From: Lingula anatina
Lineage: Eukaryota; Animalia; Brachiopoda
DNA length: 64,000 bases
Reading direction: 5' to 3'
Assembly (NCBI GenBank): GCA_051362555.1
Contig: CM120646.1
Span: 7,812,001 to 7,876,000, forward strand
Position 1 is the first letter of the stretch. Every line of letters starts with the position of its first letter. Shown in pieces: positions 1-64,000 of this stretch. A program made the position numbers and the translations under genes. The notes under the pieces are model-generated. The model saw only the letters and a list, made by a program, of their open reading frames with translations, made no database searches and was not told where the DNA came from.

Positions 1-13
1 GTTACTTCTAACC
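1..13 (-). CDS. Start of a V-set Ig exon (gene 6), continuing off the left edge
   Basis: Minus strand ttttag|GG TTA GAA GTA AC (G-L-E-V-T) matches the acceptor and start of V exon 15111-15485. The flanking intron 15-590 is homologous to 15490-16020. Confidence 0.8.
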
Positions 14-596
14 CTAAAACAGGATACATCTTTCATTTAAATGACAAATGTAGCTTCTCCACTTATATTATCAAAAAAGAATAGAGATATTTATGTTACC
101 GTGGGAAGCATTCAAGCCTGGGACGATTGGTTTGAATCTTTAAATGCTAGTTATCTGCATTTGTTTTCTTGTTTGAACGGAGACGGATATTGAACCGTTG
201 TTATTATGCCGGTGTGGTTTAGGAACTTTATCAAGGTTTCACCAGTAAAATGAGGTCATGACTGTTTATCTGAATTTCTGCAATGACATCCATCTTAATT
301 CAATCGACTGCTTAGCATTTATACCAGGAAGTAATGATGAAATCCGTCCCTGCCAAAATGAAGCTTTTTTATTTACTTTATATCCCTTGCAGGGTAATAA
401 TGAAAAGAGTTATTATGTTCTCTTTTTTTTTTTTTTTTTTTTTTTGATGAGGAAAATATCATTCTGTTGATAAATCGAGTCGGGGGGTTGAGGAGGACGC
501 ATACCCCGGTATCTATGACCAAGAAGAAGCTGAAATAATTTTAAGATGGCTCACATACTTTGAAGCAGCGTACATTGCAACACTTTTACTTCCTAC

Positions 597-651
597 CTTT
601 AGTTGTATATGGAGCTACACAGATCAGCACATAAAGACACCACGTCTTCAT
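597..651 (-). CDS. Signal-peptide exon of gene 6 (MKTWCLYVLICVAPYTTK-G)
   Basis: ATG at 651, hydrophobic core, phase-1 donor G|gtagga, 55 bp like the other leader copies. Confidence 0.85.
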
Positions 652-1059
652 CGTCTTCCTCTGTGTTGTCTCTCGTCGAATGTACCTTAATAAGCCGCAG
701 TCACTTTTGTAATGAGAGGTAAAAATAACATCCTCCGCAGCACAACTAACACAATTAACCGTCGGTACAAAGCGTGTTGCTGTATAAAGTGCAGCATCAT
801 TGTATTTTTTATTTATAAAGTGTAAATCATTGCTGTGCAATTTTCAAAAATAAGTTAAGGAAGTGCAAATATTGAAACATTCATTTATAATACAGAGAAA
901 AAAACAGAATATTCTCAATTTTTAATAAATGTGCTTTCAGAAACTAAACCCAGAACAGGATGCTAAGCGTATTAAACTTATCTGTATTTACAGTACATTT
1001 TAGCACAACTGCATCTTAAGTCACAAAGAAGCATCAATAATTTTATTCTCCTCTTTTCA

Positions 1060-1375
1060 CTAAAAAACTAATGGTAGAAGTAACAGAACTCGAGACTAAA
1101 CATTTCAGCACTCCAGGTTGCACAACAGTCGCTAAAGGACGCCCAAAAAAACGGTCATCGGTCTAACAGGAGGCAGAAAGTTCGTAAATGGTCGCCACTA
1201 ATCGCCGATATAGGTACAGAAAACGCAACGTGGTTGCTCAACGGACGCTCAAACATGGCAAAGGACTCCATAGGTTGCACAGTGGATGCACAGGGGAGGC
1301 AGGCAAGTCGTTCAGTAGACGCACAGGCCGCCAATTTTTACAGGAAATCTAGATTTGGTCGTTGAAAAGACACAT
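1060..1375. repeat. Conserved block upstream of three leader exons (copies at about 10050-10500 and 16335-16790)
   Basis: Shared sequence cagcact...cagtcgcc(a)aaggacgcccaaa...ggtcgttgaaaa(g)acaca seen in all three places, each a few hundred bp 5' of a leader ATG. Confidence 0.75.
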
Positions 1376-1939
1376 CGCAGCAGAAAAAATAATAACATCA
1401 CTGGTGGATCTACATTATCAAGTAGGTGGGACATACATTTTCAGTAACCAGTGCCACACCTTTCTATCGAAGCCTATAAAGTAGCATATATACTCCCCTA
1501 GGAAAAAGTATCACTCATACCGCAATTATGAATAGTACTACAAGGGTACCCATATATTTAATTTAAATATTGCATAACAACTAGTCATCCTATCATCATG
1601 TAAAATAGGGGTGTGAGTGATGGGACATTGGCCTATTTAGCGTGAACACTGAAACCCAACACCGATTATCATTTTTTTTAATGTGGCTCGTAATTCAGAG
1701 GGATACATTTCTACCAAGCGGCTGACACAGGAGCTAGTTTTGACCCGCCGAAGTGCCAGGAGGTTGGGGTTTTCCATAAGTGTTGGGTGTTGGGTTGGGG
1801 AAGAGCCGATAAGCAGTATCTACCCAATTTTTCTGCCTCTGTCCCACAGTACGCGCCTCTCCCATACTGTAAGCAATGGCATGGGAATTCTGTCGAAAAT
1901 ATCTTTGGTAACGACATGTTAATTCCAGTGTTCACTTCC

Positions 1940-3560
1940 ATAATGTGATGACATCATGTGATGTGATATAATGTAATGTAATAAATTTGGTTTATATTAA
2001 ACAAATGGAAGTTCACTCATTGAGGTTGTGTTTTGTGCTGTAGACTATCATATCACTAAATAGTTCATAGATAGACCGCAAAGTTTACACATGTAAGTAA
2101 ATAATGTCATGTTATTTAATCGCCTTATAATTCAACTTTTATTGGGTGCTAACTACTCCTACAATGCAGGGATTTTTTGTGATCATTCTCCTTTTACAAG
2201 GGTTAGCATCATGGTTATTAAGAGGGTTATATATAGATTTTTCTTGTTTCATTGATGTATAATTTGTCATCATCTTGATTAATAGGACGTATACGGTGAC
2301 TTGTTCTTCAACCTTTGAAAATCTGTGCTACTTGGTGGATATATGGAGGAAATTATCCTGTTGTTTATGCAGAAGTTAACTTTAAAAAATATTCAAGACC
2401 ATTCAATAATTTTAATTGTACAGAAAGCCGCGTTTATTTCATACCTTCAGTTGAATATAGAGTTACAAAGAGAATCACGCAAATACATGACGTCTTTCCC
2501 CGTGGTGTTGCTTTTAGCCGTAGATACTTCCGCAAGTGCTTACTGGGTGTTTTTTTATTGAAAGCAAAAAATATTATCCCCGTTGCTACCCTTATGACAA
2601 CAGATTACACCTAACACAATTAACCTGCGGTATACAGAACGTTTTGCTGGAAAATTACAACATAGGTTAATTTCTGTACTGAGGGGCTGATCATTGCTGC
2701 TATACTTTCCGAAATATGTCAAAAAAGGGCAACTATTATTGAAACACAATAAATAGAGAAAACATAGTATTCACGATTTCATTTCCACAGAAAGCTGAGG
2801 GTATAGACTAGATTTAATTAATACTCGTGACTAGAAAGTGATAGACAAAACCAATTAAGTGTACACGGTGACCCATCGACTGGCCGATTGTGTCAATATC
2901 TGGCTGTCATTACACGTTGTCTTTAGCAACTTCCATACGGTACAGAGTCTGTATCAAATTAAGGTACACAATTTTCTCATGTAAGTGGTAGTTCCAAAAA
3001 AACGATATCGTTCATGGTTGTACTGGGTTTCATTGTTACAAAAAGTAACTGTCATGTGATTGCATATGGTGAAAGTAAATGTTTTATAAGCGGTTTTATT
3101 TAACAATATATCGTACACGAAAAGCTGCAACACAAAGTCTTGAGTAGAACATCAAGGGGCTTCCATTTGTAAAATAACTGTTAAATCCCTTTGTACAAAT
3201 TCTAAATTTCACTCAAATAAAGCATTTAAATGAATAAACAAGAAAACAAGCAAACAAAGGTGAATATCAATTTAACTTTCCAGCACTTTATAGTGCAGAT
3301 CTAAGTTAACATCAAACTGTTTTCCAAATTAAAAAACAGAATGTCCTTTACCATGTATCTTTTCTTACTCAAAAACATTTTTTCAAATAGTACATAAAGA
3401 TTAAAAAATTAGTTAAAATTAAACTATAGGCTGCAAAACATTTGTGAAAATAAACCAACCTAGCTGTAAGTAAAAAAATGATGACGCTTTAATCCTTCAC
3501 ATACAACATGCTTATACCTTACTGCAACATTCATCAACCTTTGATAAAGGTAGCTATGAA
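1940..3560. repeat. Segmental duplication homologous to about 20455-22680 (5' flank plus leader of a lost gene copy)
   Basis: Long collinear similarity, e.g. caaagtcttgagtagaacatcaaggggcttc at about 3133 and about 22259. The 21-22 kb copy carries extra insertions. Confidence 0.8.
2445..2499 (-). pseudogene. Degenerate leader exon (xKTSCICVILFVTLYSTE-G) with ATG lost and no downstream V exon
   Basis: Aligns with the intact leaders. The donor G|gtatga is kept but the start codon reads GGA. Confidence 0.65.
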
Positions 3561-4602
3561 TTTTATACAACCTGAAAAGAGAGGTGAGGCAACAAGCTGG
3601 CAATTCTAAAAGCTTGTAATTGGCTAATCACTTTTGAAATCAATTCTTTTTATAAACAAAGCAATACCATTTGTGAACGTTTGTAAGAAAATACAGCTAA
3701 TCTAAGGCGGTTCTTTACAGTGATATCTTAACAACACATAGTCACAGTGATAAAAGGTAACCTTGACTTGTAGGTCTTTTATCAAAATGTGAAAATGCAA
3801 GGTAATGGAGTGTGCACCCCCACACCCGCTAACACAAACACGCGCACGTGCGCACACACGTACATGTACAGACACATTTCTAGTATATACACTGTAACAC
3901 ATTTCACTTCTTATTGATGAATTCGTATGAAAATATTAGGTATTTTTAGTTGTTGGGCATATTATAAAGCACAATAAAATGGTATCTAAAAAAATTTTTA
4001 AAAATTTATATATTGAAAACAGATATCTTAAAAATCAAGAAAAAAGATATGCTAAAATAATTTCCGATTCCATACTCTAACGGTGATTCTTAAAAAATTC
4101 CTAAAGAGCATAAAACGTCAATGTAATAAAAACCAATCGATTATAAAAGGTAATTGAGAAAGATTCTAAATAACAATTGACACAATATTCCCCTTATGGT
4201 TGCAGTCAAGTAAGTAAGCATTTAATTATGCAAACTGACAGACATGGAAATGTGAGTTAAACAATACCAATACTTTCAGTTTTTGATTAACGAAAGTACA
4301 TGCTGTAATTTTAAAATATAAAGTACAAATATTCACATTTTACTGCGTTATATAAAATACCCTTGTAATTAAAGCTTCGTGTTTTAAGTTTCATACTTCA
4401 AAGATCGGATAAGTTCGACAGAATGTTATATATGTATATTATTAAAGTAATTCAACAGCGTAGATTGTGAATCTTTATATTTACATCTATGTACATCTAT
4501 ATTTAGAAGTTATTATTTGCAAATGATCTGCAAAAACTGTCATATTCTACGCAATTGGATGTTTGCCTATTATTACGGTGTTACAATTTTGCTAATGGCA
4601 TA

Positions 4603-5076
4603 TCAATATATGATACACTCATCATGAGCACTGAGTTGGCTAAACTGGACCTGGGTATCATCATTAAGTGTTATGTAATTATAGGCAACAGAACCATCAG
4701 CTGCAGTCACCGGCAAGATGTTCCCTGCAAGTTCAGTATATGGTTCAGCTAAACGTTTATCCCGATTATCGTGCCGAATATTATTGTACCCAGTCGTCGG
4801 CACAGTATAATCATAAACCACATAACCACCACTAAAGTCAGGGGATGTGTCTACTGCGAGTGGTCTAGGAATTCGGTCGAAAACAGTTCTGCCGTTGTTT
4901 CCGTTTGCTGTCGCATTTTTTGTAATATGATGATGTTCAGATGCTTGTGATTTAAGTTTCCTGGACAACGACCGATTGCGGAATACAAGGTATCCATTCA
5001 TGCATAAAAGACACGTTGCTAGCAAGGTCACAATGATCGAAAATGTCCTCCAAGCAGTAATACAACACCTATGCAT
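4603..5076 (-). CDS. Orphan transmembrane plus cytoplasmic-tail exon (gene 5), open for 157 aa, with several Tyr motifs
   Basis: Paralogous to 11799-12196 and 60853-61235 (RTxSII...CxxC...YLVFRxRSLSRxLKSQ). The homologous acceptor tattacag reads tattactg here. Tail contains YNNI-x12-YTEL and YITL. Confidence 0.6.
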   Translation of the reverse strand: MHRCCITAWRTFSIIVTLLATCLLCMNGYLVFRNRSLSRKLKSQASEHHHITKNATANGNNGRTVFDRIPRPLAVDTSPDFSGGYVVYDYTVPTTGYNNIRHDNRDKRLAEPYTELAGNILPVTAADGSVAYNYITLNDDTQVQFSQLSAHDECIIY

Positions 5077-5619
5077 GTATTCATTCCCGTTTTACATACT
5101 TTCAATTTTGTTAACTAATGTATAGTGTATACATCGATAGCAACAAATTGAATACAAATTTTCAACCAAAATGATAAAAAACAGTATTTTTATCATCAGA
5201 CAAATGAGGTGCAATAAAAAAGAAAAAACAGATTAACCGGCACAGTTTGAGCCACGTAATAGAAAGGATAGACGGGAGGAAATAAATTATCTGTATTCTG
5301 AATATCCCTTTCATCAGTCTATTAAACAGTGTACAGGTGTTGTACTTGAACACAATGCTGATGTTTAATAAAGAAAATTCAGCATAAAATATGGACAATG
5401 TTATCATACAACTTAACAAGTTTGCCTATTCTGTCTGATCTGACAAGTAATTACGGAATCAGTTGCACTTGTACATGTTGTGAAAAATATACCTTTCCTG
5501 GCTTGCGGGATATATTCACCACTCAGTGTTTAATTAGAGCAATGCCGTCAATCCTTTTTGTTATGTTAGTCATCTCAACCTACAGTTATAGAACATTTAT
5601 CTCACAGCAAAACACCCCG

Positions 5620-5655
<36 letters not shown>

Positions 5656-5750
5656 GCTTTTGACACATTTGTGGTACTTTAATGTTTTTTATGAAAAATT
5701 GAATTTAAGGACTACCGACCTGAGTAGATACGAACAGTAATTGAGGAGTT

Positions 5751-7839
5751 GTAGAGCCGCATTTTGCAACTGACCGCATTTTGCAACTGCAACGCATTTT
5801 GCAACCAAAGAAAACCGTGAAAACGCATTTTGCAACTGCAACGCATTTTGCAACCAGGATTTTTTTCTAAGTCCCTGAAACAGCTTGAAATACGAGACAG
5901 GTAGAATTGGAGTGGGGACGGGTTTGCTTCGACTATGTATGCTGAAACTGGCCAGGCTGCCCCTGGGGTGGACGATAATATAAAACTTATTTCACGTTGT
6001 AATTTCCTAATCCATTAGAGTTAGGAAGTCTTTAGAAACGTTAATAAACATTTTGTTAGGCATGTGCATGGGATTTCGGATTTTTTTTAATTGGGGGTGT
6101 GGCCGTCCCTAGGGGTGGTTGATTGTACTTTTTACTTCGTATTTTTCTCCTATCTACCCTTATATCTTCAGAATTAGGAAATAAAAACGTTGGGGATTAA
6201 TAAACTATCGTAAGAAATATGCAGGGGCACTTCGGAAATTTATTGTGACATGGGTGTGGTTGTCCCTGGGGGTGGTTGATTCTAATTTTGCAACGTATCT
6301 TCTGCTATCTACCCATTGTATCGGCCATTTGATTTAAAACATGAAACGTAGCTACAGTATCATTTGGGATGTTGAAGGGCATTTAATTTTTTTGACTTAG
6401 GTTGTGGTCCTGGGGGTGGTTGAATACAATTAGACGTTGTAATTTCTGCTATCTACCTTTAGACCATATAAGTTAGGAACGGAAGGCTATGGGGATTGAA
6501 AACATGTCTTTAGGGATATGTATGGATCCTTCTGCGTTTTTGATGGGTGTGGCCGTCCCTGGGGGTGGCTGATTCTATTTTTTGCACCATTATTTCTACT
6601 ATCTACTCTTAGAGTTAGGAACTTGAAATGTTGGGGATTGATAAACCAGTCACTTTTTATGAATGTGCATGGGTCTTTGAGGAATGTAGAGAACAGCAGC
6701 AGCGCACATAGCACTAAACGGACTTACAGTCGTAGGCATGAATATAGGTCAAGGAATCCAGTTAAAGCTGCTCCTTTTGATCCATGCCAACCATAAGGCC
6801 CTACACACTCAGAAATCATGGCGTTCAACTAGCCGTTGTGTCTTAATACAAAACAAACATGTTAATGAATCATGAATAGTAATTAGCATGTGTGTTGCTA
6901 TACAGAGGCTATGCCTGAAAGTATGGGGTCTTGCATGGGTTTTTAATTAACTTGACCTACATTCAAGCATACCGCTAAAGGTCTGTTATTAAGTGCTGTC
7001 TGCTGCTTTCTTTGCATTTCCCTTCCTTCTTAACTCGAAGACCGCTTTCAGATTCACACATCCTACTAGCTGGGTCGGTCCAACTCTGCAGGGGATCTCA
7101 CTTAAGTGCAATCAGTGGAATCAGCTTAATTGTCTGACATGCCACCAATCACCCCATCCCCTGAGGGACAGTCACACCCAAAGTCACACTAAAATTCCCC
7201 TGTACCCATGCACCAAAGACTCATGTTCCTAACTCGAATGGTCGAGAAAGAGATGAAAGAAATTACGGTGAAAATATTACAGTCAAGTAACCATCCCCAG
7301 GGACGGCCACTCCCCAAGTCACCAAAAATTCCGTTGTGCCCAAGCACATCTCAACCACCCCAGAGAAAAACACACCCCAACTCCCCAAAAATCTGAAGTG
7401 CCCACGCACATTTCTTACGATGGTGTATTAATCCCCAACACTTTTATTTCCTAATTCTAAAGATATAAGGGTAGATAACAGAAAATACAATGTAAAATTA
7501 CAATCAACCACCCCTAGGGACGGCCACACCCCTATGTACATGCCTAACAATATCTTTATTATTCCCTGACGTTTCAACTTCCTAACCCTAATGGTATAAG
7601 AAATTACAATGTGAAATAGATTATATATTTTCCCCGCCCTAGAGGCAACCTGACCAGTTTCAGCGTACCTCGTCGAAGCAAACCCGTCCCACTCCATTTC
7701 TACCTGTTTCGTACCTCAAACTGTTTTAGGAACTGGTTGCAAAATGCGTTGCAGTTGCAAAATGCGTTTTCACGATTTTCTTTGGTTGCAAAATGCGTTG
7801 CAGTTGCAAAATGCGTTCAGTTGCAAAATGCGGCTCTAC
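5751..7839. mobile_element. Foldback-type non-autonomous DNA element with long (several hundred bp) imperfect terminal inverted repeats
   Basis: Ends gtagagccgcattttgcaact... / ...agttgcaaaatgcggctctac. Subterminal cgcattttgcaac arrays and mirrored internal ccctgggggtgg / ccacccc repeats. No ORF. Confidence 0.85.
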
Positions 7840-7842
7840 TTA

Positions 7843-7918
7843 GTAGGACCGCATTTTGCAACTGAACGCATTTTGCAACCGGTTGCAAAATGCGGTCGGT
7901 TGCAAAATGCGGGTCTAC
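7843..7918. mobile_element. Miniature palindromic derivative of the adjacent foldback element
   Basis: gtaggaccgcattttgcaac...gttgcaaaatgcgggtctac, composed only of the terminal motifs. Confidence 0.7.
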
Positions 7919-7930
7919 AGTGTTGCAGTT

Positions 7931-8006
7931 CCTTTGAAATACATATTCGTGTAATGTAGCATTCTGCGCGACCTCTCCGGGATCCACTGTGTAGCTGAAC
8001 ATAAGG
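7931..8006 (-). pseudogene. V-exon fragment (FSYTVDPGEVAQ) with the B-strand Cys mutated
   Basis: Matches CSYTVDPGETAQ of intact V exons. Truncated on both sides and abuts the foldback element. A decayed leader-like sequence lies at about 8066-8118. Confidence 0.7.
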
Positions 8007-8623
8007 CCGACAAATCTTCAAACCATTAAATTATTTTAAAGGACAGAAAGGCACATTTAGTTCCCACCATCAGATGAATATGGAGTTACAAAAAGCAACA
8101 CATAAATACACCACGTCCGCCTGCATCTTCCTGCGTGTTGCCCCTAGCCGCGGGTACTTTTTTTTTTTTTGGGGAGTTAAATATAACATCTCCGTTGCTG
8201 CCTGATAATCAACAAAGTAGATCCTAATACAATTTACCTGTGGTATACAGAACGTTATGCTAGAAAAATTACCACATCGGTTAATTTCTGTACTTAGGGG
8301 CTGATCAATATTATTCTGTTTTCTGAAATATGATTAAGAAAAGGCAAATAATATTAAAACACAATTAATAAACAGAAAAAAAGCATAGTATTCACAATTT
8401 CATGAGGCGGGTTTTCAGGAAGTCAATCCAACCCTGGCTGTGGAGTACACGTTTAATATAGATAATTATTCTTTCTATTACAACGGGGATGAAATGTCAT
8501 TTTCAGTTTCTTAATTTTCTCTGTTACCTGGGCTCATATCAGCTAAACTCTAACGGTTAATAGGGGCTGTGCAAGAGTTCTACAAAGAGGTGCGACTGAT
8601 TTTATTTCAGACACCCCTTGTAG

Positions 8624-8722
8624 GTGTAACTACACACAAGGTTTAATGGTTGTGGGGTACCTCCCTCAGGGTTCATGACGTAACCATTTGGAAGGCAAGC
8701 CAGCTAATGTTACTTCTTACCC
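8624..8722 (-). pseudogene. 5' fragment of a V exon (gene 5) with a frameshift and no acceptor
   Basis: EVTLAGLPS, then a +1 base, then NGYVMNPEGGTPQPLNLVCSYT. Close to the 15111-15485 V exon. No AG at the homologous acceptor and the 3' two-thirds are missing. Confidence 0.8.
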
Positions 8723-9292
8723 CAAACAAGGGTAACAGGAAAAGGAAAGAATCGAGATATAAATGCATTCTTGGGCAGTGTGTAGCCTGTGACGATTGAC
8801 AAAAATCACGGTGTATCATTCCCAATTGTGCCTAGAGTCTTCATTTTGTTCTTAAAATGCGTTTTCTTTGCGTTTGTGTTCTTGTTTGAACAGAGGAAGG
8901 TATTGATCTGATATCACTATAGTTTAGAAACTTGATCAATGTCAGACCAGTAAAATGAGGTCATGTCTGTTTATGTTATTTTCTGCAATGACCTCTATCT
9001 TAACTCAATCGATTGCTAAGCATTTATACCAATAAGTAATTATGGGACCCCTCCCTGCCAAAATGCAGCTTTTTTTAATTCATAACTCTTACAGGGTAAT
9101 TAGAAAACGAGTCATTAAGTTCAATTTTTGTTTCGATGAAGAATGTACCATTCTGTTGATACATCAAGTCGTGGGATTCGAGGGGGACGCATCCCCCAGG
9201 TATCTATTGTCTCGGCCTAGGACAAGCTGGACTATTTTAGTATGGCTAACATACTTTGAAGCACCGTAAAGAGCATCACGTTTACTTCCTAC

Positions 9293-9347
9293 CTTTAGTT
9301 GAATATAGAGCTACACAGAGCAGCACATAAAGACACCACTCCTTCAT
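9293..9347 (-). pseudogene. Intact-looking leader exon (MKEWCLYVLLCVALYSTK-G) of decayed gene 5
   Basis: ATG, 55 bp, donor G|gtagga, but its downstream V exon is broken. Confidence 0.7.
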
Positions 9348-11798
9348 GATCCCCATTTGAGTTACCTTTCGTTGTCCATACATCAATAAGCTGCAGTCAC
9401 TTTTCTATTGAGAGTTAAAAATAACGTCCCCACTGCTACCCTACACGCAAAATGGCACCACAGTGCAACTAACACAATTAACTGTCGGTACAGAAAGTGA
9501 TGCTGTTTAAAAAACACAGAGATTCGGGCTTATAAAAACTTTATTTTCACATATCTAGTTCCTAAAGGTCCATGAGTACTTAAAATGAAAACCAATACAT
9601 ATATATATATATATATATCACAATCTTGATATCCGGATCTTTCCAAGATATATTCCAAGAGAAGGTTCAGTAATAGAAACTAACAATTACATCTGTGTTG
9701 TAATTGTCCCCAACCCACAGTAGGGAGTATTCCGTAGTCTCTAGATCCATCATACAGTGTTCTCAATTACAGCATCATGGGATTTCTTAGTTGTGAAGGG
9801 TTGATCATTGATGTGCTATTTTACGAAATATGTTAAGAAAGTGCAAATATTATTAACACGTAGCAAAAAAATACACAGAATATTCACAATTTCTTTGCAT
9901 GGTGCATTCATAAAACTAAGTCCAACACTGTATGCTAAGCGTAATAAACTTTTGTGTATTTACAGTGCGTTTTAGCACAACTGCATTTAATGTCAATTCT
10001 GTTAAAATGCAACCTTTGTAAAACACTTATTTTTATATTTTTCGCAAGATACTAAAAACTAATGATAAAAGTGGCAGAGCTCGTGACTGAAAATTTCAGC
10101 ACTTCCGGTCGCACAGCAGTCGCCAAAGGACGCCCAAACAACGGTCATCGGTCTAGCATAATATCGTAGAAAGATCGTAGAATGGTCGCCACTGATCGCT
10201 GACGAAGGTACAGAAATCACAACCTGGTTGCTCAATGGATGCTCAAACATCGCAATGGACGTTGTAGGCTGCACAGTGGACTCACATGGGAGGCATGAAA
10301 GTCATTCAGGTCGCTGACAATTGGACATGAAATCCAGCCTTGGTCGTTGAAAACACACATAAGGGTAACAGACACATTTACACGGACACGGTTTCTTGCA
10401 TTGGCGACCACTGAGCGTCCTGCAGGCTACATCTTTGGTCGTAGATAGTCGTAGATAGTCGCAGAAAGCATGCATTCAGTGATGGGGGCTTTAGTGATAC
10501 ACTGTGTTTTGTCGTGCTATTTCTACACTGTAAAGCATATATCGATTTTATCAAGGGACATTTTTTATGTCATTTTGAATCTGGAGTTCATTGTCGCACA
10601 TAGTGACATGTCAAATGATTGCATGGATGTGGATGTTTTCAGAAGGGTTTTATTTAACAACAAATACGCACATAAAAACTTGTGACGCACAAATTGTAAT
10701 GAAGAAAACCAAGAAGTTTTCAGTGTTGTGTACATTATATTATTAACTTTATTATTTACGGATTTTTAATCATATAGAACAATAAAGGGGATTTATAAAA
10801 ATCGGTTTGAATATAATTTATTCAAATGTTAAAATTAAATCACAGAACACCTTTATAATACATCATGTATGTCTATACCTAAAATAAAATTACCCTTGTT
10901 ACATCCAGATAAAAACATCTGTTAATATATAAACGAACTGTTTCTTGGCATCCATGAAAACAAACCAATCTAGCTTTTAGGTGAAAAATGCTTATGTATT
11001 AATTTATCACATACACCGTTCGACATGTGTATTCCTCACTGCAATACTTACTTACAACTGATTAAGCTAGCGACAATTCCTATAAAACCCAAAAGTTTAG
11101 GCAACAGGTTGAAGACGCTCAAAGCAATAAGTGATGATTTATATATCTAGGAATCAATTCTTCATTTAAGCAAAGTAATAAGCAACATAATTGTCACAGT
11201 GAAAGCAAATTCCTTGAATCGTCCTACGTAATGTGAAAATGCAACACAGTCTTGGAATGTAACAAAACTATTACAGCCAATACCAACAAGTTTTCAACAA
11301 TTAATTGATTTTATTAATGCCTAAAATCACAGCTGTGCTCCTCTACATGTAACAGTTTAGTCGTAGCTTGGGACACCAAACTAGCATGTTATCATAATTC
11401 AATACCATACAGTGTGAAAATACTTAAAATCGGAATCATTTACCATAAATTGTTTTACCTGCGTCATATACTTGTATGCAAGAAGCATGACACTTTGATG
11501 ATTGTATGACATATGCATGTAAATTTACATCTTCAAGTCATTTTGTCATACACTGAACATTGTGGATCTTTTTAATTACGAACCAAGTACATGTTAAGAG
11601 GTTCCTGACTATAGCAAAACATCTTCAACTATTGTACAGCCACAAAATGTGGAGTTCAAGAGCGTTAAATCTGCAATTTTCATGATAATTTCCTATTATT
11701 TAAGGGTTTAATATTTTTACCCTTAGGCATATTATACAATACAATAACTCATCTGGGCCAGCTTTGAATTGACTAGTCTTGAGGTCACCCCTTGAAAG

Positions 11799-12196
11799 TT
11801 AAATGTAATTATAGTCACCAATACCATTTGTGGCGGTAGACGGCAATAGGTTATCTCCAAGTTCCATATATTGCCCATCTGAACGGTTATCCCGCCGAAG
11901 TTCTTCGTAACTATTCGCCAATGCAGTATCGTCATAGTCAACATGAACCCCATCAAAACCAGAGGAATGATCTGTCGCGCGATTCATAGATACTTGGACA
12001 TTGAATGGACTGTCAACGTTGTTTGAGTGTTCTGTTACAGTGTTTGTAATAACACTGCCATGTTGCTGTTCAGAAGCTTGTGATTTGAGTCTCCTGGACA
12101 ATGACCGAATGCGGAATACAAGGTATGCAATTATGCAAATAAGGCACATTGCTAACAACGATATCACAATGATTGATACTGTTCTCCCATCAATGC
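11799..12196 (-). CDS. Gene 4 terminal exon: transmembrane helix plus cytoplasmic tail with ITAM-like YEEL-x9-YMEL
   Basis: Acceptor ttgtattacag|GC (phase 1), then GIDGRTVSIIVISLLAMCLICIIAYLVFRIRSLSRRLK, a basic stop-transfer segment and TAA at 11799-11801. Confidence 0.85.
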
Positions 12197-12244
12197 CTGT
12201 AATACAAAATATTTAATTTAAATGGGTTGCCAAGTATAATCCTT

Positions 12245-12600
12245 TCTGACTTTTGTTAACTGAAACATAATATACCCATTGGTACGACCACACTAAAATA
12301 TTCACCCGGAATGTCTAATGATCTACAACGTTCACATTTAATTTATAAGGATGATACAGAAGCATAGTTAGTCGGATGAGAGTGTCCCAGTACCAAGAAA
12401 AGAGGGTGATGAATACAGATTATCGAGTAGAAGTTATCTGACTTTTGTCAACTGAAACATAATATACACATTGGTAGCACCACTGTAAAATATCAAGCCG
12501 GAATGTCTTATGATGTGCCACGTTCACGTTTATGATACCGAAGCATGGTTAACCGTATGAGAGTGTCCCAGTACAAAGAAGATTATCAAGTAGAAGTTCA
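12245..12600. repeat. Local tandem duplication of about 190 bp in a gene 4 intron
   Basis: tctgacttttgt(t/c)aactgaaacataatatac...gagagtgtcccagtac occurs twice. Confidence 0.7.
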
Positions 12601-13001
12601 CGGTCGGTTACCAAAGCCCCCACCCCGCCCACCCCTTCAACCAACAGGTACTGAGTACTGTACACCTCAGTTTGTGTTCCGCAGTGCTCTTGGTTTAATT
12701 ACATGTTGTTGTAGTTGGAAACACTGCAAATGTGATATAAGAGAAATACAAAACAGACTATAAATGAATAAATTAATATGTAACCAAGTATATTCCCTGA
12801 AAAATAATTAGCGTCACCTAAACTGACTAAGATTCTTTGCATTACAGCTGGAAAGGTTGTGGTGGAATGTATACCTGTATGATCTTCCGATTGGATTTGC
12901 CAGATAAAGCGTGAGAATTGACTTAAACTTTATGGTTGGCTTGAAAAGTTTTTATCATATTTTGAAGCAAACGAAAACAATTTACTCCGAACTGCACCTA
13001 C

Positions 13002-13037
13002 CTCCTGTAGATTTTGCAGGTTTGTTAGCTGAGAGAG
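13002..13037 (-). CDS. Gene 4 stalk micro-exon 2 (ALSANKPAKSTG), 36 bp
   Basis: tttttcag| ... G|gtaggt, phase 1-1, homologous to 62589-62630. Confidence 0.7.
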
Positions 13038-13689
13038 CTGAAAAAACATAAAGAGGCACTTATTATTCAATCGATTACTTGCCGAGAGAAAACTTATTAT
13101 AATCCTTGCATCATTGGGGGCTTGTCGATCCCCTTGCAAAGAAAAATAATGCAGAAATGTGGAGCAATAAAATAAAATATGAACGAGTGAGTGTTGGAGT
13201 ATATTTTTGGCATCGGAACTCTCATAGATCAATGTGACTATATTATTTTAAATATTGCCAACTTTTAAGAGTTGCAAGGCTTTTTGGTTCACTTTTTGAA
13301 GGATATTTACATTTAAAGCTTAATGTTTAAGGCACTCTATTCGGCGTTTACTCACCAGTTATTTAGAAAGCTATGTCATCTTGTATATATATCAAAAATA
13401 ACAACCGACGTCAGGCACTTATATTTCAGGGGTTTTTATATAGTTCTTAACGTAACTATTAGACTTTGGATTATTTCAAAACTGTACATTTTATTTTACT
13501 TTTAATTCTACGCCCCAAGTAGATAAACATTTAATAAATGTACGGATGTGCATTCCATGTAAATAGGTAAAACAGGATAAGGCATGAGAAATGAATGGGG
13601 GACTTAATACGTCCATTCTTTTTTATCAGGACAAATAGTTTTAAAATGAAGCAATTAAGAAAAATAAATGCATCATAAATTGTACCTAC

Positions 13690-13731
13690 CTGCATCATTA
13701 GTTGATTTCATAGTAGTGGTAGTTGAAGGAG
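13690..13731 (-). CDS. Gene 4 stalk micro-exon 1 (APSTTTTMKSTNDA), 42 bp
   Basis: ctttttag| ... G|gtaggt, phase 1-1, same length and composition as the other stalk exons. Confidence 0.8.
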
Positions 13732-14006
13732 CTAAAAAGGGAATTCAGTCACTTCTAAAGGTAAGAAATAATAATTGTACCTCATGTACATCCATGAGCC
13801 AAGAAGAATGATTAAGAAAAGCAGTAAAACGAGCACGTACAAGTATCGTGTTGAAATATGTTTTACTGAGTATGTTACAAACAAAGATATAAGCTCTTTG
13901 TGGTAATAAAGTTAAGACTTTTCCAGCACCTTATTTTTGGTCCGAAAGTAAATTGAAATGAACAAACTACCAATCCGAGTAAAATACACAAACCACATAT
14001 ACATAC

Positions 14007-14318
14007 CAGCACTCTCAGGCACTATAACACTTGTCTTGCTCTGACTTGTCATTGAATCGTGCAATATTTGGCAAATTACTTCAACTGGATCTGCTTGGGT
14101 TGCTATCACTTCTACTTCACTTTCGACCAGAAAAGTGTCTCCCTGGGGTGTCACCGTGTTCGAGTTTGCATTTATCGCCACCTGCATCTGATCAGAAGTT
14201 TGCATTTTAAACCATTTTATCTCAGGTGCTGGTCTGCCGCCATCAGAGGAACAAGATACCCGGTAGGTGCCCGTAGCGACTTCAGGTCCTCGTGTAATCT
14301 GGGGTGGGGTTGGTCGAT
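14007..14318 (-). CDS. Gene 4 C2-type Ig exon (CD80/nectin-like), 312 bp
   Basis: tttgtag|AT ... G|gtatgt. Motif YRVSCSSDGGRPAPEIKWFK...VICQILHDSM with the Cys-Trp-Cys core. Confidence 0.9.
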
Positions 14319-15110
14319 CTACAAAGTAGTAAAATTTTAAGTTACATATGAAATCAAATCTTTGCCACTTAACCAAACCAAATGAAATCATATGGTTTCA
14401 AAAACATAGCTATAACAAATGTTTTCGTCGAATACATTCAGAATATGATATTTAAGGAAGTATGTTCTACTTTCTATTTGTGCTACAGTATATATAACCC
14501 TTTGTTGTTTCCATCAATAATCATTTGAATATTAATGTAATTGATCGTGCAAAAATAATGCGCTACACATTATTACTTTATTTGGTGGACTTTTACGAAC
14601 CGGAGTCACGGATAAACAGAGTAAGTTTACGACCAGAATATTTTAGAAAATGCAGTTATAAAGTTTTTCTTTGGCTGACCAAGTGATTGATTAAGTTTAT
14701 CCTTTGTCGACTCTCTTTGAATCATATAAGAAACTAGTCGAAATTGTTAATATGCGTTATAGGGAACATACGCTTGTTTCATACATGTATGTAACTTAAA
14801 CATAATACAACAGACGGTGCACCTAAAACATTCAAGAAGGATGAGAGTTATGCCGACATTTTGTATGAGTCTTTAAGATGACCCATTCATACAATTGACA
14901 GATGTATATGACTACTGGTGAAATAGAAGTGACAACTCCTAGTAGGAGGCGCAGGTAATCATAGTCTATCAAGGTCTAATGTACAGCCTATAATGGAAAA
15001 GGCTATTTCAATTCCAAATTTTTAGAATGTTGGTCCATGCCTACATTTGTACTTAAATAGTAATGACTTCCTCCCTTTCTTCTAAATTATGATCAACTTT
15101 CATTACTTAC

Positions 15111-15485
15111 AGAGTAAACTAAGGATTTGCTCGTCAGTTGTCACGATGGCTCTATTGAATTCAGTGGTAACACGACATGTATAGCGCCCCTCATCTGCCA
15201 TGGTGACTCCACTGATAGTTAACGTGTATGATGGATCAGAGGCTGTAGCAGTCACATCAGCTCTAGTGAAATAGCTGTTGAATTTCCTGGGAGTTCCATC
15301 AGATACCTGTATAACTACTATTTGGTTTGCTGGGTCAGTTCCATCTTTGAAGAATGTGACATACTGAGCCGTCTCTCCGGGATCCACTGTGTAACTGCAC
15401 ACAAGGTTTAGTGGTTGTGGGTTGCCGCCCTCAGGATTCATGACGTATCCATTGACAGGCAAACCAGCTAATGTTACTTCTAACC
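15111..15485 (-). CDS. Gene 4 V-set Ig exon, 375 bp
   Basis: tttttag|GG ... T|gtaagt. LVCSY...FFKDG...YTLTISGVTMADEGRYTC (DxGxYxC motif). Splicing to the C2 exon gives the typical ...LL-Y-RP junction. Confidence 0.9.
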
Positions 15486-16022
15486 CTAAAAAGTGCAAAT
15501 CATTCATTTAATCGCCTAATGTAGTCTCTCCACCTATATTATCAGAAAATAGGAGAGATAAAAATGTAATCTGTGGAAGCATTTTAGCTTGGGACGATTA
15601 ACAAGAATCACCGCGTATCATTTGTGTTCTTGTTTGAACGGAGACAGTTAATGAACTGTCATGACTATAGTTTAGGAACTTTATCAAGGTTGGACCAGTA
15701 AAATGAGGTCATGTCCGCTAATCTTATAATCGGCTATGGCAACCCTCTCAAGGGCTAAGCATTTATACTTTGAAATTATTATGGAACCCCTCGCTGCCAA
15801 AATGATATTTTACTGCATACCTCTTGCAGAGTAATTATCAAAAGAGTTATAATGTTCATTTTTTTTTTTCGATGAAGAATATACCCTTCTGATGATACAT
15901 CGAGTCGTGGGACTTGGGGAGGGCGCATAACACGGTATCTATGGCCTAGGATAAGCTGAAATTATTTCAAGATGGCTTAAATACCTTGAAGCACCGTAAA
16001 GTGCAACATTTTTACATCCTAC

Positions 16023-16083
16023 CTTTAGTTGAATATGGAGCTGCACAGAGAAGCACATAAACATAAAAACACCACGTCTTCAT
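16023..16083 (-). CDS. Gene 4 signal-peptide exon (MKTWCFYVYVLLCAAPYSTK-G), 61 bp
   Basis: ATG at 16083, phase-1 donor G|gtagga, in-frame 6 bp duplication relative to the other leaders. Confidence 0.85.
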
Positions 16084-17239
16084 GGTCCTCCTTAGTGTTG
16101 CCTTTCGCCGTAAGTTTCTCAATCAACAGCAGATACTTCCTTGGGTTTTTTATTATGAGCGAAAATAACTTCCCTATGCTACCTGGTAAACAAAAGATCA
16201 CCAAAGTGCAACTAACACAATAAACCGCTTTCAGAAACAAGGCCCACAGTGCGTTTTAGCACAACTGCATCGAAAGTCAATTCTGTTACAATGCAACCTC
16301 TGTAAAAGGTTAATTTTCCTATTTCCACAAGATACTAAAAATTAATGGTAGTAAAGTAACAAACCTCTTGGCTGAAAAATGCAGCACTTCAGGCCCCCCA
16401 GCAGTCGCCCAAGGACGCCCAAACAACGCTCATTAGTCTAGCAAAAGGCAAAATGATCGTAAAATGGTCACCTCTGATCGCCGGTGAAGTTACAGAAAAC
16501 GCAACATGTTTGCTCAACGGTCGTTTAATCATCGCAATGGACGCCGTGGGTGGCACAGTGGATGCACAGGGGAGGCAAGCAAGTCAGTCAGTGGACGCAC
16601 AGCTCAATGGCAGTGTTACTTGAAATCCAGACTTGGTCGTTGAAAAGACACATAAGGATCGCAGACGCATTTACACTGAGACACTATTTTCTATCTTTGG
16701 CGATCATTGAGAGTCGTGACCACATCTGTGGTCGTAGAGGGTCGCAGAAGGCACGGAGCCCAGTGATAGGGGGCTGAAATGATTTACACTGCTTTTTGTC
16801 GTGCTATTACTCTATAGCACATATATGTTTTATCAAGGCACATTTATTTTTCAATGTCACATCTGGGTACTGGTAATCATTGTCGCACAGAGTAACTGCC
16901 AATGGTAGCATGGACATAAATGTTTACAAGGGGTTTAATCTTTAAATGTAAAATTGTTAAAACAATAAATACGCACATAAAAACTGGTGACACAAATTCT
17001 AATGTAACAAATTGAAAAGCTATATAAGGGTATCATTTCCAACAATTCGTGATATGCACAACCACTTGATCATGTATTTGACAACTTTACGTCGAGTCAA
17101 ATAGCACATGCAAAAGTGCATCAAAATCTAGTTAAATGCGAGTCATAGTTTCGAACGAATTCCATCGTTATCTCTTGAATTCCAATGTTATCCCTTGAAT
17201 TTAAGGTGTTCTCAACATAGAATCACTGATGTACAGGGT

Positions 17240-17530
17240 AGTATATAGAGTTTTGATAGCACCTAAAAATCTAAGGGAAGGTATTGGGGCACTAAATGGC
17301 AGATCAACATTTGGAGACTTCTTCCCCTCTTGATATCCTATATCCTCCGGCAGTACCGAATGTGAAAGAAAAAGCAAATAAAATCATAAAGACGAGATAT
17401 TTTTCGTTTTGGTTCTTTCTGTCTTTTGTGCCATTTTTTTTCTCATTCACAGGTACATATGATGTGTTTTATTATATATTTAGTATTAGCTTTTTTAATG
17501 TAAGAGCTTGTTCTATTACTCTCAAGCAAA
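17240..17530. repeat. Duplicated intron segment homologous to about 52845-53140
   Basis: aaatggcagatcaacattt(g/t)gagacttcttcccctc shared. Both copies lie just 3' of a V exon beginning LEAT. Confidence 0.75.
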
Positions 17531-17944
17531 AACATGTGTATAGGCAGTTTACTAGCGTTATTTTTTCAGCCCCCTCCCCCCAGAATAATAATGAAGACGA
17601 GTTAAAATTTTCCATGTTATATTTGTAAAAAAAGAGTCTTTTACAATACACATTTCATTCCTCCACCAAACATTTCAAAGTTAGTTTTACTTACATACTA
17701 ATCTGAGTGTTTGCGCCGGAGAAATTGAAAGAGGGGTATTGAGTATGGTGGAAGCTGTGCAGTTATAGGTCCCTTCATCTACCAACGTGATTGTGCTAAT
17801 TTCCACCATGTATAATGGATCAGACACTGTAACAGTCACGTCAGTTCTACCGGCAAAAGCGTTCTGCAGATGGAAACTGCCGCCCGATATCACTATTCTC
17901 ACTATTCGGTTTGCAGCGATCGTTCCATCATTTATGCCCCTATG

Positions 17945-19044
17945 GCCCCTATTTCACACAGACCACGAATCCCACGAATCGTCAGGAATTGACAAATTTT
18001 AGGATTCGTGAGGATTCGTGAGATTTTGCCAATTTTCTGGTCTAATTGGACACGCTCACGATTCATTTACGATACAGGTACGATAGTGTTACGAATATTC
18101 TTGGGATTCGGATGAAATCGTGAGATTTTGCCAATGTTCTGGTCTAATTCGATACGCTCTACGATTCAGTTACGATACAGGTGCGATAGGGTTACGAATG
18201 TTCGTGAGATTCGGCTGGAATCGCACGAATATTGTCCAGAAATTCACTACGATTTTTTGGAATCGGGAGTTCGTGGCCAAAACTATGAACAGCTCAAAAT
18301 TTTTGCCACGAATTCCCGATTGATCAAGAATTGCAAGAACTTACTACGATTATATACGAATCTGTTAAGAACTTCACGAACTGATTACGATTCAACCACG
18401 AATCCGGAAATTTTCAATTCCTGGCAATTCGTGGGATTCGTGGTCTTTGTGATAAGGGGCATCAAAGTTTTTGCCACCCATTCCTGTTGGTCAAGAAGTG
18501 CAAGAACTGACTACGAATATATACGAATCTGTTAAGAATTTCACGAACTGATTACCATTCAACCACGAATCGTGAAATTTGTCAATTCATGCCCATTCGT
18601 GGGATTCGTGGTCTGTGTGAAATAGGGGCATTTTTCACACAGACCGCGAATCCGACGAATCGCCAGGAATTGACTAATTTCAGGGTTCGTGAGGATTCGT
18701 GAGATTTTGCCAATTTTCTGGTCTAATTCGACACGCTCTACGATTCAATTACGATACAGGTGCGATAGTGTTACGAATAATCGTGGAATTCGGCTGGAAT
18801 CGCACCAAGAATATTGTCAAAAAATTCACTAAGATTTTTTGGAATCGGGAGTTCGTGGCCAAAAATTTGAACAGCTTAAAATTTTTGCCACGAATTTCCG
18901 ATTGATCTAGAATTGCAAGAACTGACTACGATTATATACGAAACTGTTAAGAACTTCACGAACTGATTATGATTCAACCACGAATCCTGAAATGTGTCAA
19001 TTCCTGGCGATTCGTGGGATTCGTGGTCTGAGTGAAAAATCGGC
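17945..19044. mobile_element. Tandem/nested MITE array (two full palindromic copies plus a duplicated right end)
   Basis: TIR gcccctatttcacacagaccacgaatcccacgaat / attcgtgggattcgtggtctgtgtgaaataggggc. Inserted inside a V exon. Confidence 0.85.
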
Positions 19045-19111
19045 TTTCAATATTACAACTTAAAACACCGTATCTCCTGGATCCACTGTGTTACTGCACA
19101 CAAGATCCACT

Positions 19112-20263
19112 CATGGCCAGAAATGCGCAGCATTCACGCAATACGCGAGGGCGCTACAGTAGGGCTTCACCTGACTCAACTAGCCAATCACAGCACAACA
19201 ATGGCATCGCACACAGACTCTGTGATAAGTGCTCAGCCCATTGTCAAGTAGTGTTAGTTCATGGTAACAAGCGTCTGACATGTGCAGAGAAGTTTATTGT
19301 AATATATATTGTTCTTATTGTTACTTATTAAATCTAACTCTGTATCCAAGTAGCAACTATACTGTACCAAGTCAGGTACTGATGATGTGCAGAGGTCATA
19401 TATTCCAGAATAAGCCATTACCACTAATTTATAACTTTAATTTTGTTTAATATGTTATTCATGAAAGAGTTCATGAAATATTATTTTAATTTGTTAAATC
19501 GTGATCTTATTCTTTTTATATTCAAATAATTGAATAATGTGGGTAAAATTGGTCTTCCACTTCTTATTTGCATTTTCCTTTACAACAAGATTATTTTGGA
19601 ACAGTTGCAGCATTAAAATTTAAAATAAATAGCAATCTGAAAGAAAAATTTTGCATTATTATCAAATGATGATAGCAATTTTGGATTAGGAGATTAGTTA
19701 AATACTGAGTAGTGACATTGTCAGTCAATTATGTAGAATCTGATAATATGATTGAAAATACTGATTGAATTCTTGGCCTTGCACTGGGCAGTTTCACATT
19801 TGTGCCAAGTGCTTTTTTTTTGGACCCCATTGTACAGTGGTAAAAGTTCTTCAATTGCCATGAAAGTTTTTAATCAGACTCTGTATGGTGCTGCTATTTG
19901 CTGGTGCTATCGGCAACGAATTAGTTTGCCTTTGTTTCTGAGTGAATCTACCGTCTAAAATCACTATTTCTGAAAATAGGTGCGTTTTGCTGAGGGTAGG
20001 CTAGGCAATACACGGCAAACTTCTTAGTACGTGTGTACAACAGAATTTTTTTAAAAACCCTAGCGATATTTGGTCAGGATTTGCTTGAAGTATAGCACAG
20101 CATTGCTTGTCTATCGGCATCAGGCCGTTAGTGTGTCAATTATCACGAATTACCCACGAATCGCGAACCTAGTCATTTTCCTATGGCAATTTCGCAACTC
20201 ATTAAAAGTGCACGCATGCGCAGTGGGCTTAGCGTGACGTCATGTAGTGCATTTCTGGGGATG
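19112..20263. mobile_element. About 1.15 kb insertion with short TIRs inside the V pseudo-exon
   Basis: Ends catggccagaaatgc / gcatttctggggatg. Removing it restores tccact|gttggtg as in intact V exons. No TSD seen. Confidence 0.7.
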
Positions 20264-20969
20264 GTTGGTGAGATGCCGCTCTCATGATTTATGACCAACC
20301 CACTGGGAGGTAAATCAGTTGATGTAGCCTCTAAACCTATATTATAAGAACAAAGAATAAATATAAAGAATTACATTTAAAATTTCTGGGAAATGTTTGT
20401 CAATAAATCCTTCAATTATCAATTTGTTTTCCGAAGTGTTAATTTCAGTGTTGAGTGTCACAATGTGATGTGATGTTATGTAATGTGATGCAATCGGTTT
20501 ATATTGTAAAATGCCAATTCCCTCATTTGTGGTCGTGTCTTGTATTGACAGGCTTTGATCTGTAGACTACATAACTGCTTAGTTTAAAAATAGTTCATGA
20601 AGTTTACACTTGTACGTGCAGAAAGGTAAATAAGTTCGTGTTCTTTTATCGGCTCATCATTCAACTTTTATCGGGTGCTAAGTACCCTTACAACGCGGGA
20701 TGTAGTTTTGTAATCCTTCGCAATAACAACATGTAGCATCATGATTATTAAGAGAGTTATAAAGTTTTTCGTATTGCTGATGCAGAATTTATCATCAGTT
20801 TGGTTACAGATGGCGTATGTAGTCTCTTTTGTTCTTCATCTTTTGAAAAACTGTCTTACTTGAGAGGTCTATGGAGGCGATCCTCTGTTTGTTTATACAA
20901 AAATTAAGTCGAAAAATCTTCAAGTGATTAAATTATTTTAAAACACACAACGACACGTTTCTTTTCTAC

Positions 20970-21022
20970 CTTCAGTTGGATATAGAGTTACAAGGAGCAG
21001 CACGTAAACACGTCACGTCTAA
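20970..21022 (-). pseudogene. Dead leader exon of gene 3
   Basis: ...VYVLLLVTLYPTE-G|gtagaa is retained, but the 5' end has stop codons and no ATG. Confidence 0.65.
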
Positions 21023-21719
21023 GTACCTTAGTACCTCAATAAGCTGCAGTTACTTATTTGGATTTTTATTGATAACTAAAAATAACATCCCCGTTGCTGC
21101 ACGATAATCGACAAAGTACAACTAACACAATTAACCTGCAGTACACAGAACGTAATGCTGGAAAATTACAATATCGGTTTATTTCTGTACTTGAGGGCTG
21201 ATCATTGCTATTCTATTTTCCGAAACATATTAAGAAAGGGCAAGTAATATTGAAACATAATAAATAGAAAAAATTCACAACTTCATAAGACAGCTCAACC
21301 CAGTCCTGGGTGTGAAGTCTAATATTGAATCAAATGCTTTGCATTACGGTGTATTTTAGCACAATTGCATCTTAATTCAATCCTGTTTCAACACAACTCC
21401 TCTAAAAGGTTCACTGTCCTATTTCCACAGAAAGCTGAGAGTAGACTACATTTAAGAATACTCGTGAATGGGAAGTTATAGGCACAAAATATTAAGTGTG
21501 CACGGTGACCCGCCAACTGACTGAATGTTTCAATTAGTGGCACACATTGGATTTTGTTTTTGGCAACTACCACACTATACAGAGTCTCTATTAAGGCACA
21601 CTTTTCTCACAAAAGTGGTACCACATAAAAACAAATCCATCACAGTGGAACTGGGATCCTCTAATGCGAAAAGTAACTGTCAAGTGATTGCATGATGAAC
21701 GTAAATGTTTTATAAGCTG

Positions 21720-21915
21720 TGTAGCGGACCACGAGTAAAGAAGCAACACCGTTGGATAATACTGCAGTTTATTCACGCAGTGTGAACAGAACTGAACAGA
21801 ATCTGAACAGAAACTGAACAAATACTGAACAGAAACTGGACAAAACTGTTCACACTGCGTGAATAAACGGCAGTATTATCCAACGGTGTTGCTTCTTTAC
21901 TCGTGGTCCGCTACA
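21720..21915. mobile_element. Young palindromic MITE
   Basis: About 70 bp near-perfect inverted repeat tgtagcggaccacgagtaaagaagcaacaccgttggataatac... around a short tgaacagaa tandem core. Absent from the paralogous 3.1 kb segment. Confidence 0.85.
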
Positions 21916-23385
21916 GTGAAAAACTAGAACAATATCCAGACTCGCTTTCTCCGCTAGCAACTGGCTGCTCAGATACGGCCATAGAAATCTGAGCTGGTAC
22001 TCCACTCTGCCAGTGAGTATATAAATGACCGCGCAGAGTACATGCAACATCGGCTTTTATACAGTTGATCACATGACTAGATGAATATATGTTACTTAAT
22101 ATTGAACAGTGTTTTAGTTTCTTCTCTAACGCAATATAAATAAACATAAGAACAGCGTGGAAAATATAAAATAAAAATGATAACGTATATAATTTCTGCC
22201 GTGTCGGCAACAAGCGGTTTTATTAAAACAACAAATGCATACATGAAAACCTGTATCACAAAGTCTTGAGTAGAACATCAAGGGGCTTCAATTTGTAAAA
22301 TAACTACAAATCACTTTCTACAAATTCTAAATTTCACTCAAATAAAACATTTTAATGAATAAACAACAAGAAAATAAGCAAACAAAGGTGAATATCACTT
22401 TAACTTTCTAGCACTTTATAGTGCAGATCTAAATATCAAACTGCTTTCCAAATTAAAAACAGGTTGCCCTATACAATTATTCTTTTCTTACTCAAAAAGA
22501 TTTGGTTTCAGCTAGTACATAAAGATTAAAACAATTGGTTTAAATTAAGCTATATGTTACAAAACATTCGTGAAAATAAACCAATCTAGCTGTAAGTAAA
22601 AAAATGTTGACGCTTTAATCCTTCACATGTACGGATCAACATGCTTATACCTTACGGCAACATTGACCAACCTTTGGTAAAGACAACTGACAACTTAATT
22701 AATATAAGATTTAATTTCTTCAGATTTAGATCATTTAGCTTTTCGTCACCCTAAATATCTAAAATACAATTGTCGTCAAATCTGCAACATCCATTTACTC
22801 TTTATACATATATGGATAATCAAAATACAAAAGAAAAATAAGGTAAAACGCTAACAACCAAAGCATCAGCCAATGACTTCTGTCTTCAGAAACCAATTCT
22901 CCGTTTGAACAAATTTAGTAATACTACAGCTTTTTTCCAGTGCCATTATATAACAAGAACGAATCTAAGACAGTTTCTTACAGTGATATTGAAGTAACGC
23001 ATAGTCACAGTAGTAACATTTTCTTCTGTTTTAGGTATTTCATTATAATGTACAAACGCAATACAAGTCATGGAATGTAAAAAATCCATCATAGCGCCAC
23101 ATACACAGAGACACACAGACACAAACAATCTCACACTGACAAATTTCATCTCCGAATTTCTTGTAATTTATATATTCGAATGATAATATTTGTTATTGTT
23201 ATTTTTAATTTTCATGGGATCATATTAAAAAGTTTTTTACATATATTCACACAGATCTAGATTGCCCATTTGAATTGAGGCTGAATTTCCTTTTGTTCTC
23301 CCCAACAGACCTTTGTGTTTCTATTACATTGTTTGGTTTCTGGAACTAAATGCGTCAATCTAATATAAAAAACAGTTGTTGAAGC

Positions 23386-23387
<2 letters not shown>

Positions 23388-23420
<33 letters not shown>
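23388..23420. repeat. (AAT)n microsatellite
   Basis: Direct reading. Confidence 0.9.
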
Positions 23421-24896
23421 TTTATGTGTAGTCTAAAATCCATATAAAATGTTCAGTAGACTTTACATGGGTAAAATGAACAGAATCAGATGACTTAAAT
23501 AAATGAAAAGGTAGTTAAAATAATAAGATATAAACTAAAGAGTTAAACTAAAATGCAATTGAATTGATAAGATATAAAAAATAAACTGTACAGTGTAAAA
23601 GATAACAGCCAGTCAAATCAATTATAAAACTTTTTGAAGATATAAGTTTTTAATTTTTTTTTTTAAATCGTCCTCAGACTCTATTGTTTTTAAATAAAGG
23701 ATATGTGCAATTTTATTTTTAATTGGTTTGCTAATACGAACATGATGTATATATTTTTTCTAAATTTAAACAATTAACATGCTCATTTCAAAGGGTCTTT
23801 AGACAAAAAAACTACCCTTTTTTTCTTTTGCAATTTCCATACAGTAAAATAAAGTGTCTAAATGGAGACATTTTTCTCGTCTTTCCGACAGTCCCCTATC
23901 ACCAATTTCAGAATTTCACAGATTATGTAATTTATTGCCTTCCGAAATAAATGTCAAATAATTACATGGGGGCATAAGTCATTCTTACAAAATTGGTTGT
24001 ATTCATCAACAAATGTTTATACACATATCTGGTGACACACAAAGTCTTATTAAAAAGACAATTATGCTCTTGTCATACATCTAATTGTTATTTTAAATCC
24101 TTTGTCTTGACATGTTGATTATGTACGTAATATGTGCATCAAAATGGAACATCCATGTTTGCCATATCTAGCTGACAATTGCGAAAGTTTTCTCTAAAAA
24201 CTAGCATCTTTAACAGGCAATCCGTTCATTAGCCAAAGGAATACAGGGACACTCCTCAACCTTGTTATAAAAAGCAACAAATCTAAGATTGGTTCCAATT
24301 CACAGCAACATCGGACAATGCAGTAACTATGAAAAAATATCCCTTCATCTCAAATGCATCGCACACCATGCAATATAAAAACTGAGAGAGCGTTTGTTTT
24401 AGATTCCTACAAGCCGTAATAGAAAGCATTGACATTTGGTGTCCTAATATCCTTTAGGGTATTAATCCATTCGTATTTTTAATGGTTATCTATAATCCTT
24501 TATGTCAATGTTACCTGCAATCGAAAATAGGTTATAAAGGTCGTTATTTGATTAATAAAAAAGATATAAGTTGATGCATTAATTACAATGTGACACTCTA
24601 ACAGTACCATTTCAAACTCAACTATTAATCCAAAAATCTGTGGTAGTTTCATCAGTTTTCATATGAAATTAAATAAATTGAGGTAAAGTTTAAAATATTC
24701 TTCAAAATGATAACAAAGCACTTAAATTCTATTTTATCAACCATGTATCCAAGTCATTTTGTAAATGAATATATTTTTTTTTTTTTGGGGGGGGGGGGTT
24801 CTTTCATTTGCAAATGACTTGTGATGAGAAAAGTATGTTTCCCGTTTCCCTATTAATATGAATCCAGGCTTACCTTAACCGTTTGTTAAATTCTCC

Positions 24897-24940
24897 TCAC
24901 AGTAAAATCTTCATCAACGACGATGCTGCAAGTGCTACAA
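24897..24940 (-). CDS. Gene 2 last coding exon: hydrophobic tail of a putative GPI signal (IVALAASSLMKILL-stop)
   Basis: ttgcattttag|TT, phase 1, TGA at 24897-24899. The exon continues to the donor aag|gtaagc at 24874, and a candidate 3'UTR acceptor ttttcgattgcag| lies at 24514. Confidence 0.7.
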
Positions 24941-25404
24941 CTAAAATGCAAAGATAGGTGATGTTTAGGATTTACTGTGGTCTGATAGCCATTTTAGTGA
25001 TAAGTCAAACGATCTACATGTATGCCGTAAGCCCATTTTTCCTTATGTTCTTCATGATCAATGGCTTATTATAAATTGGTATTTTAATTGCGTTTTGAAC
25101 TAAACAAAGTAATTGCCCGGAAATCAGGAAGCTATCTTAAACCCCTCGGAAGATCAGGGAGTTTCCTGGGCTTCACATGACCAAGGCAACGTTCATAGAT
25201 GGTGAATCGAAACATTATTACAATATTGTCATTTATTAATAGTTCTCTAAGTAAAGAATACTCCTGTTGTACCACCCAATCATGAGATAATAAGAAACCT
25301 ATTTCATAATATTCTGGCCTTTACGTATCATTTAACCAGAGAGAGGTAGAGAGAGAGAGAAAGGGAGGAGAGAAGGAGAGGCTAGATGAGGAGTTTAATC
25401 TTAC

Positions 25405-25491
25405 TTATTATACTTGGTCGAACTATTCCACAACTTGAAATATATCCGGTCGTCGTATTTGGCGCCAGTGTGGAATTGGTGCTAGCAGAGG
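25405..25491 (-). CDS. Gene 2 membrane-proximal stalk/omega-site exon (ASASTNSTLAPNTTTGYISSCGIVRPSII), 87 bp
   Basis: tatatttaag|CC ... A|gtaaga, phase 1-1, open frame, Ser/Thr-rich with NST and NTT sequons. Confidence 0.7.
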
Positions 25492-26134
25492 CTTAAATAT
25501 AGATAAGCAATACACTTCCATAAAGTGACGTTGAGTCTAAAATATTGCTTGAAACACGTTTCTAAAAAGTGTTTTACATACGACACTTTGTATATTTCCT
25601 TGCTTTACCTTTTGTTACTGAATATAAAAACTGTGCATACTATCAAAGTATTAAGTATCGAAAGATGTTTGCACGATTACACAAAAAAATAGATTCAATT
25701 TCTTTCACCGGAGTTTAAAGAAAAGAAAAAATTCGCAAATGTATTTATCACTTAATGTTTCAACTATATGTTTACTTCAAATATAAGGATTTATTGACAA
25801 TATCTGTTAATACAGTATATACAGTCGTTATTAAATGCTTGTTCATTTTATGAATTGACAGGAAAATGGCTTCACATGTCTTCATTTAAACCCCTCGGGT
25901 AAGAAAGTTATTTTGCTGTGAACTGTTATCAGAAGTTTGAATATTCATCTTAAAGGTTCAAATTCTCCTCTTCTATCAGTAATTAATGTAATTGTATTCA
26001 ACAATCAATCTTATTGCTTATCCTAAAGTGATTGTGACGTCTCAAGTATGAGTGACAATTCATAACTGTGATATCATAATCATAATCACATCCATAACCA
26101 AGGAAAGCATTAAGAGGTTCAGAAGTGCTTTTAT

Positions 26135-26136
<2 letters not shown>

Positions 26137-26169
<33 letters not shown>
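26137..26169. repeat. (GT)n microsatellite, paralogous to 36138-36164
   Basis: Both follow agaagtgcttttatac. Confidence 0.9.
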
Positions 26170-26170
<1 letters not shown>

Positions 26171-26309
26171 AAATCAAAATACTTCGATATTAACAAAAAG
26201 TCAAAGAACTCTACTACAGATAGAATAAAATTTACGGCTGATAGGAAATCCACAAGTCAGGAAGATTCTTAGGCACAGGAAAAGCGAATGCATCGCAAGT
26301 GGTACTTAC

Positions 26310-26351
26310 CTATCGAATTTGTAGTTTTTTTCGTGGTGGTTGTTAAAGGAG
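26310..26351 (-). CDS. Gene 2 stalk micro-exon after C5 (APLTTTTKKTTNSI)
   Basis: tctttcag| 42 bp |gtaagt, phase 1-1. Confidence 0.8.
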
Positions 26352-26671
26352 CTGAAAGAAATTATAAAGTGATATTTAATACCCAGTCACCTTCAAGGTT
26401 ATTAAGAACTGCAATTATAATAACCAGTTATGAAGTGATAAGTACAGCCTATTGCAAAGCAGAATGGTTCAGATAAGTGCAGCGTTTAAACGAAGCACGA
26501 AGTCGGTAAGCGTTGAAGTATCTATTTCTGCTTCAATTTCAAAAAAGGGTCCACCACCCTGGCAAGTGTCTCGAGCCTAACTGGAGACATATGTACATTT
26601 CCTCTTTACCTTTTGACATCTACCATTTTTGTCTTATAAAAAACTCATCCAATCAACACATTTGTACATAC

Positions 26672-26983
26672 CAGCACTTTTAGGCACCGTGATCTTTGTC
26701 ATGATCTGACTTATAAGTGAGTCGTGTAGTAGCTGGCAAGTCAATTCCACTGGATCTGCCTGAGTTCCCATCACTTCAACTGCACTTTCGACCAGAAAGG
26801 TGTCTCCCTGGCTTCGCTCATTTCTAGAGGTTTCATTTACCGTGACTTCTATCTGGTCAGAAGTTCGTATTTTAAACCATTTTATCTCAGGTGCTGGTCT
26901 GCCGCCATCAGAAGCACAAGTTACCCGGTAGGTATCTGTGGCAACCTGGGGTCCTCGTCGAATCTGGGGTGGGTACGGTCGAT
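26672..26983 (-). CDS. Gene 2 C2-type Ig exon C5, 312 bp
   Basis: ttttacag|AT ... G|gtatgt. TCASDGGRPAPEIKWFK...LTCQLLHDSL. Confidence 0.9.
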
Positions 26984-27534
26984 CTGTAAAAGATACAAAG
27001 AAACAAGACATGGGGTTTACGTGGGATTGTGTCACGTTAACTTCAATATCTAATTTTAGTTGTCTTATCTGATATTCAAAAGCCAATGTAACACTGTGTT
27101 TATTAGTCTATTATATTAAATCATTATTCCCTGAAAACCTGCGGAGTTTTTAGGTTTAATGTGTCTGTCCATAGAAGGTCTTGTCAAATTTTGGGCAACT
27201 GTTTTGGCAAGTGCGACAACGTTTCTTTCTTAGAAAAAAATTTCGGAGATATGTTTGGACAAGCCTGATTTGTAGTTCACACTCGAGAAGAAATCAAATC
27301 ATAATCTTAAAAACGGGCTTATACGCTGATTGTAAAGACTGCAAAGGTTCAAAACTTTAGATCTTCGTATTTTATTTTTGAGAATATGGGTCAACATTTT
27401 CAACTTATCAAAATCAACTTAAGACTGCTTCTTTTCCCTGTTGATTCTATTCTAATTTATTCATGCTTTATCTATAAGAAAAAGCTTTTGCCTTATAATT
27501 TTCATTTCAATGCATGTAAGTGATTTTTACTTAC

Positions 27535-27909
27535 ATGCTAATTTTAGGTTCTGCGCCAATGATATTGACATGGGATTATTGAAAAAGGTGGAAACTTTGC
27601 AGTGATAACTCCCCTCATCTGCCACTGTAACTGCCCGCATTATCACCGTGAATGATGGATCAGAGACTGTAACCGTCACGTCAGTTCTAGTGGAAAAAGA
27701 GTTCTGCAGCTGGTAACTCCCATCAGAAATCACTATCCCCACTATTTGGTTTGAATCGGTCGTTCCATCTTTGTAAAAATACACGACCTGCATCGTCTCT
27801 CCGGAATCAACAGTGTAACTGCAAACAAGGTCCACTGTTGGTGGGATGCCGCTTTCAGGATTCATGACCAAGCCGTTAGAAGGTAAATCAGCCAGTATTA
27901 CTTTTAACT
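27535..27909 (-). CDS. Gene 2 V-set exon V5, 375 bp
   Basis: ttatatag|AG ... T|gtaagt. LVCSY...ADEGSYHC, open frame. Confidence 0.9.
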
Positions 27910-28565
27910 CTATATAATAAGAACAAATAATAATTATTATTATTTAAAAATCATGGGAAATGTTTAACAATAAATCCCTCAATTATTCAATTTGTATTCT
28001 GGAGAGTTGATTTAAGTGTTGAGTGTCACAATGTTATCTGATGTGATATAATGTGATGTATCAATCCTTGCAATTGGTTTATATTGTAAAATGTAAGTTC
28101 ACTCATTAGTGTTCGTGTTTTATGTTGACAGGCTTTCACCTGTGGATTACAGTATTACTGTAAATTTCATAAAGAGTTCGCAAAGTTTACAACATAGCAG
28201 CATTAAGGTTAATAAGATCATGTTGTTTTATCGTCTTTTCATTCGACTATAACATCAAAAACTTTTATCGGATGCCAAGTACTTCTACCATGCAGGAGGC
28301 ATTTTTCCTATCCTTATCATAAAAAAGGGTAGCGCTATGATTATTAGAGGTATAAATTTTTTTCTTGGATCGTTGATGTAGAATTTATCATCATCTTGGT
28401 TAAAATTGACATATGAATTCGATTTTGTTCTTCACCTTTTGAAAAAACTGCGTCATTTTGGGAGTATATGGAAGCGAATTCCTTGTTTTTATGAAAATAT
28501 TAAGTGGACAAATCTTCCAGCCATTTAATTATTTTAAAGTAGAGAAATTCTCATTTAGGTCCTAC

Positions 28566-28611
28566 CAACAGATGAATATGGAGTTACAAACAGCAGTACA
28601 TGAATACACAT
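28566..28611 (-). other. Internal leader-like exon upstream of V5 (MCIHVLLFVTPYSSV), possibly still usable
   Basis: Homologous to the leader exons. In-frame ATG at 28611 and intact phase-1 donor G|gtagga. Confidence 0.45.
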
Positions 28612-29520
28612 CTTTATCTTAACTTTGTCTTTATCTTTATCGACGATTTTCTTACAGTCACCCCTTGTAGACTTTATCTTTTATCTTTTCACTAAAGATA
28701 TAAATGAATTATTATACACTTCAAAGCAAAGTACAAAATACCTCTGGAAAATAACTTGAAATACACTAAATTATATTCTGTTTTCTTTCTATGAATACTT
28801 CATAGGTTAATAAATCTAATAATTATTTATCCTTTTGCAATAAAAAAAATGAAATAAATGTCACATTAAGATAAATTCAGACCGACTATAAATAAGTATA
28901 GGCCAGATTAAATGTTACAGGCACTCTGTACAGGATTTACCTGCGAGCCTTCGTCTGCAAAGTCAGTTTTACCTACAAATCATTCCCTGCACTTGGAATC
29001 GGTATTTTATTCCATTTTGGTTTAGTTTTGATCTGGTTTGAAATTACTGACCAGCCATTTCAATTTTGACTCAGATATTTTAACAAATCGTTCTTCTAAA
29101 GGCCTACGATAAGCTTTTACGCCTCTATAAACCTGATAGATGGGGAAATTTTTAAAATTAGCCTCAAGCACAGGATTCTAGGATTAATTGTTGCCATACT
29201 GCGGACACCCAGAATCCTGTGCTGGAGGAAAAAATCAAATTTTCCTCTTCTATCAGAACTTAAGGCACTTATTCAACAGTCAATCAACAAATGAGATTGT
29301 AATGACAAAACTATGACTTGGCAATTCACAACTATGATGTCATAATCACATCCATAACTAGAAGAAAGATTCAAATAGCTCCACTACAGATAGAATGAAA
29401 TTAACAGCTGATACGAAATCCACCAGTCAACCGGCAAAGGGTTCCATAGCAAAATCTTAAACACAAAAACTGAATATTTTGAAGCACAATAAAACTTTAT
29501 GTATTGCAAATGGCACTTAC

Positions 29521-29562
29521 CTGTCGAATTTGTAGGGTTTTCTGTGGTGGTCGTTGAAGGAG
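29521..29562 (-). CDS. Gene 2 stalk micro-exon after C4 (APSTTTTENPTNST)
   Basis: tcttttag| 42 bp |gtaagt. Confidence 0.8.
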
Positions 29563-29824
29563 CTAAAAGAAAGCATTGAAACGACACATAATATCCAATG
29601 ACCCTCTAGCCTGTTAAGAACTGCAATTATGTATCGTCACCAGTTATACAGCCTATTTCAATGCAGTATGGTTCAGAAAATTACAGTGCTAAAATGAAGC
29701 ATGAAGTTGGTAAGCATCAGAGTATGATTGTTTCCACCACCCTGGCAAATGTCTCGAGTCTAACTGGCGACATATTGGTATTTTCTCTTTGGCTTTTGAC
29801 ATAAAAAAAATCATTCAATCACCA

Positions 29825-29924
29825 CCCTAAGGAAAAAGTCCTATAGGATCCTATAAGAAATTGGTCCGACTTCCCATAGAATCATATAGGATCTTTTAGT
29901 ATCCTATAGGGGTTTTCGTAAGAG
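29825..29924. mobile_element. Small MITE-like insertion about 15 bp from the C4 donor
   Basis: cctatagga-rich imperfect palindrome absent from the paralogous introns. Confidence 0.55.
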
Positions 29925-29939
29925 CAAATTTGTACATAC

Positions 29940-30251
29940 CAGCACTTTCAGGCACCGTGATTTTTGACGTGATCTGACTTATAAGTGAGACATGCAGTAG
30001 TTGGCAAATTAATTTTACTGGATCTGCTTGGGTTGCCATCACTTCAACTGCACTTTCGACCAGAAAAGTGTCTCCTTGGCTTTGCTCATTTCTAGAGGTT
30101 TCATTTAACACAACCTCCACCTGGTCAGAACTTTGCATTTTAAACCATTTTATCTCAGGTGCTGGTCTGCCGCCATCAGAAGCACAAGTTACCCGGTAGG
30201 TATCTGTGGCAACTTGGGGTCCGCGTCTAATCTGGGGTGGGTACGGTCGAT
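29940..30251 (-). CDS. Gene 2 C2-type Ig exon C4, 312 bp
   Basis: ttttgcag|AT ... G|gtatgt, open frame, Cys-Trp-Cys core. Confidence 0.9.
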
Positions 30252-30389
30252 CTGCAAAAGATACAAAGAAACAAGACATGGGGTTTACATTAGTTATGGG
30301 TTTGTGTTATGTTAACCTCAATATTTAATTTAAGTTTTTTTATCTGATATTCAAAAGCCAATGTAACATCGAGTTTTTTTAGTTTATCA

Positions 30390-30945
30390 TTATTATTTAT
30401 TATCATTACCAAACTTGCAACACGAGGGTTGGATAATTACAATCATTGCATCACAGTCGGATAAAACCATTAGTAAGTAAGAACAAAAGAATTTTAAAAG
30501 ACATATGTAAGCAAATTTAAAACAAAATGTCTAAAATGCAAGGTTAAAAAAAAGGAATAAAAGTCAATCAGTTAATTCTGAAACTTGTATATGGCACTTG
30601 TTAAAAAGTCACTCATTGATCGTTTGGTTTTAATTTTAGGTCTTCTAAAAGTTTCCTGTTCCCTCAATGAATATTTGGCATTTTGTTTTGGTTGCAAAAG
30701 ATAATACAGTCTGTGATCCGGTTTATTTGATATACTAAAAAACAATTTTTTTGCATGCATTGATCCGTCTTGCACTCAGTAGTTCAAGTTTACTATGTTC
30801 ACAAGCAGCGTCATATTCAAGTTCAGGATAAATCATCTTAAGAGCTCTTTCTTGAGACTTTTCTACTAAGGCAGTCAATTCATTTGTTAACCCAAAGTGC
30901 CAGACAGGGGCAGCACATTCCAAAACTGGCCTTATGACCGTCATA
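30390..30945 (-). mobile_element. 5'-truncated non-LTR retrotransposon (CR1/L2-group RT C-terminus)
   Basis: VIRPVLECAAPVWH...LVEKSQERALKMIYP resembles the post-RT IRPxLEYAxPVW motif. Absent from the paralogous introns and has a TAA-rich 3' tail. Confidence 0.75.
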
Positions 30946-31159
30946 TTTTAAAAGTGATTATTCCCCGACAACCTGCGGAGTTTTTAGGTTTAATAAGTCT
31001 GTCCATAGAAGGTCTTGGCAAATTTTCCGAAACTGCTTTTGGCAGGCACGACAAGTTAACGTTTCTTTCTTAGAAAAAACTTGCAGAAATATGTTTGGAC
31101 AAGCCCGATTTGTAGTTCACACTCGAAAAGAGATCAAATCATAATCTGATAATTGCGTT

Positions 31160-31815
31160 TTAATAATAATGATAATAATAATAAACCTTATTTAAAGGGT
31201 AAAACATGCTAAGTGTGCACATTATATTACACATGGCACTCTAGGGGGTTAAGATGAAATGTTGTGCTAATGAATAAAAGATGAATAAATTATGAAATAA
31301 AAATGGCAATGAGGTAAAAATGAAATGAGATTGAAATACACAAGTAATATGAATAAAACAGAAGGCGTTCTGTTAGTAAAAATCCTAAAGTTACAGGACT
31401 TACTCTGTAAAAGTTGTATACATAAAATTTACTTTTGGATTTTTTAACAAAACTTTAAAAGTATCCAAGGCTTTGGAGTTTTTGATTTCAGAGTGTAGGC
31501 AGTTCCATATTTTAATCGAGGTCTATATTGGGCCTTAAGTTAGTATGTCTTTATGTCTGCCAAATGGTAAGTAGATATTATTTGATTGGGTGATTCTGCC
31601 GGTAGTGTCTATTGTTGTAATTCTCAGCGAGTCTTTGATATATTTAGGTAACAGTCCATTTAAAGCTTTAAAAACTAATGTGGCTATCTTAAATTCACTC
31701 CGTTCATGGATTGTTTGCCATTTTAGTTTCTTGAATAGCTCAGTTGTTGGATATTTCTTGGCTTCTTTTTCTGCAATGATTCTTATTCCACGTTTCTGAA
31801 GTTTGTACCGTCCTA
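31160..31815 (-). mobile_element. Second 5'-truncated LINE fragment (L2/Crack-like ORF2 C-terminus)
   Basis: LQKRGIRII...ELFKKLKWQTIHER...LVFKALNGLLPKYI, with a (TTA)n tail at about 31162-31185. Confidence 0.75.
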
Positions 31816-31825
31816 ATATTATGTA

Positions 31826-32621
31826 TGTGTGCATTTATTCCGTCAGCCATAAGAAGATTAGATGCGATTATAACGACGGAAAATACAATAGAGGGAGTGT
31901 GATAATTATAGGGTCGCTAAACGATTTTTGACGGAATATAGTGACTACCCTAATCCCCTGGTCGCCTGGGTAGGCACTCCCCCTTAGAGTACTTATGTAA
32001 ACAAACGGTCTCCCGTGGCGAACTATGCTTTTGTTCAACAGCTTCGCGCGTGCAGCGGATTATATTTGTAGTGACAATATATAGCTAACTGCAGTTGAAC
32101 CTGTGAAAGCTGTCATTTGATTCACTCTGCTGTGTCGGACGTTGTGGACCAGCCCAGTGTTTCATTCACTTATTCTTTTCTGAAGATTGGTGATGCAGAT
32201 TTTGAGTGCTTAATTATTTAACCTCCTTCTAACAAGAGAAAGGGGAAGGGAGAGAAACAGAGATATCAAATGAATTGGGTAGAATGAGAACTACAATACA
32301 TTAATTAAAGGGGCTCGAGGTGAAAAAAGGTGATGGCCCATAACAGGAGGGATTATACTCTAAATAGAGACTCATTGTTGTATGGTTTATATTTGTGCTG
32401 ACTTATAATTTGCTCTCGTTTATTTCTTGGAACTAGTTCCTTGAAAGAAATTTTGCCTATATAAATTTACTCTGTGACATGAATTAATTAATAGAACACG
32501 CCTGTTGAAAAGGAGGCTTTTCGTAACTAATACAGTTTCACAGGTAAATTGTTCAGAAAAACACCGTCGCCGTTCGTCGCCGCTACCTTCAGGAAAGTGT
32601 ATCCTCCGCTTGGATCACCGG

Positions 32622-32656
<35 letters not shown>

Positions 32657-32680
32657 TCTGACAAATTAGGGCAGATTTCA
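31826..32680. repeat. About 850 bp interspersed repeat, inverted copy of about 44760-45620
   Basis: e.g. ctaatcccctggtcgcctgggtag (about 31950) versus ctacccaggcgaccaggggattag (about 45467). Confidence 0.85.
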
Positions 32681-32812
32681 ATTTACGTTTTGACTATTAA
32701 TTCTGAATTTACTAATATTTTGGGCTATCATAATGTATTCATGCTTTATCTGTAAAAAATTGCTTTTGTCATATACTTTTCATTTCAATATGCATAAGTG
32801 ATTTTTACTTAC

Positions 32813-33187
32813 ATACTAGGTTCAGGTTCTGCGCCAATGACAATGACATGGGATAATTAACAAAGGTGGACACTTTGCAGTAATAACTCCCCTCATCTGC
32901 CAATGTGACTGTCCCAATTGTCACCGTGAATGATGGATCAGAGAATGTAACTGTCACGTCAGTTCTATCGGAAAAAGAGTTCTGCAGCTGGTAACTAACA
33001 TCAGAAATCACTATTCCCACTATTTGGCTTGAATTGGTCGTTCCATCTTTATAGAAATACACGACCTGCATTGTCTCTCTGGGATCCACTGTGTAACTAC
33101 AAACAAGGTCCACTGCTGGTGGGATGCTGCTTGCAGGATTCATGACCAAGCCGTTAGAAGGTAAAACCACCATTGTTACTTCCAACC
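32813..33187 (-). CDS. Gene 2 V-set exon V4, 375 bp
   Basis: ttatatag|GG ... T|gtaagt. ADEGSYYC, open frame. Confidence 0.9.
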
Positions 33188-33779
33188 CTATATAATAAGA
33201 ACAAATAATACTTATCAAGAATCATATTAAAAAACCCTTGAAACGTTTAGCAATAAATCCCTCAATTATTCGATTTGTGTTCTTAAGAATTGATTTAAGT
33301 GTTGAGTGTTGAGTGCAATTGCTTTATATTGTAAAATACAAGTTCACTCATTTGTGTTCATGTTATGTTTTGACAGACTTTGAGGTGTGGATTACAGGAT
33401 TACTGTAAATTTCATAAAGAGTTGGCAAAGTTTACAAATGTAGTAGCAGAGAGGTTAATAAGGTCATGTTGTTTTATCGTCTTGTCATTCGTCAATAACA
33501 TCAAACACTTTTATCTGTTGCCAAGTACTTCTACCATGCAGGATGCATTTTTACTATCCTTGTCATAAAAAAGGGTAGCACCATGATTATTCAAAGAGGT
33601 ATGAAGTTTTTTCTTGGATCGTTGATGTAGAATTTATCATCATCTTGGTTCTTCACCTTTTGAAAACCTGCGTCACTTGATGGGTCTATGGAGGTGATAT
33701 TGTTTTTATGAAAAGATTAAGTGGACAAATCTTCCAGCCATTTAATTATTTTAAAGTAGAGAAATTCTCATTTAGGTCC

Positions 33780-33842
33780 TATTCCATCAAAAGAATATGG
33801 AGTTTACAAACAGCAGTACATAAATACACAACGTCTTTATAT
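33780..33842 (-). pseudogene. Dead leader relic upstream of V4
   Basis: ATA AAG ACG TTG TGT ATT TAT GTA CTG CTG TTT (ATG changed to ATA), donor mutated. Confidence 0.6.
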
Positions 33843-34343
33843 AAACTTTATCTTTATCGACAGTTTTCTCACAGTCACCCCTTATAGACTTTATCTTTTA
33901 TCTTTTCATCAATGATATAAATGAAATATTCTACACCTCAAATCAGAGTACAAAATATCTCTGGGAAATGCCTTTAGATACACTAAATAATATTCTGTTT
34001 TCTTTCTATGAATTTCTCATAGGTTAATAAATCTAATATTAATTCATCCTTTGCAAAAAAAATTAAATAAATGTCACAGCAAGATAAATTCTGACCGACT
34101 ATAAATCAGCATAGACCAGATTAAATGTTAAAAGCACTCTGTACGGGATATACCTGTCAAATCGAGCCTTCCTCTGCAAAGGTCAGGTTAACCTACGAAT
34201 CATTTCCTGCACTTCGAATCGGTATTTTTTTCTCCATTTTTGATGTACTTTTGATTTGGTTTAGAATAACTGACCAGTTATTTCAATTTTGACTCAGATT
34301 ATTAAACAAATCATTCTTCTTAAGGCCTACGATAAGCTTCTGT

Positions 34344-34441
34344 CCCAGCAGACAAACAACATTGATTCACCATTGAATCAACGTTAATTTTGATGGATCG
34401 ACGTTGAATCAACGTAGAATCAATGTCGTTTGCCTGCTGGG
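34344..34441. mobile_element. 98 bp MITE
   Basis: TIR cccagcagacaaac / gtttgcctgctggg flanked by tgt on both sides. Absent in the paralogous introns. Confidence 0.75.
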
Positions 34442-34843
34442 TGTGCCTCGATAACACGGCTAGATGGGAAAATTTTTAAGTTTTCCTAAAGCACAGGATT
34501 CTAGGATTAATTGTTGCCATAAAGTGGACACATAGAATCCTGTGCTGGGGGAAATTTTTTCCTTTTCTATCAGAACTTAATACACTTATTTGACAATCAG
34601 TCTTATTGTGTATCAAAATGAAATTGTAACGACAAAACTATGACGTGACAATTCAGAACTATGTTGTTATAATCACATCCATAACTAGAACACAAATTCA
34701 AAGAGCTTTACTACTGATAGAACGAAATTAACAGATGATAAGAAATCCACCAGTCAACCGGCAAAGGGTTCCATAAAGTCTCAAACACGAAAATGGACTA
34801 TTATGAAGCACAAGAAAACTTAATGCATTGCAAATGGCATTAC

Positions 34844-34885
34844 CTGTCGTATTTGAAGGGCTTTCTGTGGTGGTCGTCGAGGGAA
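34844..34885 (-). CDS. Gene 2 extra stalk micro-exon before V4 (xPSTTTTESPSNTT)
   Basis: tctttcag| 42 bp G|gtaatg, phase 1-1. Confidence 0.7.
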
Positions 34886-35120
34886 CTGAAAGAAAGCATT
34901 AAAATGATAATTAATATCTAGTCACCTTCTAGCCTGTTAAGAGCTGCAATTATGTATCGTCACCAGTTATGCAGTGATAAGTACAGCATATTTCAATGCA
35001 GAATAGTTCAGAAAAGTACAGCGCTAAAATGAGGCAAGAAGTCGGTATGCATCGAAGTATTTTTTTCTGATTCACTTTAAAAAAAAGGTTCCACCACCCT
35101 GGCAAGTGTGTCGAGTCTAA

Positions 35121-35851
35121 AGCCCGCCGCACACAGAACGATTTTTCGTCGGCCGACACACTTACGACAAAATATCGGCCTGTCTGCGTTGCTCCACGAC
35201 AACTTTTCAACTAGTCGGGAGAAAAATCAAACATGTTTGATTTTAAAACATCGTACCGTAGTGTGTGCACTTTCCTATGACAATTTGTCGCGCTGATCAT
35301 TATCTTCTGCCAATGGTTGCGCCATCTGATATCACGTGCCCACGTCAGAATTCAATTCAATTCGGTATGATGGACGGTCCTATAATTTTCTATTAGTATT
35401 AGCTTTTTTTTCAGCGTCATAAATCATTTAACGACGTAAAGCTGCATCGAGGCGATTAAATCTGTCTAAACCAACAAACTGTTGTCATCCTATAGGCTGT
35501 ATTTTTATGGTCTATGAGTGTTGCATTGATTTAAAAATTTTGGGCATTTCAATTTGCTCATTTTTCATTAAATTAATTAAAGTAATCTTGTTATACTCTT
35601 ACATTTAATTTTTACTCTTATCATTACAATATCAGATATAAAATATAAATAGGCCTGCAGTAACTTTTCCTGATTAAATTAAACAACGCCCCACCTCACG
35701 GACGAGATAATAACTACGGTACGTCACTTTCACCACACCAGTCGGCGCTTTGTTGCGACAGCTTGTCGTGTGTGTGCGCTGATCTCATCCAAGATGACAG
35801 ATCGGCTGACTTTTGTCGGCCGGCGAAAAATTGTTCTGTGTGCGGCAGGCT
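35121..35851. mobile_element. PIF/Harbinger-type MITE with TAA target-site duplication
   Basis: TIR agcccgccgcacacagaacgatttttcg / cgaaaaattgttctgtgtgcggcaggct, TAA on both sides. The empty site gagtctaactgg is seen in paralogues. Confidence 0.85.
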
Positions 35852-36314
35852 TAACTGGTGATATATTGGTATTTTCTCTTTACATTTACCATTTATGTCT
35901 TATAAATTGGATTTTTATTGCCATTAAGTGGACACCTATACTTAGCTTGAAGAAATTTTCAAATTCTCCTCTTCTATCAGCAGTTAATGTACTTGTATTC
36001 AACAATCAATCTTATTGTTTATCTTATAGTTATTGTGAAGACTTGAATATGAGTGACAATCAATAACTGTGATGGCATAATCGTAATCACATCCATAACC
36101 AAGTAAAAACTTAAGAGGCTCAGAAGTGCTTTTATACGTGTGTGTGTGTGTGTGTGTGTGTGTGTTCAAGCAGCAAATCAAAATACTTGAATATTAAGAA
36201 CAATTCGAAGAATTCTACTAGAAGATAGAATGAAATTTACGGCTGATAAGAAATCCACAAGTCAGAAAGATTCTTAAGCACAGGAAAAGTGAATGCATTG
36301 CAAATGGTACTTAC

Positions 36315-36356
36315 TATTCGAAGTTGTAGGTTTTTTCGTGGTGGTTGTTAAAGGAG
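36315..36356 (-). CDS. Gene 2 stalk micro-exon after C3 (APLTTTTKKPTTSN)
   Basis: tctttcag| 42 bp A|gtaagt. Confidence 0.75.
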
Positions 36357-36625
36357 CTGAAAGAAAGCATAAAAAGTGATATTTAACACCCAGTGACTCT
36401 CAATGCTTTAAGAACTGCAATTATAATAACCAGTTATGAAGTGATAAGTACAGCCTATTGCAAAGCATAATGGTTCAGATAAGTGCTTCAATTTCAAAAA
36501 AGGGTCCACCACCCTGGCAAGTGTCTCGAGTCTAACTGGAGACATATTGACATTTTCTCTTTACCTTTTGACATCTACCATTTTTGTCTTATAAAAACTC
36601 ATTCCATCAACAAATTTGTACATAC

Positions 36626-36937
36626 CATCACTTTCAGGCACCGTGATTTTTGTCATGATCTGACTTATAAGTGAGTCGTGTAGTAGCTGGCAAATCAATT
36701 CCACTGGATCTGCTTGGGTTGCCATCACTTCAACTGCACTTTCAACCAGAAAGGTGTCTTGCTGGCTTTGCTCATTTCTAGAGGTTTCATTAACAGCGAC
36801 CTCCATCTGGTCAGAAGTTTGTATTTTAAACCATTTTATCTCAGGTGCTGGTCTGCCGCCATCAGAAGAGCAAGTTACCCGGTAGGTATCTGTGGCAACT
36901 TGGGGCCCTCGTGTAATCTGCGGTGGGTACGGTCGAT
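36626..36937 (-). CDS. Gene 2 C2-type Ig exon C3, 312 bp
   Basis: atttacag|AT ... G|gtatgt, open frame. Confidence 0.9.
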
Positions 36938-37484
36938 CTGTAAATGATACAAAGAAACAAGACACGGGGTTTACGTTAGGTATGGGTTTGTATCATGTTT
37001 ACCTCAATATCTGATATTCAAAAGCCAATTTAAAACTGTGTTTATAAGTCTATTATATTAAAGCATTATCCCCTGAAAACCTGTGGAGTTTTTAGGTTTA
37101 ATGTGTCTGTCCACAGCAGATCTTGGCAAATTTTCGTCAACTGTTTTTTTCTGCAAGCGTGAAAACATTTTATTTTTCTTAAAAAGAACTTGCAGAGATA
37201 TATGTTTTTGGACAAGCCCGATTTGTAGTTCACATTTGAAAAGAGATAAAAACATAATCTGATAATTGCGTTTTAAAAAAACAACTGTATGGTTAGAAAA
37301 GGGATTATATTCTGAATGTAAAGACTGCCAAGTTTAAAAGTTAAGATCTGTATTTCATTTTTGAGAATGTGAATCAACTTTTTCTTAAGACTGCCCCTAT
37401 CATAATATATTCATGCTTTATCTGTAAGATAAAGCTTTTGTCATATACTTTTTATTTCAATGCACGTAAATGATTTTTACTTAC

Positions 37485-37859
37485 ATACTAATTTGAGGTT
37501 CTGCGCCAATGATATTGACATGGGATTATTGAAAAAGGTGGAAACTTTGCAATGATAGCTCCCCTCATCTGCCAATGTGACTGTCCCAATTGTCAATGTG
37601 AATGATGGATCAGAGACTGTAACCGTCACGTCAGTTCTAGAGGCAAAAGCGTTCTGCAGCTGGTAACTCCCATCAGAAATCACTATCCCCACTATTTGGC
37701 TTGAATCGGTCATTCCATCTTTGTAAAAATACACGACCTGCATCGTCTCTCCAGGATCCACTGTGTAACTGCACACAAGTTCCACTGCTGGTGGGATTCC
37801 GCTTTCAGGATTCATGACCAAGCCATTAGAAGGTAAATCAGCCAGTGTTACTTCTAACC
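37485..37859 (-). CDS. Gene 2 V-set exon V3, 375 bp
   Basis: ttatatag|GG ... T|gtaagt, open frame. Confidence 0.9.
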
Positions 37860-39473
37860 CTATATAATAAGAACAAATAAAAAATATTTAGAATTATATT
37901 TAAAAATCATGGGAAATGTTTAACAATAAATCCCTCAATTATTCAATTTATATTCTGGAGAGTTGATTTTAGAGAGTTGATTTTATGTTGAGTGTCATAA
38001 TGTGATCTGATGTGATAAAATGTGATGTATCAATCCTTGTAATTGGTTTATATTGTTCATTTGTGTTCGTGTTATGTGTTGACAGGCTTTGAGCTGTGGA
38101 CTATAGTATTACTGTAAATCCCATAATAAGTTCACAAAATTTACAAACGTAGCAGCAGAGAGGTAAATAAGGTCATGTCGTTTTATTGTTTTTTCATTCA
38201 ACTATAACATCAAACACTTTTATCGGGTGCAAAGTGCTTCTACCATGCAGGTGGCATTTTTACGATTCTTGCCATAAAAAAGGGTAGCACCATGATTATT
38301 CGAAGAGGTATGAATTTTTTTCTTCGATCGTTGATGCAGAATTTATCATCATCTTGGTTAAAATTGACATATGAATTTGCTTTTCTTTTTCACCTTTTGA
38401 AAGCCTGCGTCACTTGAGGAGTCTATGGAGGTGATCTCCATGTTGTTTATAAAAAGATTAGGTGGACAAATCTTCCAGTCATTTAATTATTTTAAAGCAG
38501 AGAAAGGCACATTTAGGTCCTTCCGTCAGATAAATTTAGATTTGCAAACAGCAATACAGAATTACTTAATGGCTTTATCTTAACTTTATCTTTATCGACA
38601 GTTTTCTCACAGTCACCCCTTATAGACTTTATCTTTCATCTTTTCATTAACGATATCAATGAAATATTCTACACTTTAAAGCAAAGTACAAAATACCTCT
38701 GGAAAAATGCCTCTAAATACACTAAATTATATTTCATTTTCTTTCTATGAATATTCCAGAGATTATAAAATCTAATAATTATTTATCCCCATTGCAAATA
38801 AATGTCACAGCAAGATAAATTCAGACCGACATAGACCAGATTAAATGTAAAGGCACTCTGTACGGGATTTACCTGCCAAATTGACCCTTCCTCTGCAAAG
38901 GTCAGTTTACCACTATACAAATCATTCCCTGCCCTTCGAATCTGTATTTTATTCCATTTTTTGTTTAGTTTTGATTTGACTTGAAATTACTGACCAGTCA
39001 TTTCAATTTTGACTCAGATATTTTAACAAATTGTTCTTCTAAAGGCCTATGATCAGCTTCTATCCCTCTATAATCCAGACAGATGGGAAACTTTTAAAAT
39101 AAGCCTCAAGCACAGGATTCTAGGGTTAATTGTTACCATAAAGTGGACACTTAGAATCCTGTGCTGGAGGAAAAATTCAAATTTTCCTCTTCTATCAGAA
39201 CTTAAGGCACTTATTCAATAATCAATCTTATTGTTTATCCAAATGAAATTGTAACAACTAAACTATGACATGACAATTCACAACTATGATGTCATAATCA
39301 CATCCATAACTAAAGCAAAAGATTCAAAGAGCTTTAATACAGATAGAATGAAATTAACAGCTGATAAGAAATCCGCCAATCAACCGGCAAAGGGTTCCAT
39401 AGGAAAGTCTCAAACACTAAAATGGACTATTATGTAGCACAAGTAAAATTAATGCATTGCAAATGGCACTTAC

Positions 39474-39515
39474 CTGTCGAATTCGAAGGGCTTTCTGTGG
39501 TGGTCATTGAGGGAG
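39474..39515 (-). CDS. Gene 2 stalk micro-exon after C2 (APSMTTTESPSNST)
   Basis: tctttcag| 42 bp G|gtaagt. Confidence 0.8.
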
Positions 39516-39824
39516 CTGAAAGAAAGCATTTAAACGATACTTAATATCCAATCACATTCTAGCCTGATAAGAGCTGCAATTATGTATTGTCACCAGTTAT
39601 GTAGTGATAAGTACAGCTTATTTCAATGCAGAATGGTTCAGAAAAGTGCAGCGCTAAAATGAAGCACGTAGTCGGTAAGCATCGAAGCATGTTTTTTCCT
39701 GATTTAGTTTGAAAAAAGGGTCCACCACCCTGGCAAGTGTCTCGAGTCTAACTTGTGATATATTGGTATTTTCTTTTCAGTTTTTGACATAAAAAACTCA
39801 TTCAGGCACCAATTTTGTACATAC

Positions 39825-40136
39825 CAGCACTTTCAGGAACCATGATTTTCGTTGTGATCTGACTTATAAGTGAGTCGTGTAGTAGCTGGCAAATTAATTC
39901 CACTGGATCTGCTTGGGTTGCCATCACTTCAACTGCACTTTCGACCAGAAAAGTGTCTCCCTGGCTTTGCTCATTTCTAGAGGTTTCATTTAACGCAACC
40001 TGCATCTGGTCAGAACTCTGCATTTTAAACCATCTTATCTCAGGTGCTGGTCTGCCGCCATCAGAGGAACAAGTTACCCGGTAGGTATCTGTGGCAACTT
40101 GGGGTCCGCGTCTAATCTGAGGTGGGTACGGTCGAT
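39825..40136 (-). CDS. Gene 2 C2-type Ig exon, second copy (C2), 312 bp
   Basis: ttttacag|AT ... G|gtatgt, open frame. Confidence 0.9.
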
Positions 40137-40642
40137 CTGTAAAAGATACAAAGAAACAAGACATGGGGTTTACGTTTTGTATGGGTTTGTGTTATGTTAA
40201 CCCCAATATCTGATATTCAAAAGCAAGTGTAACACTGTGTTCATTAGTCTATCATATTAAATAATTATTCCCCGAAAACCTGTAAAGTTTTTAGGTTTAA
40301 TGTGTCTGTCCATAGAAGGTCTTGGCAAATTTTCAGCAACTGCTTTTGGCAAGCGTGACAACATTTATTTCTTAGAAAAAAACTTGCAAAGATATGTTTG
40401 GACAAGCCTGATTTGTAGTTCACACTCGAAAAGAGATCAAACCATAATCTGATAATTGCGTTTTAAGAAAACAACTGTATGGTTAGAAAAGGGATTATAT
40501 TCTGATTGTAAAGACTGCAAAGGTTTAAAAGTTAAAATCTGAATTTCATTTTTGAGAATGTGCATCAACTTCTTCTTAAAACTGCCTCTCCTCCCTGTTC
40601 TATCATAATGTATTCATGCGCTACCTGAAAGAAAAATCTTTT

Positions 40643-43600
40643 AACATGTTATTATTTGAAATGTTAATTATTAAGTAGTAGGCCTTCATCAAAGATTTTT
40701 TTTTTTTTACAAAATGTGACATGCATCTATAGATCCCTGTCGCAAACTCAGCTTGGACTCTCAGATGCGACATGCATCTACATGCATAGATTCATGTTGC
40801 ACCCCTAGCTTAATTGGACTAATTGGTAATAAGGCTAGCAATAATGAAAATAATAAGCAATAGTTATAAAAATGAACTAAAAGTTAATAAATAAAGTTAA
40901 AATTTGAGAATCCCCAGGAGCTTTGAGATGGGGGAATCTCAGCCTCTACTTTTCATGCAAATATAAGCAGTAAATTCACTATGTACATTCCAATCCCTTT
41001 ATTATTTATAAGCTGAGAGGTTTTACATCACTAAGGAGATCAAATCTGGTATCATGGGGCAATAAATGTTATGCAACTTTGAACATGTGAACTTTTGGTA
41101 GCCCTTGCACTGGAAGTCTAAGTAGTTGCAAAGGAGAACGTGAACCTACTGTATTGACATTGTAGCAGTGAAAACCTATTTCCCAAATGCAAACAATTAT
41201 TCCGTGATAATTGTGTTCGTACAGTGGTCGGAATAATTTTGTTTCCGTTGTACACCGGTGTAACATCGTTCGAAATGTTTTAGTCCCTATCTTGTGAATA
41301 GAAGGGGGCGGACAAACAATGGAGGGCCGTATAAATCCCTTCAAAATTCGAACGCACAAACACAATAGCTTAGGTGGAATAACACAATACTTAATACGAG
41401 TGAACCCTATGACGCCGGTTTCTGTGGCCCAGCGCGAGCGTGACAATCCGCTGTAACTAGGTGTAATTAACAGCAGGATACATCAGCCAGAAGGTCCCTA
41501 TTGTTTGTTGCGGCGATAGGATTATAGCTTGAAGAGGCTATAAACCCATGCTAAGGCGTGCCACGCGAAGCGAACTGTCCTTTAGTTCACTAGTTTGGCA
41601 CGCGCAGCTGGTTTTTACTGTTGCTAACAAACTGCTAGTTAAATTTGTTATCAGTTATTTCATCCTATATGAAATTTCCGCAGTCAAAAATTGAACTAAT
41701 TATTGTTTGTTTGGTTGAAATGCATGAGCGTCAGCATCAATCTGTCTCAAAAAATTCCTATTGCATTAATTTATAAATGTATAATTTATTTATGTACTTA
41801 CGTTTTAATTTGAAATATCTGCATTCAAGCGTTCAAGTATTTATAAAACATGAATGATAATGAAAGAGGAATAAGGAAATAACATATTACTTATAGTATG
41901 CTTAAGTTATATTATAATATTGAAATTAAATGAGGTGCATTGACATAGGCGCAATGACAATCCAACTACAACGTGCAACAGGGGGAAGTCTGGCTGTATG
42001 ATCATACAATATACGAAAGTACGGTCAATTAAAAGTGTAAATCAGCAGTTAAAGAGGAGGGGGTCTTACTATAGCTCGCTATCTATTGTTAAACCCGACT
42101 GTTATTATCTCTCGAACAAGCTTAAAGCATGCTTATACAATTACTGTGTCTCCGGCTGCCGTTCAGAAACACCATGTCGAACATATTTTGCTACAGTAAG
42201 AAACATGGTACACAAGCGACTTGTTTTAGATCACTCAAGAAAGGATGCATACGTGCGACACCAGAGGAAAAACAATCAAGTATGCATCTGATCCATTAAT
42301 AGTAATTGCACAGTGCATGTTACTAGACCTTTGTCCTAACTCAGTAGTTAGGAATAGGATGTTTGGATAAAAAGCTTCTATTCAACTCGCTTAGACCTAG
42401 GGCGTGATGCTATCATCCGATGAAACACGTAACTGAACCTTCTACCTGAACCTGAAGTCCCTTTAGCTGAAACAAAAACTGCCCCTTGAACATGTCCATT
42501 TTTTAATCGTCAAATGATTTGTGATTTCATTGAACGTCTTTGATCGAAAGCTTTCAAGTGACAATAACCGAACCGTGTGTTGATTATTTATTAAAGCGTA
42601 ATTAAGTTTATTCAACATGATCTATTTTGTAAACGATACTTGCCAAGACTGAGCTTGGATTGATCACCGTCACTATTTAGCTACTCGCCTATAATGCGTG
42701 CTGAACGACAGACAACTTAAAAATATTATCTGTGTAACTGTGCAAATGAATGCATTTAGTTAAAATATAACGAAGCCGGCATTTAATCCATCGAACATAT
42801 TTATATTTGTTCTTTTAAAACCAGTGTAATGTTAACGCCAAATCAAAGCAAGCCTTGCAGACTGGTTTTGTTTAAACTGTCGTGCATCAAGTAAAGCTAA
42901 GTAAAGCCTGTTTCTACTTTGCAGTGTTCATCCCAGCCATAAAACTGCATGAAGGATAACAAGACTCCGTAGACCTGTGCTTCAGGTTTCCAGGAGTCCC
43001 GTGTAACACAAAAATATCGAAGGTCTGAGAGTAATACATATATGAGGCCGTGTATGAAAGATTTAACAAATTAGAAATTCAAGAATTTAAACATGCTAGG
43101 TACATGCACATCACTTAATAAGTCATTTCACAAAAATCGCATCTAATTGTTTAGATTAACCTTAACTTTTATTGATCTCATCCCATTGTCTCAACCACCT
43201 AAAAGAAATATAGAGAACATGAGGAAAAGTAACACGTTTACATGCAGGCGAAGGAGTTATGCTTCAAAATTAATCGCGAACAATAACAACAGCGACTAAA
43301 GACCGTTGCCTGTCTTTCACACTTTTACACAAACACACGAAGGTTTAATAAAGGGAGTCGCGGCGCGATATCTATCTCTTTCATTCGAACAAGCAAAGGG
43401 CTGACCCGAAGTAAGCTTCCTGTACTAATGTCCTTTTTATTGTATATTGTAATTACTCTACTTGCTCGCCTCCATTGTCTTGTAAAAGTGACAAAGAATG
43501 TGTTGTATTCACACACGAGTTGAAAGAACTTTGCATAACTCCTTTGCCTTAAGTTGCATAATGTCTTTCTCAAGGTTATAATCAGTGTGAAGAGGGTGTC

Positions 43601-45995
43601 TTGCCTCATTTAAAAAGGGTGTCGATCTTCATACTGGTTGTTGCTTAACTTATGCTAATCTTAAACTTTTATGTACCAATATGGTTTTAATAAATCGCCA
43701 AAATTATGAATTTAATGAACATTGTGTATCAAACGTTTTGATACGATTTAAATAAATGGACGAGGAGGATTACGGTATTAGGTTCTATTTACCTCTGGCT
43801 TTAACTTCGCCCTGCTATATAAATGAACAAATGTTGCAGATCGTAACAAAAAACTTTCTTATAGTGTTTTATGACGTATATGATTTACACATTTGATAGT
43901 GAAACACTCCTCGACTTTAACGAATCACCTGACGTAAACTGTCTACCCGCGCTCCCCGAAAAAACTGTTTCTTTTAATTTTGAAATGAATTGCTTTTAAG
44001 GCAAAGAAGTCCATTAAACCCTTTAGTCTCAATATCATTGTACAGCATGTTGTAATCGATATTTAAAAAAGTTAATTTTTGTACTCCGCTTTCATCGAGG
44101 ATACCTCAAGTTGAGGTTACAATTACGTCGCTCGCCTATGCTACTGGAATATATATTTAAGGACAATTAAGCTTTGTAAAGTCCCTATTGTCACACACCA
44201 TAGATACTTTATTTTGTCTTGAATCAAAAAATAGCCTCAAATTATCGTTTTGTGCTTAAACCTTTCATTACTTGAACCAAGATCTGTACTATAGCTACCA
44301 AGACGTACATGCATCAAGTTGGGTCTGCTGGGGGAGGGGAGCATTTAAATGATAAACGAGGAAGTCTACCTGCAAAAGCAGCAGCAGTGGTTTAAATAAT
44401 CGCTATCTAGACTCCTTTTTTCTTTCACAGCAACATAAAAAGTGTTTAGGGGGAAAGTCACACAAAGACCCGACGTTGTTTTGTCTTCAGCATTTCCTCT
44501 TCCTTGTTATCTGCAATTACTATCGTCAATTAATGAAATCGAGAAAGCAATTAAGTGACGGCACATTGAATATAGTCACTAGGTGCATTTCGCTGAGTGT
44601 TTACAAGATCTAGCGACACATTTTATCGCCACGCGTTCAAGTTTGATTAGTTTAGAAAATTAAACAGTTACTCTGGCGACTCTCCGTCATTGCTATGAAT
44701 CTGACATAGAATTTAGTCCAACATATTAGTAAATTCAGAATTATTAGCTAAAACGTAAATTGCCCTAATTTGTCAGATAATCAAAAAATGCCGGTGATCC
44801 ACGCGGAGGGTACGCTTTCCTGAAGCCGCTACGGCGACGAACGGCGACGATATTTTTCTGAATAGTGAACCTTTATTAGTTACGAAAAGCCCCCTTTTCA
44901 ACAGGCGCGTTTTATTAATTACTTCATGTCACAAAGTTAATTTATACAGGCAAAACTTTATTCAAGAAAATAGTTTCACGAAATGAACGAGAGTAAAATA
45001 TAAGTCGGCACAAATATAAGGCATACAACAATGAGTCATGTTATGGATCATGTTATGGGCCATGTCGGATTATAATGGCATACCTTGATGCAAAACAGTC
45101 TATCGTTTCTTCCACCGCGAGTCCCTTTATTTAATGTAATGTATTACTCATTACCCGTTTCATTTGACACTCTCTTTTTTTATCTCCCTTCCCCTTTCTC
45201 TTGTTAGAAGGAGGGTAAATAATAAAGCACTCAAAATCTGCACCACCAATCTTCAGAAAAACATAAGTCAACGAACCAGTGGGCTGATCCACAACATCCG
45301 ACACAGCAGAATGAATCAAATAACAGCTAGCACAAATTTACATGCAGTTAGCTATAGTGCCACTACATGTACATACATAATCAGCTGCACGCGCGAAGCT
45401 GTTGAACAAAAGGATAGTTCGCTACGGGAGACTGTTTGTTTACATAAGTACTCTAAGGGGGCGTGGCTACCCAGGCGACCAGGGGATTAGGCTAGTTACT
45501 ATATGCCGTCAACAATCGTTTAGCGACCCTATCATTATACACTCTCTCTATTGTATTTTCCACCGCATTAATCGCAGTGTAATCTTCAAATGGTCCACGG
45601 GGTAAATGTACACATTCTTAATCCTAGTACGGTACTTACATGTAGATGTAACCAATCTGTAGATTTCAGCTTGAATTAAAGATTGAAGTGAGCACGGCAT
45701 TAGTGAATTCATAGGACATCTGAGAGTCCAAGCTGAGTGTGCGACAAGAATCTATCGAAGCAAGTCGCATCTGAGAGTCCAAGCTCAGTGTGCGACAGGA
45801 ATCTATAGATGTATGTCGCAATTGAGAGTCTAAGCTGAGTGTGCGACAGGAAACTAAAGATGCATATCGCATCTGAGAGTCCAGGCTGAGTTCGCGACAG
45901 GAATCTATAAGTGCATGTCGCTTTTTGTAAAAATCCAAAAAAAGTCTCATAAAGTCCCACTACTTAATAAATCCCATTTCAAATAATAACATGTT
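40643..45995. mobile_element. About 5.35 kb composite insertion bounded by roughly 170 bp inverted repeats in the V2-C2 intron
   Basis: Ends aacatgttattatttgaaatg / catttcaaataataacatgtt. The subterminal 51 bp unit is mirrored. Removing it restores the paralogous intron text ...cttttgtcatatactttt. No transposase ORF. Confidence 0.75.
45717..45920. repeat. Minisatellite, about 51 bp x 4 (subterminal repeat of the 5.35 kb element)
   Basis: catctgagagtccaagctgagtgtgcgaca... repeated, which explains the repetitive ORFs at 45666-45960. Confidence 0.85.
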
Positions 45996-46043
45996 TTTGT
46001 CATATACTTTTCATTTCAATGCGCGTAAGTGACTTTTACTTAC

Positions 46044-46418
46044 ATACTAATTTGAGGGTCTGAGCCAATGATATTGACATGGGATTATTGAAAAAGGTGG
46101 AAACTTTGCAATGATAGCTCCCCTCATCTGCCAATGTGACTGTCCCAATTGTCAGCGAGAATGATGGATCAGAGACTGTCACCGTCACGTCAGTTCTAGA
46201 GGCAAAGGCGTTCTGCAGCTGGTAACTTCCGTCAGATATCACTATTCCCACTATTTGGCTTGAATCAGTCGTTCCATCTTTGTAGAAATACACGACCTGC
46301 ATGGTCTCTCCGGGATCCACTGTGTAACTGCACACAAGGTCCACTGTTGGTGGGATGCCGCTTTCAGGATTCATGACCAAGCCGTTAGAAGGTAAAACAG
46401 CCAGTGTCACTTCCAACC
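46044..46418 (-). CDS. Gene 2 V-set exon V2, 375 bp
   Basis: ttatatag|GG ... T|gtaagt, open frame. Confidence 0.9.
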
Positions 46419-47580
46419 CTATATAATAAGAACAAATAATAATTATTAAGAATTATATTTAAAAACCCTGGAAATGTTTAGCAATAAATCCCTCAATTTT
46501 TCAGTTTGTATTCCGAAGAGTTGATTTTAGTGTTGAGTGTCATTATGTCATCTGATGTGATATAAAGACATGTATCCATCCTTGTAATTGGTTTATATTG
46601 TAAAATACAAGTTCACTCATTAGTGTTCGTGTTATGTGTTGACAGGCTTTGAGCTGTGGACTAAAGTATTACTAAAAAGTTCACAAAATTTACAAACGTA
46701 GTAGCAGAGAGGTAAATAAGGTCATGTCATTTTATTGTCTTTTCATTCAACTATAACATCAAACACTTTAATCGGGGGCCAAGTACTTCTACCATGCAGA
46801 AGGCAATTTTACGATCCTTGTCATAAAAAAGGGTAGCACCATGATTATTAAAGAGGTATGAATTTTTTGTTGTATCGTTGATGTAGAATTTATTATCACC
46901 TTGGTTAAAAAATGACGTATGAAGTCGCTTTTGTTCTTCACCTTTTGAAAACCTGCGTCACTTGAAGAGTCTATGGAGGCGATCTCCATGTTGTTTATGA
47001 AAAGATTAAGTTGACAAATCTTCCAGCCACTTAATTATTTTAAAGCAGAGAAAGGCACATTTAGGTCCTTTCGTCAGATAGATTTAGATTTGCAAACAGC
47101 AGTACATTCCCTGCACTTCGAATCGTTATTTTATAACATTATTGGTTAAGTTTTGATTTTGTTTGAAATAACTGACCAGTCATTTCAATTTTGACTCAGA
47201 TATTTTAACAATTTGTTCTTCTAAAGGCCTGCAATAAGCTTCTACGCCTCGATAATCCTGACAGATATTCCTGAAATCTTGTCATAAAGTTGCTGGAGGA
47301 AAAAGTTCAAATTTTCCTCTTCTATCAGACCTTAATGCACTTATTCAACAATCAATCGTATTGTTTATCCAAATGAGATTGTAACGACAAAACTATGACG
47401 TGACAATTCACAACTATGATGTCATAATCACATCCAAAACTAGACTACAGATAGAATGATATTAACAGCTGATAAGAAATCCACCAGTCAACCGGCAAAG
47501 GGTTCCATAGGAAAGTGTCAAACACAACAACGGAATATTTTGAATCACAAGAAAACAAATGTATTACAAATGCCACTTAC

Positions 47581-47622
47581 CTGTCGAATTTGTAATGTTT
47601 TCTGTGGTGGCCGTTGAAGGAC
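47581..47622 (-). CDS. Gene 2 stalk micro-exon after C1 (GPSTATTENITNST)
   Basis: tcttccag| 42 bp G|gtaagt. Confidence 0.8.
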
Positions 47623-47639
47623 CTGGAAGAAAACATTAA

Positions 47640-47995
47640 AACGATACTCAATATCCAATCACCTTCTAGTCTGTTAAGAACTGCAATTATGTATAGTCAC
47701 CAGTTATGCAGTGACAAGTACAGCCTATTGCAAAGCGGAATGCTTCAAAAAGTGCAACGCTTAAATGAAGGACGAAGTCGGTAAGCATCGAAGTATGTTT
47801 TTTTCTGATTCAGTTTGAAAAAAGATACTTCAAATCCAACCACATTCTAGCCTGTTAAGAACTGCAATTATGTATATAGTCACCAGTTATGCAGTGATAA
47901 GTACAGCCCATGCAATTGCAAAGAGGGATGCTTCAAAAAAGTACAGCGCTAAAATGAAGCACGAAGTCGGTAAGCATCGAAGTATTTTTTCTGAT
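47640..47995. repeat. Local tandem duplication of about 185 bp in the C1-stalk intron
   Basis: ctgttaagaactgcaattatgtata...gaagtcggtaagcatcgaagtat occurs twice. Confidence 0.75.
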
Positions 47996-48111
47996 TTTTT
48001 TTAAGGGTCCACTACCCTGGCAAGTGTCTCGAGTCTAATTAGCGATATACTGATATTTTCTCTTTAGCTTTTGGCATAGAAAACTCATTCGATCAACAAA
48101 TTTCTACATAC

Positions 48112-48423
48112 CAGCACTTTCAGGCACCGTGATTTTTGTCGTGGTCTGACTTATAAGTGAGTCATGCAATAGCTGGCAAATTAATTCCACTGGATCTGCT
48201 TGGGTTGCCATCACGTCAACTGCACTTTCGACCAGAAAGGTGTCTCCCTGGTTTTGCTCATTTCCAGAGGTTTCATTTAACGTGACCTGCATCTGGTCAG
48301 AACTCTTTACTTTAAACCATCTTATCTCAGGTGCTGGTCTGCCGCCATCAGAAGAACAAGTCACCCGGTAGGTATCTGTGGCAACTTGGGGTCCTCGTGT
48401 AATCCGGGGTGGATTAGGTCGAT
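48112..48423 (-). CDS. Gene 2 C2-type Ig exon C1, 312 bp
   Basis: ttttcatttag|AT CGA CCT AAT... G|gtatgt, open frame RPNPPRITRGPQVATDTYRVTC. Confidence 0.9.
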
Positions 48424-48698
48424 CTAAATGAAAAAAAAAGAAAGAGATTAATTCTGGGACTGCCCTATGTCAGCATGTCCCTAAGCTTTCGTATAACTTA
48501 TTAAAAATTTGAAAAAAGACAACACAATTAGGGTCAAAGGGGGGAACATTTCTGTAAGGGTCTGATAATCTAAAAATAGCTGAAACTACTCCAGTTCAAA
48601 CTTTCAAATCATAATGCAATATTTAAAATTTTGGTATGGGATTCAACCAAATATATAAAGGACGTGAATTTGTGCCAGTCTGGATTTCGCTGAATGCC

Positions 48699-48998
48699 TT
48701 CCCGCAAGAAAACGCATTAGATTATCTACTACAGTGCAGTAGACTACTGCAAACCGCAGTAAAGTACTGCAATCATACTGCAAACTTGCTTCAAATCTGC
48801 TTCGATTTGGGAGCTAATTAGCATATTTGAAACATGCTTCTATCATGCTGCTAACCCACTGCATTAATGCTCCTCTCTGTACTTTTTGGAGTAGAATTGC
48901 AGTAAGCTATGCTGCATTTCTACTGCAAATATGCTCCACACCACTACTGCGTTAATGCTTTTTTGCTACGTCGATACTACTGCATTTTCGTGCGGGAA
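48699..48998. mobile_element. About 300 bp MITE
   Basis: TIR ttcccgcaagaaaacgca / tgcattttcgtgcgggaa with a tactgc/gcagta-rich interior. Confidence 0.7.
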
Positions 48999-49305
48999 TT
49001 GATTCACTAACGGTCATAAAACTGAATGCATTGTAATATCATTGTCCAATAATTCATAATATTTACAGCTATAGAAGGCGGGTTATGTGCACGATATTTC
49101 GATCATATTCTTAACAAATTTACGTAAAGTCATAAAGGATATTCAAAAGTGCTTCAAAACATTTTTAAATTCCAGTCCCTGTTCTGAGCGAGTTTCATCG
49201 ATATCACTTGCAGTTATGATTCAAGAGAAACTGTGCGTAATTTTTTGGTTCGACATTATACAATAAATGATTGTAAGATGATTCTACGACAATTCCCCAT
49301 GGACG

Positions 49306-49336
<31 letters not shown>

Positions 49337-49429
49337 AGGAATACGGTGGTAGTAATAATTATGTTTTCGTTGTATAATGTTTTAAAAACGTTTGAAAAGT
49401 GTTAATCCGTATCCTGTCAATAGAAGAGA

Positions 49430-49810
49430 CGTATAAATCCCTTCACAATTCGAAAATTCGAACGCAAAAACACAATAGTTTAGGCGAGTGAACACCATGA
49501 CGCAGGTATCTGTGATCCAGCGCGAGCACAACAATCCGCTGTAACTAAGTGTAACTAACAGCGGGATAAATCAGCCAGAAGGTCCCTATGGTTTGTTGCG
49601 GCGATAGGATTATAGCTTTAAGAGGCTAGAACCCATGCTTCTAAACCGCCTCCCGTAGCAAAGTTTGAAACTGTCCAGCTGATCATGAAACTGTCCAGCT
49701 GATCATGTTTAAAGAATGCTAGCAAACTGCTTATTTCATTCAACATGACGTGTTCCGTAGTCAAAAATTGAACTAAGTATCGTTTGTTTGATTAACATGC
49801 ATAAGCATCA
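49430..49810. repeat. Direct copy of about 41330-41720
   Basis: tcagccagaaggtccctat(t/g)gtttgttgcggcgataggattatagctt shared. Confidence 0.8.
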
Positions 49811-50299
49811 GAATCGTACATCATCATGATCAGCAATTCACCCTGTCTCTTATTGCAAATAGTACTTATAAATTATGAATGGTAATGAATGAGGAATAAG
49901 CAGCGAATAGCATTTTCATAAAGGCACAGTTTATGGCAAAAAAAGTTTTGAAGTTTAAAGATGTTCAGTACACAAATATCCATCATCAAGACCTGTGTAA
50001 AAAATAAAGATTAAAAGTAACAAAGAAAGCAACATCATTTTTAAAAATAATATTTACAGAACAAGCTGGTTTGTAGCCTCAATTACTAAAAATATTTATT
50101 TGATATGGACAATTGGCTTGAGTCAGTCTTATTTTATTAATTTTGTGAATGACAAATTCTCTATCGTCACCGTTGAATTACCATTATTATTTTACATCAC
50201 TAATCTTTTTTTAACAATCTTACTGTTAAGGCCTGGTTTAAGTTTGTTTAAGAGATATGATAGCTATCGCGCTTAACAACAGATTGCCAGCTATTGTGA

Positions 50300-52400
50300 G
50301 ATCACTTCTCCTCTTTAACCGAGCTCTTAGACTGTTAATTCACCGTATTTTCATATAGTGTTGTCACACTGTCAGGCTTCCCCTGTTGCACGCTGGAGTT
50401 GACTTGTCGTTGCACCAATGCTAGATATTTTCTCTTATTCTGTTGTTTATATAAACCTTTTCATTTAATTTTAAATATTTTCATCTCATTATCCATCGTG
50501 AGCTCTGACAAACGGATGGGTTTTTGCCCACAGCAGAATAATTTTTAAAGCAATTTGTTAGCTCATAATTATGACAGGGCGCCCTTTTTTGTCGCTGTTG
50601 CTTAAAAATGGACGTTAGTTTGGAGGTTTAATGCTTAGCTCTCATCGCGTTATATGTATGTACATCTAAACGTTAAGATGTCAATTCTATACTTGACTGT
50701 GATTGCCCGGTGTCGCACATGTGCTTTCTCACTACAGTGATCTAAAACAAGTCGCTAGCGCATTTAAATATAGCAAAATCTGTTCGACAGGACGTTTCTT
50801 CACGGCAGTCATGCAGACACACAGTAATTGTAAATGCATGGTTTTACCTTGTTTGAGAAAAGATAACGATCGCGTTTAACAATAAATTGCGAGCACAATA
50901 AGAACCCCCTCTTCTTTAATCGATGTTTACATTAGTCAGAGAAATGGAGGTCCACCCTATTTTTATGTCCGTCCCTTTCTATTACTACTAGGTAAAGGCC
51001 AGTGACATGAATGGTATGGTGAGCATATATAATTACTCCGTAAAATCGCCGATTTGTCGGTTCGTCTCTCTGGCGTAGTGATTGCGCCACCGCTAGATAT
51101 TTTCTCCTATTCTGTTGTTTATATAAACGGGGGATTTTTCCCAAGCATAATGATCTATTTTAAGCAATTTGTCTCATAACTATTTCAGGGTTTTTTTTCT
51201 CGTTGTTGTTTAAAAATGAACGTTAGTTTGTCGAGGCTTAATGCTTAACTCTTATCGCGTTAAATGTATTTGCATCTAAACGATAAAATGTCAATTTTAT
51301 ACTAGGCTAGTTATTGCCCGGGTGTCGCACGTATGCTTTCTTACTACAGTGATCTAAAACAAGTCGCTCGTGTATGTAAGTGTAGCAAAATCTGTTCGAC
51401 AGGACGTTTCTTCACGGCAGCTACACGGCAGACACAGTAATTGTAAAGGCATGATTTTACCTTGTTTGAGAAAATATAACAATCGCGTTTTACAATAAAT
51501 TGCGACCTATAGTAAGACCCCCCTCCTCTTTAACCGATGTCTTACACTGTTAATACACACTGTCAGACTGCCCACTGTTCCACGCTGGAGTACAATCGCC
51601 CTTGTTTCTCTTATTCTGTTGTTAATATAACAATATTAAATATAAAAATATTTTCATCTATTTTTGAAAATTATCATCTCATCACCCATTGTACGCTCTG
51701 AGAAACGAGGGATTTAGCAATTTGTCTCATAACTATGACATGGCGCCCTTTTTTCTTGTCGTTGATTAATAATGGACGTTAACGAGCTTTAATGCTTAGC
51801 TCTCATCGCGTTATATGTATGTGCATCTAAACGATAAGATGTCAATTATATACTTGACTGTTATTGCCCAGTGTCGTTCGTATGCTTTCTCACTACAGTG
51901 ATCTAAAACAAGTCTCTAGTGTACTTAAATATAGCAAAAGCGGTTCGACAGGACGTTTCTTTACTGCAGTCGGACACACAGTAATTGTAAAGGCATGGTT
52001 TTACCTTGTTTGAGAAAAAGATAACAATAGATTACGAGCTAAAGTACCCCCCCACCCCCCCCACTCCTCTGTAACCGATGTCTTACACTGTTAATACACA
52101 CTGTCAGACTTCCCCCTGTACCACGCTGGAGTTCATTTGCCCTTGCGCCACTGCTATATATTTTCTTCTATTCTGTTGTTTATATAAATTTTTTCATTTA
52201 TTTTTGAATATTTTCTTCTCATCACCAATTGTGCGCTCTAAAAAACGGGGGATTTTTCCCACAGCATAATGGTCTATTTTAAGCAGTTTGTCTCATAACT
52301 ATGACAGGGCGGTTTTTTTCTCGTTGTTGTTTAAAAATGAACGTTAGTTAGTTGAGGCTTAATGCTTAACTCTTGTCGCGTTATATGTATGTGCATCTAA
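50300..52400. repeat. Large-period tandem repeat (about 550-640 bp, about 3.5 copies); an inverted partial copy lies at about 41960-42290
   Basis: actacagtgatctaaaacaagtc at about 50731, 51343 and 51892. Confidence 0.8.
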
Positions 52401-53250
52401 ATTAAAGGGAGTAATGAGGCAATTAAGGGTAACAGTAAAATTATCAAGGGTTACATGGACGAGTGAGATCATCTGTTTAACCCACCTCTACCTGGAGATT
52501 TACTTTGATCAGGTTTTGATAAAATTATCTGTACTTCTAATTCTAATATTTTTCGGACTTGTACTCCGTGAAAATAATTTGTTTAATGAAATTATTTTAT
52601 CTGTCGTCGAGTTGCAACATCACACCAGAGAAGTCTCTACTTCTATGATCACACTAAGAGATTTTCATAAAATGGATGAAAAGGTTTGAAATGCATACTT
52701 TTTACTTTATACTTGTATATAAATCTATATTCTTCTGGGGGCATCGTCCAGGGAGGGAATTGTCCTGGGGGGTGGGATTGTCAGGGGGGGGGGGGGGTTG
52801 ACCGGGGGGAATTGTCCTGATATCTTGTTAGGTGTTACGACCAAGGAATACTCTGATAGCCTACATACATGTATGATAGCACGAAAAAACTTTGAGACGG
52901 TATTGGGACACAAAATGGCAGATCAACATTTTGAGACTTCTTCCCCTCACCATAGCCTATATCCTCTGGCAGTGCAGAATGTGTAAGCAAAAGCAAATAA
53001 GATCCTAAAGACGAAACTGTCTTTCGGGGTACATTTAGGTTCTTTCCGTGTTTTTTTTTTTCCACGTATGGTGTGTTTAATTATATATTTTGTATTAGCT
53101 TTTCTGTTACTGTAAGTTCTTATTACTCTCAATCAAAACAAAAAACTGTATAGCTTGGCCCTATATGCAGCCAACCTACTCAACATGCATGTACTCAACA
53201 TACTAATAAAGATCAGTTACAACTTAGTTGATATTTTCACATTTACTTAC

Positions 53251-53330
53251 ATAATTGTATTATTTTAAGACCCTCTGCTGGAGTTGTAATAGTTGGATTA
53301 TTGAGTATGGTACCATTTTTGCAGTAATAG
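53251..53330 (-). pseudogene. Isolated 3' end of a V exon (YYCKNGTILNNPTITTPAEGLKIIQL) with its own donor
   Basis: Aligns to YYCKVTTILSNPMAITPAQTLKLV and ends T|gtaagt. No acceptor seen. Confidence 0.65.
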
Positions 53331-53600
53331 TTTGAATTCGAACAGGGATTGCAATCATGATTTGATAATTGCGCTTATGGAAACTAATAGGTGGGTTGAA
53401 AAGGGCTTATATTCTATGTGTAAAGAACACGCAGGTTTAAATCGGAATTTTATTATTTAGAAATGTGAATCAACACCTTTTTAAGACTGCCTCTCCTCCC
53501 GGTTGATTCTAACATTATGCAATCATACTATATCTGTAAAAAGATTTTTTTGGCAAAAACATTCCATTTCTATGCGTGTGAATGTCATTGTTTTACTTAC

Positions 53601-53975
53601 ATACTAATTTGAGGGTCTGCGCTGGGGTTATTGCCATGGGATTACTAAGTATGGTGGTTACTTTGCAGTAATAGCTTCCCTCATCTGCCAACGTGACTAT
53701 GCCAATTGTCACCGTGAATGATGGATCAGAGGCTGTAACCGTCACGTCAGTTCTAGTGGCAAAGGAGTTCGTCTGCCGGAAACTTCCGTCAGCTATTACT
53801 ATTGCCACTATTTGGTCTGAATCAGTCGTTCCATCTTTGTAGAAATACACGACCTGCATCGTCTCTCCGGGATCTACTGTGTAACTGCACACAAGGTCCA
53901 CTGCTGGTGGGATGCCGCTTTCAGGATTCATGACCAACCCATTAGAAGGTAATTCAGCTAATGTAGCCTCTAAAC
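53601..53975 (-). CDS. Gene 2 V-set exon V1 (N-terminal), 375 bp
   Basis: ttatatag|GT ... T|gtaagt. LEATLAELPSNGL...ADEGSYYC. Confidence 0.9.
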
Positions 53976-54887
53976 CTATATAATAAGAATAAAGAATAAC
54001 ATTAAAGAACTACATTAAAAATCCTGGGAAATGTTTAACAATAAATCCCTCAATTATTCAGTTTGTATTCCGAAGAGTAGATTTTAGTGTTGAGTGCCAT
54101 AATGTTATCTGATGTGATAAAATGTGATGTATCAATCAATGTAATTGGTTTATATTGTAAAATACAAGTTCACTCATTTGTGTTTGTGTTTTGTGTTGAC
54201 ATCCATCAGATCAATTTGATGTTACAAAAAGCAGTACAACAGCACGTCTTCATTATTCTCCGTGGTGTTGCCTGTAGCCGCCGGTACTTCCTGTATAATA
54301 CAGAGTATAATTCATTCATTTAATCGACTAATGTAGCCTCTCCACCTATATTATCAGAAAAAAGAATAGAGATATTACTTTTATCTTATGAAGCATTTTA
54401 GCCTGTGACGATTGACAAAAATCACGGTGTATCATTCCCAACTACACTTTACGTCTTCATTTGGTTCGGATCTTATAATACTAGCTTTTTGCATTTGTGT
54501 TGTTTGGACGTAGACAAGTCTTAAATTGTTACGACTATAGCTTGGGTATTTCATCGAGTTCGGACCAGTAAAATGAGGTCATGTCTGTTTATGAAATTTT
54601 CTGCAATGATCCATCTTAACTCAATCGATTGCTAAGCATTTATACCAAGAAGTAATTATGAGACCCCTCCCTGCCAAAATGAAGCTTTTTTACTTCATAC
54701 CCATTAAAGAGTAATGATCAAGAGTTATTTTGTTTCGATGAGGAATGTGCCATTAATGTTAATACATTGAGGCGTGGGATTTGAGGAGGACGCATGCCCC
54801 TATCTATAGTTTCGGCCTAGGACAAGCTGAAATAATTTTAAGATGACTAACACACAAGCATCGTAAATCTTCAGTTTTACTACCTAC

Positions 54888-54942
54888 CTTTTGTTGAATA
54901 TGGAGCCACACAGAGCAGCACAAAAAGGCACAATCCCTTCAT
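54888..54942 (-). CDS. Gene 2 signal-peptide exon (MKGLCLFVLLCVAPYSTK-G), 55 bp
   Basis: aaaacATG at 54942, phase-1 donor G|gtaggt. Confidence 0.85.
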
Positions 54943-55177
54943 GTTTTTCCTTTATGTTACCTTTCGTCGTAAGTTCCTCGATACTTCGCGGGGTTTTTAT
55001 TGAGAGCTAAATATAGCATCCCCATAAACATAATAATACAGAGGTGCAACTAACACAATAATAAACTTATCTGTATTAACGGGGCACTTTAGCACAGCTG
55101 CATCTGAAGTCAATTCCTTTACAACGAAACACCTGTAAAAAGTTAATTTGCCTATTTCCACAAAGTAGTAAAAATTA

Positions 55178-55750
55178 AAGCCTAGGTAACATTTGAAATG
55201 CGATGAATGGTGCACGTATACTACCCGTAATTCCCTTTTCGTACGGCGTCTGAATGTGGGTAGACGGTGGCCGTGCGAAATTGCACCTAATCGTACTTAT
55301 TTAAGCCCTCCGCAGTCTCAACGATTTTGTCAAACTGTACCTTTTCACAATTTTTTTAAATCGTGAGCCCGTACACTGTAACAATATTGAGATGGCATTG
55401 CGCAATCCCCGCACGGGATTTTACGGGTATTGTACGGTGGACTTCTGGTCCTGCGATATGGAGCTGTCAAAATTTATAATCCTTGTTTAAGCTTGGGTCC
55501 CAACTCTACGTACGATTTTCAGGTCGTACGTAGTTTTAAGCCTCGGTCACAACCGGACGCACGAATTTCAAATTGGCCGGCCAGATTTTCGCTACGACCT
55601 GTCTGCGACAATTAGAACGCCTGGAGCACGCTCGTAGCACGCAAGACAAAAGCACTGAGTAAGTGCGCTAGGCGTGCGTGTAACGCAGGAAAAGCATGCA
55701 GAAATTCCGGGGTATTTTACCACGAAGACGTACTTACCACGCAAGAGATT
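55178..55750. mobile_element. MITE-like insertions immediately 5' of gene 2, including an about 170 bp near-exact copy of 56481-56654
   Basis: Homology to the other genes' upstream region stops at about 55178. The segment tggccggccag...cttaccacgcaagaga is duplicated. Confidence 0.6.
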
Positions 55751-56340
55751 CTTGGCCTTAGTACTGCCATAAGTGCCCTGCATAGTACATTTACCTAACT
55801 ATTGTTTTAAAGTAATATATCTTACATGTATGATATATATTAATAAACAAATTTGTTAATAAACAAATGTGCCAAACGAGTTAAATGTGCCAAACGAGTT
55901 ATAGCTAACTAGCATAAATACAACCATGTTACATTTAGCCAATGCTTAAATCTGCTTCATTAGTCAGGAAAAGATTAAAAAAACTATTAGGGGGGGGGGA
56001 CAGGGTTGGGTTTGAATAACTTTACCAAAATTCACCTTAAAATTTTCATTCCTGAATAATGCACTACTTAAGGTGGTGAATATTACTAGACAAGTGAGGG
56101 AGAGCATTAACTGTCTCCTGAATAACTGAACCCATATGCCTCTGATTAGCAGGTCTTCCAGAGGCAAAGTAGCACTGTCCAATTAGGTGCCCCCCTTAAT
56201 TCTGTCTCACAATTGCCGATTGAAAGTAATTAAGTCTAAGTGTGAAAAACACTACAAGAATGAAGACAAGTGGTTGGGGAGGTTGGAGGGTGTACAAATA
56301 ACAATAAACAAACGTAAGTCATAATAGAGTGCAGCTGCTA

Positions 56341-57332
56341 AAGCTACTCTTACAACCGGTCGTGCGTGCTTCTACGAGCGGTTTGCGTGCAAAAAATTGG
56401 CAAAGTAGCAAGATACACGCACGTGGAACGTACTGTTTTTGGTGGACGAAAACACGACGCAAAGCACGCAGCCCGAAAACTGGCCGGCCAGTTTTTCGCT
56501 ACGACCTGTCTGCGACAATTAGAACGCCTGGAGCACGCTCGTAGCACGCAAGACAAAAGTACTGAGTAAGTGCGCTAGGCGTGCGTGTAACGCAGGAAAA
56601 GCATGCAGAAATTCCGGGGTATTTTACCACGAAGACGTACTTACCACGCAAGAGACTCGTACGTTCAACTTGCTTTCAATGTACGTGTTAACGAGAAGGG
56701 GGTGAGCGCACTTCCTCCGTGCGTTTATCACATTTCCATTGCGTGGCGAGTACTACTATCATACTTGTGAAGTGCGTCACACTAAGACGACGCACGTGCC
56801 CAGCACGATTAAAGTGCAGGCGATCCCGAGCAACCACTGCAAGAATTGCGTCACGATCTTCGGCCTCCTCTAGCATTAGCAGCTGTAGAAGTCGATAGCG
56901 CATCCTTCTTGGAAGTGCCATTTTGGAAGCCAAAACAGTGAATGATGAAGAGACTCGGTGCTCCCTTTTATATTATTTTGATTATCCGTGCGTTCCACTT
57001 CCGTGCTTATTACGTTTCTCTTACGTTTCTCTTACTTCGTAAGTACGATTTCTGAAAACGTACGCTTCACTTGCAATACACGTATGATTATCTCACTCAC
57101 TGTGTGCGACACAAGTACAGATCGTACGTGCTCCTTACTTCTTCCTACTTCCAAAAAAAGGCGTACAGACCACTTGCGGGCCCCACGTTTAGAGCACAAC
57201 ACACCTACTCATAAAGTGCTTACTACTTCGTCCGCTGCGATTTAATTTTCATCCTGCGACAACGCTACGTCTGACAAGAACTCCGAGGACGCACGATCTC
57301 TAAGCACGCACGACGGGTTGTATGAGAGGCTT
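56341..57332. mobile_element. About 1 kb non-autonomous DNA transposon (PIF/Harbinger-like)
   Basis: Imperfect TIR aagctactcttacaaccggtcgtgcgtgctt / aagcacgcacgacgggttgtatgagaggctt. Internal ORF 56688-56933 may be a remnant of a transposase N-terminus (inference). Confidence 0.65.
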
Positions 57333-57389
57333 AAAACTGCGGGTAAATATTTCCGCAGCTATAATTGACTTCTCACTAATGCAGCTCGA

Positions 57390-58371
57390 TATTGACCCAT
57401 TAGAGCCTGCGTCATCAAAACAAACGGCAGCCATTCTGGAGGGAGACCGGAATCGTCTGCTGCGCATGAACAAGCCATGTCTGTAGTTCAGTTTTCGTTT
57501 TCTGTATTTTCTTTGATATTTAACCGAGCAAAATGATGAATTACTGCAGGTTATTTGATCGAGAGAAGATAACTAACTTTACAAGCGTTCACAGGCTCCC
57601 TGCAGTGGTAACAATCCATGGTGAAGGAACTAAAACCATAAACGGAGGAGAGACGGCGAGGTGGCTTTGAATCAAGACTCTTCGGAAAAGTAAAGGATAA
57701 AACTAATTTATTTTATAGCAAAGAATGAAGAGCCAGCGGTGCAGATTTTACCATAAAAGAAAAAACAGTAGAAAACCAAAGACCTAGGTGTGTACATTTG
57801 GGGCGCACGTACACTACATATATATTTAAAGTAGTGCCCAAAAAGTTTGGGTGGAGAGTGTGTTAATCAGTTAAAACGTGTGGAAATACCCAGGCGGGGT
57901 TTCGACTTTTATAATGAAGACTCACCTATTGCCTTGGGTGTAATTTGTTATCAGTTACGGTGCTCTCTAGATTTTATCGGCTGTCACCTACCTCTTTAAT
58001 ACCTGGTTAGCATTATTGCCAATTAGTGTCAAGGCTATATTTGTACTGTACACAGCTGAGCTGGGACAATTAAATCAATTACTTGTATGAGGTGCATTTG
58101 GAAGTTAGTGGCTTAATTTTCGATTTGGTGTAGTGATAAGAGTAATTTTATTTTGCAAGTAAATTCTACCTCAGGTGTAATTGACATATAACCTCATGAA
58201 ATGAATTTGCACTTTCCTCTGTAAAAATGTTAAATTCTGCTCCTTTCAACTGTAATGTTGTAAGTTACAATACGAATAAAAATCACTATTGTCATCTTTC
58301 TATTAATTTACATTTAGGAAATTGACTGGCATTTCCCACCAAGCCACACTGATTGGGCGCAAGTGAATTAT

Positions 58372-58424
<53 letters not shown>

Positions 58425-59192
58425 AGAAATGAAGATCAATTCATGAACTGAATTATTGTTATTTTACATTGGACATCATGAATACATAAGTGTGAAAAAT
58501 GCCTTGCTTCTGTGAATGACTGAATAATAATAAAATCCTAACATGTTGCTTATATGAATGGTTGCATGGTGAATAATAAACTCTCTCAAACAACAGTCTT
58601 GTTACATGTACTTTCTAATGAACCAATATGAAGTACAAGAATGTTGAAATAATTTCTGACAGCCTCACGATGTAGAGATAAGTCATAACTGACAGCAATA
58701 TTTCATGTCATACTTTATGACAATCCTGCATACATTCTTCCTTGAGTCCACAAGGGTTTATCCTGATGATCAGCTCAAATTTCTCCTTATATCTATCCTT
58801 TATGAAAAAAGTTGCTTCTATGTAAGGTTAAACTTATGATTACACATTAAACTCTCTCAAACTATAACTGTTATTACCCAATGAACAAGAAAAATGAAGT
58901 ACAAGATAACTGAACTATCTTCTGACAACACGATGTTGGATAAGTAGCATTTGGTAGGATATCATGTTTTTAGACTGTCTTGAGTTCATATTGGTCGATC
59001 CTGCTGAGCAGCTGAAGCTTCAGCTTGTATATATCCTTTTCCCTTTGGTGTACTTGATCGCGATATGAAGTTTATTTTATTTTATTTGGTTCACCTATAT
59101 TACCGCTACTATTCCCCGTCGTTCATTCCCTCCAGCATGGCCGCGGGACTAGTGTTACGGAGCAAATATGACGTCACTGTAATGGGTTAATA
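57390..59192. mobile_element. About 1.8 kb element with short TIRs and an internal 50-nt poly(A)
   Basis: tattgacccatta / taatgggttaata ends. tgcagctcgata is repeated at both flanks. Poly(A) at 58373-58422. Confidence 0.5.
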
Positions 59193-60026
59193 GTGCAGCT
59201 CGATAGAATTAGTCACCAAAACGTCTTTCATGAAATATAAATGCGTGTGCCTAGATACAGAGCAGCTAAGACATTCCATAACCCTGGACATCTGTTATCA
59301 CCTTGCCTTGGTCAACTACTTAAGGTCAAAATGTGCAGACACAGTCCACCCCCTCCCCCCTCCAGGCTGTACGTCTCTCGTACAACCTTTCTCTGGTCAC
59401 TCTCATACAGAGGTGAGACGCCTCTTTCTACACCACGCTGAGGTGAGACGCCTCACGCAGTACGCTATACACGGCTACGCACACTCACTCCATCAGATAT
59501 AACTATAAACGGATATATCATATCACTCCTTCACATAAGCGTAACGGAGGAAAATCCAAGGGAAGTAGAGCATTAACTCTTAAACCCGAGCGTCCCACAA
59601 ACCATCTCAAAGCTTTTAACTAGGGGCGCTGTCAAAACACACGTCCCCAGGGGCCCAGCCTTGGATCGTGTTATTTTGCTTAGAGGTAGTTAAACCAAGG
59701 CATGAGCCGACCACCCCCAAACACGAGTCGACCTCCGACTCCCGAGCCATTCACACGCTCAATTCATACCGTCCAGCTCGTATCCCTTTTGTTATGGAGG
59801 AGAACTCCTTAACAAGATACAGCATCTTAGACTGAACGGTGTTTCTGGATACCCATCCTACTTGACACAAGCGAGACACTTGTGATCAAGCATGATACTA
59901 TGAAGCCGAAATGGCTCGTATCATTCACCATGGCGAGACACCATTGATGAAAACTCACTAAACAAAGGCGAGACACCTTTGCTTACCAACCCCCCACGTC
60001 CCTGAATTTTTTTTTATCTCAGACTC

Positions 60027-60071
60027 TGCAGCTGATGAAGGTCACTTGTTGACCGAAAAGCGCTTTCTGCA
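60027..60071 (+). ncRNA. Minimal type I hammerhead ribozyme of the Penelope-like element type
   Basis: TGCAG-CTGATGA-A-GGTC-acttgtt-GACC-GAA-AAGCGCTT-T-CTGCA: stem I TGCAG/CTGCA, stem II GGTC/GACC, palindromic stem III AAGCGCTT. Confidence 0.7.
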
Positions 60072-60852
60072 ACCAGTTCACCCTCCCCCTTCCCTCGACA
60101 GGCGAGACGCCTCTATCGTGCCAATCACGAAATGCCCTTTTCAGGGCACCCTATGTAGATCGGTATCTATAAATCTCATACTATGTAGGTGAGACACCTA
60201 CCTTCCTATCAGAGACGATCTTTCCTAATAATAAAGGCGAGAAAATACACGTCCTCAGAGGCCCAGCTCTGAATCGTGTTATTTTGGTAAAGTGGAATCT
60301 AACTAGGGCATAAGCCGACCACCCCCAACACCAAGTCTGGACTTGAGATTCTGTTGACTTTTGTTTTAGAAAAACAAAAAAAAAACAAAAACATTTACTT
60401 GTGTCTATGAACTGTGAACATTGCAATGTGTTGGAGACAAAGACAACACGGACAGTGAACTGATTATGTTTATTAGCAACTTAAAAAAATAACTGAAAGA
60501 TATTTTTAATTAAAAAAGGGAGATGTTGTATATTATAAAGGTAATTAACATATATCCCACAATGCATTGTTCCTTCTCTACCGGTTAGCTAGCATGCCCA
60601 CATGTGGCTGGATGTCATTTAATAAATGAGTTATAAAAAAGTAAACATAACAAACAGAAGAAAACGACAGCAAGAAGTATAATACTTTGGTGATTGTATA
60701 TCACATATTAATCTTCCTTTTCAAGTCCTTCTGTTATAAATGGAACACTGTTGACATCTTTAATTACAAAAAAAGTACAGGTTAAGAGGTTCCTGACTAT
60801 AACGAAACGTCTTCAACCTTGGAAAGTTAAATCAAGGATCATCCTTGGAAAG

Positions 60853-61235
60853 TTAAATCTGCTTAGAGTCACCAGTACCATTGGTGGCAGTCGACGGCAA
60901 TTGGTTCTCATCAAGTTCCATGTATTGCCCATCTGAACAGTTATCTTGCCGAAGTTCTTCGTATCTATTCGCCAATGCAGTATCGTCATAATTCACATAA
61001 ACCCCATCAAAACCAGAGGAATGATCTGTTTGGCGCTTTGCAGAAACATGGTTATTGACGTTGTTGGAGTGTTCTGTTACATTGTTTGTAATAACACTGC
61101 CATGTTGCTGTTCAGATACTTGTGATTTGAGTCTCCTGGACAATGACCGAATGCGGAATACATGGTATGCGATTATGCAAAAAAGGCACATTGTTAACAC
61201 GATCAAAGCGATCGATACTGTTCTCCAACCATTGC
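60853..61235 (-). CDS. Gene 1 terminal exon: TM plus cytoplasmic tail with YVN and ITAM-like YEEL-x9-YMEL
   Basis: Acceptor ttgtattgcag|GC, then GNGWRTVSIALIVLTMCLFCIIAYHVFRIRSLSRRLK. Close paralogue of 11799-12196 with the stop at the same position. Confidence 0.85.
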
Positions 61236-62588
61236 CTGCAATACAAAAGATATTGTTTAAACTGGTAGCCGAGTTGAATCATTTCTGACTTTTGTTAACT
61301 GAAACATAATATACATTTTCGTAGTCATTTTATAGTGTCATTATAGTGTCTGTAACTAAACATGGCGACAAGTTTTGGTTGCTCGTCATGAAATCATTTA
61401 ACAAAGAATGAGGCGTCGGAACCACTGTTAGAAAAAAATTGCGGTAAACTTTCACTTGAGTAATACTATGTAGAACATTAAAGATGAAAATATTTACTGA
61501 TGAACATTTTATATTCATTTTAAAGCATAAAAAATTCAAAATTAAACATTTCCTATTTTATTTGACATTTTCTGATGAAAGTGCACCTTTGTATAGTCTT
61601 TTGATAACAGCCGTAAAGAAAATTAAAGAAAATTCTACAGAAAATTAAAATGCAGAAACAAAACATTCGGTCACACAGTGAATTTCCTCAGCGTGTGGTA
61701 TTATGAGACTGAACGTTACCTACCAATGTAACATTAATTGTATCAGTCCATACAGTAGTTACACGTGCGCTTCGATTATTGATATTTTTTTACATTTTAT
61801 TGGTGTCAAACAGTTCTAGTATCAGTGTTTGTAATTGTGACATTTCGTTACATTAAAATCTCTTAATTAGCATTATAATAAAATAAAATCACATTATGTA
61901 TAATTGTGTTAACAGCAAAATAACCATCAATTTTTAATGGTAATATAAAAGTATAATGGATATTCAGAAAATGTGACTTGAAAAGGTCTTCAAGCCAGTG
62001 GAAGCTCAAAGTCACACCTTGATAATGTCATTGTCATTTTCAAAAAAAACTGTATAACTTCCGGAAAATTAACTAATGAGACAGATATTCCAACTGTAGT
62101 TGTATTTCAGTCCTATGCTTATTTCCTGTAAGTGTGAGACAGAATAATGGGCATGGTTTTCCTTTAACGGTCACTATGATCGTGTTCACTTTATGCGGCA
62201 ATCGAATTTTAGTAGCGTTAGAGGCTATTATTGTACCTCGGGACACCCAAATATTGTGTTGCATTTGCTAAAGCCTCGAGTTAGCAGGTGGGCGCAATCG
62301 CCATCACTTGCGTGCCGATGCAGTTCGCGACGCTTTCGAATTATAGAGACCATTATCAAGTAGAATTTCACAATCAGTTACTAGAACCCCCTGAGCCTAC
62401 TGAGTGGTGTACCCCTCAGTTTGTGTTCCGCAGTGATCTATGGTGAAATTTATATCTGCATGATCATCCAAATGGCTATGCCAGATAAAGCGTGAGAATT
62501 AAATTAAACCAACGAGTACTTAATGATTGGGTTGAAAAGTTTTATTATGTTTTGTAGCAAAAGAAATTTCACTTCGAATTGCACCTAC

Positions 62589-62630
62589 CTGTCGTATTTG
62601 TAGATTTTGCAGTGTTGTTAGTTGAGGGAT
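62589..62630 (-). CDS. Gene 1 stalk micro-exon (DPSTNNTAKSTNTT); the gene continues beyond the right edge
   Basis: tttttcag| 42 bp G|gtaggt. Flanks are homologous to 12880-13290. Confidence 0.75.
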
Positions 62631-64000
62631 CTGAAAAATCATAAAGAGGCAGTAATTGTTTAACTGATTACCAGCCTAAAAATGTAATTGTTACTGGTCA
62701 CTTCATTGGGGTCTTTCTACCCCCTTGCAAAGAAAAAATTTTCAAACATGTGCAGCAATGGAACAAAACACGAAGTTAGGGATGAGGATTATTTTCAAAA
62801 TTGGGATTCTCGTAAACCAATGTGAGTACATCACTTCAAATGTTGCCAACTCCTTATGTTTTCAAGACTTTTTGACGCACTTTTATATTACTAGATATTT
62901 TACTTTTACGACCTTATGTAAGAGGCATTTTGTACGGGATTTACCTGCCATAATGAATTTGCCTCTGTAAAGACACTTTCCACCCAAACCCAATATAGAG
63001 GTGCAATTGATGTCACAAGCATGTTATTAAAAATATTTACTGCACAGATTGCTAACTGTGTTTGATTATTTTCAGGTCCCACATGAAGAAGCTTGTATAA
63101 AAGTTTCACTCTCCTGGAACCATGAATAATTAAAAATAATTCCAAAGAGAAACATACGTTACTGTCACAAATACAAAACGCCTAACTGTGAAACGTTCTA
63201 CTCACTTTGAAAATTCAGTCATCATTGGTTTTGTTCATTGATTTATCTCCTACAAGTATTACGTTGCTAAAATATTATAATAATCTTCTGTATAGAGCAG
63301 TTAGTTGTTTTTGAGCGACTTTAGTTTGCTTGTCACAGAATATTTAAAAAATGGGGAAAATACACCCTACCGACAGTAAAATAAGCATTAAAAAATGTTT
63401 CCCTTCAAGATTCAAATATTATATCTGATATGTCAAAATATCATGGAACCACAATATATTGTTCGGTCGGCAAAAGAAAACATTGAATCTCTTGCACACA
63501 AGTACTTGAACAAAATGAAACATTTTGACAATTTTTCTATGGAACATACGTTACCTAGCATAAGCCATGACGCAAAGCCCTTTGAGATACAGTTTAAATA
63601 TTTATAAAAACGATTACGTCATGTCTAATTTACCATGACTGAATCACTAAAAATATATATCGGAACGCGGCATAAAAATGAAAATTAAATGGCAAGGAAC
63701 ATACGTTACCGTACGTTTTTGGAACATACGTTACCATATAGGGCTCTTCGCGTAATGTTAAAGACATGGTAAAAATTAAAATTTGAATTTCAGTTGAGAC
63801 AGTCGTGGATTTTTGTTCTATACACATATATGTTTTAAAACATTGAATACAAATTTATTCATTTTTATTTTTTGACACTTCAGCATGTGAAATGCACTTC
63901 TACATGTATATTGGGTTTGGGTGTTTCACCTTCTCACGAATCATTCCCTTCACTTGGAATCGGTGTTTTATTTCATTTTTGTTTTGATTTGCTTTGAAAT

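Follow-up and report, generated by a model that had tools for sequence, protein, structure and literature searches.

A Lingula-specific cluster of V-C2 immunoglobulin genes with ITAM-like and GPI-type forms, a candidate CEACAM-style paired-receptor system

A 64,000-nt stretch of the genome of the brachiopod Lingula anatina (here, the window) contains a lineage-specific cluster of V-C2 IgSF genes in which ITAM-like and GPI-type forms are mixed and, as its pseudogenes support, turnover has proceeded by birth and death. We give about an even chance to the reading that this Lingula-specific cluster is a paired-receptor system in the style of the CEACAMs, with a presumed immune function.

Results

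All cluster elements lie on the minus strand, and coordinates are window positions. Six intact V exons (each exactly 375 nt), six C2 exons (each 312 nt) and eight 42-nt stalk exons share AG/GT boundaries and phase 1; their sizes and phase agree with an earlier sequence-only reading, whose leader for every unit was not borne out. The 12 Ig exons contain no stops or indels, their splice sites are intact, and the same order of units was found in a second assembly. The HMMER check proposed earlier gave scores above the Pfam gathering threshold for 3/3 V exons (V-set) and 2/2 C2 exons (C2-set_2) scanned. Together the exons make up two whole genes (A and B) and two edge-cut genes, accompanied by the interspersed pseudogenes already reported. 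Three TM+tail exons are present; both kinds of ending proposed before, TM and GPI-type, thus exist, but the window holds a single GPI-type tail, that of gene A. The cluster runs past both edges, as had been suggested, with stalk and TM exons at 60.9-62.6 kb and a leader at 597-651. Mobile-element insertions and many pseudogene remnants lie within the window.

The five central V-C2-stalk units, previously counted among at least six loci, belong to gene A, a ten-domain gene with a single open frame of 3,873 nt, 19 exons and 1,290 amino acids. Its signal-peptide leader (54888-54942, 55 nt, phase 1) has intact ATG and GT and is 19/19 identical to the P0002 N terminus. Unit 1 comprises a V exon at 53601-53975 (AG/GT; V-set 32.8 bits), a C2 exon at 48112-48423 (C2-set_2 35.8 bits) and a 42-nt Ser/Thr-rich stalk exon at 47581-47622. 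The V, C2 and stalk exons follow at 46044-46418 (V46), 39825-40136 and 39474-39515 in unit 2, at 37485-37859 (V37), 36626-36937 and 36315-36356 plus 34844-34885 in unit 3 (both stalk exons also in P0001), at 32813-33187 (V33), 29940-30251 and 29521-29562 in unit 4, and at 27535-27909 (V27), 26672-26983 and 26310-26351 in unit 5. An 87-nt pre-tail exon of small residues (25405-25491; 26/28 identical to P0001), the putative GPI attachment site, precedes the last exon (24897-24940), which encodes a hydrophobic C terminus and stop. The GPI-type signal is predicted by eye, the best 19-residue hydropathy being 1.76, at the P0001 C terminus. Another in-frame acceptor for the last exon lies 6 nt downstream.

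Only one of the five units retains an intact canonical leader (54888-54942). The copies before V46 (near 47058-47107), V37 (near 38510-38591) and V33 (near 33767-33853) have lost both start codon and donor site, and the copy before V27 (28566-28611) no longer has its original start; what remains there is a secondary in-frame ATG and GT. This last remnant is a possible internal start of a one-unit form; read depth over it was zero in 4/4 runs. Gene A arose when a block of leader, V, C2 and stalk was duplicated in tandem, and the internal leaders died afterwards. We treat it as one gene because the frame is open over 19 exons, the internal leaders are dead, RefSeq models XP_013384533 and XP_013384545 string the units together in identical order, the V and C2 exons have no indels whereas 540-600 nt of neighbouring intron show 8-19 indel events per pair, and three reads (run X7) cross the stalk-to-V joint after unit 4. 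Reads also cross the V-to-C2 joint of unit 3 (three of run X7, one of X5) and the joint from the unit 5 stalk to the next exon (two of X7). RefSeq annotation breaks gene A into two and labels one half 'mucin-5AC'. It is very unlikely that each unit is instead a gene of its own, or that the units are cassettes that exclude one another on one leader and one tail. Such an arrangement could be read from the leader-derived remnant at each unit, with the ATG and GT of unit 5, and from joints that skip units (30251-37485, 29563-36629), but start and donor are missing in three of the four internal leaders, no terminal exon was found between gene A units, and RefSeq chains them; with reads 90-95% alike and units 82-94% identical to one another, the skipping joints are as easily misplaced reads.

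Gene B (407 amino acids) comprises a 61-nt leader (16023-16083; ATG and GT intact, hardly any read depth), a V exon of subtype Vb (15111-15485; V-set 37.1 bits), a C2 exon (14007-14318; included in the C2-set_2 scan), stalk exons of 42 nt (13690-13731) and 36 nt (13002-13037), each 13/14 identical to P0010, and a TM+tail exon (11799-12196) with YEEL-x9-YMEL (shuffle p 0.0065) and a read depth of 0.7-3.8 in 3/4 runs. Its 36-nt exon and the 87-nt exon of gene A were absent from the earlier exon list. At the right edge, gene 0 (RefSeq LOC106154655/P0005) is represented by a 42-nt stalk exon (62589-62630, AG/GT; P0005 residues 240-257) and a TM+tail exon (60853-61235) with YEEL-x9-YMEL (122/126 residues identical to P0005; shuffle p 0.0036), and at the left edge the leader at 597-651 is 19/19 identical to the P0008 N terminus. 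The 5' part of gene C (7964-9347) has an intact leader (9293-9347) and broken V remnants (8722-8623 and 8011-7964); it also holds a dead leader near 8.1 kb. The gene C TM+tail exon (4603-5068), with YNNI-x12-YTEL and one ITIM-consensus match, shares 94.7% identity with P0041, a model that has leader and TM but no Ig domains. A further pseudogene (17690-21035) combines a dead leader near 21.0 kb with a V exon in three pieces (20337-20260, 19116-19066 and 17935-17690) separated by two insertions, with no C2 exon in that interval.

Tails in the family are of three types: ITAM-like, GPI-type and PDZ-type. The paired YxxL motifs ascribed earlier to the TM exons hold in two of the three window tails, which match the consensus Yxx[LI]x6-9Yxx[LI] used in PMC9546547 with a spacer of 9 (shuffle p 0.004-0.007); the third, in gene C, has a 12-residue spacer between YxxL-type motifs and a splice acceptor that is out of frame in the window haplotype. 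Both tyrosine motifs are retained in a tail only 45% identical, and the second motif of P0003 is degenerate (YMES). The V-C2-stalk-TM paralogue P0158 has a short tail ending T-T-V, which we take to be a class I PDZ-type motif; V-C2-TM with a PDZ-type C terminus occurs only in P0158/P0162 and in none of the window's genes. One ITIM-consensus match, and no ITIM-only partner, was found among the 16 Lingula family sequences scanned, a possibly incomplete list; it belongs to the probably broken gene C lineage, whose tail also has the long-spacer YxxL pair.

Three V subtypes are each shared, at 79-95% identity, between a tyrosine-motif receptor and a protein of GPI or PDZ type, counting RefSeq paralogues; the paralogues that make these pairs are predictions from outside the window, in which mis-joining is possible. 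The V domain of gene B (ITAM tail) is 91% identical to that of P0158 (T-T-V tail), the first V of P0003 (tail lineage of gene B) is 95% identical to that of P0009 (GPI-type), and the V of P0005 (ITAM) is 79-84% identical to those of gene A, with C2 identity up to 92%. All three subtypes are found on the single chain of P0003. At the level of sequence, the family thus appears to have the trait that marks paired receptors, similar V domains on members with differing tails, and the earlier analogy to CEACAMs is strengthened because near-identical V domains sit on signalling and non-signalling paralogues. Recent duplication, instead of matching under selection, could account for the high V identity.

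A search of 1.84 billion representatives gave no close relative outside Lingula, and no one-to-one orthologue outside it was detected; the best non-Lingula matches reach only 23-40% identity over 80-190 residues. These results and the pseudogenes agree with the earlier view of a lineage-specific Ig family under birth-and-death evolution. C29, R74, D97, G99, Y101 and C103 are invariant in 11 aligned V rows, and the domains have the nine-strand frame with C'' strand, B-F disulfide, Arg-Asp salt bridge and DxGxYxC of the V-set; in every member except the most distant one, Phe stands in for the core C-strand Trp. The gene B V model (pLDDT 83.7, C'' at residues 64-67) matches V domains at Z 12-14, the top match being CEACAM7 N (107 aligned at Z 14.2 and rmsd 1.9), level with TCR and CD8; the two-domain fold search was led by BTN/PD-L1/CD80. 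Among 19 PDB sequence matches at E 0.001, the best was CD276 (E 2.8e-8), and none was a CEACAM or a Wirin (Dpr/DIP/IgLON/Lachesin; clade as delimited in PMC6525511).

Pairwise dN/dS was 0.10-0.56 for V exons (15 pairs) and 0.21-0.52 for C2 exons, with all 30 values below 0.6, and 0.31 on the presumed binding face of the gene A units; there was no sign of positive selection in V or C2 exons or on that face. Variable sites of subtype Vb were concentrated on the C-C''/F-G side (17/55 vs 9/69 elsewhere, p 0.025), and those of subtype Va were not enriched there (26/55 vs 28/69, p 0.47). Two haplotypes differ at 21/1,121 residues (V 15/606, C2 6/515; V excess p 0.12). Spliced transcripts, which the sequence-only reading called for, exist for the family, with most reads derived from paralogues. 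Evidence that genes A and B are themselves expressed is weak, because the abundant reads belong to paralogues and are mostly 90-95% alike; gene A depth is low. Among the members seen, expression was highest for the P0158 type with its PDZ-type tail, which had 84 loose-end reads in X7 and 76 in X8.

Discussion

In a CEACAM-style system, the family would descend from a JAM/nectin/CADM-type adhesion molecule and bind ligand through the GFCC'C'' face, and Src-family phosphorylation of YEEL/YMEL would recruit a Syk-type kinase. Tyrosine-motif members may thereby activate the cell, for instance to phagocytose, when they bind ligands that their look-alike non-signalling relatives would bind as well, and gene A may be a long multivalent adhesin or decoy. 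A bolder version, speculative and rather unlikely, is that a protostome independently evolved the CEACAM3 trick, in which ITAM receptors mimic the animal's own adhesion V domains and trap microbes that exploit those; the P0003 chimera would put three V subtypes on one signalling tail, gene A would be a ten-domain GPI decoy from five fused whole-gene duplicates, and the Ig-less leader-TM-tail allele P0041 could be a free signalling adaptor.

Purifying selection, low polymorphism and the high read count of the PDZ-tailed P0158 type would also suit a lineage-specific adhesion or cell-identity code (JAM/nectin/CADM/Kirrel-like), in which V domains pair between cells and tyrosine motifs dock cytoskeletal or developmental signalling and not immune signalling. 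SYG-1, Roughest and JAM are among the PDB sequence matches, and nectins among the folds. We regard this code as possible, if on the doubtful side, given that pseudogenes, exon shuffling and the lack of close non-Lingula relatives are unusual for core wiring genes and that the tandem YxxL spacing agrees with the ITAM consensus. Neutral tandem-duplication debris without present function is hardly credible: pseudogene remnants, mobile-element insertions and low gene A depth point that way, but the selection pattern (30/30 dN/dS values below 0.6), the undamaged Ig exons and splice sites and the order kept in the second assembly largely refute it.

An allorecognition or gamete-recognition locus, in which allele-specific V-V binding separates self from non-self, is quite unlikely. 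The allorecognition proposed earlier is unsupported because V exons are under purifying selection and haplotype differences are few, which largely matches an observation that the sequence-only reading had itself named as refuting. Lingula is solitary, which also counts against it. Reads of other individuals are 5-10% divergent from the window and contain V ends and leaders that it lacks, and haplotypes may differ at gene C, which is intact in RefSeq and out of frame here; paralogues (P0158, P0009), however, account for at least part of the read divergence. Hydractinia Alr (PMC9546547) also has clustered V-set genes with tails of ITAM type, but the architecture is unlike Alr, and the V and C2 differences are few, in a genome of reported 1.6% heterozygosity (PMC4595640).

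Vertebrates are well known to have clustered Ig families in which activating, GPI and adhesion forms occur together, and such families have also been reported from a cnidarian and a tunicate; for lophotrochozoan ITAM-Ig receptors, the literature searched yielded only a single oyster receptor. If the paired-receptor reading is true, the same logic arose again in protostomes. The Lingula family offers small, well-defined proteins with which ligand binding and Syk recruitment could be tested, and the dead leaders of gene A are a readable record of the assembly of a multi-domain protein from whole-gene duplicates.

Like the CEACAMs (the CEACAM1/3 pair; GPI-anchored CEA/CEACAM5/6), the Lingula genes form a clustered, lineage-specific IgSF family with V domains common to differing tails. 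Multi-unit GPI forms made by exon duplication, as in CEACAMs, are another likeness, with C2-C2 repeats there in place of the V-C2-stalk repeat of Lingula. CEACAM N domains lack the core disulfide, whereas the Lingula V keeps its B-F disulfide with both cysteines invariant. Further differences are the lack of an ITIM-only partner among the 16 sequences and a tail that shares one exon with the TM segment. For the CEACAM family, V domains that resemble one another are described at the N terminus of both signalling and non-signalling members (PMC5112662). In Hydractinia Alr, V-set receptor genes of an invertebrate likewise lie in tandem, and some of the receptors carry ITAMs that follow Yxx[I/L]x6-9Yxx[L/I]. 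According to PMC9546547, Alr proteins have V, two I-set and Fn3-like domains and TM, and their domain 1 lacks the core disulfide; the Lingula proteins have V, C2 and a mucin-like Ser/Thr stalk, keep the disulfide, include GPI-type members and show low V polymorphism (two haplotypes only).

The oyster CgIgR is a lophotrochozoan ITAM-Ig receptor reported to bind bacteria and to recruit and signal through Syk, and is characterized as a single five-Ig receptor (PMC6994640), and Botryllus FF/FcoR form ITIM/hemITAM cognate pairs that contain Sushi domains (PMC12582321); the likeness, compared by description only, is that all are Ig receptors of invertebrates whose tails carry an ITAM or hemITAM. Tandem duplication of V-C exons gave rise to 4Ig B7-H3 (PMC3172298). 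Gene A was likewise duplicated, five-fold, from a V plus CD80-like C2 unit that recalls B7, CD276 and butyrophilin, but identity is ~15-20%, and the Lingula proteins have a stalk exon in the repeat, a GPI-type end and ITAM-like tails. P0158, with V-C2-stalk-TM and its PDZ-type tail end, resembles JAM/CTX/nectin/CADM, from which the family differs in the C-strand Trp to Phe change and in expansion with GPI-type and ITAM-like forms. Fish NITRs have ITIM tails or pair with an adaptor through a charged TM residue, whereas the TM segments of P0003, P0005 and gene B contain no charged residue and the tyrosine motif sits in the receptor's own tail.

Architecture of the Ig gene cluster

Self-comparison and six-frame translation of the window showed that Ig-like exons recur along the minus strand. 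The exon sizes given by the sequence-only reading were reproduced (375-nt V, n = 6; 312-nt C2, n = 6; 42-nt stalk, n = 8), all exons being bordered by AG/GT and in phase 1, and its domain assignments held in Pfam, with V-set above cut-off in 3/3 V exons scanned and C2-set_2 in 2/2 C2 exons. Canonical leader exons are intact at 54942, 16083, 9347 and 651, and exons encoding a transmembrane segment (TM) plus tail lie on the minus strand in gene 0, which is cut by the right window edge (60.9-61.2 kb), gene B (11.8-12.2 kb) and gene C (4.6-5.1 kb). The window thus comprises gene A, a central array of five V-C2-stalk units; gene B, encoding 407 aa in the order leader-V-C2-two stalks-TM-tail; and parts of two more genes, gene 0 (its 3' end) and another of which the leader is present. 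It also contains a pseudogene at 17.7-21.0 kb and gene C, which is broken: in this haplotype its TM exon lacks an acceptor in frame. The gene C acceptor (exons 9293-9347 and 4603-5068) lies 8 nt from that of P0041, the RefSeq allele, and is out of frame here. P0041 itself is modelled with a signal peptide, TM and tyrosine tail without an Ig ectodomain, and is adaptor-like, yet has no charged TM residue. No credible Pfam match was found for eight other ORFs in the window.

Inserted and repeated sequences were also mapped. Inverted repeats of ~500 bp (79.5% identity) flank a 2.1-kb element (5751-7839) that separates the broken V of gene C from its TM exon; it is likely a non-autonomous DNA transposon, and copies elsewhere are transcribed. 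The pseudogene V exon is split by two insertions (17952-19038 and 19126-20254), the former of which contains tandem units of 103 and 167 bp and draws many reads that come from other copies. Two insertions in the V33-C30 intron of gene A (30400-30947 and 31538-31834; exons are named by kb position) have no Pfam match, and their frames resemble LINE reverse-transcriptase 3' ends. A ~600-bp repeat is present in three to four diverged versions at 50224-52401 in the 5.2-kb V53-C48 intron and recurs inverted near 42.0-42.3 kb. Upstream of gene A, 182-bp direct repeats (97.8% identity) surround a GC-richer stretch (55570-56658), and short ORFs lie close by; this is probably a mobile element, and Pfam gave no match.

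Gene A encodes five units in one chain

The leader-like copies preceding V46, V37 and V33 have lost the start codon and donor, the copy before V27 retains only a secondary ATG, and another dead copy lies in intron 1 near 54.2 kb. No terminal exon was found between the five central units in the window, and there is a single GPI-type tail, at 24.9 kb. Joined in order, the 19 exons give 3,873 nt and 1,290 aa without an internal stop. In RefSeq, XP_013384533 spans the leader to unit 3 and XP_013384545 ('mucin-5AC') unit 3 to the tail; the two models chain the units in window order, so the same array exists in a second assembly. Together, the leader, tail, open-frame and RefSeq evidence indicates that the five units form one gene with a GPI-type end. 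Introns 5' of the V exons differ by 8-19 indel events per pair across 540-600 nt, with none in the Ig exons.

A hydrophobic read-through tail after the 29.5-kb stalk was dropped, the frame of the other units being closed there. The tail exon has two in-frame acceptors 6 nt apart (24934-24940), the first used by RefSeq P0001 and the second by paralogue reads. Directly downstream of V53, 53246-53329 is a degenerate copy of a V-exon 3' end and donor site.

A Lingula family with shared V domains and different tails

Five of 861 search candidates passed, all of them Lingula RefSeq proteins (81-98% identity), and further RefSeq paralogues (P0003, P0004, P0008, P0009/P0156, P0010, P0024, P0041 and P0158) lie on three scaffolds. 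A search of 1.84 billion representatives gave 242 hits, of which six reached 1e-30; five of these are Lingula proteins and the sixth is an I-set repeat protein from a nematode. No close match was found among 160 non-Lingula proteins, most of them unnamed, the best being 23-40% identical over 80-190 residues, and a cytoplasmic-tail search among 110 candidates of lengths 210-671 returned only the query.

The tails are of three types: some are ITAM-like, some GPI-type, and that of P0158 is short, ends in T-T-V and is of the PDZ class. Each of three V subtypes recurs on a receptor with tyrosine motifs and on a protein of the non-signalling kind, the paralogues being RefSeq predictions outside the window. 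V identity is 91% between gene B and P0158, 95% between the first V of P0003 and P0009, and 79-84% between P0005 (gene 0) and gene A units. All three subtypes are combined in the single chain of P0003, whose second tyrosine motif is degenerate. V and C2 trees were mostly unresolved (1/12 and 0/10 branches starred), so pairwise identities alone were used. RefSeq isoforms P0003/P0006/P0007 and P0158/P0162 differ in inclusion of a small stalk or tail exon, so the length of the stalk varies by alternative splicing among family members.

The gene 0 and gene B tails (YEEL-x9-YMEL) match the ITAM consensus, as quoted in an excerpt of PMC9546547, with a spacer of 9. This consensus arises in 0.4-0.6% of shuffled gene 0 and gene B tails. 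The gene C tail is 45% identical and keeps both motifs with a spacer of 12 (3.9% in shuffles); it also contains a single match to the ITIM consensus. Modelled at pLDDT 83.7, the V domain of gene B includes a C'' strand, and its fold matches to CEACAM7 N, TCR and CD8 domains are tied (Z 13.8-14.2); the two-domain model is weak (pLDDT 62). Among 19 hits in a PDB sequence search, four-Ig B7-H3 ranked first, and SYG-1, Roughest and JAM were among those that came next; ESM Atlas gave generic chordate V/C2 clusters (CD96, MCAM).

Expression

Of nine raw-read runs carrying the same species label, six were mapped: X1, X4, X5 and X7 to 24.8-41.0 kb, and X7, X8, X9 and X4 to 4.5-21.5 kb. Across 24.8-41.0 kb, depth was low and reads were mostly 90-95% alike (283/368 in X7). 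Joints in the gene A region were V-to-C2 (3 and 5 reads, X7), C2-to-stalk (7), stalk-to-V (3) and, from the last stalk into the pre-tail exon, 2. Reads joining the pre-tail and tail exons in X4 (7) and X5 (4) were not counted for gene A, since their loose end identifies them as paralogue P0009; joints that skip units were not accepted as evidence of alternative splicing, as they may equally reflect paralogous mis-placement of reads. Gene-B-like joints in X7, X8, X9 and X4 numbered 6, 8, 11 and 0 (leader-V), 13, 29, 9 and 0 (V-C2) and 1, 13, 7 and 2 (C2-stalk). Loose ends matched the leader of paralogue P0158 (84 and 76), gene B's own leader at 16.0 kb had next to no depth, and its ITAM exon had a depth of 0.7-3.8 in three of four runs. 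Deep V15/C14 coverage, mostly P0158-type reads, was rejected as gene B expression. The joint reads show transcription and splicing of family members, an ITAM-tailed form and the chaining of stalk to V among them; for genes A and B themselves, expression is only weakly supported.

Variation and possible function

All 30 pairwise dN/dS values lie between 0.10 and 0.56. Window and RefSeq alleles differ at 15/606 V and 6/515 C2 residues (p 0.12) and at 4/126 residues of the gene 0 tail, and Lingula genome heterozygosity is given as 1.6% in an excerpt of PMC4595640. In four Vb domains (the gene B subtype), variation is enriched on the C-C''/F-G side (17/55 vs 9/69, p 0.025, one of two tests); this enrichment is absent in eight Va domains (26/55 vs 28/69, p 0.47).

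We consider a paired-receptor-like system most likely, at about an even chance, and infer every step past anatomy. An adhesion-type V-C2 gene may have duplicated, its copies acquiring a GPI-type end or a tandem-YxxL tail. Ligand-driven clustering would lead Src-family kinases to phosphorylate the tail, which would then recruit Syk. Tail phosphorylation and Syk recruitment are reported for oyster CgIgR in an excerpt of PMC6994640, and the passages of PMC5978004 consulted do not state whether Syk is present in Lingula. GPI and PDZ members bearing the corresponding V domains could serve as adhesins or decoys, for which CEACAM1/3 offer a precedent (PMC5112662, in extract).

An adhesion or identity code, with which SYG-1, Roughest and JAM among the PDB sequence hits agree, is a distinctly less probable but serious alternative. 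Allo- or gamete recognition, the former raised by the sequence-only reading, is unlikely: neither positive selection nor Alr-like polymorphism is evident between the two haplotypes compared. Separate genes or cassettes in place of gene A are more doubtful still, given its dead leaders and single tail, and neutral debris is the least credible reading.

Comparison with known systems

We found no literature description of the Lingula cluster, which is real and apparently undescribed; the Lingula immunity paper of Gerdol et al. 2018 may cover it. Its V-C2 unit is shared with B7/BTN and with JAM/nectin, orthology being unproven in both cases. The Lingula cluster would work in the manner of CEACAM or Alr clusters but belongs to neither group, since it keeps the disulfide and has a different domain order. 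The exon duplication of 4Ig B7-H3, as described in part of PMC3172298, is paralleled by gene A.
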